A stretch of DNA of 63,520 nt, the filler included. It is 5 parts of 5 records of this genome, joined end to end, with 100 filler letters (N's around TTAATTAATTAA, not from the genome) between each part and the next. Parts side by side here need not be neighbours in the genome. Positions count along the whole stretch, not along the records: positions 1 to 16,292 come from SRR31156797_12728; 4 more parts are not named here. One strand, 5' to 3'. A program made the translations under genes and the position numbers. Under the pieces are notes generated by a model. That model was not told the DNA's origin and did no database searches. It saw only the letters and a list, made by a program, of their open reading frames with translations. Position 1 is the stretch's first letter. Each line of letters starts with the position of its first letter. Shown in pieces: positions 1-63,520 of this stretch.

Positions 1-54
1 TGGTGCGACCGACGAGACTTGAACTCGTACACCCGAAAGCACCACCCCCTCAAG
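1..54 (-). pseudogene. 3' half of host tRNA-Leu(GAG), from anticodon loop to CCA, separated from its 5' half by the element
   Basis: Minus strand reads CTTGAGGG GGTGG TGCTTTCGGGTGT ACGAG TTCAAGT CTCGT CGGTCGC ACCA (variable arm, T-arm, acceptor 3' strand, CCA). Sequence beyond position 55 is not tRNA-like. Confidence 0.92.
47..54 (+). repeat. att core, left junction (CCCTCAAG)
   Basis: Identical to 15897-15904; covers the 7-nt anticodon loop plus one stem base. Confidence 0.88.
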
Positions 55-93
55 TTGGAATGCTATCCCTAAAAAAGGGCTTTGTAAGCCAAC

Positions 94-111
94 TGAGAAA
101 ACGATGAGAAA
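94..111 (+). repeat. Putative integrase arm-type sites (TGAGAAA x2)
   Basis: TGAGAAA at 94-100 and 105-111; the same tandem recurs near the right end at 15691-15709. Confidence 0.5.
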
Positions 112-129
112 TTTAAACTTAGTTAAACC

Positions 130-1275
130 TTATGCCATACTAATTAAAGCATTAAATATATCTGCTTTATTTTTGGCTTTTTCTTGCTTGTGATTATCTT
201 CTAAACAATCTAAATTATAGTGTTCATCCGTAATTCTTGAACCTTTTGAGTGTCCTACAACTTCTTGAATATCCTCAAGTGAAACTTTATCAGATTGCCT
301 CATCATACTTACATAAGTTCTTCTCATTGCATATAATGTTTTATACTCAACTTCAATCACTTTTAAAAACGGTTTGAAGTGATAATCTGTAATAGTTTTT
401 GATTCTTTAAAAGGCTTTCCATTTTTTGAAATAAAAAGCCATTCTTTAGACATTCTAAAAGTTTTAAACCTTTTTAATAAATCAATTGTTTCAGGGAAAA
501 GGTATATTTCTCTTAAGTGATTTTTATTTTGATGAATAACTTCACTTGATTCAGTAATTACACCTTTCGAGATACTTCTATTTATTTGAAAGAAACCTCT
601 TTCTAAATCAAAATCATCCCATTTCAGACCCATAGCTTCACCTGTTCTTAGTCCATATTTAATAGATATTTCAAGAAAAATCTTTAACCATCCTTCAGAT
701 TCATTTAACATTTTTTTTACTTCTGAAACTGTGTAAGCTTGTGTTGTCTTAACAGTTTTCTTAAATTGATGCTTTTGAACAATTCTTGCTCTAACTATAT
801 TTTTTTTCATTAAGTCTTCATCATGAGCAGTTTCTAAAATATTACATAGAATATTTTTTATTCTTTTACATCTATCATAAGAATATTTTTCTGTAACTGA
901 ATTAAAAAACTCAAGTAAATTTAAAGAAGTAATATCGTTAAATTTGAACTCTTTAAAATAAGGGACTATAATTCTCTCTAAGATTCTTTCATACTCTTTT
1001 TGAGTTTGAATGCCTCTGTTATAAGAATCACTTCTTAAAACTCTAAGTCCAAAATCTTCTAAACTAAATTCATTGTTTGAATCATCTTTTATATTTAAAA
1101 TATTTAAAAGAACTTGTATAGGGTCTTGCTTTTGCATCCATTTTTTATTTAATGGAGTGGCTTTTTTACCTATACTTTTTTTGTATGTTTTTCCGTTAAT
1201 TGTACCTTGTACATAAATCGCATTAGATTCTTTTCTTATGTAAAAAGAACCATTACTACAAAATAACTTACTCAT
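130..1275 (-). CDS. Tyrosine recombinase/integrase of the element
   Basis: GLRTGEA (catalytic R), YAMRRT (HxxR variant), VGHS and HY motifs; adjacent to att. Confidence 0.93.
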   Translation of the reverse strand: MSKLFCSNGSFYIRKESNAIYVQGTINGKTYKKSIGKKATPLNKKWMQKQDPIQVLLNILNIKDDSNNEFSLEDFGLRVLRSDSYNRGIQTQKEYERILERIIVPYFKEFKFNDITSLNLLEFFNSVTEKYSYDRCKRIKNILCNILETAHDEDLMKKNIVRARIVQKHQFKKTVKTTQAYTVSEVKKMLNESEGWLKIFLEISIKYGLRTGEAMGLKWDDFDLERGFFQINRSISKGVITESSEVIHQNKNHLREIYLFPETIDLLKRFKTFRMSKEWLFISKNGKPFKESKTITDYHFKPFLKVIEVEYKTLYAMRRTYVSMMRQSDKVSLEDIQEVVGHSKGSRITDEHYNLDCLEDNHKQEKAKNKADIFNALISMA

Positions 1276-1519
1276 CGTTATTGCCTCCTATTATTGATAA
1301 TAATTGAAGTGCAACTTTTTTCGACATATATATTTTACCACCTTCTTTCCAAAAATCGGTTTCAGGTTCATAATTGTTTATTAGATTAGCTCTAACACCT
1401 TGTCTTGTCATTCCTGTTTTTTCGCATATAAAAGAAATTGCTATTTTGCTCGGGAATAAAGAGTTAAATAGATTTCTTTGCTCCAATAACATTTTTTTTA
1501 TTTCATATAATTCCTTCAT
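1268..1519 (-). CDS. Small HTH-like protein, possible excisionase/recombination directionality factor
   Basis: 83 aa from MKELYE with RBS AAAGGA; overlaps the integrase start; HTH-like ICEKTGMTRQGVR. Confidence 0.55.
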   Translation of the reverse strand: MKELYEIKKMLLEQRNLFNSLFPSKIAISFICEKTGMTRQGVRANLINNYEPETDFWKEGGKIYMSKKVALQLLSIIGGNNDE

Positions 1520-1538
1520 TTGGTTTTCCTTTCGTTCC

Positions 1539-1573
1539 TCAGCCATCGAGGGCTTTTTGTATTAACTCCTTAA
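1539..1573 (-). repeat. Duplicated leader motif, copy 1
   Basis: TTAAGGAGTTAATACAAAAAGCCCTCGATGGCTGA; near-identical copy at 2036-2071. Confidence 0.7.
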
Positions 1574-1603
1574 GTTAAAATTGTTAGCTTTTTACAGCAC
1601 CAG

Positions 1604-1625
1604 TAAGAAGAGTTTCCTCTTCTTA
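1604..1625 (-). terminator. Hairpin after the 1623-2015 gene
   Basis: TAAGAAGAG-TTTC-CTCTTCTTA, a perfect 9-bp stem; weak U tract. Confidence 0.4.
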
Positions 1626-2015
1626 TCTTAATAGTAATTTTGCTTTTTTTAATTCTTTTTCAAATTGATTAAAATTCATACTTTTAATTAATAAAATAAG
1701 ATAAATCTGTACAGTATTAGACAAAGGTCTTATTTTTCTAAGAATATCTTTTTCTAATTTTTCAGGCTCTCCAAATTGTGATAACATCATAAACTCATAT
1801 TGAATTGCTTCTTTAAAATAACTTTGTATAAAGTTATCAATTTTGAAAGCTGCCATAGGGATATAAGTATCAAAAAATACACAATATAAAGCCCCATATT
1901 CTTCTACTGTAAGATTTGTTTTTCTAATTGATTCTATAATCACCTTTTTATCTTCATTTACTAATTTTTCATTAATTGTTTTTAGTGTAATTACCACATT
2001 TTCGTTGTTAAACAT
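1623..2015 (-). CDS. Hypothetical protein
   Basis: ORF with RBS AAGGAG before MFNNEN; no motif recognised. Confidence 0.6.
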   Translation of the reverse strand: MFNNENVVITLKTINEKLVNEDKKVIIESIRKTNLTVEEYGALYCVFFDTYIPMAAFKIDNFIQSYFKEAIQYEFMMLSQFGEPEKLEKDILRKIRPLSNTVQIYLILLIKSMNFNQFEKELKKAKLLLR

Positions 2016-2035
2016 TTTTTCTCCTTTTTCAGTCA

Positions 2036-2071
2036 TCAGCCATGAGAGGGCCTTTTGTATTGACTCCTTAA
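2036..2071 (-). repeat. Duplicated leader motif, copy 2
   Basis: TTAAGGAGTCAATACAAAAGGCCCTCTCATGGCTGA. Confidence 0.7.
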
Positions 2072-2199
2072 TTTTTTAAATTTAATTAAAACCAGTTACT
2101 TAAATTTAGTCACTATAAAATTCATTTAATGAATAAATTTCCACCTTTTAACCATAAAAAATAGTTAAAAAAATTGGGAAGCTTTCACTTCCCGAAAAA

Positions 2200-2667
2200 T
2201 TAAAAACCATTTTGAATCATTTTATCTACATCAGAAGGAATCCTCTTAATTCTGCTGTTTTCTTCTTCTAATTCAATTAATGTTTTTAATTGTCTTAAAT
2301 GAGTACAGAATTGTAAAACTTCTGCATATGTTTCTTTTCTTTCATTTTCATAAAACTTTTCTCTATCTTTTTTTCCGTAATAGAAAAGTTGCTTTTTAGT
2401 TTTTTTTACTTTTTTAGCTCCAATAATATCTTTTCCGTCTTTTTTAGGAGAGGGGATAACAATATTTTCATCATATAATTCTTCTTTAAAATTACCATAT
2501 ACTTTAAAAATATGTTTATTTGCATCTACCATCGGAGTAACTCTATCAAAATTAAAAACTAATTGTTCCAATGTAAATTTTAACCTATGCTTTTCTATAA
2601 AGTTTTCACAAAACTGAATCATATCATTAATGTATGTTTCATCTATATTCAAGTTTATTTTGAACAT
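2200..2667 (-). CDS. Hypothetical protein
   Basis: 155-aa ORF with RBS TAAGGA; followed by a GGGAAG/CTTCCC hairpin at about 2174-2196. Confidence 0.65.
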   Translation of the reverse strand: MFKINLNIDETYINDMIQFCENFIEKHRLKFTLEQLVFNFDRVTPMVDANKHIFKVYGNFKEELYDENIVIPSPKKDGKDIIGAKKVKKTKKQLFYYGKKDREKFYENERKETYAEVLQFCTHLRQLKTLIELEEENSRIKRIPSDVDKMIQNGF

Positions 2668-2842
2668 ATAAAGTCCTTATTTTAATTTTTAACAATAAAT
2701 TGTAAAAGTTAACCTATGGATAGATTAACACACACGATTAAGCTATAAAAACTTAATCAACATTGAAACTATAACTTAGATTTTATTAAAACTTCCTTAA
2801 GGGTATAAAAAAATACAAAAATATATTTTTTTATACTGTTTA

Positions 2843-2851
2843 TGTTAAAAT
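2843..2851 (+). promoter_or_regulatory. Extended -10 promoter (TGnTAAAAT) for the kinase operon
   Basis: TGTTAAAAT about 30 nt upstream of ATG 2881. Confidence 0.45.
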
Positions 2852-2880
2852 ATCATTTACTATTATAAAAGTGAGTATAA

Positions 2881-4449
2881 ATGGAAGTAAATATAATAAA
2901 GAAATTATCAGATTATTTAAAAAATAATGATTCTATTGAGAATAGTTTAGGAAAGTTTATCTTAGGAAAGCAGCTGGGACAAGGTGGTACATCAGTAGTT
3001 AGAGAGGCGACTTTGAATGAAAAAGCATCATATGCAATTAAGTTTTTAACTGAAAATATAATATCAAAAGAATCAAAGGCTTATCTTCGATTTAAGCAAT
3101 CATATATAAATATACTTTCAATTCAGGATACAGGGGTAGTTCTTCCTCAAATTTATTTTGATAATATAAAAATAGATGAATATACTGTAATTCCTTATTC
3201 TATAATGTTAAAAGCTGATAAAACTTTAAAAGATGTTGTACATGAAAAAGAAATGAGTTATGAAAGATTTGAGAAAATATTTAATTACTTAGTACATATA
3301 ATAGGGACAATCCATAAGTATAATATTATTCATAGAGATTTAAAACCTGAGAATATATTTTTAATTAATAATAAACTAGTTCTAGGAGATTTTGATATTG
3401 CAAAGTTTAATGATACAGAGCACATTAAATTTCACGAAACAAAAAGTAATGAACGACTTGCAAACTATCAGTTCTCCGCACCTGAACAGTCAGTAAAAAA
3501 GTTTGAAGAAATTGATGAAAGGGCAGATTTATTTGCATTAGGACAAATTTTATACTGGCTTGTAACAAAAACAACTCTTAGAGGACAAGAATCAATTAAT
3601 TTAAAAGGCTATGATACTAGATATAGAAAGTATGAGGAATTAATTACTAAGCTATTACAAAATGAAAGGGATTTAAGGTTTTTAAATGTTGGAGAAATAG
3701 AACAGTTTTTAAAACAAAAAGATAGACATAGGCAAGAACAAGAAGAGATTTCTAAATCTTTTAAAACTTTAAGATTATTTGATGAAATAATTGATAAATA
3801 TGCACATGACAAAAGTTATCGAAGTTTTAAAAAAATTGAAAGTATAGATATAATTAATGAAATAATGACTGATTTATCAAGCCAGTTTAAAGAGATGAGA
3901 TTATGGTGGAGCCAAGGAACAAGAGATAACGAAATAGAGAAAATTGAAAAGTATGTGTCTTTATCTTTAAAGGAAAAAGTGATTGATAATTGTATAAAAA
4001 ATACAAAATGGATAGTTGATTGTTTTGAATTTTCAATAAAAAGTATTTGGATATATAAATATGGTGATGTTGGTGCAAGTACAATAATTATTGAAACGGA
4101 ACCACTTAAAACTTTTGGCATTTATGATGGAAAATATGATTCAGAGGAAGTTGCGATATTTAAAAATAAGTATATTTCAAGAAGACATTACGACAACGGT
4201 TGGACTGAAATAAAAGGAAAAAAAGTTAGAATAGATTCGCCTTGTGAAATAAGAGTTAGACACTTATATAGTGATTTGTTCTTTATATCTCCTTATGATG
4301 GGTCAATAATTTCTAATGACCAAACAAGAACAGAATTAATTCTTTTAGATATTTATAATCAACATAAAAAAGGTACAACTTTAGATGAAAATTTACTTGC
4401 ACCAATAAAAGAGTTTAGAAGAAAATCAAAAATTGCATTATGGAGTTAA
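2881..4449 (+). CDS. Hanks-type Ser/Thr protein kinase with an uncharacterised C-terminal domain
   Basis: LGQGGTSVV, YAIK, HRDLKPEN, DFD (for DFG), SAPEQ and ADLFALG motifs. Confidence 0.93.
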   Translation: MEVNIIKKLSDYLKNNDSIENSLGKFILGKQLGQGGTSVVREATLNEKASYAIKFLTENIISKESKAYLRFKQSYINILSIQDTGVVLPQIYFDNIKIDEYTVIPYSIMLKADKTLKDVVHEKEMSYERFEKIFNYLVHIIGTIHKYNIIHRDLKPENIFLINNKLVLGDFDIAKFNDTEHIKFHETKSNERLANYQFSAPEQSVKKFEEIDERADLFALGQILYWLVTKTTLRGQESINLKGYDTRYRKYEELITKLLQNERDLRFLNVGEIEQFLKQKDRHRQEQEEISKSFKTLRLFDEIIDKYAHDKSYRSFKKIESIDIINEIMTDLSSQFKEMRLWWSQGTRDNEIEKIEKYVSLSLKEKVIDNCIKNTKWIVDCFEFSIKSIWIYKYGDVGASTIIIETEPLKTFGIYDGKYDSEEVAIFKNKYISRRHYDNGWTEIKGKKVRIDSPCEIRVRHLYSDLFFISPYDGSIISNDQTRTELILLDIYNQHKKGTTLDENLLAPIKEFRRKSKIALWS

Positions 4450-4450
4450 A

Positions 4451-5725
4451 ATGAAAAAAGCTTTTTTAATTGGTGCAGGTTTCTCTTATGATTTAGGTAT
4501 GCCATTAGCATTTGAATTGACTGAAACTTTTTTAAGTTTGTTTACTAAAAGAAGTGTTGAAACTTTCTGTAATGTTCTTTCAATGAATAACCCTTATGGA
4601 AATGAAAGACCTATTAATAAAACTGCTCTTAAAGAAGCACTTACAATGCTTCTAGAGTATAAAGAGAACAATGGAAATAATTATGAAGAGATTTTGTCAA
4701 ACATACAAGATTTAAGAAATAATCATGAAAAAACTTTATCTGACAAAGATTCATACAGTTATGTATTTTCTATTATGTATGATATTATTTGGCAAATACT
4801 ATACTTGTATCAAGTTAAATCTTATGAATTAATTTATGAAAAAAATAAAGAATTTTATAGAAAGATTGAAGATTTATTTGGAGAAGAAGAGTGTTGGATA
4901 TTTTCATTAAATCATGATTTATATGTTGAATTATTAGCATTAGATTTTAAAATACCCATTTCTTATGGAGATACTGATTCTATAATATTCCCTTTAAATA
5001 ATATAGATAAAAACACAAAGATAAATTTTAGCTATACCCTTAATGATAATTTCTTTAAAGAAAAAATGAATTTCCATAAAAAAAACAAAAGTATTAATCT
5101 CGTGAAGTTACATGGTGGTTTAGGAGAGTTTGAATATAAAGACAAAAAGTTACAATGTAATTTAAGTCTAGATAATAGAGAATCTTCTTTTGAGTTAATA
5201 AATGATTTTAAAAACTATAACAATATGGCATATTATCACAATGGAGTTAAAGTACCTAGTGGAAAAGATAGAGTAGTTACTAATAGTTTAGGAGAATTAG
5301 ACATTATTGTAAAATCAATGCTAACTGGTGGAAATAAGTATAGTAAAACATCAAATGAAAAAAAGGGTGAAGAAAAGCTTAAAATTTTTAGTGATATTTT
5401 AACAGAAATTGATGAATTAACTGTAATAGGATATGGTTTTGGAGATAATCATATTAACTTTAGATTATCAAATGCAATGGTTTTAAATCCTAATTTATCA
5501 ATCAGCATAATTGAACCTATGAACATTAATACCCCTGATATTTTAAATCAATTTGATTATGACAATAGAGTAAAAAAGGCAATGTGTACAGCTACACAAT
5601 GGTTTAATTACTATAAAGAAAAAACTTGGAATCAAGATTTAAATAAATCAATTATAGATAATAATGAGCTTAGAAATAAGATAAAAAGTGAAGTATTAAA
5701 TTCCTTGTATAAATTGAATAGATAG
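4451..5725 (+). CDS. SIR2-like (SIR2_2 type) protein, putative NADase effector
   Basis: FLIGAGFS, SLNHD, KLHGG and IGYGFGDNHIN motifs; ATG lies 1 nt after the kinase stop. Confidence 0.88.
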   Translation: MKKAFLIGAGFSYDLGMPLAFELTETFLSLFTKRSVETFCNVLSMNNPYGNERPINKTALKEALTMLLEYKENNGNNYEEILSNIQDLRNNHEKTLSDKDSYSYVFSIMYDIIWQILYLYQVKSYELIYEKNKEFYRKIEDLFGEEECWIFSLNHDLYVELLALDFKIPISYGDTDSIIFPLNNIDKNTKINFSYTLNDNFFKEKMNFHKKNKSINLVKLHGGLGEFEYKDKKLQCNLSLDNRESSFELINDFKNYNNMAYYHNGVKVPSGKDRVVTNSLGELDIIVKSMLTGGNKYSKTSNEKKGEEKLKIFSDILTEIDELTVIGYGFGDNHINFRLSNAMVLNPNLSISIIEPMNINTPDILNQFDYDNRVKKAMCTATQWFNYYKEKTWNQDLNKSIIDNNELRNKIKSEVLNSLYKLNR

Positions 5726-5735
5726 AAAGGCTTTT

Positions 5736-7100
5736 ATGAAAACACCAACTATACCAAATGTGACTAATTTACAAAATGGTGAGATAATAAAATCTATAGA
5801 TTTTTTTAGTATGGATGAAGAGTCTATATTTAAAATTAGAACAGAGAATGAAAAGTACTTACAGAAAGATATAAAGTTTTTAGTATGTTCTCTTTGTCAT
5901 CAATCAGTAAAAATACGGGGTGGTATCGATAAGTCAAAGAGCTTACATTTTTCACATCTTCATAGTTCAGGAGATTGTCCAATTAAAACTGGACAATCTT
6001 ATACTACGGAAGAAATCAATGCAATGAAATATAATGGGGCGAAAGAAAGTGAAGAACATAAAAAATTAAAAAACTTTATCTATGAAATGCTTTCAAAGGA
6101 CAATAATTTTTCTAATACTGAAATAGAAAAAACATTTAAAAATACAGGTCTTCAAAAGAATTGGAAACGACCAGATGTTTCTACTAACTTTAAAGGTCAG
6201 AATATTGTTTTTGAAATACAATTATCAACTACTTTTCTAGATGTGATTGTAAGTAGGCAAAATTTCTATTATGCTAATAATACTAATATCGTATGGGTTT
6301 TTAATAAATTTCCAAAAGATTTATCTAAATTAAGATTTACAGAAAAAGATATTTTGTACTCAAATAAGAATAATGTTTTTGTTCTTGATGATGAAATGAT
6401 TGAGAAGTCTATAAAAGCTAATGCACTTATTTTTAAGTGCTATTATATGAAGATAAATCCTGAAAAAAGTAAAGGAAGTAAAATAGAAACTTCATGGGAA
6501 CATGAAGAGGTTAATGTAGTTGATATAACCTATGATGAAATTACAAATAAAAGCTATATCTACAATTATGACTCAGCAAAAGCAAGACTATTGTTTGAAA
6601 AGAAATTGAAGAAAATAAACCCTATGTATTCATTAATATTAGATGGTATTAAAGAGATTGAATTAGAAGGTCGAAGATACGATTGGAATTTATCTAATGT
6701 ATTAGACTCAACTTATTTTGATTATTTTGACCCATTTTCCTTAGAGGAACTTGTAGATGCACAAGAACTAATAGGCTTTTTATTGACTATTCTTTTTTAT
6801 GGTAGAAAACAGGAACGAGACTATGAATCAAGGTATCGAAGTTCAGATGGATATTTCATTAGGCTATTAAATCACATGATAGATTATAGAAAAGAGCATA
6901 TGGATATTTTATTAAGAGCTATTGATACATATGACAAGAGATTGATGATTCTTAACAATGATAAAAAAGGTAAGTTTAGAGAAAGACTTATTGAATATAA
7001 AAAAGATACACCCATACAGTCAAACAAGCATGATAAAGTATTGCAGTTTTTATTTCCTGAGCTTTTTTATAATATGGGGATACCTATAGTAAAAAAATAA
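5736..7100 (+). CDS. CoiA/DUF6035-like Zn-ribbon PD-(D/E)XK nuclease
   Basis: CSLC...HFSH...CP zinc motif; ESEEH; RPDV...FEIQLS nuclease core. Confidence 0.8.
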   Translation: MKTPTIPNVTNLQNGEIIKSIDFFSMDEESIFKIRTENEKYLQKDIKFLVCSLCHQSVKIRGGIDKSKSLHFSHLHSSGDCPIKTGQSYTTEEINAMKYNGAKESEEHKKLKNFIYEMLSKDNNFSNTEIEKTFKNTGLQKNWKRPDVSTNFKGQNIVFEIQLSTTFLDVIVSRQNFYYANNTNIVWVFNKFPKDLSKLRFTEKDILYSNKNNVFVLDDEMIEKSIKANALIFKCYYMKINPEKSKGSKIETSWEHEEVNVVDITYDEITNKSYIYNYDSAKARLLFEKKLKKINPMYSLILDGIKEIELEGRRYDWNLSNVLDSTYFDYFDPFSLEELVDAQELIGFLLTILFYGRKQERDYESRYRSSDGYFIRLLNHMIDYRKEHMDILLRAIDTYDKRLMILNNDKKGKFRERLIEYKKDTPIQSNKHDKVLQFLFPELFYNMGIPIVKK

Positions 7101-7119
7101 TTACTACAAGATTTAGCTT

Positions 7120-7155
7120 AAAGCAATATGAAATTTACAAACATATTGCTTTTTC
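7120..7155 (+). terminator. Intrinsic terminator closing the kinase-SIR2-nuclease operon
   Basis: AAAGCAATATG...CATATTGCTTT 11-bp stem ending in a T run. Confidence 0.55.
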
Positions 7156-7399
7156 TCTCAATAATGGAATGGAAATAATTCTAGCTACTTATAACAAGGT
7201 ATGAAAGCTTTACGAAGCTATAACTTTTAAAACAGGAGCTACGAATGAATACACTAACAGAAGTGCTACAAACTTGTAGCAACTTATGACAATTCTTAAT
7301 ACAAAATCTTTTTTGATAATACAAAGCTAAAAGTATTATTCCAAAAAGAAATATGAGTGGCATCATATTTTTGTATTACTGAATTGAGACCCCGAGGGA

Positions 7400-7443
7400 G
7401 CTTCCATCTCTATTGCATATTTTCTGCAATAGAGATTGGAAGC
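7400..7443. other. Long inverted repeat, candidate oriT or recombination site
   Basis: GCTTCCATCTCTATTGCA-tattttc-TGCAATAGAGATTGGAAGC (18-bp stem with one bulge). Confidence 0.45.
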
Positions 7444-7766
7444 AATACAAAAATCACAGATGTGAAAAGATATATCGAAGAAATGGGCATTTAGCGATGT
7501 CCATTTTTGATATTTTTTGTATAAAAATACTCTAAAAACTGACAACTGCTTGAATAATTAACTACTGCCAAAAAACTTACTGCTAAAGTTAATATCAAGT
7601 CATTTTATTTCTACTTATTACTTGCTACTATGACACTTGTCATTGCCTTTTGACATTTCGTAATATTGTCCATAAAAAAATTACAGGTCTAAACCTCAGT
7701 CAAGAAATAAACAAATTTACAAACTCTTTCAGGGGTTGAATTAATTCAACATTAGGAGTTTAGAAA

Positions 7767-8129
7767 ATGTTTACACAAAAGAAAAAAGCATATTATGCAA
7801 AAATACTAGGATTTAAAAATATAGAAGATTTTGAAACTTTTTCTAAAAGATATTCAAAATTTTTAGAGAAACAAACCATTACAAAAAATAGAGTTATGAG
7901 TGGGTTTTTTATTTTAGTAGAGATTCAAAAAGAAGCTCTTAAAAATAAATCGTTAATCAACTTTGATAATATCAAAAATCAACACATCAAAAAATATGCA
8001 GATACTATTTTAGAACTTAGAAAAAATGGAAATGGTAGTTTATCAATATCAAAGTACCTCTATGAAAATCATAGAGTTAAAATCTCAAGAGGTACTATTG
8101 AGAAGTTTTATAAAAATAATGGGTTATAA
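7767..8129 (+). CDS. Basic protein with a C-terminal HTH-like segment
   Basis: RBS AGGAG; SLSISKYLYENHRVKISRGTIEKFY; coupled to the next gene. Confidence 0.7.
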   Translation: MFTQKKKAYYAKILGFKNIEDFETFSKRYSKFLEKQTITKNRVMSGFFILVEIQKEALKNKSLINFDNIKNQHIKKYADTILELRKNGNGSLSISKYLYENHRVKISRGTIEKFYKNNGL

Positions 8130-8133
8130 GATT

Positions 8134-8994
8134 ATGGCAAATTTAAAAGGTGGTACATTTGAAAAGCAGATTAAAGATGCTTTTCATAGATTAGAAGCTT
8201 TTAAAATTGGTAGAGTTGGGAAAAATGATAACCTTACTCACTCTGATAAACTTGCAGAAAAAAGAGAAATGTATTTAAGGGATATTAAAAACTACTTTGA
8301 AAGCAATAACCTAGAAGGAAAATTAAATTCTCTTCTCACAAAAGAAAACCTCAATAACTTTTTTAATGAAAGATTTGAAAACCTATCAACTACATCCCAA
8401 GAGAATTATTTAAGAGGTGTTTCTTCAATGTTAAAAGGCTTAGAACAGAAAAACATTTATATACCTTTACATCTTGAAGATAAAAACTATTTTGATGATA
8501 AAGTAGCTCAAATAAAAGACCAGGCTGAAATAATTATTGAAAATAGATACATTAATAATGTAGATTCTGTAATCTCAAATTTATATGAAGATAGAACTAT
8601 AACAGGACTTATCGCACAAGTTCAATATGAGTTATCAATAAGACAATCAGAAGCCTTTGAATTAATAAAAAATCCAAGTATATATATAGATAATGGAATT
8701 GTAAGTAACCTTATAGGGAAAGGTAATCATATGTATGAACCTAAAGAAATATCTTTTGAGCTTGAACAAAAGATTTTAAATAATACGGAAAATTTAATTG
8801 ATAAATCAACATATTATAAAGATTTACAAAAATATGATATTAGTTCACATGACTTTAGATTTACTGCTGCAAGAGACAAATTTGAAGAGAAAGTTAATAA
8901 TGGAATTTCTGAAAAAGAAGCAAAACTTCAAGTTAGTTCAGAACTTAATCATAAACGGGAAGCAATAACAAATTATTATTTAGAAAGAACCTAA
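8134..8994 (+). CDS. Second tyrosine-recombinase-family protein (resolvase or atypical relaxase)
   Basis: SIRQSEA, GKG, SHDFR, LNH and NYY give a full R-K-HxxR-H-Y set; start taken as MANLKGG. Confidence 0.8.
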   Translation: MANLKGGTFEKQIKDAFHRLEAFKIGRVGKNDNLTHSDKLAEKREMYLRDIKNYFESNNLEGKLNSLLTKENLNNFFNERFENLSTTSQENYLRGVSSMLKGLEQKNIYIPLHLEDKNYFDDKVAQIKDQAEIIIENRYINNVDSVISNLYEDRTITGLIAQVQYELSIRQSEAFELIKNPSIYIDNGIVSNLIGKGNHMYEPKEISFELEQKILNNTENLIDKSTYYKDLQKYDISSHDFRFTAARDKFEEKVNNGISEKEAKLQVSSELNHKREAITNYYLERT

Positions 8995-9005
8995 AAAAGA
9001 GAGTT

Positions 9006-10001
9006 TTACTCTCTCTTTTCTACTATAAAATTAAATTCTTCATGGGAAATACCACCTACAGAAACATGTAAATCAAAGTCTAAATTTAAATTATTAAAAG
9101 CTCTTTCAATATCTGCATTATCTATTTCCATATGGAAAGGTATTGACCAAACTAAGTATCCAGTAAAATTATCTTGATTCTCAGGTCTTTGTGATTTATT
9201 AATTAGTTTTGTTATATGTCCATTGTTTTCTATAAATAAGTCATTAATTAAAGTGTCAACATTTACTACCTCATTAATTGCCATACTTTCAATTTCTCTA
9301 GCTACTTGATTTATATCTCTACTTCTAGTAATTCCTGTAAGAGTTGATATAGAGATAAATTCTCCATCAAAAGAATCTTCTTTTCTTTCAATAAATTTAT
9401 CAATTTCTTTTAATATTTCTTTTAAATTGCTATATGTTAAATTTTCTACCTTAAGAGTTATTTTAAATATTTTATTTCGTAAAAAAGAATTTTCATTTAA
9501 TAGACTGTAAGCATCTAAATAGTCATATAATCTAGACATCCCAATATCATTAGATTCTTTAAATTTTACTTCAAAATTATGAACTTGACTATCCTTTTGC
9601 AATTTTAAATCACAAGAACCTTCTTCTCTTTCAAATTCTGCAACAGTATACCCTTTCTTTGATAAGTCTAGGTAAGTAAGAAATTCAACAAAAATAGAAT
9701 GAAGTTTTCGAGAAAGGTTTATTCCCTTTTCTCCTCTTATTTCATCAAATGCATCTTTAACTAAATCAATAGGAAGGAAATCATATTTACTTGGTAATAA
9801 CTCTTCTCCATATAAAATATTAAAAACTAAGTTTTTTGATAGTCCATTTAATAAGCTCTTTTCTTTTTCCTCAATTATATTTCCAACTAAAGCATGTGCA
9901 ATAATTTTATCTTTATCATTTAACTCTGATTCATCAATATTAAATTGTTCAATTTTTTCTACCCAATCATCAGGTAAAACTCTATTTTGTATCATTCTCA
10001 T
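9006..10001 (-). CDS. Hypothetical protein with a PD-(D/E)XK-like motif
   Basis: E...GSCDLKL...NFEVK pattern; RBS AAGGA. Confidence 0.6.
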   Translation of the reverse strand: MRMIQNRVLPDDWVEKIEQFNIDESELNDKDKIIAHALVGNIIEEKEKSLLNGLSKNLVFNILYGEELLPSKYDFLPIDLVKDAFDEIRGEKGINLSRKLHSIFVEFLTYLDLSKKGYTVAEFEREEGSCDLKLQKDSQVHNFEVKFKESNDIGMSRLYDYLDAYSLLNENSFLRNKIFKITLKVENLTYSNLKEILKEIDKFIERKEDSFDGEFISISTLTGITRSRDINQVAREIESMAINEVVNVDTLINDLFIENNGHITKLINKSQRPENQDNFTGYLVWSIPFHMEIDNADIERAFNNLNLDFDLHVSVGGISHEEFNFIVEKRE

Positions 10002-10151
10002 GGCTATCCTTTTTTATTGATGTAAGATTATATATCGTAATTCATTATAAAGATATTTCAAATAAATTAATTTTAACCTAAAAAGGTATACCTTTCCAGA
10101 TCCAAAGTGTATACCAAAAAGATTACACAAAAGAAATTTTAAAATTTTTTA

Positions 10152-10172
10152 TTTTTGGGCTTAATTAATTTT
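10152..10172 (+). repeat. 21-bp element, inverted copy of 12966-12986, upstream of a -10-like box
   Basis: TTTTTGGGCTTAATTAATTTT is the exact reverse complement of 12966-12986. Confidence 0.75.
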
Positions 10173-10219
10173 TAAATCTATGTCAAAATATATACATAAT
10201 TAAAACAAAGGAGCATATT

Positions 10220-10390
10220 ATGAAAATAGAAAAAAAAGAGTTAAGAGATGCAGCAGTTACAACAAAGCTTACAAAATCTCAAAAGGAAAAAATAGAAGAG
10301 TTATCAAAAGAGTATGATATAACAAGGTCAAATTTGTTAGCACAGCTTATTATGGAGGGATATAAACAAGCTACATCAAAAGAGTTATAG
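10220..10390 (+). CDS. Ribbon-helix-helix (CopG-like) protein, 56 aa, absent from the ORF track
   Basis: RBS AAGGAG; MKIEKKELRDAAVTTKLTKSQKEKIEELSKEYDITRSNLLAQLIMEGYKQATSKEL. Confidence 0.75.
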   Translation: MKIEKKELRDAAVTTKLTKSQKEKIEELSKEYDITRSNLLAQLIMEGYKQATSKEL

Positions 10391-10420
10391 CTAGATAACT
10401 ACTAGCTATTCTTTTATATT

Positions 10421-11269
10421 TTATGTTAATTGCCATTCCATATTTTCAAGTTTTGCACTATATATTCTTTCAATAAAACCAAGTTTTTCATAAAATTCAA
10501 TCAAATCTTTATTATCAAAATATTTATCTAAGAAATTGAATAGTCTGACAAATTCTTTAGCTCTTAATTCATTCTCTTTATTTGGAGCTTCGAATGTATG
10601 ATAAATAAAATCTAAACTGTTAATTGAAATCCCAAAACCACAACCTGAATTATCACAACAATAACATTCTCCTAAACTATGTCTATTTTCAGATATACAC
10701 CATTTACAAGCTCCTTCTCCTCCATAAGAAGAACAGTCTTCTAATGATACATATCCTCCTCCATATTCAGGACATGTGATTATTGATAATGAATCAGCCA
10801 TAGTTGCTCCACAAAAAGGACAACTACCATTTGAATAAAATTCAAGAAAACTTTCACTTACAGGTTCTATTTCTTGATTTGATTGTTGAGCGATTTTTAA
10901 TAATGATTGATATAATATTAAAGAACTTGTAAATTTATCTGTCTCAAATAAAACACTAGATTCACCTTCTTTTATTTTTTTAGGTTTATATAGATTTTGT
11001 GAACCAATAATAATTGTATTATCAATTAAATATATTTTGCCATGATAAAAGTCTTTATCAATTTTTATGCATTTTTCAGATGGAACAAAGTTACTATCAT
11101 TTCTTGATAAAAAGTAATAGAAAACATTTTCTGGAATAATTGATTTATAATGAATATAATCACTTCTTCCCCAATATGCAGAAGCTAAGAATACTCTTTC
11201 TTTTGCATTTTTAATTAAATCATCTAAAATATCCCAGAATTCACTACCATAAATCATTTTTATTTTCAT
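10421..11269 (-). CDS. Phospholipase D-family (HKD) nuclease with a Cys-rich C-terminal domain
   Basis: YHGKIYLID...IGSQN motif; CPFC, CKWC and CYCC clusters. Confidence 0.8.
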   Translation of the reverse strand: MKIKMIYGSEFWDILDDLIKNAKERVFLASAYWGRSDYIHYKSIIPENVFYYFLSRNDSNFVPSEKCIKIDKDFYHGKIYLIDNTIIIGSQNLYKPKKIKEGESSVLFETDKFTSSLILYQSLLKIAQQSNQEIEPVSESFLEFYSNGSCPFCGATMADSLSIITCPEYGGGYVSLEDCSSYGGEGACKWCISENRHSLGECYCCDNSGCGFGISINSLDFIYHTFEAPNKENELRAKEFVRLFNFLDKYFDNKDLIEFYEKLGFIERIYSAKLENMEWQLT

Positions 11270-11322
11270 AATATTACTTTCTTATTTAAAATACTAGAGT
11301 TTATCGTATAAAATATAAAAAA

Positions 11323-11457
11323 TTAATCTTCATCATCACTAAATAAGTACCACCAAAATATCCACCATTTTAATTCTTCATCTTCTGAATTTAAAAACCA
11401 ATTCCAAATAATCAAATAAAAAACTGACAATCCAATAGTCACAATTAATAATTCCAT
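11323..11457 (-). CDS. Small Trp-rich membrane peptide, 44 aa, absent from the ORF track
   Basis: MELLIVTIGLSVFYLIIWNWFLNSEDEELKWWIFWWYLFSDDED; RBS AAGG; fills the gap between two co-directional genes. Confidence 0.55.
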   Translation of the reverse strand: MELLIVTIGLSVFYLIIWNWFLNSEDEELKWWIFWWYLFSDDED

Positions 11458-11486
11458 TTTAAAGCCTTTATAGAGTAGCTAGTAAA

Positions 11487-11954
11487 TTAACTAGCTATTT
11501 TCCTTTTATTTTCTTTTTTCAAAGTCTCACAGCCATATTTAGCCTTTATATCGTCCATAGATTTTTGCTTTGGATTTCTGCCTTTCATTTCTCCGTAGTA
11601 CCACATCTTTTTTTTAGAAGCCCATTTAAAACCAAGCTCTTTTAATTTTTCTTTGATTTCTTTAGTATCTCCACTAACCCATATCCAAGAACCAACAAGC
11701 TCGATAGTAATATTTTCAAAGTGTAAAATAAGACTTATGATTTTTTCTAACTCTATATCTATTTTAATATCATTAGAGAAATAGATTTTATGCTCTATTA
11801 AATCAGTATAAACACTATTTAAAGTCTTAAACTCTTCTTCACTACCTCCAATGTCAGGATGAAGCTTTTTAGCTAATTTCTTATAGATTTTCTTTGCTTC
11901 ATTGATACCCTCAATACCTCTAAATTCATTTTGAATTTCTTCTTTTGTCATCAT
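11487..11954 (-). CDS. J-domain (DnaJ-like) protein of the mobile-element type
   Basis: YKKLAKKLHPDIGG (HPD motif); C-terminal GSWIWVSGDT...LGFKWASKKKMWY domain. Confidence 0.85.
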   Translation of the reverse strand: MMTKEEIQNEFRGIEGINEAKKIYKKLAKKLHPDIGGSEEEFKTLNSVYTDLIEHKIYFSNDIKIDIELEKIISLILHFENITIELVGSWIWVSGDTKEIKEKLKELGFKWASKKKMWYYGEMKGRNPKQKSMDDIKAKYGCETLKKENKRKIAS

Positions 11955-12008
11955 CTTAAATCCTTAAAATTGTTTTTGCCTTTTTGAAGATTCAGAGGGT
12001 TTGTTTTT

Positions 12009-12302
12009 CTCTTCTTTTTTAAATTTTAAGAAGTAAAAAAACTTAAGCTCTTTTTCTTTTAGGCTTTTGCCTCTTCGTTAGTTCATCGGGCTTTTTATGG
12101 ATTGTAATGATTAGCTTTTTACTTAGAGAAAAATAGAAATTAGAAGTATGAGGATTTTATTTTTATATCAGTAAATAAGATAATAAAGTGAAATGAGAGA
12201 AAAAGACTGAACTAATGAAGAGAACTAGCAAAATTAAAGAATAAAGTGTGATTAAAAGTTTTTCTTCTGTTGAGTAACAAAAATTTAAAAACTAAAGAAG
12301 AG
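12009..12302. promoter_or_regulatory. ~290-nt imperfect fold-back, candidate ssDNA promoter or single-strand origin
   Basis: Nested complementary blocks, e.g. 12009-12016 with 12295-12302 and 12071-12085 with 12208-12222. Confidence 0.55.
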
Positions 12303-12965
12303 TTAATATTTATTGATTTTAAATCAATTCAATTTCCAATTTTCGAGATTTTATATAAATCTAATAGTATACTATTATTATTTAATCCATTTCTGTCTAA
12401 GTATCAAATTCTGATTCACATAAACAAATTTCCGATATGTTATATTGAGGAAAGCTTTGCTTTTCTTTATTTATGTGAATGCAGAATTGCCCTATCGTAA
12501 AAGTACAATTCAACATAAACTGCCTAAAAACCTATGATTCAAAGATTTTTATATTATTTGATTAAATAAATTAATACATAGCAAGACGGCATCCCTTATC
12601 TCACTACAATGTTTCCATTAATAATAGAACTGCCTGTATCCTCTTCTTTAATAATACAAATGCGGGCATCTCCTGTGAACCCTAAAACCACCTACACAGG
12701 AACCATTGTCTATTTCCAAGCTATAAAGAACTAAATGTTCTCTTTCTTCAACCCATATCTTAGATAAAAGACTTAGGAGAGGACTTGGCACACCATTTAA
12801 AATGATGAAGATTTTTTTTGCATACAAAAATACCTTTGAGTCAATATGCCCTATTATAGAAGAGGTGACATATTGAGATATTTCTAGCTCTTTTAAAAAA
12901 TCTCAAAAAAAGCTTTTCATTTCAATCTATATTCCAATAGATAAAGTAATTATAAACCAAATTAG

Positions 12966-12986
12966 AAAATTAATTAAGCCCAAAAA
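12966..12986 (-). repeat. 21-bp element, inverted copy of 10152-10172, 11 nt upstream of a minus-strand TATAAT
   Basis: AAAATTAATTAAGCCCAAAAA; ATTATA at 12949-12954. Confidence 0.75.
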
Positions 12987-13020
12987 GGTATAAATTTCAA
13001 AATTTGTTAAAAGTTTAGAT

Positions 13021-13266
13021 TTAGTCGTCAAATTTGACTTCTAAATCTTCCCCTTGTATTACTTGAACTTCTTCCTTTTTCTCTTTCTCATCATCTAATA
13101 ATGAGCCTATCCCATAGATTGTGCCACCAGTTACCATTCCAAATGCAACACCAACAGGATGTCCACTTGCATGATTAGTCGCTAAGTTTCCACCAAATTT
13201 CTTCATTTGCTTTCCACTACAACCACTTAATGCAAGTAGTATCAAAATAGCTAATAGATATTTCAT
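13021..13266 (-). CDS. Small lipoprotein with a glycine-zipper-like segment
   Basis: Lipobox LSGC; GVAFGMVTGGTIYGIG. Confidence 0.75.
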   Translation of the reverse strand: MKYLLAILILLALSGCSGKQMKKFGGNLATNHASGHPVGVAFGMVTGGTIYGIGSLLDDEKEKKEEVQVIQGEDLEVKFDD

Positions 13267-13267
13267 A

Positions 13268-14197
13268 CTATTTATTAACTACTGATTTAATATAAGCTTT
13301 TAGCTGTGCAATATCTTTTTTATTAAAAGTTTCTCTTGAACTTGTAGAAACCATATACTTAATATTTGAACCATAAAGAACTTTTGAACCACCTCGATAT
13401 GGATATACTGCAAAACTAACTGGAATACCTACTTTTGAACCATTTACATTTTTATATAATACTGCATATATTTTTCCATTCTTTAACCTATAAAAGTGAT
13501 TACCTACAAATTGGTCTTTATCATTCCATTTAATATATTGACTTTTTAAACCTTTGAATAATACTCCATTATATCTGCTTCGCATCCAGTTACCAAATGT
13601 TGTTTCAAGATTTGTCTTAACTTCTTGCGGTGGTAGCTTTGAGATTACTTCTCCTGTAACTGTTACATCATTCTTATAAAAGTACATATCATCTAATCGT
13701 TGGAATGTTACTTGTGCATCATCGTTATATTCTTGAAGCACTTTATTTATTTTCATAGAGAATAATCCGCCTTTTTTTCTAAACTCAAAGTTATCTCTAT
13801 AAGTTAAGGTAATAGAGTTATCAGACTTATTTATCTTATAGTCATAATAAAATGTCATAAAGCCATCTCCACCACTTAGAACAATTTTATATGAAGTAGG
13901 AGTTTTAACTACACTATCTACATAATGGTCTTGAATTTTTACTTTTAAAAGCCAATCTATATCTTTACTAAAGTCATAAGTTGTAATGTCATACTCATTT
14001 GAAGCTTCACCATTAAAATCTGTTTTAGGTAATTTTAGAGTGACTGGCTTGTAATACTGTGAGTTTGTTTTATAGTTATCTACTTGAACCCTATCAAATG
14101 CTTTTGACTGCTTGATTTGTGCATTGTTTGCACAGCCACTAAATAAGACTGTTGCTGCAACAACTGCTACTGAAATTTTTACTATTTGGTTTTTCAT
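13268..14197 (-). CDS. Lipoprotein of unknown function
   Basis: Signal peptide with lipobox FSGC; RBS GAGGA. Confidence 0.8.
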   Translation of the reverse strand: MKNQIVKISVAVVAATVLFSGCANNAQIKQSKAFDRVQVDNYKTNSQYYKPVTLKLPKTDFNGEASNEYDITTYDFSKDIDWLLKVKIQDHYVDSVVKTPTSYKIVLSGGDGFMTFYYDYKINKSDNSITLTYRDNFEFRKKGGLFSMKINKVLQEYNDDAQVTFQRLDDMYFYKNDVTVTGEVISKLPPQEVKTNLETTFGNWMRSRYNGVLFKGLKSQYIKWNDKDQFVGNHFYRLKNGKIYAVLYKNVNGSKVGIPVSFAVYPYRGGSKVLYGSNIKYMVSTSSRETFNKKDIAQLKAYIKSVVNK

Positions 14198-14241
14198 TTA
14201 ATATCCTCTCAATAAATAATCAAAAAAATTTTAACTAATGT

Positions 14242-14276
14242 TACCATAGGGTATTATTAAATATTACCAATAGGTA
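14242..14276. promoter_or_regulatory. Twin palindromic operators TACC-N4-GGTA
   Basis: TACCatagGGTA at 14242-14253 and TACCaataGGTA at 14265-14276, between divergent genes. Confidence 0.6.
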
Positions 14277-14308
14277 TTATTATTTTACTAAAATTATTAG
14301 GACTAATA

Positions 14309-14560
14309 ATGTTAGTATCAGAAACTACAGAAGAAGAATCAAATAAATTTCATCAAAATATTTCAAAAAATGTAAGAAGAATCAGGAAAGAAAAACTATT
14401 GACTCAATTAGATGTGAGCCTTGCACTTGGTTTTTCAAACCCTTCATTTGTCACTAATGCAGAATCTGAGAAGTCAGATAAAAAGTTTAATTTGAATCAA
14501 TTACATAAACTATCTATTATCTTTGATGTTAATATTTGTGAATTTTTCAAGGATGATTAA
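14309..14560 (+). CDS. XRE-family HTH regulator
   Basis: VRRIRKEKLLTQLDVSLALGFSNPSFVTNAE...LSIIFDV. Confidence 0.88.
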   Translation: MLVSETTEEESNKFHQNISKNVRRIRKEKLLTQLDVSLALGFSNPSFVTNAESEKSDKKFNLNQLHKLSIIFDVNICEFFKDD

Positions 14561-15588
14561 TGAGCTTTTTTGATTTATTTAATGCAAGAATGTGGATTTT
14601 CTTTTTTGCACTTTATACAATATTTCTTTCTCGTTATTTCTTATCAAATGACATTCCTATACAATTTGATTCAAATATTTTTGTACTTATAGTTTTTTTC
14701 CCTATTCTCATTTTAATATTTGGTTTTTGTCTATATTTATTTTGTGGAATGATAGAGAGAGGATTTAGATTAAAGTATAATATTAAAGATGAAAGAGAAG
14801 ATAAACTTTTTAAATCTTTTGATGTATTAATGCCATACTTTGCTCCATTTATATTAATTATAGAATTGTTGAATATGAATGAAGAAAATATAAAACATAT
14901 GACATATTTAGTAATATCTATCCCCGCTTATTTATTTATTTTAATTGTAATATATTTAATATATAAAAAATTCAAAAATAAAAAAGCCATTTACATAAAC
15001 TCAATAATAATACCCTTATTCTTTTTTTACAGTATATTTAATGAGTTTGGTGCAATGCAAGTCTTTTTAATGTTTTTAGCTTTCTCAGGTTTTATCGCCT
15101 ATTTATATATTTATAAAAATGAAGAGTATGTTGCAGATAAGTTAAAGCTAGATTTTAAAAGTTCATATTTATATGAATATTTAAAGAGAAATACAGTTGA
15201 AGAAAATGGAATGATTTCTTTAATTATTCACTTTATTAATAGGTTCAATCTTTTCTTTTTGGCATTGAGCATTTTAATTCTTTTTTCATTATGGGACTCT
15301 ACTTTTAATAAAGCAAAAGTAAACGACTTTTTAACAAATTTTGTTTTAAAGACTACAAAAATAGGCTCATATAAAACTAGTCTTGTTATAGACAAAAAAT
15401 TAGTAACTGAGTTTGAAGAAAAAGCTTATAATAAAAATGAAGAAACTTTTACTATTGATGTAGATGTTATTTGGGAAAATGAAAAAGATATTTATATTAA
15501 ATATAATTCAAGAAGTATAAAAATACCACAAGAAAATGTACTTATGAATAAATACATAATCAATAAAAAGAATGAGAAAAAAGAATAG
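14560..15588 (+). CDS. Polytopic membrane protein of unknown function
   Basis: About 7 hydrophobic segments; TAATG coupling to the XRE gene. Confidence 0.75.
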   Translation: MSFFDLFNARMWIFFFALYTIFLSRYFLSNDIPIQFDSNIFVLIVFFPILILIFGFCLYLFCGMIERGFRLKYNIKDEREDKLFKSFDVLMPYFAPFILIIELLNMNEENIKHMTYLVISIPAYLFILIVIYLIYKKFKNKKAIYINSIIIPLFFFYSIFNEFGAMQVFLMFLAFSGFIAYLYIYKNEEYVADKLKLDFKSSYLYEYLKRNTVEENGMISLIIHFINRFNLFFLALSILILFSLWDSTFNKAKVNDFLTNFVLKTTKIGSYKTSLVIDKKLVTEFEEKAYNKNEETFTIDVDVIWENEKDIYIKYNSRSIKIPQENVLMNKYIINKKNEKKE

Positions 15589-15690
15589 TTTTGTTTTTCT
15601 CATAAGAATATAGCTCTAAATACTATATATTGGTACTTTATGAGCTTATATTAAGTTTTACATAAGAATAAGAGATTTTATAAAAGAAAA

Positions 15691-15709
15691 TGAGAAAAAA
15701 AATGAGAAA
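15691..15709 (+). repeat. Putative integrase arm-type sites (TGAGAAA x2)
   Basis: TGAGAAA at 15691 and 15703; an inverted TTTCTCA at 15596-15602. Confidence 0.45.
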
Positions 15710-15776
15710 ATGAGTTACCATTTAGTTGTCATAATGGTAAAAAATTGTCGAAAAAAGTTGATTCAAAAATTTAAAG

Positions 15777-15864
15777 TGGTGCGACTGAAAAGACTCGAAC
15801 TTTCAAGCTCATATCGAGCAGCAGGCCCTCAACCTACCGTGTTTACCAATTTCACCACAGTCGC
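15777..15864 (-). tRNA. Element-encoded complete tRNA-Leu(GAG), 88 nt
   Basis: GCGACTG/CAGTCGC acceptor, D-loop AAATTGGTA, GTAGG-TTGAGGG-CCTGC anticodon arm, GCTC/GAGC variable arm, GTTCGAGTC T-loop, encoded CCA. Confidence 0.93.
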
Positions 15865-15896
15865 ATTTTAACAATTCTAAATTTACTATTTTCGTT

Positions 15897-15935
15897 CCCT
15901 CAAGATGGCGTGTCTACCAATTTCACCACGGTCGC
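15897..15935 (-). pseudogene. 5' half of host tRNA-Leu(GAG), including the right att core 15897-15904
   Basis: GCGACCGTGGTGAAATTGGTAGACACGCCATCTTGAGGG, then non-tRNA sequence; pairs with the stems in 1-54. Confidence 0.92.
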
Positions 15936-15951
15936 AATTTTAAAGAGCGAA

Positions 15952-15957
15952 ATTATA
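15952..15957 (-). promoter_or_regulatory. -10 box (TATAAT) of the host tRNA-Leu promoter
   Basis: TATAAT 16 nt upstream of the tRNA 5' end. Confidence 0.6.
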
Positions 15958-16016
15958 GCTTTTTAATTTTGTGACAATGCTTAAAAAAGACATTATTTAT
16001 ACACTTTAGAGAGGAA

Positions 16017-16292
16017 TTATTCCTCTCTAAACTTTTTATCATTTACTTCATCCAAAATTGTTTTTGCAATATTTGCAGTATTTTCTGCAATTTCATGGGT
16101 TTGAGTTGCTACTGCAGCATTATTTTGAGATTGTCTATCAAGTCTTGTAACAACATCATTTATTTGTTCTATACTTGTTTTTTGTTCGCTTGAAGCTTCA
16201 GATATATCTTTGATTGCTTCTGTTGTTTTTTTGATATTTATGTTAAGGTTCTTATATCCTTCTATCATTTTATCAGCAGTTGCTTTACCATT
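16017..16292 (-). CDS. Methyl-accepting chemotaxis protein, C-terminal fragment (host gene cut by contig end)
   Basis: ISEASSEQKTSIEQINDVVTRLDRQSQNNAA, typical of an MCP methylation helix. Confidence 0.85.
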   Translation of the reverse strand, partial: NGKATADKMIEGYKNLNINIKKTTEAIKDISEASSEQKTSIEQINDVVTRLDRQSQNNAAVATQTHEIAENTANIAKTILDEVNDKKFREE

Positions 16293-16392
16293 NNNNNNNN
16301 NNNNNNNNNNNNNNNNNNNNNNNNNNNNNNNNNNNNTTAATTAATTAANNNNNNNNNNNNNNNNNNNNNNNNNNNNNNNNNNNNNNNNNNNN
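16293..16392. other. Artificial contig spacer
   Basis: N44-TTAATTAATTAA-N44 with an abrupt GC shift across it. Confidence 0.97.
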
Positions 16393-16731
16393 TTCGCCGC
16401 AGGCCGGAAACTGAACAACCTGATGGTAATAGTGGATTTTAATAAATGGCAGGCCACGGGGCGGAGTTGTGAAATCACGGCCCTGGAATCACTGTCCGAA
16501 AAGTGGAAAGCTTTCGGGTGGCAGGCCTATGAAACCGATGGCCACAATATGGGAGAACTGTTGGAAGTCCTGTCTAAATTTCCCGATGAATCCGGTCGGC
16601 CGGTTGCAATTGTCGCCCACACCATAAAGGGTAAGGGCGCTTCGTTTATGGAAGATGACAACAACTGGCACTACCGCATCCCTGACAGCGCGGAAGTGCT
16701 CAGGGCAAAGGAAGAATTGGGTCTGCTATGA
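16393..16731 (+). CDS. Transketolase N-terminal (TPP-binding) subunit, 5'-truncated
   Basis: VIVDFNKWQA, AFGW, DGHN, AHTIKGKG and WHY motifs. Confidence 0.88.
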   Translation, partial: FAAGRKLNNLMVIVDFNKWQATGRSCEITALESLSEKWKAFGWQAYETDGHNMGELLEVLSKFPDESGRPVAIVAHTIKGKGASFMEDDNNWHYRIPDSAEVLRAKEELGLL

Positions 16732-17723
16732 GAAACGCTTTTGCATCCGAAGTAACCAATTTGGCCGGCCTTCACGACAACCTGGTGCTGCTGGCCGGAG
16801 ATATCGGCAACAGGCTTTTTAACGGATTCAAGGATTTATACCCGGACAGGTTTTTCAATTGCGGCGTGGCCGAAGGATCCATGACCGGCGTGGCCGCGGG
16901 AATGGCCATGTGCGGTCTCAGACCGGTGACTTACACCATAACCCCATTCAATACATACCGGTGTCTCGAACAGATCAGGGTGGACCTTTGCTATCACAAC
17001 CTGCCCGTGGTTATTATCGGCACGGGATCCGGACTTTCATACGCCGGCCTCGGCGCCACTCACCATTCCTGCGAGGATATCGCCATGATGAGAGTGCTGC
17101 CCAATATGACGGTTGTGTGCCCCGGGGATTCGGTGGAAGTCAGGCTCGCCCTCCGGGCCGCCCTGTGCGCGGACGGGCCTGTGTACATCAGGTTGGGCAA
17201 GAAAAACGAGCCTGTCATCCATGAAACCGAGCCCGAATTTGAAATCGGGCGCGGAATAGAGATCATGGACGGAAATGAAGTCTGCATACTCAGCACCGGC
17301 AACATGCTGCCTGTTGCAGTGGATGTAGGAAATCAGCTTGAAAAAGCCGGCATCTCCTGCCGTGTTGTCAGCATGCACACTGTCAAGCCCCTGGATGTGG
17401 ACTATTTGGATGATGTGTTTTCCAGGTTCAGAATCGTGGCCGCATTGGAAGAACACAGCATCCTGGGCGGCTTTGGCGCCGCAATAGCCGAATGGCTGAC
17501 CGACCGGGAAGGCCTTGGCGCCCGTTTGCTGCGCTTCGGAACAACCGACCGGTTTCTTTCAGCACTGGGCGCCCAGGCGAATGCACGCGAGAAGATGAAT
17601 TTGACAGCAGATCATATTTCAAGCCGCATCCAGGAAGCCCTGGCCTTGCAGTTCCAGGAAACACTCGGTAAACCGACTGAATTAAACTTGATTGGAGAAT
17701 CGGGTTTTGCGAATTGGAGTTGA
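16728..17723 (+). CDS. Transketolase C-terminal (pyrimidine-binding) subunit
   Basis: FFNCGVAE, GATHHSCED, GPVYIRL and LEEH motifs. Confidence 0.9.
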   Translation: MRNAFASEVTNLAGLHDNLVLLAGDIGNRLFNGFKDLYPDRFFNCGVAEGSMTGVAAGMAMCGLRPVTYTITPFNTYRCLEQIRVDLCYHNLPVVIIGTGSGLSYAGLGATHHSCEDIAMMRVLPNMTVVCPGDSVEVRLALRAALCADGPVYIRLGKKNEPVIHETEPEFEIGRGIEIMDGNEVCILSTGNMLPVAVDVGNQLEKAGISCRVVSMHTVKPLDVDYLDDVFSRFRIVAALEEHSILGGFGAAIAEWLTDREGLGARLLRFGTTDRFLSALGAQANAREKMNLTADHISSRIQEALALQFQETLGKPTELNLIGESGFANWS

Positions 17724-18312
17724 TTTCGATAACACCATTGTCTGTTATGACAATGTATTTTACCAGGCCGCCCTGGAAAGAGGTGTAATCCCGCCCGAGA
17801 CGCCTCCGACCAAACTGGCGGTCAGGGAATATCTGCGCTCCATTGGATGTAATGACGTTTGGACCGAACTGCAGGGATATGTTTACGGCGCCCGCATGGA
17901 TGATGCTTCAGCCTTTGACGGCGTAAAGGATTTCATACATTTTTGTCAAAACAGCAACATTGATTTTTTCATTATCAGCCATAAAACAAGCTTGCCCGCC
18001 AGAGGGCCCCATTACGACTTGAGACGGGCCGCAAGAACGTGGCTGGTTAAAAACCTGCTTCCTGAAAATCTCATCCGGGAAAAGGTCTTTTTCGAATCCA
18101 CAAGAAAAGAAAAAATAGACAGAATAAAGAAATGCGGCTGCTCCCACTTCATCGACGATATGCCCGAAGTACTTGAAGATTCCGAATTCCCGGTTGATGT
18201 GGATCGCATCCTTTTCGATCCGCGGGGCTGTTATTGTCCTGAAAACGGCATCGCCCCGATTCGTTCCTGGGATTCCATAAAATCCTATTTTGAAATTGGA
18301 GCAAGGTCTTGA
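17692..18312 (+). CDS. HAD-superfamily hydrolase
   Basis: IGVDFDNTI motif I; FIDD motif IV. Confidence 0.8.
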   Translation: MENRVLRIGVDFDNTIVCYDNVFYQAALERGVIPPETPPTKLAVREYLRSIGCNDVWTELQGYVYGARMDDASAFDGVKDFIHFCQNSNIDFFIISHKTSLPARGPHYDLRRAARTWLVKNLLPENLIREKVFFESTRKEKIDRIKKCGCSHFIDDMPEVLEDSEFPVDVDRILFDPRGCYCPENGIAPIRSWDSIKSYFEIGARS

Positions 18313-19373
18313 ACCCCTTGGCAAAAATCCCGGCTGCCGCTGAAAGGCTGCTTAACCGGCTCGGGCGACGAGCCCTAAGCGGAGTCTGCATGAACGGAGG
18401 CGGCAACAACAGGGTATTCAGAATCAACACTGATAAAGGGCCTTTGCTTTTAAAGGAATATTTTAGAAATCCCGCCGACCCCAGGGATCGCCTGGGTACG
18501 GAGTTTGGATTCATATCTTTTGCCATGGAAACCGGATTGGAATCAACTCCGCGTCCTTACGCCCTGGATGAGGAAAATGGTCTGGCAGTTTATGAATTCA
18601 TGGAAGGCCGCCGGGTGGATCCGGAAGATATTGATGAAACACTCATCGACCAGGTTCTGTTTTTCTATGCGGAAATAAACAATAGGCGAAGGCTCCCCGC
18701 GGCTTCCCGTCTGAAGCTTGCTTCGGAAGCCTGTTTTTCCCTTGCGGATCACAAGGAAAGCCTCACCCGCCGATTGGCCGTGTTGGAAAAGGTTGGTGAA
18801 GACTCTGAAGTCCATTCCCTGATGAAGGAATTCTTGTCCAATAAACTTTTACCGGCTGCCAATAAGGCCCTGTCTTTGGCGGATGATGAATTCATGCGCC
18901 TCGGATTGGGCAGGGACTGGAAGCTCGGTCCGCAGGACGCGCGTATTTCGCCTTCGGATTTCGGCTTCCATAATGCGGTTCTGGATAAGGATAACAAACT
19001 CCGATTTTTCGATTTTGAATATGCCGGGTGGGACGACCCGGTAAAAATGATATGCGATTTTTTCTGTCAACCCTCGGTTCCGGTTCCAACAGGATTCTTT
19101 GATTATTTTGTTGACGCGGTTGTTTCGGATCTTAGCGATCCCGAACTTCACCGACGCCGGGTCCGGCTGCTGTATCCCATACACCGCCTGAAATGGTGTT
19201 GCCTGGTATTGAATGAATTCCTCAAGACGGAACAGGAAAGAAGGCGATTCGCCGGTGTACCCGTTAACCGGGTAAAATTGGCCGGCCAACTGGATCTTTC
19301 CGCCAAAATATTAAATATGCACATGGAAAACCATGGATTTGCCGACTCAAATTCTATGAGGCCTTTAGCATGA
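18309..19373 (+). CDS. APH/choline-kinase-like phosphotransferase
   Basis: GGGNNRVF, LLK, SPSDFGFHN and FFDFEYAGWDDP motifs. Confidence 0.82.
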   Translation: MNPLAKIPAAAERLLNRLGRRALSGVCMNGGGNNRVFRINTDKGPLLLKEYFRNPADPRDRLGTEFGFISFAMETGLESTPRPYALDEENGLAVYEFMEGRRVDPEDIDETLIDQVLFFYAEINNRRRLPAASRLKLASEACFSLADHKESLTRRLAVLEKVGEDSEVHSLMKEFLSNKLLPAANKALSLADDEFMRLGLGRDWKLGPQDARISPSDFGFHNAVLDKDNKLRFFDFEYAGWDDPVKMICDFFCQPSVPVPTGFFDYFVDAVVSDLSDPELHRRRVRLLYPIHRLKWCCLVLNEFLKTEQERRRFAGVPVNRVKLAGQLDLSAKILNMHMENHGFADSNSMRPLA

Positions 19374-20245
19374 TGTCTTCACAAATTTTAAATCTGCTGA
19401 TTTCAGCCCTTCCGGACGCTGTTGGTTTTCATGATCCGGGCTGCCGCATGTTCGAGTTCATGAAGGAAACGGCTCATAAGGAAGTCAAACAGCTTTTCGC
19501 TGATGAAAAAGGAATTCCCGTCGATTTGGCGCCTTTTGGAGAAATTACTGTTCCATATCACAAAATGGGCGCGGTCGATTCTCTGGACCTTTTCCATCTG
19601 CACGAACTGATTATTTTTTCATTTTATTGGCTTAATCGCAGCACTTATAGACACATCCTGGATCTGGGCGCCAATATCGGCTTGCACTCGATAATACTCT
19701 CCAAATGCGGTTTTGAAGTGAAGGCGTTTGAGCCCGATCCGGTTCATTTCGACATCCTGACAAGAAATCTTGACATGAATTCATGCACGGGTGTTGAAGC
19801 CGTTAAAGCGGCCGTGAGCATCGAGGCCGGAACAAGCGAGTTCATAAGGGTTAATGGAAACACCACTTCAAGCCACCTCGCCGGATCAAAAAAGAATCCA
19901 TATGGGCCGCTGGAAAAATTCCCTGTAGAGACCGTGGCTGTCGCTCCTCTGCTGCAATGGGCCGACCTGGTTAAAATGGATATAGAAGGGCAGGAAGATG
20001 AAATACTCCTGAGCACAAGCTATGAAGATTGGGAAAACCTGGACGCCCTTGTTGAAATCTCTGACGAAGAAAAAGCCGAGGCCATTTACAGCCATTTTAA
20101 AAAACTGGGGGTTAACCTTTTTCCGCAATCCAGGTGTTGGCAAAAAGCTGAAAGTGTAAAAGATATTCCGTGCCATTTTCGCGACGGCATGCTCTTTATC
20201 AGCACAAGGGAAAAAATGAACTGGCCTGCATCGGGTGGAGAATGA
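19370..20245 (+). CDS. FkbM-family methyltransferase
   Basis: LDLGANIG, AFEPDP and KMDIEGQE motifs. Confidence 0.9.
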   Translation: MMSSQILNLLISALPDAVGFHDPGCRMFEFMKETAHKEVKQLFADEKGIPVDLAPFGEITVPYHKMGAVDSLDLFHLHELIIFSFYWLNRSTYRHILDLGANIGLHSIILSKCGFEVKAFEPDPVHFDILTRNLDMNSCTGVEAVKAAVSIEAGTSEFIRVNGNTTSSHLAGSKKNPYGPLEKFPVETVAVAPLLQWADLVKMDIEGQEDEILLSTSYEDWENLDALVEISDEEKAEAIYSHFKKLGVNLFPQSRCWQKAESVKDIPCHFRDGMLFISTREKMNWPASGGE

Positions 20246-21834
20246 AAATGAATAAAATACTGCTGATAAACCCGCCCGGGCGCTGCCTGATTGCGCCGGA
20301 CGGCGCCATTGCCGAACGAAAACACTGCTCGCCGCCCCTCGGCCTGGCTTACCTGGCTGCCGGCCTGCTAAAAAATGGATATAATGTTGAAATATTGGAC
20401 ATGCTGGCCGAAGGTTACGAACAGGAGCGATATACCGAACAGTTTGTCTATTATGGTTCGTCAACTTCCCGGGCCCTTGAAAGAATTCATCAGGCCGACC
20501 CCGACTTGATAGGCATTAGCGTTCTTTTTTCAAATATCGCCCGGGAATGCCTTAACCTGGCCGCTCTGATCAAGGAAAATTTCCCCGATAAATATATCCT
20601 TTTCGGCGGGCATCACCCTTCTTCCATTCCCTTGCGCACCATGGAAAATCCCGCTGTCGACTTTGTTTTGACCGGTGAGGCCGATGATACCGTGGCCCAA
20701 CTGTGCGACTGCCTGAACGGCCGGTTCGATCTGGACAGTGTAAAAGGCCTGTTTTATCGGAAAAACGGAAAAATAGTCGATACCATGTCCTCGGTTCCTC
20801 CTGTTGTGCAGGGCCGGGATTTCAAATATTACAGGGCGGCAGAAGGGCCTAACCCCGGCAAGCTTGACGCCCTGCCATACCCGGCCTGGGATCTTTTTCC
20901 CATGGAAAAATATTTCAGCGCGGAAGTGCGCCAGGGCGGGACCGATGTTCGTCGCGAAAGATATGCGGTCATGGTTTCCACCAGGGGATGCGCTCATTCC
21001 TGCTACTACTGTACATCTCCGCTCATGGGAGGGTACAAGGGCTTTCGGCGTCGGACCGTTGATTGCGTTATAGATGAGATAAAATGGCTGCGCCGTAAAT
21101 ATGGCGTCGAAGAAATTCAGTTTCTTGACGACAATTTCTTTATTTCCAAGTCGCATGCTAAAAAACTCTGCCGCGCCCTGGCCCGGGAATTCCCCGACAT
21201 GCTGTTCAGCGTCCCCAGCGGGGCGGAAGTGAATATGCTCGATGAAGAAATAATAGATCTATTGGCCGAGGCCAATTTCTATCACATGACCCTGGCCCTT
21301 GAATCGGGCAACCAGGAAATCCAGGATAACCTGATTAACAAAAGAGTCGACCTAAGCCGCGCCCCGGAAGTCATTGCCCGTCTCAAAAAGGTAGGTATGG
21401 AAGTCAGGGGCTTCCTGATGATCGGTTTTCCCGGCGAAACCAGGGAATCAATTCTGCATACGGCCGATTACGCCCTGTCTCTTGACCTGGACGGGTTTGC
21501 ATTGTCCATAGTAACCCCGCTGCCCGGAACGCCGCTTTACGACGAGTGTGTTGAAAACAACCTTCTTTATGAAGAGTTTGAGCCCGATGACATCCGGTAT
21601 TCCATCTCGGCTATAAAGAATGAATTCATGGACGCCCGGGAGATTGAACAGGTCAGGCGTCAAACATGGCTCGAGCATCAGAAGCTCAAAGAGAGGAATT
21701 CCGCCGGAGAAACAAAACGACATTACCGGGATGCGGGCGACTACGCCCTGGCCGGTTTTAGTGAAAAAGAACCCATCGGCGGGGTCTTTGACTCAAGCAA
21801 CGACCAGGGCGGGGTATTTGTGGATACCCTGTAA
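20242..21834 (+). CDS. Cobalamin-binding (class B) radical SAM protein
   Basis: PPLGLAYLAA, GGHHPS, TRGCAHSCYYC and IGFPGET motifs; ATGA overlap with the FkbM gene. Confidence 0.9.
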   Translation: MKMNKILLINPPGRCLIAPDGAIAERKHCSPPLGLAYLAAGLLKNGYNVEILDMLAEGYEQERYTEQFVYYGSSTSRALERIHQADPDLIGISVLFSNIARECLNLAALIKENFPDKYILFGGHHPSSIPLRTMENPAVDFVLTGEADDTVAQLCDCLNGRFDLDSVKGLFYRKNGKIVDTMSSVPPVVQGRDFKYYRAAEGPNPGKLDALPYPAWDLFPMEKYFSAEVRQGGTDVRRERYAVMVSTRGCAHSCYYCTSPLMGGYKGFRRRTVDCVIDEIKWLRRKYGVEEIQFLDDNFFISKSHAKKLCRALAREFPDMLFSVPSGAEVNMLDEEIIDLLAEANFYHMTLALESGNQEIQDNLINKRVDLSRAPEVIARLKKVGMEVRGFLMIGFPGETRESILHTADYALSLDLDGFALSIVTPLPGTPLYDECVENNLLYEEFEPDDIRYSISAIKNEFMDAREIEQVRRQTWLEHQKLKERNSAGETKRHYRDAGDYALAGFSEKEPIGGVFDSSNDQGGVFVDTL

Positions 21835-21862
21835 TTATATGGAAGGATTTAAGTGATTGCAG

Positions 21863-21887
21863 GTTGGGTTAGCGCAGCGCAACCAAC
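21863..21887. repeat. REP-like intergenic palindrome
   Basis: GTTGGGTT-AGCGCAGCGC-AACCAAC; only one copy in the window. Confidence 0.35.
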
Positions 21888-21950
21888 AATTCCCTGCTAA
21901 ATTATAACCCGAACCGCAACAATCGATTGCGATTTGGGGCGAGGAATATC

Positions 21951-23036
21951 ATGACTGACAAATACCGAATGGATAGCCATAAACTTTACTGGCACCTGGA
22001 CCGTGTCGACCAATGGCAAAAGGGCGAGCGAATAGCGCCTCTGCACCTGGACATGGGTATAAGCCGCGGCTGCAATATGGCCTGCACCTACTGCTATGGC
22101 ATACTCCAGGGGAGAACAGGGTACGGCGCCGACAGCAAGGATGTATTCAACATGCCGGCTGAAGCTGTAAAGCGCACTTTTTCCGATGCCAAACAAATCG
22201 GAGTCCGGTCTATCGCCTTAATCGGCGAGGGTGAAAACACATTGAATCCAGCCCTGTATGACAGCGTGGAATATGCGGATTCCATCGGTTTGGATCTCGG
22301 CCTGGCCACGAATGGCGTCAAAATAAACCATGATCGCCTGGAAGGCCTGTTAAACGGTTTAACCTGGTTGCGCGTCAATATAAGCGCCGGCGAAAAAGAC
22401 GCCTACAAAAGAGTTCACCAGGTGGACGCCCTGGAAAGGGTCGCAAAAAACGTTGAAGCAATCGTCGCGGCCAATAACAAATACGGAACAAATTGCACGA
22501 TCGGCTTACAAATGGTCATGACCAAGGATAACTTCGACCAGGTTATTCCCCTGGCAAAACTCGGCCGGGAAACCGGAGTTGACTATTTTGTCGTCAAACC
22601 CTGCTCCGATACCAGCGACCGCCTGCTTGACTCCCCCACGGATGAATACGGCGAAAACATGGATATATTTGAAAAGGCCAGAACATACGGCACAGATACA
22701 TACTCGGTTGTCCCTAAAATCGCCAAGCTGTCCAATAACGGCCATAAGGATTACTCTGTCTGCCACGGCACAAAATTTCTACTGGCAGTCAGCGCCAATG
22801 GGGACGTTTTTCCCTGCGGCCATTGGTTCAACTTCCATCAGGATGACTATCGAATGGGAAATGTCATCGAAACGCCGTTTGCGGATATCGTAAGCAGCGA
22901 GCGTTATTGGGAAGTGCAGGACAGGGTGATGAGAGTGAATGTAAACAGGGATTGCGAAACAAATTGCCGCCAGCACTATATAAACCAGTTCCTGTATAAT
23001 CTGGCCTCGCCGCCGGATCACGTTAATTTTATTTAA
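21951..23036 (+). CDS. Radical SAM protein with SPASM/twitch domain
   Basis: GCNMACTYC; C-terminal C...GDVFPC...GN...CETNC; RBS GAGG. Confidence 0.88.
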   Translation: MTDKYRMDSHKLYWHLDRVDQWQKGERIAPLHLDMGISRGCNMACTYCYGILQGRTGYGADSKDVFNMPAEAVKRTFSDAKQIGVRSIALIGEGENTLNPALYDSVEYADSIGLDLGLATNGVKINHDRLEGLLNGLTWLRVNISAGEKDAYKRVHQVDALERVAKNVEAIVAANNKYGTNCTIGLQMVMTKDNFDQVIPLAKLGRETGVDYFVVKPCSDTSDRLLDSPTDEYGENMDIFEKARTYGTDTYSVVPKIAKLSNNGHKDYSVCHGTKFLLAVSANGDVFPCGHWFNFHQDDYRMGNVIETPFADIVSSERYWEVQDRVMRVNVNRDCETNCRQHYINQFLYNLASPPDHVNFI

Positions 23037-23072
23037 GGATCACAGGACTGAATCGGGAAGGAGATAAGCCGT

Positions 23073-24269
23073 ATGCCCGACGAACTGTTAATAAAAAGGG
23101 ATTCTCAATGCGCTGTTTGCGGCGCTGAAATGGAATGCTCCTTTGAACTGCCGAACCTGCCGTTAACCGGCATCTTTGTTGATGAAGTCGAACCCGGCTT
23201 GGCCAACGGCCACGATCAAAGCCTCCTGGTCTGCGGGCAATGCGGGCACGCGCAACTGGAATATATTCTTTCTCCGGGTTTCTTATACGGCGATCACTAT
23301 GCTCACCGGTCGTCGGCCAGCCACCTGACGCCTTCTTCAACCGATTTTATCATGAGTTACATCGGCAGTCTGTGCAACGGTAGAAAATTCGGTTCCGCCC
23401 TGGAAATAGGGTGTAACGATCTTGTTCTCCTGCACAAGCTGGCCCCGATCGCGGGCTTGGTTGTGGGCGTCGATCCGCTCTGGATCGGAAAAACTCCGGA
23501 AGACACGGCCGCAAACATGACCGTTATAGGCGATTTTGTTGAAAACGTGGATTTAAACCAGGTTTTTGATAGCAAGCCCGACCTGGTCGTGTCCACCCAC
23601 AATCTGGAACATATTATCTCTCCCGGGGACTTGCTGGTAAAACTGCTGGCATCCGCAGCTGATGACGCCGTATTGGTCATGGAAGTTCCGGATTTGGATT
23701 GCATGATTCACAACTTGAGGTTCGATCAGGTTTTTCACCAGCATATCCATTATTTCAACCTGGCTTCCATGTTACGTCTTCTGGATGAAGCCGGGGCCTG
23801 TTATGTTGATCACACCTACAATTGGCGCAATTGGGGCGGTTCCCTGACCGTGGCTTTCAGCAAGGATAAGAGCAAGGCCTCGGCCAGGCCCGAGGACCTG
23901 AAAGTATGGAGTGCGGATGAGATATATAAAAAATATATGAAATTCCGCCGGCACATGCAGGAATATTCAAGCATGATACAAGAAATTCCCGGAGAAAAAT
24001 GGGCTTATGGCGCCGCCCAGATGCTTCCGGTTCTGGCTTATCACCTGGAAACGGATTTCTCCTTTCTCCAGGGAATCATGGATGATTGCCCGAAAAGAAC
24101 CGGGTTAACATATCCGACAATAAAGGCGCGCATTTTCAAACCTGATGAAACGACCAGGCTTGATCACGCCTCGGTGATTGTAACCGCCCTGGATGCGGTC
24201 CGGCCGATCATGAATCGTCTCAGGGATTTTAATCCTCGATTCGTAACGACTCCCGCCCTGGTCTATTGA
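23073..24269 (+). CDS. NDP-sugar C-methyltransferase-like protein
   Basis: N-terminal CAVC/CGQC zinc site; LEIGCND, HNLEHI, FDQVFHQHIHYF and AYGAA motifs. Confidence 0.8.
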   Translation: MPDELLIKRDSQCAVCGAEMECSFELPNLPLTGIFVDEVEPGLANGHDQSLLVCGQCGHAQLEYILSPGFLYGDHYAHRSSASHLTPSSTDFIMSYIGSLCNGRKFGSALEIGCNDLVLLHKLAPIAGLVVGVDPLWIGKTPEDTAANMTVIGDFVENVDLNQVFDSKPDLVVSTHNLEHIISPGDLLVKLLASAADDAVLVMEVPDLDCMIHNLRFDQVFHQHIHYFNLASMLRLLDEAGACYVDHTYNWRNWGGSLTVAFSKDKSKASARPEDLKVWSADEIYKKYMKFRRHMQEYSSMIQEIPGEKWAYGAAQMLPVLAYHLETDFSFLQGIMDDCPKRTGLTYPTIKARIFKPDETTRLDHASVIVTALDAVRPIMNRLRDFNPRFVTTPALVY

Positions 24270-24302
24270 GAGCCGGACTCGAAAAGCGGAGAACCGTGAA
24301 AT

Positions 24303-25445
24303 ATGGCTAATCAATTTGAAGCGGTCTACCTGCTGCTTAACCCCGAAAGAATCGGACACCTTCTCATGGAGCCGTTTGAAGTAATGAACGGCGCTTTGGG
24401 GATAGAACCCGATAAAATTATGATTTTTTACCCTCCGGACCGGCCGATATCCAACGAAGCCGCCCTGAAAATTGTGTCCAGGCACGTAAATATCCAACCA
24501 TTTCAAGGCTTTTATAATGCCTGGAACGGTCAACCGGTCCTGGACGGCAATGGCCGGGAAATGAAGGTTTTAAGGCGTAAAAAATCCCATGAAAACACGG
24601 CCTCCTATTTCTCGGAAATAAGGGCGGGGCGGCGCGCGCCCAGGTTTTTTTCCCTTACTCCTGAAGAAGAAGCTTCAGGCGAGGAAATGAAGCGCCGCCT
24701 GCTCGGCATTACGCCAGGGGAGCGATTTGTCTGCCTGCACAACAGGGAAGGCGGGTATGTATCGCATTTGTCACGCTACTGGTCTTACCGCGACGCCCCC
24801 ATTGAAAGTTACATCCCGGCCATAGATTATCTTTTGGAAAAGGGTTTCCGGGTCGTCCGTATCGGCGACCAGACCATGACTCCTCTTCCTCAAAGGGATG
24901 GATTAATCGATCTGCCCTTCATGAACATAAAACACGGGCTCCTCGATATCTGGCTGCTCAACCATTGCGAATTTTTCCTCCTAAGCTCTTCCGGCCCGGC
25001 GCTTGTCCCTCTGGTTTTTAACGGCCCGCCCAGGCTGTGCGTCAATTTTATCACCGTCCCCATCGCTTCTTTAAATCCCGGGGATCGGTACATTCCAAAA
25101 TTTATGCGCGACTGGAAACGTTCGGGCAAGTTTGTGACTTATAACGAGGCCATGTACCTGGAAGACAAGCTTTTGGGCACGGCCGATTTTGAAAATGCAT
25201 CCGTGGAAGTCATTAGCAACTCGCCCGAAGATATACTCGAAGCCGTAATTGAAATGGTTGAAGACTTGGAAAACGGCCGTATTATCGACAAGACCGACCC
25301 TTTTCAAAAGAAATTCTTTGATATTGCCGCCAAATGGCACGAACTAAAACGGCTAAAAGGCGGCTTCGATCCCTGGCATCTATGGGGACCGCCCGTGGGA
25401 AACAGGTTTTTAAAAAAATATCCCGAGCTTTTGGAGGGATTTTAA
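24303..25445 (+). CDS. TIGR04372-like glycosyltransferase
   Basis: ERIGH, VCLHNRE...YRDA, GFRVVRIG, SSSGP and NSPEDI motifs. Confidence 0.75.
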   Translation: MANQFEAVYLLLNPERIGHLLMEPFEVMNGALGIEPDKIMIFYPPDRPISNEAALKIVSRHVNIQPFQGFYNAWNGQPVLDGNGREMKVLRRKKSHENTASYFSEIRAGRRAPRFFSLTPEEEASGEEMKRRLLGITPGERFVCLHNREGGYVSHLSRYWSYRDAPIESYIPAIDYLLEKGFRVVRIGDQTMTPLPQRDGLIDLPFMNIKHGLLDIWLLNHCEFFLLSSSGPALVPLVFNGPPRLCVNFITVPIASLNPGDRYIPKFMRDWKRSGKFVTYNEAMYLEDKLLGTADFENASVEVISNSPEDILEAVIEMVEDLENGRIIDKTDPFQKKFFDIAAKWHELKRLKGGFDPWHLWGPPVGNRFLKKYPELLEGF

Positions 25446-25446
25446 A

Positions 25447-26631
25447 ATGGAAGCCAATGCGGCAGCGGTTCCCGGAATGCAACCGGATTATAATCGCGAC
25501 GCCGACGAAAAAACAATCTTCTATATTGATAATCCCACTGATGTCGGGAGTTTGCTCGCCGAGCCATTTTGGGCTTTTAATTCTGGAATACTTGCCGATA
25601 AAAGCCGGGCGTCAATATGCATACCTTCGGAATATCAAGTTGATAATTCGGGGAGTGTTAACCGGGCCGCCTTCAGGATTCTTTCAAGATACTTCAGGAT
25701 CGAATTCGCCCGGCGTTACGACCGAAGACTCGACTTGCGGCTGACCAGCATACAGAATAAAAACGCTCGCATTCTAGGAGAACCCGGAAGCTGCCGCCGC
25801 CAGGTCATGGACCGCATTTCCCGTTATAATATCACGCCGGGATTTTTCTCTTTAACTCCGGAAGAAGAATCCGCAGGGCTTGAAATTCAAAAACAGCTTG
25901 GCATCCCTCCTGACGCCTCCTTTGTTTGTATTCATCACACTGATAGCAACCCTGCCTCCGGCAGCGCAATTGATTCCGTGAATCGCACTCCGGCGGCAAG
26001 CCTTTTGCCCGCGGTCGATTATTTGTTGGGACTTGGATACCATGTCGTCCGGACCGGGGAGGCGGGCGCCGCTCCCTTGCTGTCCCGCGCCGGTATTATC
26101 GACTTGCCTTTTGTTAACAGCCTGGATTCTCTGGCGCCGATCTGGTTCTGGACAAAATGTCGTTTTATGGTTTGCGATACTGCTTCAGTCCATTCCATAC
26201 CGCTTGTTTTTAACGGCCCTCCGCGCCTGTTAATTAATTGGACGGGCTCGCCGCCAATGTCCATCAATCCGGATGATCTATTCATACCCAATCATATCCG
26301 GGCGTCCAGGCAAGGAGGCAGGCTGGTTAATTTCAGCGAGAGAATGTTTTTTGGCGATGATTTGAAATCCGACGAGGATTACCATCGGGCCGGATTGGAA
26401 GTTGAGCCCGATTCGTGTGAAGACATTCTGGACGCTGTAATGGAAATGTTGAGAAAACTGGATAACGGAAGTTCGCCGGCCGACCTGTCAAATTTAAGAA
26501 AAAAGTATGATTCGATTGCCGGGAAATGGCATGAATTGAAATCGATTGCCGGCGGATTCGAGCCTTCATTCCAGCATGGAACTCGGCTTGCCGACAGTTT
26601 TTTAAGTAAATATCATAACGAATTGCTATAA
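25447..26631 (+). CDS. Second, degenerate TIGR04372-like glycosyltransferase paralog
   Basis: Shares FFSLTPEEE, DYLL.G..VVR.G, PLVFNGPPRL and KWHELK with the upstream gene. Confidence 0.7.
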   Translation: MEANAAAVPGMQPDYNRDADEKTIFYIDNPTDVGSLLAEPFWAFNSGILADKSRASICIPSEYQVDNSGSVNRAAFRILSRYFRIEFARRYDRRLDLRLTSIQNKNARILGEPGSCRRQVMDRISRYNITPGFFSLTPEEESAGLEIQKQLGIPPDASFVCIHHTDSNPASGSAIDSVNRTPAASLLPAVDYLLGLGYHVVRTGEAGAAPLLSRAGIIDLPFVNSLDSLAPIWFWTKCRFMVCDTASVHSIPLVFNGPPRLLINWTGSPPMSINPDDLFIPNHIRASRQGGRLVNFSERMFFGDDLKSDEDYHRAGLEVEPDSCEDILDAVMEMLRKLDNGSSPADLSNLRKKYDSIAGKWHELKSIAGGFEPSFQHGTRLADSFLSKYHNELL

Positions 26632-26700
26632 AACCGGACCCCTTCAAGGCATTTAAATTTGCGTACGCCTCTGAAGAGGCCCGGTTATGTATACCTTAGT

Positions 26701-27930
26701 TTACTTTGCAATTCCCGCCTGTTTCAATTCTTCGATCTCCTGGTCCGTGCAACCAATTTCCTTTAAAACAACATCCGTATGCTCCCCCAGGGACGGCGCC
26801 GGAGTTTTGGCGCCTGCCTGGTTTTCACTGAAGCCGATCGGGTACCCGGGAAGTTGTATATCTCCCAGCCTGGGGTGCTGAAAAGGCGTCATGTAACCGT
26901 TTATTATGGCCTGAGGATCCTGCAGCACTTCCTCCGATGTCTGTACGGGACTGAACATCAGTCCCAATGGAACAAATAATTCCATCCATTCCGATTGGGT
27001 TTTTTCGGCAAATACTTTGTCAAACAAAGCCACTAGTTCCGGATTGTGCCTGGTGCGGGTTTTTTTGTCCGAAAAGCGTTCGTCCTCAAGAAGATCTTCC
27101 TGGCCGGTTGCTTTACAGAAGGTGGGCCAGTATCTGTCTTCAGGATGGTGGGTTCCCAGAAGCCATTTTCCGTCTTTGCAGCAAAAGGCGTTTCGCAAGG
27201 GAGAATGCTGGGACCGCTCGCCGGAAGCGGTCGGGTCCTTGGAAATTGCGTTTAAAACCAGGTTGCAGTAGGTCAGCCACATGCCGGTGCTGAAAAGCGA
27301 GACATGAACTTCCTGGCCGATTCCGTTACGTTCCCTAACAAACAGGGCGGTCATAACCGCATAGCTGGCTGCGATGGCCGTGGCCTGGTCCAGTATTCCC
27401 AGGTGGCATAGCCTTGGTTCATCGGCGCCCGTGATAAACATCATGCCTGACCGGGCCATGCCCAGGGGATCGAAAGCGCCCAGGTCGCTTAAGGGCCCTT
27501 CCGGCCCGTAACCTGACACATTGGCGTGTATTATCTTCGGATTGATTTTGGATATGGATTCATAATCCACAGCAAGTTTGGTCTTGGTGGTTTTTCTGAG
27601 GTTGGTCAGGAAAACATCGGCGCCCTCCACCAGGCGGTTAAAAATTTTCCGTCCTTTTTCCTGTTTAATATCCAGGCATATCCCTCTTTTATTACGATTT
27701 GAAACGTCATGCATGACGCTTTCCCCGTTGGGAAGCTCCAGATCCAGGCTGCCGATTCCCGTCCAGTATCTTTCGGGGTCGCCCGCCAGGGTTTCAATCT
27801 TGATCACGTCCGCCCCCATGTCGCCCAGAATGGCGCCTGCTCCGGGACCTGCATGAAAAACTCCGTATTCGATTACCCTTATTCCATCCAAGGGACCTGG
27901 TTTGCTTTGGCTATTCGTGACTTCGCTCAT
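26701..27930 (-). CDS. CaiB/BaiF family III CoA transferase
   Basis: PLDGIRVIE, LGDMGADVIKIE, NRNKRGI and APSLGEHT motifs; RBS GGAGG before MSEVTN. Confidence 0.92.
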   Translation of the reverse strand: MSEVTNSQSKPGPLDGIRVIEYGVFHAGPGAGAILGDMGADVIKIETLAGDPERYWTGIGSLDLELPNGESVMHDVSNRNKRGICLDIKQEKGRKIFNRLVEGADVFLTNLRKTTKTKLAVDYESISKINPKIIHANVSGYGPEGPLSDLGAFDPLGMARSGMMFITGADEPRLCHLGILDQATAIAASYAVMTALFVRERNGIGQEVHVSLFSTGMWLTYCNLVLNAISKDPTASGERSQHSPLRNAFCCKDGKWLLGTHHPEDRYWPTFCKATGQEDLLEDERFSDKKTRTRHNPELVALFDKVFAEKTQSEWMELFVPLGLMFSPVQTSEEVLQDPQAIINGYMTPFQHPRLGDIQLPGYPIGFSENQAGAKTPAPSLGEHTDVVLKEIGCTDQEIEELKQAGIAK

Positions 27931-28105
27931 TTTTCCTCCAGATAGTTCAGCGCTCGCCGTCGTTTTAGTCTCAAGAGTAGCTGAGCTACATCTGCAGTGT
28001 AGCTTACATGCTGAATTGACAAAGCTTTTTTGGCTCTTTCCGCTGCCGGCCAAGCTTTGTCCCTTGGAAGACTGCCACAAATGCTTATTTCAGGCAAGTA
28101 TATAA

Positions 28106-28121
28106 GAATGAGTATTCATTC
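28106..28121. promoter_or_regulatory. Palindromic operator-like site
   Basis: GAATGA-GTAT-TCATTC between the divergent CoA-transferase and clpB genes. Confidence 0.4.
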
Positions 28122-28325
28122 ATTGTTAATAGAGCGCGCCCGACAACAATGGAATAGTCAGTCTAATTGACACGCGGAAAGCTTTATCAGAATGTTTCTA
28201 ATTAGTAAATTGCGATTTTCGACAAAAATAACCCGTTGTTAACTTGACAGCCTCATGCTCCGGTCTTACTTTTTTGAGGAAATAACAGATTTTGTTGATT
28301 TTCCTGACCAGGAGGAAGTGGGAAT

Positions 28326-30935
28326 ATGAGATTCGATAAATTGACTGTAAAATCGCAGGAAGCAATTCAGGAAGCACAACGGATTGCTGAAAATAAAGGA
28401 CACCAAACCATAGAACCATTGCATCTGTCCAATGCATTGCTCGACCAATCCGAAGGCATAGTAAGAACCCTTATACAAAAACTGGGGGCCAGGCATCGAC
28501 TCCTTATGGATGGAATTGAGCAGGAGCTAAACAAGGCGCCCCAGGTTCAAGGAAGCGGCGTCCAAAGCTATATGGGGACCGAGCTAAAAAAGGTCTTTGA
28601 TATTGCCTTTGCTGAAGCTGAAAAAATGCATGACGAGTATGTCAGCACCGAACATCTTTTATTGGCCGTACTGGCGGTCAAGGACAATCCGGCCGCGAAA
28701 GTCTTCATTGCCCAGGGCGTTGATCGCGACGGCGTTTTTAAGGCCCTGGTGGATATAAGGGGCGCCCAGAGGGTCACCGACCAGAATCCCGAAGACAAGT
28801 ATCAGGCTTTGGAAAAGTTCGCCAGGGATCTTACCGAGCAGGCGCGTAAGGGCAAACTCGACCCGGTCATCGGCCGTGACGATGAAATTCGCAGAATAAT
28901 CCAGGTACTTAGCCGCAGGACAAAAAACAACCCTGTCCTGATCGGAGAACCCGGCGTCGGCAAGACCGCGATTGCGGAAGGCCTGGCCCAGAGGATTACA
29001 GACGGCGACGTGCCGGAAGGACTCAAGGATAAACGGGTTCTGGCCCTCGACATGGGCGCCCTTGTCGCCGGGGCAAAATACAGGGGTGAATTTGAAGACA
29101 GATTAAAGGCCGTTCTCAAGGAAATTGAGGAAGCGTCCGGAGAAATCATTCTTTTCATAGACGAAATGCATACCCTTGTGGGAGCGGGCAAGGCCGAAGG
29201 GGCCATGGATGCCTCGAATATGCTGAAACCGGCCTTGGCCAGGGGCGAACTGCGCTGCGTCGGGGCGACCACCATTAATGAATACAGGAAAAATATTGAA
29301 AAAGATCCGGCTCTTGAAAGGCGCTTCGCGCCTGTAATGGTGCCCGAGCCGACCGTTGAAGACACAATCAGCATCCTGCGCGGTCTTAAGGAACGATATG
29401 AAGTGCATCATGGCGTTACAATAAAAGACAGCGCGCTTGTTTCAGCCGCAACCTTGTCCAACAGGTACATAACGGACAGGTTTTTGCCGGACAAGGCGAT
29501 CGACCTTATAGATGAAGCGTCATCAAGGCTGCGGATTGAGATCGATAGTTTGCCGGCGGAGGTTGATGAAATAAAGCGCCGGGTAATGCAGCTTGAAATT
29601 GAAATAGAAGCTCTGAAAAAAGAAAAGGATGACGCGTCAAGGGAACGACTGACCCGCTTGCTGGAAGAAAAAGATACGCTTAAAGAGGAAGCGGACGCCC
29701 TGGAAGCCCAGTGGGAAGCTGAAAAGAGCGGCATAGACCGTGTTGGAGAGTTGAAGGCTCAAATAGAACAGACCAGGGCTGAATTTGAAGCCGCCCAGAG
29801 GGCGGGAGACCTGGCCAGGGCTTCGGAATTGATGTACGGCCGTTTGAGGGAATTGGAAGAGCAACTAGAAAGCGAATTGGCCCGTGAAGGGGAAAAAGAA
29901 GACAAGCCTGAACAGAAAATGCTCAAGGAAGAAGTGGACGCCGATGACATTGCCGATATAGTGGCCAAGTGGACGGGCATCCCCGTATCCCGCTTAATGG
30001 AAGGCGAGCGGGAAAAACTGGTGAAAATGGAAGAACGGCTGGCCCAGAGGGTTGTCGGCCAGGAAGAAGCCATACAGGTTGTTTCCCGGGCTGTTCGCCG
30101 GGCCAGGGCCGGCATCCAGGATCCTGACCGGCCTATCGGCAGTTTCATTTTCATGGGTCCCACAGGCGTGGGGAAGACGGAATTGGCCAGAACTCTGGCG
30201 GAATTCATGTTTGACGACGAACAGTCCATGATCCGGATAGATATGTCGGAGTTTATGGAAAAACATTCTGTGGCCAGGCTTATCGGCGCCCCTCCGGGAT
30301 ACGTTGGCTATGAAGAGGGGGGATACCTCACCGAAGCTGTCAGGCGCCGCCCTTATTCGGTAATTCTGTTTGATGAAGTTGAAAAGGCCCACCAGGATGT
30401 TTTCAACGTCCTTTTGCAAATTCTGGACGATGGTCGCATGACCGACGGCCAGGGGCGCACTGTGGATTTTAAAAATACTATAATTATAATGACTTCAAAT
30501 ATAGGTTCGCAGTATATTACCGATTTGGGGGGACGTGAGCCCGAGGAAATGGAAAGAAGGGTGATGGATGCTTTAAGATCGCACTTTAAGCCGGAATTCC
30601 TGAACAGGGTTGACGACATAGTTATTTTTCATTCTCTCGGAGAAGAGCATATAAAGAAAATTGTTGATATACAGATAGATATTTTGAATAAAAGGCTGGC
30701 CGAGCATAAACTGACCCTGCTCATGGACAACGGTTCCAGGGAATTTTTAGCCGCTGAAGGGCTTGATCCGGTTTACGGCGCCAGACCTCTAAAGAGAGCC
30801 ATACAGAAACATGTTCAGGACGCCCTGGCCATGGCGATGTTGGAGGGACGTTTCAAGGAAGACGACACAATATCGGTGAGAACCGGGGAAGATGGACTTG
30901 TTTTTGAAAGTGATCAATCAGGACCTGACAACTAG
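28326..30935 (+). CDS. clpB: Chaperone ClpB
   Basis: [15 protein letters not shown]; Walker A motifs GEPGVGKT and GPTGVGKT; long coiled-coil middle domain. Confidence 0.97.
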
Positions 30936-30955
30936 AGTGGATTGGAGGAAATATA

Positions 30956-31402
30956 ATGCCGTCATCAAAGGGAGAAGCCATGAAGGATCTGACTTCGCTT
31001 CAGGAAAGAATGAACAAGATACTTACGGATAGCGTAAAACGGCTAAAGGAAATGGCGGAGCCGGATGCTGAAAAGGCATGGTCTCCGCCGGTGGATATTC
31101 TTGAGTTGCCTGATTCTTTCCTGCTGCTGGCCGAAATACCTGGAATACCGCGCGAATTGACGTCCGTTGAAGTCCAGGGGCAGACCCTTATTATCAGGGG
31201 CGAACGGCCGCAGCCGGAAGAAATGGCGGATGGCAGCCTTTACCGTTCGGAAAGACAATATGGAGCTTTTGAAAGGACGTTCAATTTACCGGTCAATGTA
31301 GACAGTGAAAGAATCAAGGCGCGCATAGAGAACGGAGTTCTGGCCATTACCATTGAGAAGCCTGTTGAAGATGCTACGAGGGTAAAAGTCAATATTGACT
31401 GA
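30956..31402 (+). CDS. Hsp20/alpha-crystallin small heat-shock protein
   Basis: WSPPVDI, AEIPG, ERQYGAFERTF and ENGVLAITI motifs. Confidence 0.92.
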   Translation: MPSSKGEAMKDLTSLQERMNKILTDSVKRLKEMAEPDAEKAWSPPVDILELPDSFLLLAEIPGIPRELTSVEVQGQTLIIRGERPQPEEMADGSLYRSERQYGAFERTFNLPVNVDSERIKARIENGVLAITIEKPVEDATRVKVNID

Positions 31403-31507
31403 TTGGGCCTGCTCATAAATGCTTATTTTTCGAATCAAAGAACCGATACTATTATAGATATGTCGGCCCGGCAGGGGGGTAGAATTACAAAATTGGAGTT
31501 TGCTTAA

Positions 31508-32359
31508 GTGTATAATCAATTAAAAACAGCAATATTATTAGGCGGTTTAACCGCTTTGATCATAGTAATAGGCAACCTGTTCGGCGGCAAACAGGGTATG
31601 GTAATCGCCTTTTTCCTGGCCGCGATAATGAATTTCGGATCTTACTGGTTTTCAGACAAAATCGTATTGGCCATGTACCGGGCTCAGGAAATCGGAGCTA
31701 ATGACGATCCGGAGTTATTTTCCCTGGTTAAAAGGTTGGCCGAAAGGGCCGGCCTGCCCATGCCGCGCGTTTTTGTCATTCCGGACGAATCCCCCAATGC
31801 TTTCGCCACCGGGAGAAATCCGGCCCACGCCGTGGTCGCCGTCACTGTCGGCCTCCGGCGGGCCATGGACCGGGATGAACTGGCCGGAGTTCTGGCTCAC
31901 GAGCTTGCTCACGTTAAAAACAGGGATATACTCATCGGCTCCATTGCGGCAACCATGGCCGGCGCGGTAATGGTCCTGGCCAATATGGCCCGTTGGGCGG
32001 CTATTTTCGGATTCGGTTCCAGCGACGATGATGAAGGAGGCGGGGGTATAATCGGCGTGCTTTTGACGGCTATTTTGGCCCCGATCGCAGCCATGCTTAT
32101 TCAAATGGCCGTGTCGAGATCCAGGGAATATTTGGCCGATGCCACGGGAGCGGAAATTGTCGGTCAACCCGAGCCGCTGGCCGCTGCCCTGACAAAATTG
32201 GGTCGAATAAGCGGTCGCATGCCCATGGACGCCAACCCGGCTACGGCCCATATGTTTATAGTAAATCCCCTGTCCGGACGCAGCCTGGCCAACCTTTTTT
32301 CCACCCATCCGCCGCTTGAAGACCGCATCGCCAGGCTCAGAAACATGAACCGAGGATAG
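31508..32359 (+). CDS. htpX: Zinc metalloprotease HtpX
   Basis: [25 protein letters not shown] and FSTHPP motifs. Confidence 0.95.
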
Positions 32360-32360
32360 A

Positions 32361-33725
32361 ATGCAAAAACGATTTGTTATATTGCTTGCTGTTCTTACCG
32401 TGCTTCTGGTTTGGGGCGGTTCATATTCAGCAAATGCTGCACAGCCGTTTTCCAGGGAAACGCCGGTTGTCAGGGCTGTCCGGCTGGCCGGTCCGTCCGT
32501 GGTCAATATTAATACGAGGCAGGTAATCTCCGGCAGGCGCAGTCCTTTTCATTCTTTTCAGGGAGATGAATTTTTCGATAGATTTTTCCAGGATTTTTTC
32601 GAGCCGTACGGCCCTAAGGAATATGCTCGGACTTCGCTGGGTTCGGGTGTAATAATCGATGGAAAAAAAGGCCTTATTCTCACCAATGAGCATGTAGTTT
32701 CAAGAGCGACCGAAATTAAGGTCACCCTGGTGGATGAAACCGAATATACCGCCAAGCTTGTCGGATCGGACCCGGATTCGGATTTGGCGGTTCTTCAGAT
32801 CAAGGCCAATAAAACGCTTCCTTCGCTCAAGATGGGAGATTCGTCGGACTTAATGATCGGCGAGACCGTCATAGCCATTGGAAATCCTTTTGGATTGACC
32901 CATACCGTGACTACGGGGGTCATAAGCGCAACCGGACGTTCACTAAAATCCGGAGGAAGAATATACCGCGATTTTATTCAAACCGACGCCTCCATTAATC
33001 CGGGTAACTCGGGCGGGCCGCTTTTGAATATTAACGGCAATTTGATTGGAATAAATTCAGCCATCTACGATCGGGCCGAAGGGATAGGATTTGCAATTCC
33101 GATCAACAAGGCCAAGCGTATAGTCAGGGACCTGATATCATACGGCGAAGTAAAGCCCGCCTGGCTGGGATTGTCCCTACAGTCGGTTGATGAAAGGTTG
33201 GCCCATTATCTAAAGATACAAAGCGGGCGCGGAGTTCTGGTCACGGAAGTGGATCCGGACGGGCCGGCCGCGAGTTCCAATCTCCAACCTGGAGATGTTA
33301 TTCAAAAAATTGGCCGCCAGGCGGTGGCGTCCGTGGATGATTACGAGGATCTGCTTCGATCATATACTCCGGGAACGAAAATACAGTTGGAAGTGCTGTA
33401 TAGAGGCAAAACGCGCAGAGTTTCAGTCAAAACGGCAAGTTATCCAAAAAAAAAGGCGGTGGCCCTGGGTTGGAACAGATACGGCCTGAGTGTTTCAACT
33501 AAAAAAACAAAGACGGGCGCCCTCGTAATTAATAAAGTTCGTTCCGGATCGCCGGCCGGAAACATTGGCATAAGAAGAGGGGATTTACTGCTCAGAATTA
33601 ATGAAATCAGCATCGAGTCGCCGGAAGCGTATTTAAAGGCTATGACCCGCTATCGCTTGCGGCAGGGGCTGACCATCATTATTCAACGGGGCAGGGTGGC
33701 GTATAGAGTGACTTTGACGCCGTAA
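32361..33725 (+). CDS. DegP/HtrA (Do-family) serine protease with two PDZ domains
   Basis: LTNEHV, DLAVL and TDASINPGNSGGPL motifs; signal peptide. Confidence 0.93.
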   Translation: MQKRFVILLAVLTVLLVWGGSYSANAAQPFSRETPVVRAVRLAGPSVVNINTRQVISGRRSPFHSFQGDEFFDRFFQDFFEPYGPKEYARTSLGSGVIIDGKKGLILTNEHVVSRATEIKVTLVDETEYTAKLVGSDPDSDLAVLQIKANKTLPSLKMGDSSDLMIGETVIAIGNPFGLTHTVTTGVISATGRSLKSGGRIYRDFIQTDASINPGNSGGPLLNINGNLIGINSAIYDRAEGIGFAIPINKAKRIVRDLISYGEVKPAWLGLSLQSVDERLAHYLKIQSGRGVLVTEVDPDGPAASSNLQPGDVIQKIGRQAVASVDDYEDLLRSYTPGTKIQLEVLYRGKTRRVSVKTASYPKKKAVALGWNRYGLSVSTKKTKTGALVINKVRSGSPAGNIGIRRGDLLLRINEISIESPEAYLKAMTRYRLRQGLTIIIQRGRVAYRVTLTP

Positions 33726-33744
33726 GGGATTTGATCTTTTATAA

Positions 33745-33779
33745 AAAAGCCCCTGAAGCCTTCGGCGCCAGGGGCTTTT
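33745..33779. terminator. Bidirectional intrinsic terminator
   Basis: AAAAGCCCCTG...CAGGGGCTTTT between convergent genes. Confidence 0.8.
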
Positions 33780-33786
33780 GTGATTT

Positions 33787-34551
33787 TTAATCCAGTTTAA
33801 TCACCCAGACGGCGAATCCGATGTTATCCATTTCCCAGGCGGTATTCCGCGCCCAACCGTTCAGAAATTCCGCCAGTTCATGGTCCTCTGGATTTTTCTT
33901 CTTTAAATAAGCGATAGGCTCGGCTTGCGGCTTGGCATAAGCCTCCCATCCGGCCGTTCCATCATCAAGGATTTCAACAACCCGGCCAATGCTGTTAAAA
34001 CGCTCCGTGATCGCATCCTTGGTCAGTTTCGGCAGCCTTTCGTCGTCGCCTGCTTCGTCTAATCTGTAAGGCTCGCCGATCACAAGGCTGCCGCCTTGCA
34101 GAACCAGGGGGCGCATAGCTCCAAGGCCTTCTTCCAGGTCCGGCCAGATGATGGTCGTCGCCCCAAGACACATTACGGCATTCCACTGGTTTTTCGTTTT
34201 GGCTGCGAATTCGGCGGCATCTCCCTGCTTGAAGTTGCATAACTCGTAAAGTCCCGAGTATTCGGCCCTGGACCATGCTTCACGATAAAAGTCCGGCAGA
34301 ATTTCAATTCCGGTGAGTTTAACCTTATATACGTGAACAAGGGGCAGTGATGCGCCTGCCTTGCCGCAGGCCAGGTCAAGAACCGTCTGCCCCGGCCTTA
34401 AATCCAATATCGGCCCCAACCGTTTAAAGGTTTCCGGCAAAACTGGATTGAGGACCACCATGTCAATAAAAACTTCAGCCAGGTAGGGAACTAATCTGGG
34501 TTCAACTCCCAATTTTCCGGCCAGATATTGATATACTTCCTGATCTTTCAT
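33787..34551 (-). CDS. Class I SAM-dependent methyltransferase
   Basis: VLDLACGKAG motif I; RBS GAGGAG. Confidence 0.85.
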   Translation of the reverse strand: MKDQEVYQYLAGKLGVEPRLVPYLAEVFIDMVVLNPVLPETFKRLGPILDLRPGQTVLDLACGKAGASLPLVHVYKVKLTGIEILPDFYREAWSRAEYSGLYELCNFKQGDAAEFAAKTKNQWNAVMCLGATTIIWPDLEEGLGAMRPLVLQGGSLVIGEPYRLDEAGDDERLPKLTKDAITERFNSIGRVVEILDDGTAGWEAYAKPQAEPIAYLKKKNPEDHELAEFLNGWARNTAWEMDNIGFAVWVIKLD

Positions 34552-34774
34552 TAAAGGCTCCTCGGTAGTTACAATTGATTCTATCTCAATTGTGAATTAC
34601 TGAACTAACAACCTCGCCAAGGTTGCCATTCCCGACGCCGCTTGTCAAGTTAATGGATTAAGAGGGACCTTATAATTATGGCGAGAAATAGTTGTTCAAC
34701 AAGCCAAAGAAGAAAAACGGCCTGTATTTCGATTCATACTTGACATTTTAATCCGACAGCCGTTTATTACGCCG

Positions 34775-36061
34775 ATGGACTTTTTAATCGACATACCGGC
34801 CCTTTTCAAAGTGGGGTTGATTTTTATTCTTATTCTGGCGTCCAATTTGCGCTGGCATATGAGTATCGGCCTTTTTGCGGGATCAATACTATTAGGCGTC
34901 TGGATGGGACAGCCTTTCGACCGTTTGTTGATAATTCTCATGGAAGGCGTTTTGGCGCCAAGGACTATTTCATTAATTTTGATAGTCATGTTTATTTTGG
35001 TGATGTCCCGCCTTATGTCCGACTCCGGCCAACTGGACCGGATTGTGACCGGTTTTACGAAAATTGTGCCTAATGTCAAGGTTGTAAGCATGTTCATGCC
35101 CGCCCTTATCGGGTTGTTGCCCATGCCCGGCGGAGCTCTTTTTTCCGCGCCAATGGTGGATTCCGCCTGCCGTAAAGCCGACGCGGCGCCGGAAATAAAG
35201 ACAGTTGTCAACTATTGGTTCAGACATATATGGGAGCCTTGGTGGCCGGTTTACCCGGGCGTAATACTTGCCTTGAGCATGACTGGAATTGAGACCTGGC
35301 ATTTCATGGCCGTGCAAATGCCTATAACATTACTGGCTTTGACGGCGGGCGCCTTTTTTTTAATGCCCGGAGTCAACGGGGCGACGGCTGAAATTCCCAT
35401 AAATAACGGCAGCAGGGCGGAAGACTGGAAGGAATTCAGAAGAGAAGTCAGGCCCATTACAGCTATTGTGCTTTCTGTGCCGACGGTAAAAATATTTGAA
35501 TACGCCTCCGGGATTAACCTGCCGGGCCTGAGTTCAGTCATTATCGGCCTGACGCTGTGTCTGGGCATAGTGATTCGACGCAACCGGATACCTGCGTCAA
35601 GAGTCTTAAAAGCCGTTATCAATAAATCGGTTCTTCCCATGCTGGTTCTTGTTGTCGCAATAATGACTTTTCAGAATATGCTCATCGGCACGGGCGCTAT
35701 AGATGAAATTCAGGCCGAAATGTTGAAATACGGAATCCCGCCATTGCTCATAATAATGCTGATACCATTATTATCGGGCCTGATAACCGGCATCGGCATC
35801 GGGTTTGTCGGCGCCTCCTTTCCCCTGGTCATCCCCTTGCTTTCGGGAATGAATTCACTTGATTACCTGTTTCACGTCGGTTTGGCCTTCAACCTTGGCT
35901 ATGTCGGGATGATGATATCTCCAGTGCATCTTTGTTTTCTGGTAACAAAGGACTATTTTTCAGCAAACCTCTTAAAAAGCTACAGATTCCTTGTCGGACC
36001 CGCTGTGACGGCCTTTCTGACCGCAATGGTTATATTCGGTTTGTCCAGATTTATCGTCTAA
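34775..36061 (+). CDS. DUF401-family membrane protein
   Basis: PALIGLLPMPGGALFSAPMV, NYWFRHIWE and SPVHLC motifs. Confidence 0.85.
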   Translation: MDFLIDIPALFKVGLIFILILASNLRWHMSIGLFAGSILLGVWMGQPFDRLLIILMEGVLAPRTISLILIVMFILVMSRLMSDSGQLDRIVTGFTKIVPNVKVVSMFMPALIGLLPMPGGALFSAPMVDSACRKADAAPEIKTVVNYWFRHIWEPWWPVYPGVILALSMTGIETWHFMAVQMPITLLALTAGAFFLMPGVNGATAEIPINNGSRAEDWKEFRREVRPITAIVLSVPTVKIFEYASGINLPGLSSVIIGLTLCLGIVIRRNRIPASRVLKAVINKSVLPMLVLVVAIMTFQNMLIGTGAIDEIQAEMLKYGIPPLLIIMLIPLLSGLITGIGIGFVGASFPLVIPLLSGMNSLDYLFHVGLAFNLGYVGMMISPVHLCFLVTKDYFSANLLKSYRFLVGPAVTAFLTAMVIFGLSRFIV

Positions 36062-36217
36062 CCGTTGCGAGACGGGGAAGCCTGAAAAAAGCATTCATAT
36101 ATTATTAAAACTATTGTTTTAAATAATACGTTATAATCGTAAATAACCCCGTGTTGGTTGGGAAATAAACGACGAACGTTTATAATGGAATTATTCGGGT
36201 CATTTTCGGCGGAGCCG

Positions 36218-36317
36218 NNNNNNNNNNNNNNNNNNNNNNNNNNNNNNNNNNNNNNNNNNNNTTAATTAATTAANNNNNNNNNNNNNNNNNNNNNNNNNNN
36301 NNNNNNNNNNNNNNNNN
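36218..36317. other. Artificial contig spacer
   Basis: N44-TTAATTAATTAA-N44. Confidence 0.97.
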
Positions 36318-36457
36318 TTTAGATATCAAGCCCCTGGTCACGGGGCAACAGGATTGTCCAAGCGCTGAGTAAAACAATGATGGAGTAGGTGAAGGTTGTC
36401 ATTGCTTTGTGGCATGATTTACCTCATGTGCCATAGGATAAAAAAAAGGGAAATTAA

Positions 36458-36970
36458 ATGATGCTGGCGGGTCTTCAAGGAAAAATTTCAGAAGCCATCG
36501 GTATTGCAAAGAATCAATATTACAAGCTTGTGGTTTTTGTAGAAAATAATGAAAAAAATCGGACCAAGTTCATCTCCGAGCTTGCAGGATCTTATGGTGT
36601 TGATGTCATTAATTTGAATCTTCACCTGTGTGCCAGGCTTTTAGAAAAATCTGCCAGAGAACGTGTTTCCTTATTACTTGAAGAGTTCCGCAATATTCTT
36701 GATATCGATGCTCCCCTGGTTATTTTAAATCATTGCGAGGTATTATTTGATAACGCTCTCAAGAATGATCCTCTGAAACTGCTGGAAAATATATCCCGCA
36801 ATAAAACACTTCTTGTTGCATGGCCAGGGAGTTACCGGGGCGATAATTTGACATATGCAACCCCAGGGCACCCGGAATACAGGAATTATGAAAATCCTGA
36901 AATTTTGATTGTTACGGGCCATGACATATCAGAAGACCATACAACCACAGAGGGGAATCTGCATCCATGA
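36458..36970 (+). CDS. brxF: BREX type 3 BrxF-like protein
   Basis: YYKLV, EVLFD.ALK.DPLKLL...SRN, WPG and LTYA.PGHPEYR motifs; Walker A looks degenerate. Confidence 0.8.
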
Positions 36971-39900
36971 AGTACCGTGATCTTATTCAGTTTGAATCCA
37001 TTGAATCCGTTGTTCAACTCACGGACGCGAATAAATCGGATAAAGCAAAACAACTTGTCAGCTCTTATGTGATCTCCGATGATATGGCTGATCGACTCAC
37101 AAGCCTTATGATTCCACAGCTCCAGTATGATACGCCGGCCGATAACAAGGGCGTTATGGTTGTCGGGAACTATGGCACGGGTAAGTCCCATATGATGTCG
37201 GTACTTTCCGGTCTTGCGGAAGATGACTCCCTTCTCTCTCTGGTGACTCATCCCGGTGTGGCTAAAGCAGCCAAACAGATTGCCGGCCGTTTCAAAGTGC
37301 TGCGCCTGGAAATCGGATCCACGGAAATGTCCCTGAGACGTATTTTCATTGATCGGCTGGAACCCTTTCTTGATCGACATGGGGTTAACTATGGCTTCCC
37401 CGATGCCCAGAGCGTGGTGAATAACAAGGGAGCCTTCGAGGATATGATGGCCGCTTTTCATCAAGTGTTCCCGGATCATGGGCTTCTGGTTGTTGTGGAC
37501 GAACTGCTTGATTATCTTCGGAGCAGGAAAGACCAGGCCCTGATCCTTGACCTTAACTTTTTACGGGAAGTCGGAGAGGTCTGCAAGGGGTTGAAGTTTC
37601 GTTTCATTGCAGGGGTTCAGGAGGCCATTTTTGACAGCTCCCGATTCGCCTTTGTGTCCGAAAGTGTTCGACGGGTCAAAGACCGGTTTGAACAGGTTTT
37701 AATCGCCAGAAACGATATCAAATATGTGGTGTCGGAACGGTTGCTGAAAAAGACCGTGGATCAACAGAAGGCCATTCGGGATTACCTGACACCCTTTGCA
37801 AAATTTTACGGGAACCTGAATCAGCGCATGGACGAGTTTGTTCGTCTTTTTCCGGTACATCCGGACTATATTGATACCTTTGAGCGGGTGACCGCCGTTG
37901 AAAAACGCCAAATCCTCAAGACCCTGACTGCGAGTATGGAAGAGATCCAGAATCAGGAGCTTCCGGAAAATTATCCCGGGGTCCTTGCCTATGACGGATA
38001 TTGGAAGACCCTGACGGAAAATACCTCTTTTAGGACCATCAAGGAGGTAAAGGAAGTTTTGGATTGCACCCAGGTGCTGGAGGCCCGCATTGAGCAGGCC
38101 TTTACACGGCCCATATACAAGTCCATGGCCATTCGGCTTATCCATGCACTTTCCGTCCATCGGCTGACCACAGGGGATATCTACAATCCCATGGGGGCCA
38201 CCGCAGAAGAACTGCGGGACTCTCTTTTGCTGTTTGAGCCCATGATTGAAGAAATGGGCGGGGATGAACCTGCAATCGACCTTAAGGGGCATGTGGAAAC
38301 CGTGCTCCGTGAAATTCACAAAACCGTGAGCGGGCAATTCATCTCATGTAATGAGGGCAATCAGCAATACCACCTGGACCTCAAAAAGAACGATGACTTT
38401 GATGCCCTGATCGAGAAACGGGCCGAAAGCATAGATGAGGGGGAAAAGGACCGGTATTATTTTGAGGCACTGCAAATCGCCATGGAACGTAAGGATACGC
38501 CCACTCATATTACCGGTTATCATATCTGGGAGCATGAGCTGGATTGGCTGGATAAAAACGTCACCCGGACCGGCTATCTTTTTTTCGGGACCCCCAATCA
38601 ACGATCCACAGCAGTCCCTTCCCGGGATTTTTATCTCTATTTTATTCAGCCCTTTGATCCGCCTAAGTTCAAAGATGAAAAATTGCCGGATGAACTCTAT
38701 ATCCGTTTGAAAAATACAGATGAAACCTTTCACCGCCTTTTGACACATTATGCAGCGGCCCTGGAACTTGAAAAAACATCTTCCGGCCATGCCAGGAAAA
38801 CCTATGCCTCCAAGGCGTCTGAATTTCATACCCAGTTGGTGTATTGGCTTCAAACCCATATTGCCCAATCCTTCCAGGTCACTTATCAGAGACGGTCCAA
38901 GCCCTTGACCGACTGGGCTGCAGGAAAATCCATCCGGAATCTTGTGGGCCTTCGGTCCGATGAAACCATCAATTTCCGGGATATGATCAACATCATTTCA
39001 AGTCTCTGTCTGGCCCCTGAATTTGAAAGCCGGGCCCAGGATTACCCTGATTTTTCCGTTAAAATCACCAATCGAAGCCGGCCCCAGGCCGCCATGGACG
39101 CTCTGCGTGGAATCGCCGGGCCCAAACGGACAAAACAGGCCACAGCGGTCCTGGATGCCTTGGAACTTCTGGATGGTGCAACCCTTCGGCCCCATGGCTC
39201 CAAATATGCCGGTATGATTTTAAAATTGTTGAAGGAAAAGGGACATGGCCAGGTGGTCAACCGGAGTGAACTTTTGAAAGACGATACCGGGGTCGAGTAT
39301 ATGAACCCTGAAGGGGCCCGCCTTGAGCCGGAGTGGGCCATGGTGCTCTTGGGAGCTCTTGTGGCCAACGGAGATCTTGTACTGGCCGTTCCCGGCAAAA
39401 AATTTGATGCCTCTTCCCTGCCCCAGCTGGCCGCCACCCCCATTGACGAGTTAAAATTGTTTAAACACCTTGAACCGCCCAAGGATTGGAACCTTCCCGG
39501 TTTAAAGGCGCTTTTTGAGCTTCTTGGAATCAATGCGGGACAGGTCCAGGCCCTGACCCAGGGAAGCGATGCCCCGGTCAGCGGGCTTCAGGATTCCATT
39601 GCAAAAAATATTGAGCGCCTTGTGATGTCGGCCCATACCCTTCGTAGCGGCATTCCCTTCTGGGGTGTGGATCTGGTTCAAGAGGCCGGGCTTGCCACGC
39701 TGTTGCCTGCCATGGAAACAGCCAAAATATTTTTAGAATCCCTTCAGGCATTTTCCACTCCTGGAAAATTGAAAAATTTCAAGCACGACCCATCGGACGT
39801 ATCTACTCATGAACCTGCCCTGGCAGGCCTTGATGACATTAAACACCTTAAATCCTTTGAGGCTTCGTTTACTTCCGTGATCGCATGGATCACCTCGGCG

Positions 39901-40701
39901 GAAGCCACCCTTCCCCAGGATCATGAATGGATTAAGACCGCCAAGGCAATTCGCATGGAGGTATTGGCCGGGGTTCAGGATAAGCCGGCAAAGGAGATCG
40001 TAAAGGTCGGTTCGGCCATCTCCGGCAAATTAAAGGCCCTCCAAAAAGCCTATCAAAAGGCCTATATCGCTTTGCACACCACCTGGCGCCTTGGGGCCAT
40101 GGAGGACAAAAAAAAGAAACAGCTCTTAAAAGATTCCCGGATATCCGACCTTCAGAGACTTACATCCATCCCTTTGATGCAGAAACAACAACTCATCGGG
40201 TTTCAAGAGCGCCTGACCCAATTCAACTCCTGTTTTGCCTTGACGGAAAAGGATCTGCAGAATAAGGCTGTCTGCCCTCACTGCAATTTTCGGCCTTCCA
40301 CTGAGCTGGTGGGAAAGACTCAACCCCAAAAGATAGAGGCCATGGACCAGGAGCTTGCACAGATGGCAACCTCCTGGAACCAGACCCTTCTGGATGCCCT
40401 GGAAGACCCCATCACCCAGGAAAACATCTCCTTACTGGATGCCGAAGACCAGGCCATGGTTCAAGGATACATAAAAAAACGGGAGTTGCCCGCTCCCCTT
40501 GACAATAATTTTGTCCATGCCGTAAAACAGGCCCTGGAAAATTTGGAAAAGGTTGAGCTCTCTTCCCATGAGTTGAAACAGGCCCTTCACCCCACCGGCA
40601 GCCCGGCCACAGTTCAAGAGTTGAAAAAACGGTTTGATACCTTTTTAAACGATCACATCAAGGGAAAAAATCCAGATAAAATTCGAATTGTGGTGGAGTG
40701 A
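36967..40701 (+). CDS. brxC: BREX type 3 BrxC/PglY-like ATPase (DUF6079)
   Basis: GNYGTGKSH Walker [11 protein letters not shown] Walker B, FPVHP and C-terminal CPHC. Confidence 0.85.
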
Positions 40702-42518
40702 TTATGACAAAAGACGAATTGATCCAGCGCCTCAAAGGCTACGAGTGGAATGATTTTGAATGTAAGAGAGCCCAAAAGGGCGTGCCAAAAGACGCCTATA
40801 CAACGGTATCCGCCTTTGCCAACACCCAAGGGGGATGGCTTGTTTTCGGTGTGGCGGAAAAGGCAAAGAGCTTTGAGGTGGTGGGCGTACAGGATGTGGA
40901 CCAGGTACAGAACGATTTTTTAAGTACCCTGAGAGGCCGGGAGAAATTCAACAGGGAGATCCATGTTGACGCCCATAAATACGATCTGGACGGAAAGATC
41001 GTGCTGGCCTTTTATATTCCCGAACTTCCCCGGCACGATAAACCGGTTTATCTGAAAGGCAATCCCAAAGAAAGCTATATTCGAAGGGGGGCAGGCGATG
41101 AACGCTGCACCCCAAGGGAGCTTGAAAGATTTCTGAGGGATGCGGCCCGGGAATGCTATGACGGGCAAATCGTTCCGGATATCCCCGTAGACGATTTCTT
41201 TGATGAAGAGACGGTCTCCTGGTTTCAAAACGAGCTGATCCGAAGGAATCCCGGGAAAAAAGAAACCGGAAATCTTCTGGATTTTCTGGTTCACTGGAAT
41301 TTTGTCCAAGAAAGAGACCAGCGCCTTTATCCCACCCGGGCGGGAATCCTGCTCTTTGGAAAATCCCGGTACATCAACCGGATACTGCCCCGGCCTATTC
41401 TGGAATACCGGCAGGTGGCCGCCCCCTTTGACGGTGAATTTTCCGATGAACGCTGGATGGACCGGGTCCTTTATGAGGAGAACCTTTTTGAAACATGGCG
41501 GGGGCTGGTGGTCCGTTACATGCGCATTGCAGAACGGCCCTTTGCCCTGGATGCGGCAACCTTAAGGCGGGTGGATAACCCGCCGGACTATATTGCCTTC
41601 AGGGAAGCCGCCATCAACCTGCTGGTGCATCAGGACTATGGGGATCATCGCCGGAAGGCCTGTATCCATTTTTTCACCGACTGCACTCGGTTCTGGAATC
41701 CCGGGGACGCCTTTTCAAATTTTGAAGAGCTGTTAAAAACCACGGAAAAAGAGGTCCGGAATCCTGCCGTCATCTCAGCTTTCCGCCGCATCGGCCTAAG
41801 CGACCAAGGCGGAACCGGAATCCACGCCATCTTTAAAAACTGGAACGATCTGGGCCGTGTTCCCCCGAAAATTGAGAACAATAAGGCCAATAAAGAATTT
41901 CTTCTCACCCTTGAAACCCGGCCCCTTGTCAGTGAAGAGATGCGCAGGTTTCAAAAAGAGCTTGGGGTGAGATTGACCAAAGAACAGGCCGACACCCTGG
42001 CCTTTGCCTTGATTAACCCTGTGGTCAATTTTACGGACATTCGCGCCTTAACCGGTTTGCCCTATCCCCGGGTAAAGGAAATCATTGCCTATCTGGTCCA
42101 TCAGCTGCTGCTTAAGGACACCGGCGATAATGGATTTTCCCTCACCGATCCCATCCGAACCCGGTATGAAAAGGCCGTGGATCAGGGGGATTCTGTGGGA
42201 CATCCGGAGGAAGACAGGGACCAAGTCGGGACCAAGTCGGGACTAAGTGGGGAGCAAGTAGGCACTAAGTCGGCACTAAGTCGGCACCAAGTGGAAATAC
42301 TCGCCGCCTGCAGGACAGACCAGGCCGTTCCGGACCTGCTTGCCCTGGTGGGCCGGACAAACCGGACCAAGTTCCGAACGGATCTGTTAATTCCCCTGAT
42401 TGAAGAAGGCCTGGTGGAAATGACCATCCCTGACAAACCAAAGAGCAGCAAACAGCGATACCGCACTACTGAAAAGGGCCAAGGGGTTTTAGCCGCCTTC
42501 CCCACGGGCAACCTATGA
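40698..42518 (+). CDS. AlbA_2/Schlafen-domain protein with HATPase_c_4-like and C-terminal HTH domains
   Basis: [44 protein letters not shown] and [14 protein letters not shown] motifs. Confidence 0.85.
42217..42293 (+). repeat. Seven tandem 11-bp intragenic repeats
   Basis: GGGACCAAGTC x2, GGGACTAAGTG, GGGAGCAAGTA, GGCACTAAGTC x2, GGCACCAAGTG. Confidence 0.92.
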
Positions 42519-42588
42519 TCAGGAAACACCCGATCCCAGAAAATCCGAAACCGACCTTCAATAAAGAACGATACAAAGGACCCCTTTG

Positions 42589-45456
42589 ATGGACAAACAA
42601 CTGGAATTAGATTTCAATATAAAAGAATCAAAACAGGATGGTCCTGTCACCTGCCTAAGGTTGGAGTTTCCCGATAACGAAGCCAGACGTGCCCATTTTA
42701 CTGAGCTTTTAAGGGAAAAATTAAAGGATCCCGGATTTCGTGAAATTGAAGGCTTTCCCAGTGGAGAAGACGAGGATATCCTGGCCCTTTCCGATCCCCC
42801 CTATTATACGGCCTGTCCCAACCCTTGGGTTGACGCGTTTATTGATGAGTGGGAGGCTGAAAAGCCTCAAAAACCCGAGGGGTATCATTACCATCGGGAA
42901 CCCTTTGCAGCCAATGTCAGTGAAGGGAAAAATGATCCCATCTATAATGCCCATTCCTATCACACCAAGGTGCCCCATAAGGCCATTATGCGTTATATCC
43001 TGCATTATACAGAGCCTGGAGACATCGTCTTTGACGGGTTTTGCGGAACAGGCATGACAGGTGTGGCGGCCCAGCTGTGCGGAGATCAGGCAACTGTGGA
43101 AGCCCTGGGATATCAGGTCAAAAAAGACGGCACCATTCTTCAGCAGGCGGTAAATGACTCCGGTAAAACCGTGTGGCAACCTTTTTCCAGGCTGGGTGCC
43201 AGAAAGGCAATTTTAAATGACCTGTCCCCCGCCGCCACTTTTATAGCATACAACTACAATACGCCTGTTGATGTACAGGAATTTGAAAGAGAGGCAAAAA
43301 GGATTCTTACCGAGGTGGAGGAAGAGTGCGGATGGATGTACGAAACCATTCATACGGATGGAGAAACTAAAGGAAAGATTAACTATACGGTCTGGTCTGA
43401 TGTGTTTGTCTGCCCGGAATGTGCCGGAGAAGTTGTTTTCTGGGAAGCTGCCGTTGATAAAAATGCCGGGAAAGTTTGTGATGTTTTTCCTTGTCGGCAT
43501 TGCCAGGCAGAGTTGACTAAACGGAAAATGGAGAGGGCGTGGACGACCAAATATGACTCTGCTCTGAACAATTCCATCAAGCAGGCGAAACAGGTGCCTG
43601 TTTTAATCAATTATTCTATTTCAGGCAAAAAACGTTTTGAAAAAATCCCCGACAAATTTGATTTAGATCTTATTAAAAAAATTGAGGAGACCGATATCCC
43701 TTATTGGTTTCCAGTAAAACGTTTAATAGACGGAAAAGAAACCCGCCGTAATGATCCAATTGGTTTGACCCATTCTCATCATTTTTTTACAATACGAAAT
43801 TTAATTGCTGTGTCTTGCTTAGTACATCGATCAAAATCACCTCTTTCCTTACTTGGGATTTTAGATGGATTCCCTGTAACAACAAAAATGTCAAGATTCC
43901 GTGTACCAGCTTGGGTTAATAAATCTACCGGTCCGATGAAAGGTTGGACGAGTGGTACTATGTATGTCCCATCACTTCAAGGTGAGCAAAGTTGGTTAAA
44001 TGTTTACAGAGAAAAATTATCTATGATTTTAAGATGCATAAAAAAAATGAGTGTAGATAGGGGAAATGTAATCTTAAAAAATACAGGTATGGAAGCTAAA
44101 GAAATTCTTCCGAATTCTATAGATTATATTTTTATTGACCCTCCTTTTGGCTCTAATTTGAATTATTCAGAGATTAGTTTTCTTTGGGAATCTTGGCTTT
44201 CGATATTGACTGACAATTCATCTGAAGCCATTGAGAATAGTTCACAAAAAAAGGGGGTTGCGGAATATCGAATTCTATTATTTCATTGTTTAAAGGAAGC
44301 TTACACTCTACTAAAACCAGGTGGGTGGGTAACAATTGAATTTTCTAACACTAAAGCTAAAATTTGGAATAGTATTCAGTCATCGCTAACGGAAGCAGGA
44401 TTTATTGTTGCCAATGTTTCTGCCCTTGATAAAAAGCAGGGCAGCTTTAAAGCTGTCACCACCCCAACAGCAGTAAAGCAAGACCTCGTTATCTCAGCCT
44501 ACAAACCCAACGGTGGTTTCAGAGAACGATTCGAATCCGAAGCCACGTCAGAAGAAGGGGTCTGGGATTTTGTCCGAACCCATCTGAAATATTTGCCTGT
44601 GATCAAAGAGACCGGGGCTTATTATAATGCGAAAAAAGCAGCAGTTGGTGAAGAGGCTGTTGCTGACATGAAGCCCAAGCTTCAAGCTGTGCCGGAACGG
44701 GATCCCAGAATTCTATATGATCAGGTGGTCTCCTACTACGTTCGTAATAATATCGATGTTCCCCTTTCCAGTCCTGAATTCCAGCAGGGACTTGAGACGT
44801 ATTTCATAGAACGGGACGGGATGTATTTTTTACCGGACCAAGCGTCAGCCTATGACAAGAAACGTATCCTCTGTGATCGTGCAGAAGAAGCATTGTCTTT
44901 GTTTGTCGAGGATGAGGCATCGGCCATTCAATGGCTGCGTACCGCTATTAATAAGAAACCTCAGACAACGGCTGAACTGAATACATCTTTCATGCAAAAT
45001 CTTGGGGGCTGGAAAAAAAATGAACTCCAGCTTGATCTGCGTGAGCTGCTTCATGGCAATTTCCTGTGTTACGACGGCAAAGGCAGGGTGCCTGAGCAGA
45101 TTCACGGGTATCTATCCTCCAACTATAAAGATATGAGAAATCTTGAAAAAAATGATCCCAAACTCATGGCCAAGGCCAAGGACCGCTGGTACGTGCCTGA
45201 CCCCAACAAGGCCGGGGACCTCGAAAAACTCCGGGAGCGTTCTCTTTTAAAGGAGTTTGAAGCCTATAAACAGGTAACTAAAAAACTGAAGGTCTTTCGG
45301 CTTGAGGCGGTAAGGGCTGGCTTTAAAAAGGCGTGGCAGAGAAAGGACTTTCAAACCATTATCAGCGTTGCAGATAAGATTCCCAAAAAAATTCTGGAAG
45401 AGGATCAAAAACTGTTGATGTGGTATGACCAGGCAAGAACAAGAATAGACGAATAG
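42589..45456 (+). CDS. BREX type 3 DNA amino-methyltransferase (PglXI-like)
   Basis: AHSYHTKVP, DGFCGTGMTG (motif I), IDPPF (motif IV) and CPEC/CRHC zinc motifs. Confidence 0.88.
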   Translation: MDKQLELDFNIKESKQDGPVTCLRLEFPDNEARRAHFTELLREKLKDPGFREIEGFPSGEDEDILALSDPPYYTACPNPWVDAFIDEWEAEKPQKPEGYHYHREPFAANVSEGKNDPIYNAHSYHTKVPHKAIMRYILHYTEPGDIVFDGFCGTGMTGVAAQLCGDQATVEALGYQVKKDGTILQQAVNDSGKTVWQPFSRLGARKAILNDLSPAATFIAYNYNTPVDVQEFEREAKRILTEVEEECGWMYETIHTDGETKGKINYTVWSDVFVCPECAGEVVFWEAAVDKNAGKVCDVFPCRHCQAELTKRKMERAWTTKYDSALNNSIKQAKQVPVLINYSISGKKRFEKIPDKFDLDLIKKIEETDIPYWFPVKRLIDGKETRRNDPIGLTHSHHFFTIRNLIAVSCLVHRSKSPLSLLGILDGFPVTTKMSRFRVPAWVNKSTGPMKGWTSGTMYVPSLQGEQSWLNVYREKLSMILRCIKKMSVDRGNVILKNTGMEAKEILPNSIDYIFIDPPFGSNLNYSEISFLWESWLSILTDNSSEAIENSSQKKGVAEYRILLFHCLKEAYTLLKPGGWVTIEFSNTKAKIWNSIQSSLTEAGFIVANVSALDKKQGSFKAVTTPTAVKQDLVISAYKPNGGFRERFESEATSEEGVWDFVRTHLKYLPVIKETGAYYNAKKAAVGEEAVADMKPKLQAVPERDPRILYDQVVSYYVRNNIDVPLSSPEFQQGLETYFIERDGMYFLPDQASAYDKKRILCDRAEEALSLFVEDEASAIQWLRTAINKKPQTTAELNTSFMQNLGGWKKNELQLDLRELLHGNFLCYDGKGRVPEQIHGYLSSNYKDMRNLEKNDPKLMAKAKDRWYVPDPNKAGDLEKLRERSLLKEFEAYKQVTKKLKVFRLEAVRAGFKKAWQRKDFQTIISVADKIPKKILEEDQKLLMWYDQARTRIDE

Positions 45457-45475
45457 ATTGATCCGGGAGAGGCCA

Positions 45476-47446
45476 ATGCCTGATTGGAGAACACAGATCA
45501 TAGAATCCTTTATCCCGGGCCTTCATCCACTGACCCTGGTTGACGATCCCGACGCCTTGTTTTCCGAAGAAATGCTGATCAGGGCTCTTGAGGAAAAAGG
45601 GTTTACCCTGATGGCTTATACAGACGCCGTCTCTTTTCGGTATCTGTTTGAACGGGACTATCGCCCGGCCTGGGATGACGGGGCCCCTGTTAATATTATT
45701 TTAATCGTCCAAGGGGATGCAATGGAAGGGCTGCCCTTTGATATTTTATCCAAAGGGGAACACTTCACTTTTGGCCTGGACCGGCTTTTTCCTTTTTTAA
45801 GCGCTTCGGTGTTGTCCCATGTGGACAGGGCAATTCTGGACAGCCTCTATGATGATGAGCTGTGTAACAAAAAGCAGCGCTTGGGTGAAAATGCCACCAA
45901 GGATTATATTCTTGAACATGGCTATCATATCTATACGGACATGATTTTAAATGAGGCCTCATTGCTGCACCTGTTGATTCGTTTCCATTATAGGGGCATG
46001 GCGCTTCCGTCCCTGTTGATTGAGCGGGTGGTTGAGTCTTTTAAACAAAAAGGTCGTTTTGGGGACTGGCCCCTGAAAGATATTTTTTCCCATTCCCGGA
46101 TTTTTTTTGAGTTTCTCCAGGAAAGATGGCCTTTGTTTCTTGCCCATGAACTTAAAGGTTCTGTCAAAAGGGAAACCATAGAGGAAACCATACTTTCCTA
46201 TTCCGGTTCACCTATTTTACCCTTTGGTCACGAAGATATCCGTGTCTACATGGACAATCTTTTCATGGAAGGGTATCTGAAACCGGTTTTATGTGGGGAG
46301 TCAAAGACAGCGGACAAATGGTATCGCTGTGGGATAGAATCCAGCGCCATGACAGATGATCTAAAGCGAAAAAGATTGATGGAACGGACCCTGGAAGCAA
46401 TCCCCAAGCAGGATTGCCGCTATTCGGAGTGGATCTCATTTGCCCGAAAATGGGCCCAATTGCTGGCCCTTGTCTACACCGGTCCTTATGGCACAGCTCT
46501 GCCCGGGTCACTTTTTGAAAAAATTGAAACAGCCTTTTGCCAATGGATGCAAAAACATTACAAGACATTGATCAATGAGCCTCCGAATACGCCGGCCATG
46601 CTCCATCATCTGCCACGCAAATTATCCAGAGCGCTTGAAGAAAAACAGGCCCAAAAAATTGCTTTAATTGTGCTGGACGGCCTCTCTTTTGATCAGTGGA
46701 TCACCATTCGTGGTGGTGTCATGCATCCGGAAGGGCGATATCGAATGGATGAGTCGGCCTGCTTTGCCTGGGTTCCCACCCTGACCAGTGTTTCCCGGCA
46801 GACGATCTTTTCCGGCAAGGTCCCCAGGGACTTTCCGTCCAGCATCAACACCACCAATAGAGAAGAAAAACTCTGGCACCAGTTTTGGGAAGCCCATGGG
46901 TTGAAAAGAATGCACATAGCCTATAAGCGTGGCCTTGGAGATGGGAACGTGGAAGATGTTCTGGATGAGATTTTGCACCCTCAAAACACCAAGGCTCTGG
47001 GGTTGGTTGTGGACAAGGTGGATAAAATAATGCATGGTGCCCAGCTTGGGGCCCCGGGGATGCACAACCAGATTGCCCAATGGGTCGGTACCGGATTTTT
47101 AGACGGGCTGTTTCAATACCTTCTTGAACTCGATTTTCAAATTTGGCTGACATCCGATCACGGTAATATTGAATGTCGCGGTATTGGGAAACCCAATGAA
47201 GGCGCCATGGCGGAAACAAGAGGCGAACGGGTCCGCATTTATGCCAGTGAGACCCTGCGGGATACAGTGGCAGAATCTTATCCCGGCTCCCGCTGCTGGA
47301 ATCCTGTGGGGCTCCCTGAAAATTATTATCCCCTGCTCTTTTCCAATAGGGACGCGTTTGCATCAAAAGGCAGTACCCTGGTGGGGCATGGTGGGATATC
47401 CATCCAGGAGGTCATTGTGCCCCTGGTTAAAATAGAAAGAAGATAA
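45476..47446 (+). CDS. pglZ: BREX PglZ alkaline-phosphatase-fold protein
   Basis: IVLDGL, PTLTSVSRQ, DKIMHG, TSDHG and HGG.S.QEVIVP motifs. Confidence 0.92.
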   Translation: MPDWRTQIIESFIPGLHPLTLVDDPDALFSEEMLIRALEEKGFTLMAYTDAVSFRYLFERDYRPAWDDGAPVNIILIVQGDAMEGLPFDILSKGEHFTFGLDRLFPFLSASVLSHVDRAILDSLYDDELCNKKQRLGENATKDYILEHGYHIYTDMILNEASLLHLLIRFHYRGMALPSLLIERVVESFKQKGRFGDWPLKDIFSHSRIFFEFLQERWPLFLAHELKGSVKRETIEETILSYSGSPILPFGHEDIRVYMDNLFMEGYLKPVLCGESKTADKWYRCGIESSAMTDDLKRKRLMERTLEAIPKQDCRYSEWISFARKWAQLLALVYTGPYGTALPGSLFEKIETAFCQWMQKHYKTLINEPPNTPAMLHHLPRKLSRALEEKQAQKIALIVLDGLSFDQWITIRGGVMHPEGRYRMDESACFAWVPTLTSVSRQTIFSGKVPRDFPSSINTTNREEKLWHQFWEAHGLKRMHIAYKRGLGDGNVEDVLDEILHPQNTKALGLVVDKVDKIMHGAQLGAPGMHNQIAQWVGTGFLDGLFQYLLELDFQIWLTSDHGNIECRGIGKPNEGAMAETRGERVRIYASETLRDTVAESYPGSRCWNPVGLPENYYPLLFSNRDAFASKGSTLVGHGGISIQEVIVPLVKIERR

Positions 47447-47451
47447 AAACA

Positions 47452-48204
47452 ATGGCCGTTCGTCACGATTCCATAGGGATTAAACAGGTCGTACGCCTGG
47501 AATGGTATGATTATACACTGGACCTGCTCCAACAGGGGCTTCCTGCAAAAAAAATTCGTGCTTCTCTTGATGAGTATATCAAAGATCGCCTTCAGTCTGG
47601 CGGTTATGGTGAGCGGGGAGGCCAGACCTATGTCAAGGCAATCACCCAGCTTATGAAAGCCTGGGTTGCTCCGGCCAAAGAACTGGTTCCCCTTCGGGAC
47701 GCCGCTCTTAAACTTTCCATGGACTCTGAAAGGGAACAATGGCCTATCCTGCACTGGGCTATGACATCAGCTGCATATCCTTTCTGGTATAAGGTAGCAG
47801 AGCAGGTCGGAAGGCTTTTAAAACTTCAGCCGGCAATCAATCAGGCCCAGATCCGCCAAAGATGCTATGAAATATTCGGGGAACGGTCCACTGTGGAAAG
47901 AAGCGCCAGAAGGGTGGTCCGAACCTTTGTCTCCTGGGGTGTCCTGGATGAAACACCCCCCAAAGGATGTTATAAATCGGGCTGTAAATTTGAGATCATA
48001 GATGTACGGTTTGCAACTCTGCTTCTGGAATCCGCCCTGCATACCTTGCCCGATGGCAAAGCCAGTCTGGATGCATTAATGCAAAATCCGGCCTTCTCTC
48101 CTTTTTCCTTGCCGGAAATGACGGGCAGTATGGCCCTGTCTGTTTCCCCACGCATTGATTTATGCCGGTATGGATTGGATGATGAACTTATGATGTTGAA
48201 ATAA
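47452..48204 (+). CDS. BrxA-like protein (last gene of type 3 BREX)
   Basis: 250 aa directly after pglZ; winged-helix-like; call rests mainly on position. Confidence 0.6.
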   Translation: MAVRHDSIGIKQVVRLEWYDYTLDLLQQGLPAKKIRASLDEYIKDRLQSGGYGERGGQTYVKAITQLMKAWVAPAKELVPLRDAALKLSMDSEREQWPILHWAMTSAAYPFWYKVAEQVGRLLKLQPAINQAQIRQRCYEIFGERSTVERSARRVVRTFVSWGVLDETPPKGCYKSGCKFEIIDVRFATLLLESALHTLPDGKASLDALMQNPAFSPFSLPEMTGSMALSVSPRIDLCRYGLDDELMMLK

Positions 48205-48302
48205 TAAAATGTTGGTGCTTTTAAAGATTACTCGAACCGACCCAAATAACATAACAATTTGGTTCAGGGAGGAGAACGCCAACAAGATATGAAGGAGTAT
48301 CC

Positions 48303-48341
48303 ATGTCAGATCCCGCCAAATTTCGTTTTTCCGTCGATCGC
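48303..48341 (+). CDS. Start of a hydantoinase/5-oxoprolinase-family gene (cut by contig end)
   Basis: RBS AAGGAG; MSDPAKFRFSVDR matches the family's F.IDRGGTFTD start. Confidence 0.5.
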
Positions 48342-48441
48342 NNNNNNNNNNNNNNNNNNNNNNNNNNNNNNNNNNNNNNNNNNNNTTAATTAATTAANNN
48401 NNNNNNNNNNNNNNNNNNNNNNNNNNNNNNNNNNNNNNNNN
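48342..48441. other. Artificial contig spacer
   Basis: N44-TTAATTAATTAA-N44. Confidence 0.97.
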
Positions 48442-49515
48442 ATTTTATCCTCCATTATGGGTTATACCGAACTGGCCCTTGATGATCTGGAAGACAAATC
48501 TCTTTTAGGGAAACATTTAGAGAAAATCTATGCCGGCGGTAAGCGGGCCGGGGAACTGGTAAACCAGATCCTTACCTTTTCCCGTTCCTCCGACGATCGG
48601 AAGAAACCGGTCCAGGTGAGCGCGATTTTAAAGGAAACCTTGAAATTACTGCGATCCGCCATCCCCATGGACGTTGAAATCGTACATCATATGGAGAGCG
48701 ATTCGTGGATTATGGGCAGCCCCACCAAAATTCATCAGGTGGTCATGAACCTATGCACCAACGCCGCCCAGGCCATGGGTAAGGACGGGGGCGTTCTGGA
48801 AATCACTTTGCGGGAGATGAATGTCGATGATGAATTCGGCGCAGCCATTGAAGCGCTTATCCCGGGAACTTACCTGGAACTCAGGGTGACGGATACGGGC
48901 ACCGGTATTTCACCGGAAATAAGGGACAAAATTTTCGAGCCCTATTTCACCACCAAAGCGCCCGGTAGGGGAACCGGTTTCGGTCTTGCCGTCACCCATG
49001 GTATTGTGAAGAATATGGGTGGGGCCATACGTGTGGAAAGCGTGTTGGGGAAGGGGTCGGATTTTTCGATTTACTTACCGGTGAGCAAGGCAAATGGTGT
49101 TGCGGAGAAGCGCGAAATCGATGATATTCCGAAAGGTACGGAAAGAATCCTGTTGGTGGACGATGAGCCGACCATTACGGAAATGACCGGGCAGATACTG
49201 GAGAAGCTGGGATACCGGGTTGATATGATGAACGACAGCCTGAATGCCCTTGCGCTTTTCAGGGAAACCCCCCGGGTTTTCGACCTGGTCATTACGGATA
49301 TGACCATGCCCCATATGAATGGGGATCAACTATCCAGGGAAATTCTAAAAATCAATCCCCATACTCCCGTTATCCTTGTAACCGGTTACAGCAGCAGGAT
49401 TTCCCGGGAAAAAGCCATTCGGATCGGCATCAGGGCTTTTGCTCAGAAACCCCTGTTAAAGGCCGACCTGGGAAAAATGGTCAGGGCGGTTCTGGACCAA
49501 CGCAATCCCCCCTGA
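48442..49515 (+). CDS. Hybrid sensor histidine kinase/receiver, 5'-truncated
   Basis: QVVMNLCTNA, DTGTGI, FEPYFTTK, GTGFGL; receiver motifs ILLVDDE and DLVITDMTMP. Confidence 0.92.
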   Translation: MLSSIMGYTELALDDLEDKSLLGKHLEKIYAGGKRAGELVNQILTFSRSSDDRKKPVQVSAILKETLKLLRSAIPMDVEIVHHMESDSWIMGSPTKIHQVVMNLCTNAAQAMGKDGGVLEITLREMNVDDEFGAAIEALIPGTYLELRVTDTGTGISPEIRDKIFEPYFTTKAPGRGTGFGLAVTHGIVKNMGGAIRVESVLGKGSDFSIYLPVSKANGVAEKREIDDIPKGTERILLVDDEPTITEMTGQILEKLGYRVDMMNDSLNALALFRETPRVFDLVITDMTMPHMNGDQLSREILKINPHTPVILVTGYSSRISREKAIRIGIRAFAQKPLLKADLGKMVRAVLDQRNPP

Positions 49516-49621
49516 GATTTTCCCCGCACCATCATGGACGGGAAGGTTTTTACGCTTCACCTTTCCCCTGAAATAATCGGATTATTGATGGCAGGTCGCC
49601 TTTTACTTTGTATTTCCGCCT

Positions 49622-51022
49622 TTATTTCAGATCCTTGAAAAGTTGCTCCACCCGGATCAGGGTATCCTCCTTTGACCCGTTGTTTTCAATGACCCAGTCG
49701 GCGAACCCGGTCTTTTCTTTCACCGGCAACTGGCTGGCGATGATGCGCGAGGCTTCCTCATCGTCGATATCATCCCGGGCCATGAGCCTAATTTTCTGGG
49801 TCTCCGGGCTTACGGATACCACTATGATTTTCTCAAAGAGATACATGAGATTCAATTCCACCAGCAGGGGGATATCCACTATGACAACGGAAGCCGGGTC
49901 TTCTTTGCCGTATACCGCAAGCTGCCTGAAAAACTCCTCATAGATTCTGGGGTGGGTAAATTCCTCCAGTTTCTTTCTTTTTTCCATGTCCTTGAATACG
50001 ATATCCGAGATCTTTTTCCGGTCCAGGGTTCCGTCTTCCTGGCATACCTGGGTGCCGAAATATTTAATCACATCATTGTAGGCGGGTTTCCCCGGTTCCA
50101 CCACCTGCCGGGCGATGAGGTCAAAATCGATCAATTTGGCACCCAACTCAGCCAGTTTGGCGGATACGGTGCTCTTCCCGCTGGCAATGACACCGGTGAG
50201 TCCGGCCACCACGCCTTGGGGAACGGCACCCCGCACCTTTTCGATCCGCTCCTCAAGGGTGGTATAGGCCACCGGCAGGGCCGTTTTCAGGTCCCCTTCG
50301 GCCCCCGCATAGCTGATGGGATAGCGGACCCCTTTCCGGTAAAGGATCTCCAGGCCCCGCAAAGCCTTTTCCATGTGTCCCGCCGGAAGGGCCATGGCCA
50401 GTTCGTCGTCCTGGGCGTGCCCGTACCGCCGTTCCCCGTAACAGGGGATGGACAGCGACGGTTTTCCGTTCAGGTAGCAGCGGGCAATGGCGTCGGAACA
50501 GGAGGATTCCCCCACGCAGTGAAACTGCATCACTTCGTAGTCCTCAAACTGCAGTGCATTGATCAAAAGGATCATCTGGGCCGGATTGCCGTAAATAAGC
50601 ACAATGTCCGGCTCAAAGGGGTCGTACACCAGGGGCGCCATGGCCACGGCTTCATATTGTCCGGTTTTGATCCTGGGGATGGCCCCTTCGTAGCGCTTGC
50701 CGTCTTCTTTGGTCTGAACCCACACAATGGACCTGAAAGTTCCGTCCGTGTAACAGGACGGCAGTTCGTTGAGACCCAGAATGGAGGAACAGGTGGAAAG
50801 TGCAAAATCCTCCAGGTCCGCCCCCACGGTCCAGTCGCAGTTTCGCACCAGGTTGATGATCTGGCACATGGTGGCCTTAGTCCCAGGCCGCCTCAAAAAA
50901 GGGATCTCCTGCAAATCCTCTTTTTTTTCCAGCATCTTCATGGCCACCGGAAAGGATCTGAGCCTCAGTAGAATTTCCATTCGGCGCACCAGTTTTTCCC
51001 ATTTACCCTTTTCTTTATTCAT
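49622..51022 (-). CDS. coaE: Fusion of an N-terminal DUF169 domain and a C-terminal dephospho-CoA kinase
   Basis: DUF169: MCQ...VR, ESSCSD, SIPCYGERRY...DDEL. CoaE: GLTGVIASGKST, LDRKK, THPRI, DIPLL, SQ...ADWVIENNG. Confidence 0.85.
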   Translation of the reverse strand: MNKEKGKWEKLVRRMEILLRLRSFPVAMKMLEKKEDLQEIPFLRRPGTKATMCQIINLVRNCDWTVGADLEDFALSTCSSILGLNELPSCYTDGTFRSIVWVQTKEDGKRYEGAIPRIKTGQYEAVAMAPLVYDPFEPDIVLIYGNPAQMILLINALQFEDYEVMQFHCVGESSCSDAIARCYLNGKPSLSIPCYGERRYGHAQDDELAMALPAGHMEKALRGLEILYRKGVRYPISYAGAEGDLKTALPVAYTTLEERIEKVRGAVPQGVVAGLTGVIASGKSTVSAKLAELGAKLIDFDLIARQVVEPGKPAYNDVIKYFGTQVCQEDGTLDRKKISDIVFKDMEKRKKLEEFTHPRIYEEFFRQLAVYGKEDPASVVIVDIPLLVELNLMYLFEKIIVVSVSPETQKIRLMARDDIDDEEASRIIASQLPVKEKTGFADWVIENNGSKEDTLIRVEQLFKDLK

Positions 51023-51024
51023 TT

Positions 51025-52158
51025 TCACATCTCCTTATGTATTTTCCTATAATCCACGGGAACCGCGTCTCCGGCCCTGAGGGCCGATATGAGTTCTTCT
51101 TCATTATGAATGATCTTGCTGAACCGGGTGGCATAAAACCCCACTTCTTCCTTAAGATGGGCGTCGCTCCCGCCGGTGGTCGGCAGTTTCAGGGCATGCG
51201 CCACCTGACCGCAAAAGCTGTTTTCATTTACCGTTACCTTGCTGTTCAGGGTCTCCACACCGTCCACCAGTGCGAACATGGGGCGGGCCGCCGCCCTCTC
51301 CACATCCAGGCCCAGCTTATCGCCGCTCACCGCCAGAAAGCCTCGAAAGGGATGGGCTGCGATCATGAAACCATTAACCTCTGCTACTTTTTCGGCAAGA
51401 TCCTTGAGCGCGATGATCCCCTGGATATCCTCATCAAGGCCAAAAACCAACATGTCTCCCTGTACGGTCGTGATCTCGTTGCCTTTCAAAACCAGGAAGT
51501 TATGTTTTTCCTTCAACCTCTCAATGTCTTTTGCACTCCATTGATAGTTGTGATCCGTCAGGCAGATGCCGTCAAGCCCGATCCCCTTGGCTTCCGAAAT
51601 GATATCGTCCACCGAAGATGAGGCGCAGGGGGAAGCGGGGGATGTATGCACATGAAGATCAAGGGTGAACCCGTCCGGTGCATCTTCCAGTTGTTCAAAG
51701 GGGATCCGGGCATTCTTTTTAATCCGTCTGGGAGCTACGCTTACCGTTTCAGAGCCTTTGGATGACGTCATGGATGGTTTCGATCCATTTTGCGGCACTT
51801 CTTCCGGATTTTCACGCATCTGTTTTGTTTTGATAATCGCATCCGAACATTCCAATATGAGATTGGCAAAATGCCGGCAGGCCGCACGGCCTACAAGTTT
51901 ATGAACGCTCTGGCTGAAGCCTTCGTCCGTCAGACAGAGTCCCACAGCCTTCTGCAGGGGGTTAACAGCCCGGGGGCAGTCTGGAGTGGTGTAGCGGTTC
52001 CAATGGCCTTTGAGCCATTGGATGGTCATATCGACACCATTTACTTGAAACGTTGTCTCCAAGCTGTAGATATGGTCGTCTAAAAAACCATAGGCCACAT
52101 ATATATCTTCCGCTGGTGTTTCAATGCTTACCAGCTTGTTTCGCATGTATGTTAGCAT
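51025..52158 (-). CDS. Fusion of a DUF2889-like domain and a PHP metallophosphoesterase
   Basis: PDCP...GRAACRHFANL; PHP motifs DLHVHT, TDHN, GNEI, AHPFR and GGSDAH; RBS GGAGG. Confidence 0.8.
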   Translation of the reverse strand: MLTYMRNKLVSIETPAEDIYVAYGFLDDHIYSLETTFQVNGVDMTIQWLKGHWNRYTTPDCPRAVNPLQKAVGLCLTDEGFSQSVHKLVGRAACRHFANLILECSDAIIKTKQMRENPEEVPQNGSKPSMTSSKGSETVSVAPRRIKKNARIPFEQLEDAPDGFTLDLHVHTSPASPCASSSVDDIISEAKGIGLDGICLTDHNYQWSAKDIERLKEKHNFLVLKGNEITTVQGDMLVFGLDEDIQGIIALKDLAEKVAEVNGFMIAAHPFRGFLAVSGDKLGLDVERAAARPMFALVDGVETLNSKVTVNENSFCGQVAHALKLPTTGGSDAHLKEEVGFYATRFSKIIHNEEELISALRAGDAVPVDYRKIHKEM

Positions 52159-52184
52159 TTGATCTGACCTCCATATTTTCGATC

Positions 52185-52679
52185 TCAGGAAATATCGACA
52201 CCGTCCAATAGGGTGCTTCCGTCTGCAAAAGCGGCGCATCGGTTGTGGAGCCGGATATTTTTTTGAACCATTTTCGAAAAAAAGTCCCGGCTGTCCGCGG
52301 GTTCAAGGGGCGCTTTTTTGAGCGCCCTCTTGGTCAGACTCAAAATGGCGCCATGGCAACATTCCTCGGCCATAAAGGCCAATTCAACGCAGGCCGGTTC
52401 ATCCCCCATAAGTCCCTCGATAATTTTGAGCATGCCCGGACCAATCCGTACGCCCAAAAGATTTTGAAGTCTTTCTTCCGCGTTCGCCATGCCCTTTACG
52501 AGACAATGATCAAATCGGCTTTCAGCGGACGTGATTTCAAGATCGGGAAGGGTGGCCTGAATCCGGACCCGCCCGTCCAATAGATTGTCCGTCACTCGGC
52601 AGGTGCAGGTTAAGATGCCATCCGCAGATTCTTCAGCCGTTGTGCACCGGCTTCGTGAAAATGAAATTAGATGAGCCAT
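52185..52679 (-). CDS. DUF2889-like protein
   Basis: L.G.RIGPG...G.EPACVEL...C pattern and late NRC; RBS GGAGG. Confidence 0.65.
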   Translation of the reverse strand: MAHLISFSRSRCTTAEESADGILTCTCRVTDNLLDGRVRIQATLPDLEITSAESRFDHCLVKGMANAEERLQNLLGVRIGPGMLKIIEGLMGDEPACVELAFMAEECCHGAILSLTKRALKKAPLEPADSRDFFSKMVQKNIRLHNRCAAFADGSTLLDGVDIS

Positions 52680-52817
52680 GAATTTCCTCCATATGATGAT
52701 TGCTGAACGATTTATATTCTCAGTTGCACTTCAGCATTTTTGCCACAGGGCCCCAGGGGCACAGAGGTTTCTTTGCGCCTCTGTGGCCGTTTTGTCAATC
52801 GTAAATTCATTTTTTTC

Positions 52818-52867
52818 TTGACAAAGGCTAATTCGATCTAGTAGTCCTACTGTACAAATGTCAGACA
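52818..52867 (+). promoter_or_regulatory. -35 TTGACA with candidate FadR-type operators
   Basis: TTGACA at 52818-52823; palindromes AGTAGTCCTACT (52840-52851) and TGTCAGACA (52859-52867). Confidence 0.45.
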
Positions 52868-52918
52868 ATAAGATCAATAGAAAAATTATTTATCTTTCCA
52901 TCCCATAAAACAAGCGCC

Positions 52919-53671
52919 ATGAAAAAAAAGGATTTTCCCATGAATACGCCTCAGAAATCACTTTTTTCACCCCTTAAGAAACAAAGGTCTTTTGAGGAAA
53001 TATCCAATAGTATCAAAGAATTAATATTGGATGATGTGCTAAAAATCGGCGACCGGCTCCCCTCTGAAAAAGAGTTGGCCCAACAGTTTCAAGTGGGGCG
53101 TCAAACCATCAGGGAAGCGCTTAGACTTCTGGAGCTATCGGGGTTTGTCACCATACAAAGAGGCCCTGGCGGCGGTCCAGTGATAAAAGATACCATTTTG
53201 AGGCGTATCGGTGACCTTTTTACCGGCGCCTTTCGCATGCACAAGGTCACCATTGGGGAACTGACCCGGGCGCGCCTTGAAATCGAACGGGTGATTTTAA
53301 AATTCGTTTTCGAAAACGCCGACAAAGAGGATCTCAAAGCCCTTCGGGAGAATGTGGCAGCAGCGGAAAAACGCATTGCCGACGGCCTCATGGGCACGGA
53401 TTACAATGCCGACTTCCATACCCTTCTGGCCAAAGCCACCAAGAATGAAGTTTTCGTCATTGTCATGGAATCCATTATGGCGGTCCACCTGGATCTTCTG
53501 AGCCGAACCGGAGCGGATCTGGAAACTTCCAGGGAGGTGGTTCGCGGGCACGGCCGGTTGTTGGAAGCCATTGAAGCGGGGGACCGGGATGAAGCCTATG
53601 GTCTGCTGGATCACCATGTGGTGGAGGTCAAGGACCGGCTCAATGCCATATCCGAAAACCATAACCGTTAA
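52919..53671 (+). CDS. GntR/FadR-family regulator
   Basis: GDRLPSEKELAQQFQVGRQTIREAL; FCD domain with FH..LA.AT.N. Confidence 0.93.
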   Translation: MKKKDFPMNTPQKSLFSPLKKQRSFEEISNSIKELILDDVLKIGDRLPSEKELAQQFQVGRQTIREALRLLELSGFVTIQRGPGGGPVIKDTILRRIGDLFTGAFRMHKVTIGELTRARLEIERVILKFVFENADKEDLKALRENVAAAEKRIADGLMGTDYNADFHTLLAKATKNEVFVIVMESIMAVHLDLLSRTGADLETSREVVRGHGRLLEAIEAGDRDEAYGLLDHHVVEVKDRLNAISENHNR

Positions 53672-53788
53672 GGGGCCGGCAGCCTTTCCAATACCGATTT
53701 CGACCTGCTGCCAGTTGCGCTGATGCTTTCAATAGGGGGTTTCCCCGTTTTTTAACCTTAAACGTCAATTTTTTCAGGAGGTGTTCAA

Positions 53789-54865
53789 ATGAAAGGCAAG
53801 CGACTGGTGATGACGGTATTTCTGGCAACTCTGGCCATGTGGATTTCGGGATTCGTTCTGACCGCCGCAGCCGCGGACAAACCCCTTGTTCTGAGGTACG
53901 CGGCCCAGGGGGCTGCCAAGGGGATTCGCGCCGAGGCGGTGAAATGGTGGGCATCGGAGATTGAAAAACGCACGGAAGGCCAGGTAAAATTCAGATTTTT
54001 CTGGTCCGGTGCGCTTCTCAAACCGGGAGACGCCATGGAGGGGATCGGCGCGGGCACGGCGGACTGCGGCGGGGCCTGGGGGATCTATCATCCCGCCAAA
54101 ACACCCCTCTGGACGGTGGCGGATCCGCCTTTTTCCCATGACAACGCCTATGTGGGCCTCAAAGCCATGCAGGAAATGTTTAAAACCTACCAGCCCCTCA
54201 TCAATGAAATAAAACGGTACAATGTGAAAGTCCTGGTTCCCTTTGTGACGGGCATGACCCAACTGGGCACCACCAAAAAGCCCGTCCACGTGCCTGCGGA
54301 TGTTAACGGCATGAAGATCAGGTTTGCGGGCGGCCAGTGGGCCAAGTTCTGGAAATCCTGTGATGCCGTTCCCATAAAATTGACGCAAGGGGAAGTGTAC
54401 GAGGCCCTCATGCGGGGCACCGCCGACGCCACCCAGTCCTATTTCTTCATCCTGGAAGCCTACAAGCATTGGGATGTCATCAAGTACTACTCGGTGATCA
54501 ACGCCGGGGAACTGTGCAGCTACGGCCTTGCCATCAATCTCGACCGGTGGAACGCCCTGTCCCCCGAGGTTCAGAAAATCTTTGAGGAGGTGGGGAACGG
54601 ATTTGTGGAAAAATACGCCGAAGGGTTGATCGGGTCGCGAAAGACGGTCATCCCCAAGGCTGAAAAGAAGGGGATGGAATTCATTTCCCTGACCGATGGG
54701 GAAAGGGCCAAATGGCTTGAAAAGGCCAAACCTTTCATGGAGGCATGGGTAAAAGCCATGGATAAAAAGGGCCTTCCGGGGAAGGAAACCCAGGACACCT
54801 TTTTGAAACTGGTGGATAAATACAATAAAGAGGTGGCGTCGGACGGGTACCCCTGGGAAAAATAG
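53789..54865 (+). CDS. dctP: TRAP transporter substrate-binding protein
   Basis: Signal peptide; GMKIR and GEVYEALMRGTAD motifs. Confidence 0.9.
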   Translation: MKGKRLVMTVFLATLAMWISGFVLTAAAADKPLVLRYAAQGAAKGIRAEAVKWWASEIEKRTEGQVKFRFFWSGALLKPGDAMEGIGAGTADCGGAWGIYHPAKTPLWTVADPPFSHDNAYVGLKAMQEMFKTYQPLINEIKRYNVKVLVPFVTGMTQLGTTKKPVHVPADVNGMKIRFAGGQWAKFWKSCDAVPIKLTQGEVYEALMRGTADATQSYFFILEAYKHWDVIKYYSVINAGELCSYGLAINLDRWNALSPEVQKIFEEVGNGFVEKYAEGLIGSRKTVIPKAEKKGMEFISLTDGERAKWLEKAKPFMEAWVKAMDKKGLPGKETQDTFLKLVDKYNKEVASDGYPWEK

Positions 54866-54900
54866 TTCATATTCAATCGAAGGCCGGTCGGGAGGCAGCC

Positions 54901-55419
54901 ATGACATCTCAAAACGGAGTAAGTGGAGTAGGGCGACTATTCGACCGTTTCACCGGCATCCTAACGGGTATTGCGGTGGGACTTCTGGTGCCCATGATGT
55001 TTCTGGTCACCGGAGACGTGATCGGGCGGTATGTTTTCAACAGCCCCATTCCGGCGGTTTTTGAGATCAACAGCCATTTCCTCATGGTCATGGTGGTGTT
55101 TTTCCCGCTGGCCTATGTGCATCATAAGAAAGAACATGTCTTCGTAACCCTCTTTACGGATCGCTTTCCCCCAAGGGGAAAGGCGTTCCTCCAAGGGATT
55201 TCGGCTGTCTTGGGCTTTGCGGCATACGCCCTCATGGGATGGTATGGGTTGCAGAAAGCCGTTTTGTCCACCCGGCTTCTGGAATACATTCCGGGAATCG
55301 TTGATGTTCCCGTATGGCTCAGCAAATGGATCATTCCCATGGGGTGTCTGGCATTCTGTATTGAACTGGCCAGGGATGCCTTTAACCAATTTAAAACCGT
55401 ATTCGGGGTTTCCGACTGA
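54901..55419 (+). CDS. dctQ: TRAP transporter small permease
   Basis: DVIGRYVFNSPI and EHVFVTLF motifs; four TM segments. Confidence 0.88.
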   Translation: MTSQNGVSGVGRLFDRFTGILTGIAVGLLVPMMFLVTGDVIGRYVFNSPIPAVFEINSHFLMVMVVFFPLAYVHHKKEHVFVTLFTDRFPPRGKAFLQGISAVLGFAAYALMGWYGLQKAVLSTRLLEYIPGIVDVPVWLSKWIIPMGCLAFCIELARDAFNQFKTVFGVSD

Positions 55420-55431
55420 GGAGGGGCTGCC

Positions 55432-56748
55432 ATGGAAGGTTGGGTTATCGGACTGATCGGAATCGGGATCCTTTTGACGCTCATCGCCATGCGCATCCAC
55501 GTGGCGTTTGCCCTCGCCATAGTGGGCATGGGCGGATATTTTGCCATTATGGGATGGCGGGCCACCGAAGGGTTGCTGGGGCTTACGCCCTACAGCTTTA
55601 TCGCCAGCTTTGTTCTCACCACCATCCCCCTGTTTCTCCTCATGGGATACATGACCTTCCATGCGGGGTTGACCACCGATATTTACCGTACGGCCAGGCT
55701 TTGGCTGAGTCGTGTGCCCGGAGGGCTTGCCATTGCATCCGTTGCCGGGTGCGCGGCCTTTGCGGCGGCCAGCGGCTCTTCCCTGGCCACCGCCGCCATG
55801 ATGGGGAAAGCGGCCATTCCGGAAATGATGCGGCACAAATACAATGCGGGTCTTGCAACGGGAGCGGTGGCCGCGGCCGGCACCATCGGAAGTCTTATTC
55901 CTCCCAGCATCCTTTTGATCCTCTACGGCGCCATGACGGAGACCTCCATCGGACAGCTGCTCATTGCGGGCTTTATCCCCGGGATACTCTCCGCCTTCAT
56001 CTATATGTTCATGATCTGGGCAAGGGCGATTCACAACCCGAACCTTTGCCCCCCGGTGTCCGAGCCCGTCCATTGGGGCGAGCGGTTTAAATCCCTTAAA
56101 GGAACCTGGGGCATTCTGGCCCTCTTCATCCTGGTCATCGGCGGCATCTATCTGGGGCTCTTCACCCCCACCGAGGCCGGCGGCGTGGGGGCTTTCGGGG
56201 CGCTTATGTTCGCCCTCATCGTGGGAAAGCTGACCTGGAACACCTTTAAGTCCTCCCTCAGCGACACGGTGCGAAGCACATCCCAGATTTTCGCCATTGC
56301 CCTGGGCGCCGTCATTTTCACCAAATTCATGGCGGTCAGCGATTTGCCCAACGTGATCTGCGAGTTTATTCTGGCGCTTAGAGTCAACCCCTACATTATT
56401 TTGGCCGGCATGTCCCTCATGTATGTTTTCCTGGGCATGTTCCTGGACACCATCGGTGTCATGCTGCTGACGCTCCCCATCGTGTTTCCGGTCATCGAAA
56501 CCTTGGGGTTCAGCCCGGTGTGGTTCGGCATCATCATCATCAAATACCTGGAAATCGGCCTCATCACGCCGCCGGTAGGGCTCAACGTGTATGTGATCAA
56601 GGGGGTGGTGGGGGATAAGATCCCCCTGGAACAGATCTTTAAGGGAACCGCCTGGTTTCTGGCCATGGACATCCTGACCCTGATCTTCCTCATCGCCTTT
56701 CCCCGGATCACCCTTTTTTTGCCGGAAACCATGATGGGAACGAATTAG
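55432..56748 (+). CDS. dctM: TRAP transporter large permease
   Basis: IPLFLLMG, SGSSLA, LIPPS, FTPTEAG and TPPVGLN motifs. Confidence 0.93.
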   Translation: MEGWVIGLIGIGILLTLIAMRIHVAFALAIVGMGGYFAIMGWRATEGLLGLTPYSFIASFVLTTIPLFLLMGYMTFHAGLTTDIYRTARLWLSRVPGGLAIASVAGCAAFAAASGSSLATAAMMGKAAIPEMMRHKYNAGLATGAVAAAGTIGSLIPPSILLILYGAMTETSIGQLLIAGFIPGILSAFIYMFMIWARAIHNPNLCPPVSEPVHWGERFKSLKGTWGILALFILVIGGIYLGLFTPTEAGGVGAFGALMFALIVGKLTWNTFKSSLSDTVRSTSQIFAIALGAVIFTKFMAVSDLPNVICEFILALRVNPYIILAGMSLMYVFLGMFLDTIGVMLLTLPIVFPVIETLGFSPVWFGIIIIKYLEIGLITPPVGLNVYVIKGVVGDKIPLEQIFKGTAWFLAMDILTLIFLIAFPRITLFLPETMMGTN

Positions 56749-56757
56749 GAGAAAAAC

Positions 56758-58017
56758 ATGGACCCACAACAAAATGGACTTCTGAAAGGATACCGGATTC
56801 TGGATCTGTGCGATGAAAAGGGTCTCATGGCCGGGAAACTTCTGGGGGACATGGGGGCGGAAATCATCAAGGTGGAACCTCCCCATGGGGATCCTTCGCG
56901 GCGTATGGGACCCTTTCTGGACAACGAACCGGATCCTGAAAAAAGCCTGTTTTTTTTCGCCTACAACACCAGCAAGAAGGGGATTACCCTGGATATTGAA
57001 AAGCCGGAAGGGCATGCTCTCCTGAAACGGCTTGTCTCCAAATGCGACGTGTTGCTGGAATCCTTCGCGCCGGGGCATCTGGACCGGTTGGGATTGGGGT
57101 ATGACGACCTGGTCAAGGAAAATCCCCGTCTCATCATGACCTCCATCACCCCTTTCGGTCCGGAAGGCCCCTACCATGAATATGCGGCTTCCGATCTGGT
57201 TCTGTGGGCACTTTCGGGGCTTCTTTTCATCTGCGGCGATCCCGACCGCCCGCCCATCCGGATCAGCCTTTCCCAGGCCTGGCTCCACGCGGGAACGGAC
57301 GGGGCCGCCGGTACGGCCATGGCCCTGTTTCACCGGGGCAATACGGGGATCGGTCAGAGGGTGGCGGTCTCCGCATTAAAGGCCATGGAACGGGTGGCCT
57401 ATACGGCCCATACCCTTTGGGATGCACGGGGCAAGATCCTCAGGCGCCCGGGAAGCGGGTTGCGGATTCCACCCCTCGGGACCACCACGCCGCTCATATG
57501 GCCGTGCAAAGACGGATTTGTCGCCTTTTATCTTTTCGGAGGTCAGATGGGGGCGGTCAGCAATCCGGCGCTGACCCGATGGATGGAAAAAGAAGGCCTT
57601 GCCACAGTTAAAATGAAAAAAATGAACTGGGCTGAATTTGACATCGGCCGCACGGCCCAGGATGAGATTGATGGGGAGATCGTGAACCCCATTCGCGCAT
57701 TCTTTTTGCGCCACACGCAAAGGGAGTTGTGGAATGAAGGGGTCAAACGGCGGGTCATGGTCTACCCCGTCAATGATGCGGAAGGGGTTCTGGCGGACGG
57801 ACAGCTTCAAGAGCGTGAGTTCTGGGTGCGCATGGAACATCCCCCCCTGGGCAAACCGTTTACCTATCCGGGAGCCTTTATGAAAACGGAAAATAATCTT
57901 TGCGGACCCCGATCTCCGGCACCCAACATCGGCGAGCATAACCAAGCGGTTTATGGCGAAATGCTGGAAATCGACACGCCGGAACTCAACCGGTTAATGG
58001 AAAAAGGAATTATTTAA
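56758..58017 (+). CDS. CaiB/BaiF family III CoA transferase
   Basis: LLGDMGAEIIKVEPP.GD, NTSKKGITLD and APNIGEHN motifs. Confidence 0.9.
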   Translation: MDPQQNGLLKGYRILDLCDEKGLMAGKLLGDMGAEIIKVEPPHGDPSRRMGPFLDNEPDPEKSLFFFAYNTSKKGITLDIEKPEGHALLKRLVSKCDVLLESFAPGHLDRLGLGYDDLVKENPRLIMTSITPFGPEGPYHEYAASDLVLWALSGLLFICGDPDRPPIRISLSQAWLHAGTDGAAGTAMALFHRGNTGIGQRVAVSALKAMERVAYTAHTLWDARGKILRRPGSGLRIPPLGTTTPLIWPCKDGFVAFYLFGGQMGAVSNPALTRWMEKEGLATVKMKKMNWAEFDIGRTAQDEIDGEIVNPIRAFFLRHTQRELWNEGVKRRVMVYPVNDAEGVLADGQLQEREFWVRMEHPPLGKPFTYPGAFMKTENNLCGPRSPAPNIGEHNQAVYGEMLEIDTPELNRLMEKGII

Positions 58018-58032
58018 AGGGCGACTTACGCA

Positions 58033-58174
58033 ATGGAATCCCTGATTTTTGAAGGCATTCGCATTATCGAGTTTGGATGGGCCGTGGTGGGTCCGTTGAC
58101 CACCAGCTGGGCCGGAGGGTACGGGGCCCAGGTGATCAAGGTGGAAACCAAAACCCGCCCCGACATCATCCGAT
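58033..58174 (+). CDS. Second family III CoA transferase, 3'-truncated (possible heterodimer partner)
   Basis: FEGIRIIEFGWAVVGP...GAQVIKVE. Confidence 0.8.
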
Positions 58175-58274
58175 NNNNNNNNNNNNNNNNNNNNNNNNNN
58201 NNNNNNNNNNNNNNNNNNTTAATTAATTAANNNNNNNNNNNNNNNNNNNNNNNNNNNNNNNNNNNNNNNNNNNN
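58175..58274. other. Artificial contig spacer
   Basis: N44-TTAATTAATTAA-N44 with a GC jump across it. Confidence 0.97.
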
Positions 58275-59078
58275 ATCAACATGGCCCATGGCGAGTTGGT
58301 CATGCTCGGCGCCTACACCACCTTCGTCGTCCAGGAAGCTTTCCGGCACTATCTACCGGCGGGATTCGACTATTCGTTGGCTGTGGCGGTGCCCGCCGCG
58401 TTTCTGATATCGGGTCTGGTCGGCATCGCGCTGGAACGCGGCGTCATCCGATTTCTGTACGGACGACCGCTGGAAACCCTGCTGGCGACCTGGGGCATCA
58501 GCCTGATCCTGCAGCAAACGGTGCGCAGCATCTTCGGCCCGACCAACCGCGAGGTCGGCAGCCCGTCCTGGATGAGCGGTGCCTACGAGACGGCCAGCGG
58601 CCTGGTGCTGACCTATAACCGGATCACCATCATCGTCTTCAGCCTGCTGGTCATCGGCGCCATCGCCCTGGTCCTGCGCAAGACGTCGCTGGGCCTGCAC
58701 ATGCGGGCCGTCACCCAGAACCGGCGAATGGCCGGGGCGATGGGGATCCGGACCGGACGGGTCGACGCGCTGACCTTCGGCCTGGGATCGGGCATTGCCG
58801 GCGTCGCCGGGGTGGCGTTAAGCCAGATCGACAATGTGAGTCCGAATCTCGGTCAGGCCTATATCATCGATTCCTTCATGGTCGTCGTCTTCGGCGGCGT
58901 CGGCAACCTGTGGGGAACCCTGGTCGGCGCCTTCTCGCTCGGTATCGTCAACAAGTTCCTGGAACCCTATGCCGGTGCGGTGCTGGGCAAGATTCTGGTG
59001 CTGGTGGCGATCATCCTGTTCATCCAGAAGCGGCCGCGGGGTCTGTTCGCCCCGAAAGGCCGTGCGGTGGAGGCCTAG
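58275..59078 (+). CDS. urtB: Urea ABC transporter permease UrtB, 5'-truncated
   Basis: INMAHGELVMLGAY, YGRPLETLLATWG and QKRPRGLF motifs. Confidence 0.92.
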   Translation: MNMAHGELVMLGAYTTFVVQEAFRHYLPAGFDYSLAVAVPAAFLISGLVGIALERGVIRFLYGRPLETLLATWGISLILQQTVRSIFGPTNREVGSPSWMSGAYETASGLVLTYNRITIIVFSLLVIGAIALVLRKTSLGLHMRAVTQNRRMAGAMGIRTGRVDALTFGLGSGIAGVAGVALSQIDNVSPNLGQAYIIDSFMVVVFGGVGNLWGTLVGAFSLGIVNKFLEPYAGAVLGKILVLVAIILFIQKRPRGLFAPKGRAVEA

Positions 59079-59081
59079 GCC

Positions 59082-60251
59082 ATGGAGCGCGCGAACGGCA
59101 GCTTCGTTTCGGCGATCGTCGGCGACGCCGGCGGCCGTGTCGTGCTAGCCGTGTTGATCGCAGCCGCGGTCCTGGTGCCGGTGCTCAATCTGGTGGTGCC
59201 GGAAGCATCGGGCTTCCATGTGCCGAATTATGTCGTCGGCCTGCTCGGCAAGTACCTGGCCTTCGCACTGCTGGCGCTGAGCGTCGATCTGATCTGGGGT
59301 TTCGCTGGCATCTTGAGCCTCGGCCACGGGGCGTTCTTTGCGCTCGGCGGCTACGCCATGGGCATGCACCTGATGCGCCAGATCGGCGAGCGCGGCGTCT
59401 ACGGCAATGCGATCCTGCCCGACTTCATGGTCTTCCTGAACTGGAAGGAACTGCCCTGGTACTGGTATGGGTTCGACAGCTTCGCCTTCGCCGTCCTGAT
59501 GGTGGTGCTGGTTCCCGGCGCCCTGGCGCTGGCCTTCGGCTGGTTCGCCTTTCGCTCGCGGGTGACAGGGGTCTATCTGTCGATCATCACCCAGGCGATG
59601 ACGTTTGCCCTGATGCTGGCGTTCTTTCGCAACGACATGGGATTCGGCGGCAACAACGGCCTGACCGATTTCAAGGACATCCTGGGCTTCAACCTGCAGG
59701 CCGATGAAACGCGCGCCGCCCTGTTCGCGGCGACGGCGATTTCGCTGGCGCTCGGATACGCCCTGTGCCGCCTGATCGTCGCTTCGAAACTGGGCCGCGT
59801 GCTGAAGGCGATCCGCGACGCCGAAGGCCGCGTTCGTTTCCTCGGCTACCGGGTCGAATTCTACAAGCTGTTCGTCTTCGTCGTTTCCGCCATGCTGGCC
59901 GGTATTGCCGGGGCGCTTTACGTGCCGCAGGTCGGGATCATCAATCCGAGCGAATTCATCCCGGCCAATTCCATCGAGATCATCGTCTGGGTCGCGGTCG
60001 GGGGGCGCGGCTCGTTGCACGGGGCGATATTGGGCGCGGTCCTGGTCAACTATGCCAAGACCTATCTGACCGGTGCCCTGCCCGATGTCTGGCTGTTCGC
60101 TTTGGGCGGACTGTTCGTTGCCGTCACCCTGTTCCTGCCGAAGGGAATCGTCGGCACCATCCCGGCCTGGAATGCCGGAGGCGGCGGCACAACGATCCTG
60201 CAACGTCTGGTTCCGGCTCGATTGCGTGCCCGCCTGGGAGTGACGCCATGA
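59082..60251 (+). CDS. urtC: Urea ABC transporter permease UrtC
   Basis: GILSLGHG, LPDFM, GVYLSIITQA and GGNNGLTDFK motifs. Confidence 0.93.
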   Translation: MERANGSFVSAIVGDAGGRVVLAVLIAAAVLVPVLNLVVPEASGFHVPNYVVGLLGKYLAFALLALSVDLIWGFAGILSLGHGAFFALGGYAMGMHLMRQIGERGVYGNAILPDFMVFLNWKELPWYWYGFDSFAFAVLMVVLVPGALALAFGWFAFRSRVTGVYLSIITQAMTFALMLAFFRNDMGFGGNNGLTDFKDILGFNLQADETRAALFAATAISLALGYALCRLIVASKLGRVLKAIRDAEGRVRFLGYRVEFYKLFVFVVSAMLAGIAGALYVPQVGIINPSEFIPANSIEIIVWVAVGGRGSLHGAILGAVLVNYAKTYLTGALPDVWLFALGGLFVAVTLFLPKGIVGTIPAWNAGGGGTTILQRLVPARLRARLGVTP

Positions 60252-61015
60252 GCGAATTGCACGCCGATGCGCAAAAGAACGACACCATCCTTTATCTCGA
60301 CGGCATTTCGGTCAGCTTCGACGGCTTCAAGGCCTTGAACAGTTTGAGCTTCTATGTCCTGGCCGGCGAGCTTCGGGCCATCATCGGCCCCAACGGCGCC
60401 GGCAAGACGACGATGATGGACGTCGTCACCGGCAAGACCCGGCCCGACGAAGGCCAGGTCGTGTTCAACGGCGGTGTCGATTTGACGGCACTGGACGAAG
60501 CACGCATCGCCAACCTGGGGATCGGCCGCAAGTTCCAGAAACCGACCGTTTTCGAAAACCAGACCGTGTTCGAGAATCTGGAACTGGCCTTGAGCGGCAA
60601 CCGCGGGATTTTCGAAGCCCTGATGTTCCGGTTGAGCACCGAACAGTCGGACCGCATCGATCAGACGCTCGAAACCGTCGGCCTGGACAACCGGCGGGAA
60701 ACCCTGGCCGGCGATCTGTCACACGGTCAGAAACAGTGGCTGGAAATCGGCATGCTGTTGATGCAGGACCCACATCTGCTGCTGGTCGACGAACCGGCCG
60801 CCGGCATGACCGACGCCGAGACCGAACAGACCGCCCAATTGTTGAAACAGATCGCCGGTGAAAGATCGGTCGTCGTCGTCGAACACGATATGGAGTTCGT
60901 GAAATCCCTCGGCAGCCGGGTGACGGTCCTGCACGAAGGATCGGTACTGGCGGAAGGGTCGTTGGATACCGTGCAAAACGACCAGCGCGTGGTCGAAGTC
61001 TATTTGGGGCGCTAA
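60248..61015 (+). CDS. urtD: Urea ABC transporter ATP-binding protein UrtD
   Basis: SFDGFKAL, GPNGAGKT and LSHGQKQWLEIGM motifs; ATGA overlap with urtC. Confidence 0.93.
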   Translation: MSELHADAQKNDTILYLDGISVSFDGFKALNSLSFYVLAGELRAIIGPNGAGKTTMMDVVTGKTRPDEGQVVFNGGVDLTALDEARIANLGIGRKFQKPTVFENQTVFENLELALSGNRGIFEALMFRLSTEQSDRIDQTLETVGLDNRRETLAGDLSHGQKQWLEIGMLLMQDPHLLLVDEPAAGMTDAETEQTAQLLKQIAGERSVVVVEHDMEFVKSLGSRVTVLHEGSVLAEGSLDTVQNDQRVVEVYLGR

Positions 61016-61018
61016 ATC

Positions 61019-61714
61019 ATGCTGGCGGTTGAGGATATCGATCTGTTCTACGGGGCCAGCCGGGCTTTGCGGCAGGTCGGTCTATCGGCCGAAAAGGCAC
61101 AGGTGACCTGCGTCATGGGCCGCAACGGGGTCGGCAAGACAAGCCTGCTGCGCGCCGTCGTCGGACAGCAGCCGGTGCAGGCCGGCCGCATCGTCTGGGA
61201 GGATGAAGACATCACGGCGCTGCCGCCCCACGAGCGTGCCAAGCGCGGCATCGCCTTCGTGCCGCAAGGCCGCGAGATCTTTCCGCTGCTGAGCGTCGAG
61301 GAAAACCTGCAGACCGGGTTCGCGCCGTTGCCGCGCGCACTCCAACATGTACCTGACGAAGTGTTCGACCTGTTCCCGGTCCTGCGCGACATGCTGGGGC
61401 GTAGGGGAGGCGATTTGTCGGGCGGGCAACAACAACAACTGGCGATCGCCCGGGCCCTGGTGACGCGGCCGCGCCTGCTGGTTCTGGACGAACCGACCGA
61501 AGGCATTCAGCCGTCGATCATCAAGGACATCGAGCGCGTCATCCGCCTGCTGGTCGGACGCGGCGACATGGCCATTCTGCTGGTCGAGCAGTATTTCGAT
61601 TTCGCGCGCGCCCTGGCCGACAGCTTCGCCGTCATGGATCGCGGCGAGGTGGTGCTGGCCGGACTGGGCGCTGATATGATCGAGGAAGACGTGCGTCGTT
61701 TCCTGACGGTTTGA
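61019..61714 (+). CDS. urtE: Urea ABC transporter ATP-binding protein UrtE
   Basis: GRNGVGKT, VPQGREIF, LSGGQQQQLAI and DEPTEGIQPSII motifs. Confidence 0.93.
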   Translation: MLAVEDIDLFYGASRALRQVGLSAEKAQVTCVMGRNGVGKTSLLRAVVGQQPVQAGRIVWEDEDITALPPHERAKRGIAFVPQGREIFPLLSVEENLQTGFAPLPRALQHVPDEVFDLFPVLRDMLGRRGGDLSGGQQQQLAIARALVTRPRLLVLDEPTEGIQPSIIKDIERVIRLLVGRGDMAILLVEQYFDFARALADSFAVMDRGEVVLAGLGADMIEEDVRRFLTV

Positions 61715-61721
61715 GGCTCCG

Positions 61722-62329
<608 letters not shown>

Positions 62330-62333
<4 letters not shown>

Positions 62334-63016
62334 GATCTGAACAACCTCGTGTATTGGGTTTCGTGTTTCATCGACATCCAGTCGACCATGACGGCGGCCG
62401 AACCGAGATCGTCGAGGGTTTGATGGATGACCTGTTCGGCCATATCCAGGATGACCGGTTCGAGGGCAGCGACCGATCGCTGCCCGTCGGTTTGGCCCAG
62501 CGGCACCAGGCGAACGGCGGCCGAAACCAGATTGGCCGCCAACGCTTGCAGATAGGCGACCACCGTTGCCTTGAGATCGATGCCGGCGGCGGCCGCAGCG
62601 ATGCCGACGGCAATGCAATAGGCCGGTGACAGGCCTTGTTCTTCCAACAGGGTACGGCGTTCGGTTAGCACAGGATGGGGCCAGACGGTATCGACGGTTG
62701 CCAGGAAGCTGGCGCCCTGGGCATCGCTTTCGAGCGCCATCTCGGCCGTGCCGCGCAAGGCGCCCGCCAGTTCCGTCAGGTTTATCAGGTTTTCGTCGTC
62801 AGCCCGCCAGGCATGGCAAAGCAGGATGGCGTCGTTGCGCCCGGCACCATGGGCCAGGACGGCGGTGACCCATTCGATCAGGCCATCGCGATCCGCCACC
62901 AGGCCTTCCTCGACGGCGTATTCCAGCCCGTGCGAATAGGTAAACGCGCCGATCGGAAAGGCCGGCGACAGCCAAGCCATCAGGCGGGCCAGATCGCGAT
63001 CAGTGGTCGTGGTCAT
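62330..63016 (-). CDS. ureF: Urease accessory protein UreF
   Basis: [30 protein letters not shown] and [11 protein letters not shown] motifs. Confidence 0.95.
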
Positions 63017-63485
63017 GGCCACCTCCATGTCCGTGGCCGTGCTCTTTGTTGTCGGCATAGGCGCCCGATTCCGGATTGAACGGGGCGACATGGCGGACCG
63101 CCTCGGCCCCCAATCCCTGCGCCATGTCGATCAGGACATGGTCATCGGCGATGCGAATGACGCCGCCGGAGCGGATTTCGGCCGGCGTATGGCGGTTGCC
63201 GATATGCCAGGCAACGCGGGCGGCGAGTTCGGCCGAACCGCAGTGAAGATCGGCCACGGCCTCGGCCTTGGCGCGCACGGCGATAAACCTGCCGCCGTCC
63301 AGTTCCAGGCCGTCGCTGTCGGCCATCCGCGTGGCTTCGGCAAGATCGAGCAGGAACGGCTCTCCGGCGTCGTCGGTCAGACGAATGCGCCGGCGGTGGC
63401 GTTCGTCGTGGACCAAACTGACCGTTGCGATCTGTTTATCCGACGACCAGGAACCGGCGGCGTGATGGGTTATGGCGCGTCGCAT
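63000..63485 (-). CDS. ureE: Urease accessory nickel chaperone UreE
   Basis: RHRRR, AWHIGNRH, DHV and FNPESGAY motifs; His-rich tail. Confidence 0.95.
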   Translation of the reverse strand: MRRAITHHAAGSWSSDKQIATVSLVHDERHRRRIRLTDDAGEPFLLDLAEATRMADSDGLELDGGRFIAVRAKAEAVADLHCGSAELAARVAWHIGNRHTPAEIRSGGVIRIADDHVLIDMAQGLGAEAVRHVAPFNPESGAYADNKEHGHGHGGGHDHDH

Positions 63486-63520
63486 GGTCTAAGAGATCCT
63501 CGCATTAAAACGCAGCCGAG

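Follow-up and report, generated by a model that had tools for sequence, protein, structure and literature searches.

How does a bacterium keep its tRNA-Leu(GAG) when an integrative element has split the gene and neither junction rebuilds it? The question arises from a 63,520-nt stretch of DNA (hereafter the window), which consists of five unrelated contigs, with GC contents of 26%, 50%, 48%, 53%, and 64%, joined by N/TTAATTAATTAA spacers. The split gene is confined to contig 1 (window 1-16292), which holds an integrated 15.8-kb island of an Arcobacteraceae bacterium. The first-pass annotation had proposed that this island supplies a whole replacement tRNA instead of repairing its target, and our analysis supports that proposal in the window and in relatives. 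We place the probability of the whole reading, in which the island splits the single tRNA-Leu(GAG) at the anticodon loop and replaces it with a tRNA carried on attP, at about 0.82.

The split host gene and the complete element tRNA

The relevant features are as follows.

1-54, minus strand: displaced 3′ half on the attR side, covering the host tRNA-Leu(GAG) from its anticodon loop through CCA (assigned by sequence comparison and stem pairing)
47-54: attR copy of the 8-bp common core CCCTCAAG, i.e., the anticodon loop plus one stem base
15777-15864, minus strand: complete element tRNA-Leu(GAG), 88 nt (ARAGORN; Rfam RF00005, 49.8 bits)
15865-15896, minus strand: 32-nt spacer between core and element tRNA, with a -10-like TAGAAT (15879-15874) 9 nt before the tRNA
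15897-15935, minus strand: dead 5′ half of the host tRNA-Leu(GAG) on the attL side, with its core copy at 15897-15904
15936-16292, minus strand: host flank; a TATAAT box at 15957-15952 precedes the tRNA by 16 nt, a hairpin occupies 16005-16031, and 16017-16292 is the 3′ end of a chemoreceptor-like gene

The two halves overlap only in the 8-bp core CCCTCAAG (plus strand). Joined in silico through this core, they yield an 85-nt tRNA-Leu(GAG) in ARAGORN, and the acceptor and anticodon stems that span the break are paired at 12 of 12 positions between them. The 5′ half matches that of the intact tRNA in a relative with an empty site (G088) at 39 of 39 positions. It is followed by the spacer, with no 3′ half behind it. 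Island sequence that would regenerate the target is absent, as identity at the junctions ends after 8 bp. ARAGORN found no tRNA on the attR side alone (1-300) and, in a scan of the whole window, none at either island junction; Rfam returned no match at either half at E ≤ 1. Against this, the attR junctions still score 30-40 bits with the Leu model, versus 81-98 bits for intact genes. The coordinates of the split, its 8-bp overlap, and the failure of both junctions to rebuild a tRNA, all claimed in the first-pass annotation, agree with ARAGORN, Rfam, and alignment, as does the recovery of an intact gene on in-silico excision.

The sole tRNA that ARAGORN detects in the whole window is the 88-nt Leu(GAG) within the island. 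Rfam identifies the same single tRNA, at 49.8 bits versus a gathering score of 29. It begins 32 nt past the dead 5′ half on the same strand, where it had first been placed. Its identity is 85% to the resident tRNA of genome G103 and 72% to a stand-in for the window's host tRNA. When 20 tRNAs (13 element-borne, the window's included, and 7 resident) were aligned on the cloverleaf, all 400 of 400 stem cells were paired, changes on both sides occurred in 16 of 20 pairs, and none of 500 shuffles reached the observed score. Element tRNAs are structurally constrained, with the cloverleaf preserved. The dead halves are free to mutate: one displaced 3′ half (L015) has a mutated anticodon loop.

A TATAAT or TAGAAT 7-9 nt upstream of the element tRNA is also present in G127 and G118. 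We note that the promoter scan was not above chance (3 found versus 1.9 expected).

Recurrence and copy number in the Arcobacteraceae

We searched 184 family genomes with a degenerate pattern that describes the Leu(GAG) 5′ half, using the reversed pattern as a control. Matches were obtained in 160 of the 184, mostly one each, and the control gave 0. Pairs or triplets of matches 49-93 nt apart occur in 16 genomes, to which G150, G151, and G127 add three. The split-tRNA layout therefore has at least 19 carriers among the 184 Arcobacteraceae genomes, each of the 19 with a host 5′ half, a spacer, and a full tRNA-Leu(GAG) in that order.

The integrase side was approached through homologs of at least 43% identity, 14 from the 184-genome family search and 3 from a 401-genome sample of the order. 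All 17 are accompanied by CTTGAGG and a dead Leu 3′ half 62-97 nt beyond, and a complete tRNA-Leu was found at the integrase side in 0 of 17. The far end, wherever it was found, consists of a host 5′ half, a spacer, and a full tRNA-Leu(GAG). At one locus (L016), host tRNA-Gly and tRNA-Arg genes lie downstream of the integrase-side junction.

Excision in silico produced a tRNA-Leu(GAG) in 13 of 13 cases run, both ends being known in each. Cognate halves are paired at 12 of 12 acceptor and anticodon stem positions in 14 of 14 pairs, compared to a mean of 9.77 among 172 non-cognate combinations, 22 of which reach 12. The 14 hosts with both ends known have eight different acceptor stems. The same element tRNA stands behind different host 5′ halves in G119 versus G122 and G123. 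The element tRNA has itself been re-targeted, leaving stacked dead halves.

These data bear on the reading that an ordinary restoring island has been misread, with the full tRNA being a hybrid of host 5′ and element 3′ parts and the upstream 5′ fragment an unrelated pseudogene. Restoration is the general rule for tRNA-targeting islands in the part of the Islander report that treats it (PMC4383910), which is what would recommend such a reading. However, the acceptor and anticodon stems of the full tRNA match each other and not the host halves, the supposed pseudogene pairs perfectly with the integrase-side 3′ half in all 14 genomes, and one and the same element tRNA lies behind differing host 5′ halves. 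We consider a misread hybrid scarcely credible.

Relatives with empty sites show what the locus looks like before integration. G088 has an intact tRNA preceded by a promoter stretch similar to that of the window, and in G085, G089, and G061 a chemoreceptor gene is followed, after about 100 nt, by one intact tRNA; this gene order (chemoreceptor, then tRNA-Leu(GAG)) is conserved in relatives. Each of the four has one intact tRNA-Leu(GAG). A second copy beside it, which the first-pass annotation had named as a refutation, was not seen in any of them.

The layout might instead come from a chimeric contig 1, joined by the assembler at tRNA-like repeats. The first base of contig 1 is the CCA end of the 3′ half, so the contig holds no host DNA to the left of that half; host flank on the right amounts to 357 nt (15936-16292), and linkage of the 3′ half to the chromosome would follow from the relatives only. 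Matches to the tRNA 5′ half also occur in several other contigs of the sample, which end close to the core, and the window is itself a concatenation of contigs. A public run with one 16292-nt contig identical to contig 1 may be the source of contig 1 and so gives no independent support for the layout. Contigs of independent runs carry parts of the element and reach 27-30 nt into the junction cores, less than the 31 needed for bridging; those from another study's run take element sequence into both cores. Against a chimera, the 8 bp common to the junctions are too short to mislead an assembler, and the layout recurs in five complete genomes and more than 12 other assemblies. An assembly artefact is thus very improbable.

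To assess copy number, we counted matches of at least 55 bits to the Leu model. All 5 of the 5 complete genomes that bear the element have a single tRNA-Leu(GAG) gene, that of the element, and their other matches are Leu(TAG), Leu(TAA), or Leu(CAA); a single-copy GAG isoacceptor, which the first-pass argument for host dependence requires, was thereby borne out. All five also have a tRNA-Leu(UAG) gene, which could read some CUN codons and partly cover a loss of GAG. In G107, the tRNA at the junction has decayed and a divergent 93-nt Leu(GAG) lies 21 kb away, indicating that the junction copy is not always the one that is kept.

The element tRNA might accordingly be dispensable, the cell living on tRNA-Leu(UAG) and the full tRNA being a mere passenger or a structural leftover of attP. 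The universal presence of Leu(TAG) in the complete genomes and the decayed copy in G107 would fit this, as would the 24 of 184 genomes without a pattern match, though many of these are incomplete. We nevertheless judge dispensability distinctly unlikely. A GAG gene, mostly single-copy, is present in 160 of 184 genomes; every element examined has an intact, compensated cloverleaf next to dead halves that are free to mutate; G107 retains another Leu(GAG) nearby; and in the published phage system, as described in part of PMC10865867, the phage tRNA is required for survival. We favor a replacement tRNA on which the host may depend.

The integration module, the cargo, and the carrier

The remaining features of the island are as follows.

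78-111, minus strand: terminator-like hairpin (78-90) and TTTTCTCA-type repeats (94-101 plus an adjacent near-copy) between the integrase stop and the core; putative arm-type sites
130-1275, minus strand: tyrosine integrase, 381 aa (Pfam PF00589, 2.1e-12)
1268-1546, minus strand: gene for a small 92-aa protein that overlaps the start of the integrase; candidate excisionase or DNA-binding factor (tblastn)
2881-7100, plus strand: variable defence-like cargo, comprising a Ser/Thr kinase (2881-4449), a SIR2-like protein (4433-5725), and a DUF7830/DUF6035/CoiA-like nuclease (5736-7100) (Pfam, PADLOC)
7181-15588: further variable cargo, including a weak PLD-like match (10421-11269), a DnaJ-domain protein (11487-11954), and a small HTH regulator (14309-14560)
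15691-15740, minus strand: putative P-arm sites just past the 3′ end of the element tRNA, made up of TTTTCTCA repeats (15691-15698 and 15703-15710) with a 26-nt inverted repeat (15715-15740)

The integrase at 130-1275, which would recombine attP with attB, has relatives of 82-83% identity in two Arcobacteraceae MAGs. In an attP of the lambda type, the core has arm-type integrase binding sites to either side. Repeats of the TTTTCTCA type flank the core on both sides (94-101 and 15691-15710), at places that match in relatives: a doubled motif recurs by the integrase, and the inverted repeat with a doubled motif is conserved near the element tRNA. These repeats are candidate arm-type integrase sites of attP, although the motif count is not above chance across the window (8 found versus 8.8 expected).

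The 92-aa protein is the only window ORF besides the integrase that is matched in most of the related elements compared. A tblastn search of 13 loci recovered it at 38-62% identity in 11 related loci of 10 genomes. It has no Pfam match; its nearest Atlas clusters are HTH_17/MerR-like DNA-binding proteins (scores of 0.90-0.94), which we take as a lead only.

PADLOC matches in the cargo are to PD-T4-6/Stk2 (4.7e-31) and SIR2 (9.3e-12). The defence-like genes at 2881-7100 have no counterpart in the related elements compared, and 16 of the 19 window ORFs have no match there at all, the exceptions being the integrase, the 92-aa protein, and the small HTH regulator. This distribution is consistent with a minimal integration module whose cargo can be swapped.

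Phage structural or conjugation genes were not recognised at 7181-15588. More broadly, capsid, tail, terminase, portal, and lysis families were absent from the 19 element and 3 flank ORFs scanned by Pfam and from the 10 ORFs scanned by PHROGs. The carrier therefore looks like a non-phage island with defence-like cargo. Were it instead of phage origin, whether as a temperate phage, a satellite, or a degraded prophage, the case would be tRNA-dependent lysogeny strictly as published. Every published case concerns a phage or prophage, and several properties lean that way: many cargo ORFs lack a recognised family, the DnaJ-domain ORF matches the phage family phrog_15863 (6.5e-38), the small HTH matches phage regulators, some related elements are as large as 42-48 kb, and a parallel tRNA-Leu(CAA) element in G002 has Rad52, Gp157, and DUF932 genes. 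However, a tailed phage of 15.8 kb would be small, such cargo as could be recognised is defence-like, and both the absence of virion, packaging, and lysis families from the scanned ORFs and the integration module with swappable cargo count against a phage. We regard a phage-derived carrier as unlikely, though with enough in its favor to be weighed, and treat the element as an apparent non-phage island.

Proposed mechanism and relation to published systems

We hypothesize that the integrase recombines attP with the host's single tRNA-Leu(GAG) gene at its anticodon loop. Because identity between attP and attB is limited to about 8 bp (the loop and one base of the stem), a tRNA is rebuilt at neither junction. 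The complete tRNA-Leu(GAG) would be part of attP, separating the core from putative arm-type sites, and after integration its transcription would be driven by the host tRNA promoter, by the -10-like box of the element tRNA, or by both. Once aminoacylated, it would replace the lost GAG isoacceptor. Precise excision, if the element is still mobile today, would rejoin the halves into the native gene. Since only the anticodon loop must match, one element family could enter hosts whose tRNA-Leu(GAG) differs in every stem, hosts in which the usual hybrid tRNA would be mismatched.

Williams, in Nucleic Acids Res in 2002, is said to have defined an anticodon-loop class of sites in which attP carries the whole tRNA 3′ part from the loop onward. 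The window shares with this class a crossover core at the 7-nt anticodon loop, with the symmetric anticodon stem on either side. It differs in that identity between attP and the tRNA stops after the loop.

The first-pass annotation knew of no described case, which is wrong: tRNA-dependent lysogeny has been published (Guerrero-Bustamante and Hatfull 2024, PMC10865867), with experiments on the actinobacteriophages Fionnbharth, LeBron, Gaia, and others (mBio 2024). The mechanism proposed here is that one, in an apparent non-phage island. As far as the part of that report bearing on each point goes, the likenesses are a tyrosine integrase with attB inside a single-copy host tRNA gene, a core (8-17 bp in the phages, 8 bp in the window) from which no tRNA is rebuilt, and close integrase relatives that can use other tRNA targets; Gaia itself has a tRNA-Leu-CAA target and an 8-bp core. 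The same portions indicate several differences. The published carriers are temperate phages of Actinobacteria, whereas the window element is in Campylobacterota and its phage genes were not recognised. The Fionnbharth tRNA lies elsewhere in the genome, overlaps a protein gene on the opposite strand, and has its own tested promoter; the Arcobacteraceae element tRNA lies inside attP, 24-55 nt beyond the core, and is co-oriented with the host promoter. Among the phages, restoring integrases are interspersed with non-restoring ones, whereas all 17 integrases of at least 43% identity are non-restoring here, as judged from the integrase side. Finally, function was demonstrated experimentally in the phages, and the window element is known from sequence alone.

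Two prophage systems are also close. Lj965 of Lactobacillus johnsonii disrupts a tRNA gene and carries a cognate one (PMC10865867, PMC3714127), and in Sinorhizobium meliloti, Lo5R7ANS-like prophages that interrupt tRNA-Leu(UAG) likewise carry a cognate tRNA (PMC11476347, PMC12429752). In both, the tRNA gene is broken centrally, and the element tRNA of the same kind is closer to those of other taxa than to the host's. Unlike the present family, these are prophages of other phyla that use other tRNAs, described in few genomes and, in the relevant sections of these reports, without a family-wide survey.

Canonical tRNA islands, as defined in part of the Islander report (PMC4383910), share the tyrosine integrase, the tRNA target, and a displaced 3′ fragment at the island end; in the window, the displaced half at 1-54 marks that end and adjoins the integrase. 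The window island departs from the definition in not restoring the target gene at the junction. A tool that expects a regenerated tRNA and a matching fragment would mistake the element tRNA for the target, and the 3′ half of the element tRNA does not match the displaced fragment as a restoring-island tool would expect.

What is new here is an apparent non-phage carrier with defence-like cargo, in Campylobacterota; a replacement tRNA inside attP next to the core and behind the host promoter; and the re-targeting of the element tRNA that leaves stacked dead halves. An apparently non-phage island family with a replacement tRNA is common across the Arcobacteraceae.

A split tRNA-Leu(GAG) and its replacement on contig 1

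The GC content of the window rises from 0.25–0.28 to 0.47–0.63 near position 16,000, and reading the sequence at this jump revealed N runs around a TTAATTAATTAA linker. A script resolved the window into five contigs separated by four such joints. As the contigs differ in GC content, they probably represent different organisms of one mixed sample. The island and the split tRNA lie entirely within contig 1, which agrees at every one of its 16,292 bases with a contig of a public sequencing run (X1), its possible source. X1 was the best match among the DNA runs, and no RNA run was listed as containing the sequence.

Contigs, joints and main features of the window
1–16292, contig 1, GC 0.26 (0.263)
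16393–36217, contig 2, GC 0.50
36318–48341, contig 3, GC 0.48
48442–58174, contig 4, GC 0.53
58275–63520, contig 5, GC 0.64
16293–16392, 36218–36317, 48342–48441 and 58175–58274, joints (N runs around TTAATTAATTAA)
54–1, minus strand, displaced tRNA 3′ half, from the anticodon loop through CCA
130–1275, directed towards the 3′ half, tyrosine integrase (PF00589, 2.1e-12), stop codon 75 nt from the core
15777–15864, minus strand, complete 88-nt tRNA-Leu(GAG), the element tRNA
15935–15897, minus strand, host tRNA 5′ half, ending in the anticodon loop

ARAGORN called a single tRNA in the window, the 88-nt element tRNA, which also matched Rfam RF00005 at 49.8 bits (cut-off 29); Rfam returned no other tRNA-like match at E ≤ 1 in 1–16292. 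No tRNA was called in the attR region alone (1–300; ARAGORN, by script) or at the attL junction in the whole-window scan. The two halves share the same anticodon loop, overlapping by 8 bases, and when joined in silico through this core they yield an 85-nt tRNA-Leu(GAG) whose break-spanning acceptor and anticodon stems are 12/12 paired. The complete tRNA has the orientation of the dead 5′ half and lies 32 nt beyond it; its stems match each other, not the host halves. The first-pass annotation had described a tRNA-Leu(GAG) split in two, with a whole replacement gene inside the element; its coordinates and description were correct by ARAGORN on the region and on the excised locus, by Rfam and by in silico rejoining.

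Contig 1 begins at the last base of the tRNA, so that host DNA is absent on that side; the other side retains 357 nt. This start may reflect a branch in the k-mer assembly graph at a tRNA-derived repeat. Several other contigs of run X1, at depths of 82–1368, match the tRNA 5′ half (window 15897–15940) and end a few bases from the core; several related strains or tRNA variants, branching at the core, are probably present in the sample. In X2, a run from another study, contigs stop 27–30 nt into the cores, and none counts as bridging. Among 15 of the 19 read-run joints, none corresponded to precise excision (54 joined to 15897) or to a circle joining the two element ends. A joint in run X3 that links 29 to 15908 through 28 other letters is the intact tRNA of another organism.

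Uninterrupted sites are found in related genomes. An intact tRNA-Leu(GAG) in G088 shares its first 39 nt with the window's 5′ half and has a similar promoter stretch; its 3′ half differs from the window's only in the variable and T loops, and there is no second tRNA in the 700 nt examined. The right flank of the island is the end of a chemoreceptor-like gene, and in G085 (82% identity), G089 and G061 such a gene ends about 100 nt ahead of a lone, intact tRNA-Leu(GAG). None of these four relatives carries a second tRNA already beside an intact one, the scenario named in the first-pass annotation as refuting its disrupt-and-complement reading.

To count tRNA-Leu(GAG) genes, we ran a covariance model (R1) of 13 element-borne and 7 resident genes on five complete element-bearing relatives, rather than on the window's own genome. 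G010, G014, G017, G127 and G151 are complete genomes that bear an element. The element copy was the best match in four and the second-best in the fifth, and ARAGORN assigned all 18 other matches of at least 55 bits to Leu(TAG), Leu(TAA) or Leu(CAA). The element gene is therefore the sole tRNA-Leu(GAG) gene in 5/5 complete relatives, in line with the earlier supposition of a single-copy isoacceptor. Each of the five also has one Leu(TAG) gene, which might read some CUN codons; host dependence on the element tRNA is therefore likely, not proven.

Recurrence of the split layout in Arcobacteraceae

A scan of one genome per prokaryote species placed the closest integrases, at 82–83% identity, in an Arcobacter sp. 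MAG and an Arcobacteraceae MAG. Both have the integrase, about 75 nt, CTTGAGG with the 3′ half of a different tRNA-Leu(GAG), and then host DNA, and ARAGORN found no tRNA at either integrase-side junction. The matching 5′ halves lie on other contigs of these two genomes, and beyond each, across a 44-nt spacer, comes a full tRNA-Leu(GAG). An exact search for the window's own two halves gave 0 matches in three relatives' loci, whose host tRNAs differ.

Within the family, the integrase is matched at E ≤ 1e-20 in 60/184 genomes and at ≥43% identity in 14/184. All 14 of the latter integrases are followed, 62–97 nt past the stop codon, by a CTTGAGG-type loop and a Leu 3′ half, with no complete tRNA-Leu beside any of them (0/14). 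At one such locus (L015, G181:C115) the former anticodon loop of the dead 3′ half reads CTTGCGG, the kind of change that a dead copy, no longer constrained, should accumulate. An order-level sample (401 genomes) added three further integrases with the same layout on this side. The proposal that homologous integrases each accompany a split tRNA therefore holds for the dead 3′ half in all 14 family cases and these three. A 42%-identity integrase from the order sample (L094) has no tRNA-like sequence within 230 nt downstream. More distant integrases (35–39%) adjoin partial or whole tRNAs with a CAT anticodon. At three such loci (L027, L095 and L096, in G144, G194 and G237) the integrase precedes the 3′ part of a CAT-anticodon tRNA, from the loop and in integrase orientation, and no complete tRNA was called nearby. 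A Nanopelagicaceae locus (L003, 21% identity) was set aside as unrelated.

For the far end, we took the 20 kb upstream of nine related integrases. Six of the nine stretches contain one full tRNA-Leu(GAG) in integrase orientation, each lying behind a host 5′ half that stops in the loop, with a spacer of 32–44 nt between them. A degenerate 21-mer representing the end of the Leu(GAG) 5′ half matched 160/184 family genomes, nearly always once, while the reversed pattern, used as a control, matched 0. Two or three matches 49–93 nt apart occur in 16 genomes; with G150, G151 and G127, the split layout is present in at least 19/184 genomes, all 19 read at the sequence level, a count that leaves out G164, G166 and G181 (two matches each). 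G011, G048 and G143 have two matches in other arrangements. Element sizes, from coordinates, range from about 10 kb (G014) to about 48 kb (G127). In the latter genome (L016, G127:C1, ~471.7–471.9 kb), tRNA-Gly(TCC) and tRNA-Arg(TCT) follow the displaced 3′ half, and this tRNA order indicates that the 48-kb insertion severed a host tRNA operon from its promoter.

In all 14 cases with both ends in hand, the window included, the halves pair 12/12, and in silico excision yielded a tRNA-Leu(GAG) in 13/13 run. The 14 hosts have 8 different acceptor stems, and 172 non-cognate half combinations average 9.77 pairs, 22 of them reaching 12. This recurrence and the pairing of the halves exclude assembly artefact as a general explanation, and five carriers are single-contig genomes of 2.0–2.9 Mb.

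Some genomes hold more than one layer. In G151 (L050, G151:C1, ~766.5 kb), two tandem dead 5′ halves stand ahead of the element tRNA; the first is the host's, and the second is identical to the 5′ half of the element tRNA, with the same spacer. Such tandem halves could have arisen by a duplication of 71 nt, or by a second integration into the element tRNA with a later deletion. G107 (L055, G107:C1, ~1518.2–1519.0 kb) has a host 5′ half, then a 5′ half from the tRNA of a different element, then a third tRNA-Leu(GAG) that is decayed in its T stem and acceptor end. Downstream of this stack, at a distance of 21 kb, is a 93-nt tRNA-Leu(GAG) of divergent sequence (L097, 1495.5–1499.5 kb), and no integrase of this family was found in G107 at ≥43% identity.

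Other layouts were also observed. In G011 (L063/L064, G011:C8, 114.1 kb and 119.8 kb), the host promoter and a tRNA-Leu(GAG) up to the T loop are followed, after 5.7 kb, by an identical tRNA that is intact, as if the element here provided the 5′ rather than the 3′ part. G048 (L066, G048:C1, ~2790.3 kb) retains a decayed sequence resembling tRNA-Leu(GAG), which ARAGORN does not call; it has a spacer and downstream inverted repeat typical of Leu(GAG) elements and is therefore probably the remnant of an old insertion. In G002 (L006/L089, G002:C60) and G001 (L011, G001:C30), the 5′ part of a host tRNA-Leu(CAA) is cut just past the anticodon loop, and a complete tRNA-Leu(CAA) follows about 100 nt later. 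Judged by this layout, these loci are a second case of split-and-replace. The G002 element carries Rad52, Gp157-like and DUF932 genes and thus looks prophage-like; its integrase and 3′ half were not found within the 9 kb to the contig end.

The element tRNAs show structural constraint. In a 20-sequence alignment of element-borne and resident tRNAs, 400/400 stem cells are standard pairs, and 16/20 stem pairs show changes on both sides. The observed score was reached by 0/500 shuffles, and sliding the stem partners lowers pairing to 34–54%. The window element tRNA shares 85% identity with the one tRNA-Leu(GAG) resident in G103, a gene with neither an integrase nor a tRNA fragment within about 4 kb, but only 72% with a sequence standing in for the tRNA of its own host. 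The G010 and G014 elements carry a tRNA that nearly matches the host tRNA split in G001. Given their stem pairing and these identities to other species' tRNAs, the element tRNAs seem to be host genes of other species that were captured and have stayed intact.

Attachment site and cargo

The predicted circular form would read, in order, integrase stop, a doubled TTTCTCA-type motif, a hairpin, a short stretch, the core, the spacer, the full tRNA, a 26-nt inverted repeat and further TTTTCTCA motifs. Relatives show this order too, and in some of them the short stretch before the core still looks like the D-to-anticodon portion of a tRNA. We regard the TTTCTCA-type and TTTTCTCA motifs as putative arm-type sites: their placement and conservation are suggestive, and they are no more numerous than chance predicts (8 found, 8.8 expected across the window), so we infer this function rather than assert it. 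A -10-like box lies 7–9 nt ahead of the element tRNA (TAGAAT in the window, TATAAT in G127 and G118), and a host TATAAT, read by eye, lies 16 nt ahead of the dead 5′ half. Either could drive the element tRNA; a promoter scan, with 3 sites found against 1.9 expected, is not evidence.

Only 3 of the 19 window ORFs were matched in related elements: the integrase, a 92-aa protein that overlaps the integrase start (11/13 loci searched, in 10 genomes, 38–62% identity) and a small HTH protein (three related loci, 35–38% identity). In the Atlas, the 92-aa protein neighbours small DNA-binding proteins of the HTH_17/MerR-like type, a lead towards a putative excisionase. The cargo comprises a PD-T4-6/Stk2-like kinase, a SIR2-like protein, a CoiA-like nuclease with DUF6035 and a weak PLD-like protein, and the scanned ORFs yielded no recognisable virion, packaging, lysis or conjugation family (Pfam, PHROGs). 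Three adjacent same-strand genes at 2881–7100 encode the PD-T4-6/Stk2-like Ser/Thr kinase, the SIR2-like protein and the DUF7830-DUF6035-CoiA-like nuclease. The trio may form a candidate composite defence system and is absent from the related islands compared.

tRNA-dependent lysogeny and possible turnover of tRNA-Leu(GAG)

The first-pass annotation knew of no described case of disruption with complementation. Comparison supports the mechanism well, but it is not undescribed: it has been published as tRNA-dependent lysogeny (Guerrero-Bustamante and Hatfull, mBio 2024, PMC10865867). According to that article, attP and attB have about 10 bp in common, so the host tRNA stays unrebuilt, with experimental proof for tRNA-Lys in Mycobacterium smegmatis. 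Further actinobacteriophages are listed there, including Gaia (tRNA-Leu-CAA, 8-bp core); prophage Lj965 of Lactobacillus johnsonii is given as a likely case outside this group, where the authors state that prevalence needs investigation. Lj965 is also mentioned in a review (PMC3714127), and Sinorhizobium prophages are described as inactivating tRNA-Leu(UAG) and carrying a cognate gene (PMC11476347, PMC12429752). Among the papers listed by a search of titles and abstracts, with subscription journals outside its coverage, none reports tRNA-dependent lysogeny in Arcobacter or Campylobacterota or for a non-phage island. By this comparison, the split-tRNA finding is real and is not a new principle.

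The island differs from these phages in several respects. It has no recognisable phage genes and comes from a distant phylum; its whole integrase clade is committed to replacement; its tRNA sits within attP beside the core and lands behind the host promoter; and, in relatives, element tRNAs seem to have been re-targeted themselves (G151, G107). The recent finding is thereby widened to a distant phylum, to islands without recognisable phage genes and to about one-tenth of species-representative family genomes (at least 19/184).

We propose, with a probability of roughly 0.4, that the islands may be vehicles for horizontal replacement of a tRNA gene. Each island would carry a tRNA-Leu(GAG) captured from another species; once integrated, the element tRNA would become the next attB, and the islands would therefore stack. 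Island decay may then leave the foreign tRNA as the host's sole copy. The stacking in G151 and G107 hints at islands driving tRNA-Leu(GAG) turnover across the family, supporting this without proving it.

The layout also suggests why these elements forgo target repair: if only the anticodon loop must match, hosts with divergent stems become accessible. Island finders that expect a regenerated tRNA and a matching fragment will misplace the boundaries of these islands, and in many Arcobacteraceae genomes the "native" tRNA-Leu(GAG) is element-borne. If the proposal is true, the tRNA would be an anchoring device that penalises every deletion except precise excision, a testable idea, as a deletion at the island's junction end also loses the sole GAG isoacceptor gene. 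It would also account for a tRNA-Leu(GAG) that differs in every stem across one family.

What the first reader, a model, noticed from the sequence alone, without database searches (positions are those of the whole stretch)
2843..7155. Ser/Thr kinase - SIR2 - CoiA-like nuclease operon: candidate undescribed anti-phage system
Seen: three co-directional genes with 1-nt and 10-nt gaps, one extended -10 promoter in front and one terminator behind, carried as island cargo. Established: SIR2 domains are NAD+-depleting effectors in Thoeris, DSR, SIR2-HerA and short-Argonaute systems; Hanks kinases act in abortive infection (Stk2) and in Pgl/BREX type 2 (PglW); PD-(D/E)XK nucleases are common effectors. 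No TIR, HerA or Argonaute partner is present here. Inference: a phosphorylation-gated system in which the kinase C-terminal domain senses infection and switches the NADase and/or nuclease. The three could also be independent stacked cassettes.
Basis: partly seen in the sequence, partly recalled or inferred. Interest (0 to 1): 0.75.

Follow-up and report, generated by a model that had tools for sequence, protein, structure and literature searches.

The report
Three stacked single-gene phage-defence candidates
Three tightly packed genes (a protein kinase, a SIR2-type NAD-cleaving enzyme and a CoiA-like nuclease) are real and probably share one transcript, but their relatives elsewhere always occur alone, so this looks like three independent candidate anti-phage genes stacked on a mobile island, not one three-part machine.

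Summary
Genes at 2881-4449, 4451-5725 and 5736-7100 lie on one strand with gaps of 1 and 10 nt, and a hairpin follows.

The domain calls hold:
- an intact Hanks-type kinase with an unnamed C-terminal domain;
- a 424-aa SIR2-fold protein closest to the SIR2 of SIR2-HerA, with no HerA nearby;
- a zinc-ribbon + DUF6035/CoiA-nuclease + DUF7829 protein with PD..ExQ conserved.

- 0 of 80 SIR2-family loci carry the nuclease, and none has an adjacent kinase.
- 0 of 8 nuclease loci carry a kinase or SIR2.
- 0 of 4 kinase relatives have either partner.
- No genome among 184 Arcobacteraceae holds two of the three.
- One 40.8-kb contig of a relative has the nuclease and its right flank without kinase or SIR2.

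Each family sits alone in variable, defence-rich neighbourhoods.

The kinase's C-terminal domain also occurs fused to TIR, CHAT, deaminase and SMEK domains. That marks the kinase as a self-contained effector-plus-sensor protein.

The trio lies on a 16.3-kb, 26%-GC contig, an integrase island splitting a tRNA-Leu gene. The rest of the window is other contigs joined by N linkers.

The parts
2843..2851 (+). TGTTAAAAT, an extended -10-like motif 30 nt upstream of the kinase ATG; a candidate promoter for the three genes
   Evidence: Read directly. The motif is not enriched over chance, so its position is the only support.
2881..4449 (+). Ser/Thr protein kinase, 522 aa: a Hanks-type kinase domain (residues about 1-285), a long linker helix, and a conserved C-terminal domain
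   Evidence: Pfam Pkinase 76 bits against a cut-off of 31.7. PADLOC PD-T4-6 E 4.7e-31 and Stk2 E 2.6e-26, both over the kinase domain only. The G-loop, K54, HRD151-153, DFD170-172 and APE motifs are invariant in 28 sequences. Model pLDDT 89.9. Residues 1-285 match PknB, DYRK and others at Z about 24.
3778..4446 (+). C-terminal domain of the kinase (residues 300-522): an unnamed alpha/beta module, proposed to be a sensor or regulatory domain
   Evidence: No Pfam, PADLOC or Atlas hit. 133 relatives at E<=1e-3 among 1.84 billion representatives. Of 47 scanned, 10 carry Pkinase, 10 TIR, 1 CHAT, 1 cytidine deaminase, 1 SMEK_N and 24 nothing at the N-terminus. It aligns over about 220 residues with F301, E383, Y431, G440, R458, R460 and L462 invariant.
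4451..5725 (+). Stand-alone SIR2-fold protein, 424 aa; a predicted NAD+ hydrolase
   Evidence: No Pfam hit. PADLOC 'SIR2' models reach E 1.3e-11. GAGFS, N154 (LNHD) and H221 (KLHGG) are invariant in 24 sequences. Model pLDDT 89.5. The best folds are SIR2 of SIR2-HerA (8sub, 8j4u, 8uae): E 5e-12, TM about 0.5, 17-18% identity. The profile aligns LNHD to TTNYD and KLHGG to KLHGS of 8j4u_A, E 1.4e-5.
5736..7100 (+). DUF7830 (zinc ribbon) + DUF6035/CoiA-like PD-(D/E)xK nuclease + DUF7829 protein, 454 aa
   Evidence: Pfam scores against cut-offs: PF25169 71.5 vs 27.5, PF19500 57.8 vs 22.6, PF25167 40.6 vs 28.6, PF06054 40.7 vs 20.3. C51, C54, H74, C81, E104, H108, K112, P146, D147, E160 and Q162 are invariant in 25 sequences. 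No PADLOC or NCBIfam hit.
7120..7152 (+). Hairpin with an 11-bp stem and 11-nt loop, followed by UUCUCUC; the likely terminator of the unit
   Evidence: -10.4 kcal/mol, z -2.92, 0 of 200 shuffles as stable.
130..1275 (-). Tyrosine integrase at the left end of the island
   Evidence: Pfam Phage_integrase E 2.1e-12, 47.6 bits against a cut-off of 27.1.
1..56 (-). 3' half of a tRNA, from the CCA end to the anticodon-loop core CCCTCAAG; proposed island boundary
   Evidence: Read and aligned. Its acceptor strand GGTCGCA pairs with the 5' strand TGCGACC of the fragment at 15897-15936.
15777..15864 (-). Complete tRNA-Leu(GAG), lying just inside the right end of the island
   Evidence: ARAGORN.
15897..15936 (-). 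5' half of a tRNA that ends at the same CCCTCAAG core; proposed partner of the 3' half at 1-56
   Evidence: Repeat D1, sequence, alignment.

Best explanation
These are three functionally independent, single-gene candidate anti-phage modules. They have been stacked head to tail, and are probably co-transcribed, in the variable cargo region of a roughly 15.8-kb integrase island inserted into a tRNA-Leu gene of an Arcobacter-like (26% GC) bacterium.

(1) The kinase is a self-contained effector-plus-sensor protein. Its conserved C-terminal domain would detect infection or control activation. Its Hanks-type kinase domain would be the effector that phosphorylates cell or phage proteins to abort infection, as proposed for Stk2 and PD-T4-6.

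(2) The SIR2 protein is a HerA-independent relative of the SIR2-HerA NADase. It would deplete NAD+ when triggered.

(3) The DUF6035 protein is a zinc-ribbon plus CoiA-like PD..ExQ nuclease that would cut invading DNA.

Shown here: the gene structure, the domains, intact catalytic motifs, independent distribution of the three families, and defence-rich neighbourhoods of their relatives. Inferred: co-transcription, the anti-phage role, the triggers and all biochemical activities.
For: Independence, seen from the SIR2 side. Of the best 80 of 116 genomic loci, 0 carry the nuclease and 1 has an unrelated kinase-domain match 6 kb away. No neighbour family recurs in more than 6 of the 80 loci.

Independence, seen from the nuclease side. 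Five plasmid loci, chosen from 27 plasmid records with a match, and 3 of 3 viral-contig loci show no kinase or SIR2.

Independence, seen from the kinase side. Four relatives were found: 2 of 184 genomes, 1 of 401 and 1 of 251. None has SIR2 or the nuclease nearby. The three genomes searched whole also lack both.

Across 184 Arcobacteraceae genomes, the kinase is in 2, the SIR2 family in 3 and the nuclease in 0, and no genome has two of them.

A 40.8-kb contig in run X4 matches window 5734-8981 with 155 differences, then 10081-10375 and 11330-11998. Left of 5734, which is 2 nt before the nuclease ATG, about 10 kb of that contig has no listed match to the window.

Defence context. Neighbours of SIR2 relatives hit PADLOC models in 15 of 19 loci. 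Named systems (RM types I and II, Thoeris, a DRT-type reverse transcriptase, IetAS, AbiJ, SoFic, PD-T4-10B, PD-T7-4/MADS) appear in 9 of the 19. Nuclease relatives lie beside type I RM, PIN, HipA, PLD, Gabija-like, AbiE and AbiJ genes. One kinase relative is nested between hsdR and hsdM of a type I RM operon; another follows a ThsB-like TIR gene and a caspase-like gene.

Kinase self-sufficiency. Its C-terminal domain recurs behind TIR, CHAT, deaminase and SMEK_N domains.

Catalytic residues are intact in all three proteins.
Against: The 1-nt and 10-nt gaps, the single plausible promoter and the single terminator argue for co-expression. Translational coupling of kinase and SIR2 is possible, which is unusual for unrelated cassettes.

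The same arrangement is kept at 90-99% identity in contigs of at least two other runs from other studies: X2 bridges both junctions and X3 bridges the kinase-SIR2 junction. It is also kept on a 6256-bp contig that carries all three proteins at 97-99%. So the stack is stable within this lineage.

Sampling is thin for the kinase (4 relatives, one cut by a contig end, one with an internal stop) and for the nuclease (8 loci). The nearest relatives could not be examined in context: kinase 87%, nuclease 86%, SIR2 67%. The metagenome scan for kinase loci returned only generic kinases.

Two contig-length coincidences between hit lists could not be resolved directly: 3575 bp for kinase P0270 and nuclease P0170, and 3078 bp for kinase P0289 and SIR2 P0042. 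Their sources differ, and for the first pair the amino-acid composition differs too.

No PADLOC background rate was measured. None of the three families has an experimental anti-phage result that I saw.
Confidence: 0.68

Rival explanations
1. One integrated three-gene system. The kinase senses infection through its C-terminal domain and switches on the SIR2 NADase and/or the nuclease by phosphorylation.
For: Gaps of 1 nt and 10 nt, one plausible promoter and one terminator. The arrangement is conserved in related strains. The SIR2 lacks the HerA partner that its closest structural relatives use, so it needs some other activator.
Against: No co-occurrence of any pair outside this lineage. A relative keeps the nuclease without the other two. 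The SIR2 family is 45-67% identical across many phyla and stands alone there, so it evidently works without this kinase. The kinase's C-terminal domain pairs with alternative effector domains within one polypeptide, which makes the kinase an effector and not a relay.
Confidence: 0.08
2. A two-gene kinase+SIR2 module was inserted upstream of an independent resident nuclease gene.
For: The X4 contig's similarity to the window starts at 5734, inside the 10-nt spacer. So kinase and SIR2 are present or absent together relative to the nuclease and its right flank. The kinase-SIR2 gap is only 1 nt.
Against: 0 of 80 SIR2 loci have an adjacent kinase of this family. 0 of 4 kinase relatives have a SIR2. 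The left boundary of the X4 difference is unknown, so the two genes may have arrived separately.
Confidence: 0.1
3. The genes are not immune genes. The kinase would be an ordinary signalling kinase, the SIR2 a deacylase and the CoiA-like protein a competence or recombination factor, carried passively on the island.
For: No experimental defence data exist for any of the three families. My literature search found DUF6035 in 1 paper, which is unrelated. CoiA proper is a competence protein (recalled). One kinase relative sits between recG and an iron ABC transporter.
Against: All three families are patchy and rare: kinase 2 of 184 genomes, SIR2 family 3 of 184, nuclease 0 of 184. They are carried on an island, on plasmids and occasionally on viral contigs. 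Their neighbourhoods are defence-rich. The SIR2 is closest to an anti-phage NADase and not to deacetylases: E 5e-12 against 4e-5 for SIRT2. The C-terminal domain is shared with TIR and CHAT immune-type effectors.
Confidence: 0.12

Closest known systems
PD-T4-6 (E. coli single-gene Ser/Thr kinase defence, Vassallo et al. 2022) and Stk2 (staphylococcal abortive-infection kinase, Depardieu et al. 2016)
   Same: A single polypeptide with a Hanks-type kinase domain. PADLOC PD-T4-6 models match at E 4.7e-31 and Stk2 at 2.6e-26. It is found alone in defence-type contexts. [quoted passage not shown] The system names and the Stk2 mechanism are recalled.
   Different: The matches cover only the kinase domain: residues 23-239, or 31-315 for Stk2. 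The 220-residue C-terminal domain has no PADLOC model. The same domain is shared with TIR, CHAT, deaminase and SMEK fusions.
SIR2-HerA (Nezha) anti-phage system
   Same: The SIR2 fold is the best structural match: 8sub, 8j4u and 8uae at E 5e-12 to 1e-11 and TM about 0.5 over the whole chain. The TTNYD-type Asn, KLHG His and GFGDxHIN motifs align. PADLOC 'SIR2' models match weakly.
   Different: No HerA gene is present here or beside any of the 80 relatives as a recurrent neighbour. Identity is only 17-18%. NCBIfam SIR2_antiphage scores 32 bits against a cut-off of 500.
CoiA competence nuclease, and the CoiA-domain defence protein reported in Vassallo et al. 2022
   Same: CoiA_nuc PF06054 matches at 40.7 bits against a cut-off of 20.3. 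The PD..ExQ core is conserved. Passages of PMC9519451 report a CoiA domain in a validated E. coli defence system.
   Different: The better match is DUF6035, flanked by DUF7830 and DUF7829. No PADLOC model matches, and PADLOC holds the PD-* systems. So this protein is not a close relative of that E. coli protein.
Single-protein immune sensors with swappable effector domains (the general principle seen in Avs/STAND, CBASS effectors and short-pAgo partners)
   Same: One conserved C-terminal module is combined with kinase, TIR, CHAT, deaminase or SMEK N-terminal domains. The N-terminal domains match ThsB-type TIR, SAVED-CHAT and pAgo-associated REase models.
   Different: No NTPase, SAVED or Argonaute domain is present. 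The shared module has no family name in Pfam or PADLOC. Its fold was not searched on its own.
CapK/CapS, a kinase-repressor pair upstream of immune operons (PMC13373217, abstract only)
   Same: A kinase gene sits upstream of immune effector genes.
   Different: CapK is an anti-sigma-factor-type kinase with a STAS-domain substrate (abstract). Here the kinase is Hanks-type, no CapS-like gene was seen, and relatives of this kinase do not sit upstream of operons.

Membership tests
Pfam PF00069 Pkinase / Hanks-type kinases | Profile score above the gathering threshold, with the catalytic motifs present (G-loop, VAIK Lys, HRD, DFG-like, APE) | tested here: met
   76 bits against 31.7. GxGGTS, K54, H151-R-D153, D170-F-D and S-A-P-E are invariant or nearly so in 28 sequences. 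Fold Z about 24 to PknB and others.
PD-T4-6 / Stk2 single-gene kinase defence | Full-length similarity to the validated proteins | tested here: inconclusive
   PADLOC HMMs match at E 4.7e-31 and 2.6e-26, but only over the kinase domain. The library gives no curated cut-off. The C-terminal domain is unmatched.
SIR2-HerA (Nezha) | SIR2 protein with the SIR2-HerA-type fold and catalytic Asn/His | tested here: met
   Foldseek E 5e-12, TM about 0.5. Motifs align.
SIR2-HerA (Nezha) | An adjacent HerA ATPase gene | tested here: not met
   No HerA-like domain among the contig's ORFs that were scanned. No recurrent neighbour in 80 loci.
Thoeris | A ThsB TIR gene next to a SIR2-SLOG ThsA | tested here: not met
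   No TIR or SLOG hit in the trio or its neighbours. No ThsA model in the PADLOC list for the SIR2.
NCBIfam NF042942 SIR2_antiphage | Score at or above the curated cut-off of 500 bits | tested here: not met
   32.2 bits.
BREX type 2 (PglW) / MADS (MAD6) | An equivalog-level match and the partner genes | tested here: not met
   PglW 32 bits against 990; MAD6 77 bits against 460. No BREX or MADS partners on the contig.
Pfam PF19500 DUF6035, with PF25169 DUF7830, PF25167 DUF7829 and PF06054 CoiA_nuc | Profile scores above the gathering thresholds, in the same domain order as the family | tested here: met
   57.8 vs 22.6, 71.5 vs 27.5, 40.6 vs 28.6 and 40.7 vs 20.3. The same architecture is precomputed for most of the 120 listed relatives.
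   0 of 80, 0 of 8 and 0 of 4 loci. No genome of 184 holds two of them. The X4 contig has the nuclease alone.

The most novel reading that the evidence does not exclude
In this lineage three normally autonomous immune genes have been welded into one operon and have acquired cross-talk. The kinase, switched on through its swappable C-terminal sensor domain, would phosphorylate and gate the HerA-less SIR2 NADase and/or the DUF6035 nuclease. One sensor would then fire three different effector activities.
Probability: 0.08. Interest if true: 0.75.

Novelty: new variant of a known kind. Interest (0 to 1): 0.4.

Why it matters
As a three-part system the finding does not hold, so it should not be counted as a new multi-gene defence system. 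Three smaller leads remain, each cheap to test.

(a) An unnamed domain of about 220 residues is shared by kinase, TIR, CHAT, deaminase and SMEK fusion proteins. It behaves like a common sensor of single-protein immune effectors.

(b) A well-conserved SIR2 family (45-67% identity across many phyla) is related to the SIR2-HerA NADase but always lacks HerA. This raises the question of how it is activated.

(c) DUF6035 proteins, absent from PADLOC and from the literature I could search, repeatedly sit among known defence genes.

The locus also shows gene-sized cassettes being swapped in and out of a small tRNA-targeting island.

Tried and rejected
- The metagenome scan with the kinase alignment chose generic kinase motifs and returned 79 loci of unrelated kinases (at most 30% identity, kinase domain only).
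- The genome search for the window's own genome: none is held. I worked from the genome of locus L001 instead.
- The C-terminal domain gave no hit in the protein Atlas or in Pfam at E<=10.
- The structural search of the full kinase model was filled by kinase-domain matches, so the C-terminal domain's fold remains untested.
- No RNA holder was listed for the stretch, so there is nothing on expression.
- No direct repeat of the tRNA-Leu(GAG) 3' end occurs elsewhere: 1 match, the gene itself.
- CapK/CapS was considered as a model for a kinase upstream of immune genes. I rejected it as a homologue because the kinase class differs.
- Earlier notes of this scan held nothing on this place or these sequences. 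One unrelated SIR2-nucleoside-kinase note came up.
- Shared contig lengths between hit lists were checked as a cheap co-occurrence test. Only 6256 bp is shared by all three lists. The 1966-bp and 2369-bp coincidences are too short to hold both genes. The 3078-bp and 3575-bp coincidences stay unresolved but have differing sources.

Full report
**Observation**

Three ORFs lie on the + strand at 2881-4449, 4451-5725 and 5736-7100.
- The SIR2 ORF's listed TTG at 4433 is not the start. Homologues begin at the ATG at 4451 (MKKAFLIGAGFS, against the consensus MKKGLLLGAGFS).
- That leaves a 1-nt gap after the kinase stop codon. The SIR2-nuclease gap is 10 nt.
- A TGTTAAAAT motif sits at 2843-2851. It is no rarer than chance: 8 matches against 5.6 +/- 2.2 expected. 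The general promoter scan is uninformative in this AT-rich DNA.
- A hairpin at 7120-7152 folds at -10.4 kcal/mol, z -2.9.
- All three ORFs are real genes with hundreds of full-length homologues.

**Context correction**

The window is not one piece of genome.
- N44-TTAATTAATTAA-N44 linkers at 16293-16392, 36218-36317, 48342-48441 and 58175-58274 join five contigs. Their GC contents are 26.3, 50.0, 47.9, 53.3 and 63.5%.
- The trio's contig is 1-16292.
- Named best hits for the kinase and the SIR2 come from Arcobacter and Aliarcobacter. This fits the 26% GC.

On that contig the island structure reads as follows.
- Positions 1-56 are the 3' half of a tRNA, directly next to a tyrosine integrase at 130-1275.
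- A complete tRNA-Leu(GAG) lies at 15777-15864.
- A tRNA 5' half lies at 15897-15936. Its acceptor strand pairs with the 3' half at 1-56.
- All three tRNA pieces share the core CCCTCAA.

My reading is an island of about 15.8 kb inserted into the anticodon loop of a tRNA-Leu gene and carrying its own tRNA-Leu copy. This is inferred from the sequence only.

**What the genes are**

*Kinase (522 aa)*
- Pfam Pkinase scores 76 bits against a cut-off of 31.7.
- All Hanks catalytic motifs are invariant in 28 relatives.
- The model has pLDDT 89.9. Residues 1-285 match PknB and other kinases at Z about 24.
- PADLOC PD-T4-6 and Stk2 models match the kinase domain only.
- Residues 300-522 form a conserved domain with no Pfam, PADLOC or Atlas match.

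*SIR2 (424 aa)*
- It has no Pfam hit.
- GAGFS, N154 and H221 are invariant.
- The model has pLDDT 89.5.
- Its best folds are the SIR2 subunits of SIR2-HerA, at E 5e-12, TM about 0.5 and 17-18% identity. Sirtuin deacetylases follow far behind, at E about 4e-5.
- The profile aligns its catalytic motifs with 8j4u_A.

*Nuclease (454 aa)*
- It has DUF7830, DUF6035/CoiA_nuc and DUF7829, all above their Pfam cut-offs.
- A Cys/His cluster is invariant, and so is P146-D147...E160-x-Q162.

**Is the trio a system?**

*From the SIR2 side.* 116 genomic loci were found and the best 80 were kept.
- 0 of 80 encode the nuclease within 7 kb.
- 1 of 80 has a kinase-domain match 6 kb away, at 27% identity.
- Clustering all neighbours found no family present in more than 6 of the 80 loci.

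*From the nuclease side.* 27 plasmid records hold a relative.
- In the 5 plasmid loci examined the gene stands alone.
- The 3 viral-contig loci likewise lack a kinase or SIR2.

*From the kinase side.* The full-length family is rare.
- It occurs in 2 of 184 Arcobacteraceae genomes, 1 of 401 in a class-wide sample (with an internal stop), and 1 of 251 in a second family.
- None of the four loci has SIR2 or the nuclease.
- The three genomes searched whole lack both.
- Two SIR2-bearing genomes lack the kinase and the nuclease.

*Presence and absence in 184 Arcobacteraceae genomes.* The kinase is in 2, the SIR2 family in 3 and the nuclease in 0. They never occur together.

*Only this lineage has the trio.*
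- One 6256-bp contig carries all three proteins at 97-99%.
- Contigs of runs X2 and X3, from other studies, bridge the gene junctions.
- Run X6 holds pieces of all three genes.

*The X4 contig.*
- It is 40.8 kb and matches window 5734-8981 (155 differences), 10081-10375 and 11330-11998.
- About 10 kb of it lies beyond position 5734, and no listed piece of it matches the kinase or SIR2. So the nuclease and its right flank exist without kinase and SIR2.
- The same contig also lacks the ORFs at 9006-10001 and 10421-11269. That points to gene-sized cassette turnover.

**Are the genes immune genes?**
- Neighbours of SIR2 relatives: I scanned 146 of the 185 ORFs of at least 120 aa within 5 kb, in loci L001-L019.
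  - They hit PADLOC models at E<=1e-8 in 15 of 19 loci.
  - Components of named systems appear in 9 of the 19.
  - No background rate was measured.
- Nuclease relatives lie beside type I RM, PIN, HipA, PLD, SbcCD-like, AbiE, AbiJ and Gabija-like genes.
- Kinase relatives sit in four different settings:
  - inside a type I RM operon (hsdR-kinase-hsdM-hsdS), after a MutS-HNH gene;
  - after a ThsB-like TIR gene and a caspase-like gene;
  - after a split DUF6414 gene and before an IS110 element;
  - between recG and an ABC transporter.
- Passages of Vassallo et al. 2022 (PMC9519451) list a Ser/Thr kinase, a Sir2 homologue and a CoiA domain among validated E. coli defence systems. The nuclease here matches no PADLOC model.
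- DUF6035 appears in one paper of the searched library, in an unrelated context.

**The kinase's C-terminal domain**

I searched residues 300-522 against 1.84 billion representative proteins.
- This gave 133 hits at E<=1e-3, of which 36 were at E<=1e-10.
- I scanned 47 hits of non-standard length against Pfam:

| N-terminal domain | Proteins |
|---|---|
| Pkinase | 10 |
| TIR | 10 |
| CHAT | 1 (E 9.7e-13) |
| Cytidine deaminase | 1 |
| SMEK_N | 1 |
| No Pfam domain | 24 |

- The shared domain aligns over about 220 residues. F301, E383, Y431, G440, R458, R460 and L462 are invariant.
- PADLOC matches only the N-terminal effector parts of these proteins: ThsB-type TIR, SAVED-CHAT and pAgo-associated REase models.
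- One module combined with alternative immune effectors argues that it is the sensing or regulatory part. It also argues that the kinase domain is this protein's own effector and not a relay to the downstream genes. The sensor role is an inference.

**Mechanism proposed**

Three autonomous layers would be expressed from one promoter:
- kinase-mediated abortive infection, triggered through the C-terminal domain;
- NAD+ depletion by a HerA-independent SIR2;
- DNA cleavage by the zinc-ribbon/CoiA-like nuclease.

What I showed is the gene structure, the intact motifs, the independent distribution and the context. Co-transcription, the triggers and all activities are inferred.

**Verdict**

This is a stack of three uncharacterised single-gene defence candidates on a tRNA-Leu island. 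It is a new variant of known kinds and of moderate interest. That interest lies mainly in the unnamed swappable C-terminal domain, the HerA-less SIR2 family and DUF6035 as a candidate defence nuclease.

Noticed in passing
window 16293-16392, 36218-36317, 48342-48441, 58175-58274: N44-TTAATTAATTAA-N44 linkers show that the window is a concatenation of five contigs. Their GC contents are very different (26%, 50%, 48%, 53%, 64%). The record may mix organisms, so context must not be read across the linkers.
   Followed up: partly
window 1-56, 15777-15864, 15897-15936: A tRNA gene appears to be split at its anticodon loop (core CCCTCAAG) by a roughly 15.8-kb integrase island. The 3' half lies next to the integrase and the 5' half at the far end, and their acceptor strands are complementary. 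The island carries its own intact tRNA-Leu(GAG) 32 nt from the junction.
   Followed up: partly
window 8982-10080 and 10376-11329: In the 40.8-kb contig of run X4 the ORF at 9006-10001 (331 aa, no family) and the weak PLD-like ORF at 10421-11269 are precisely missing. The first is replaced by 11 letters and the second by 46. These are gene-sized cassette indels in the same island.
   Followed up: no
L178:6725-13780 (genome G640): A 609-aa homologue of the kinase, with a roughly 100-residue N-terminal extension, is nested between hsdR and hsdM of a type I restriction-modification operon. A MutS-HNH fusion gene lies upstream of that operon.
   Followed up: partly
L053, L059, L060 (distant SIR2 clade, about 25% identity): In these three loci the SIR2 homologue is flanked by conserved genes of 526-711 aa and 935-964 aa. 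This may be a separate multi-gene SIR2 system. It was not examined.
   Followed up: no
L084:2276-4405 (genome G020): A ThsB-like TIR gene, a caspase-like (Peptidase_C14) gene and a 259-aa gene with no family lie directly upstream of a 69%-identical kinase homologue at a contig end.
   Followed up: no
window 16423-17723: On the neighbouring 50%-GC contig the transketolase is split into separate N-terminal-fragment and pyrimidine-binding/C-terminal ORFs. Phosphotransferase, FkbM methyltransferase and B12-radical-SAM genes follow. This is unrelated to the finding.
   Followed up: no
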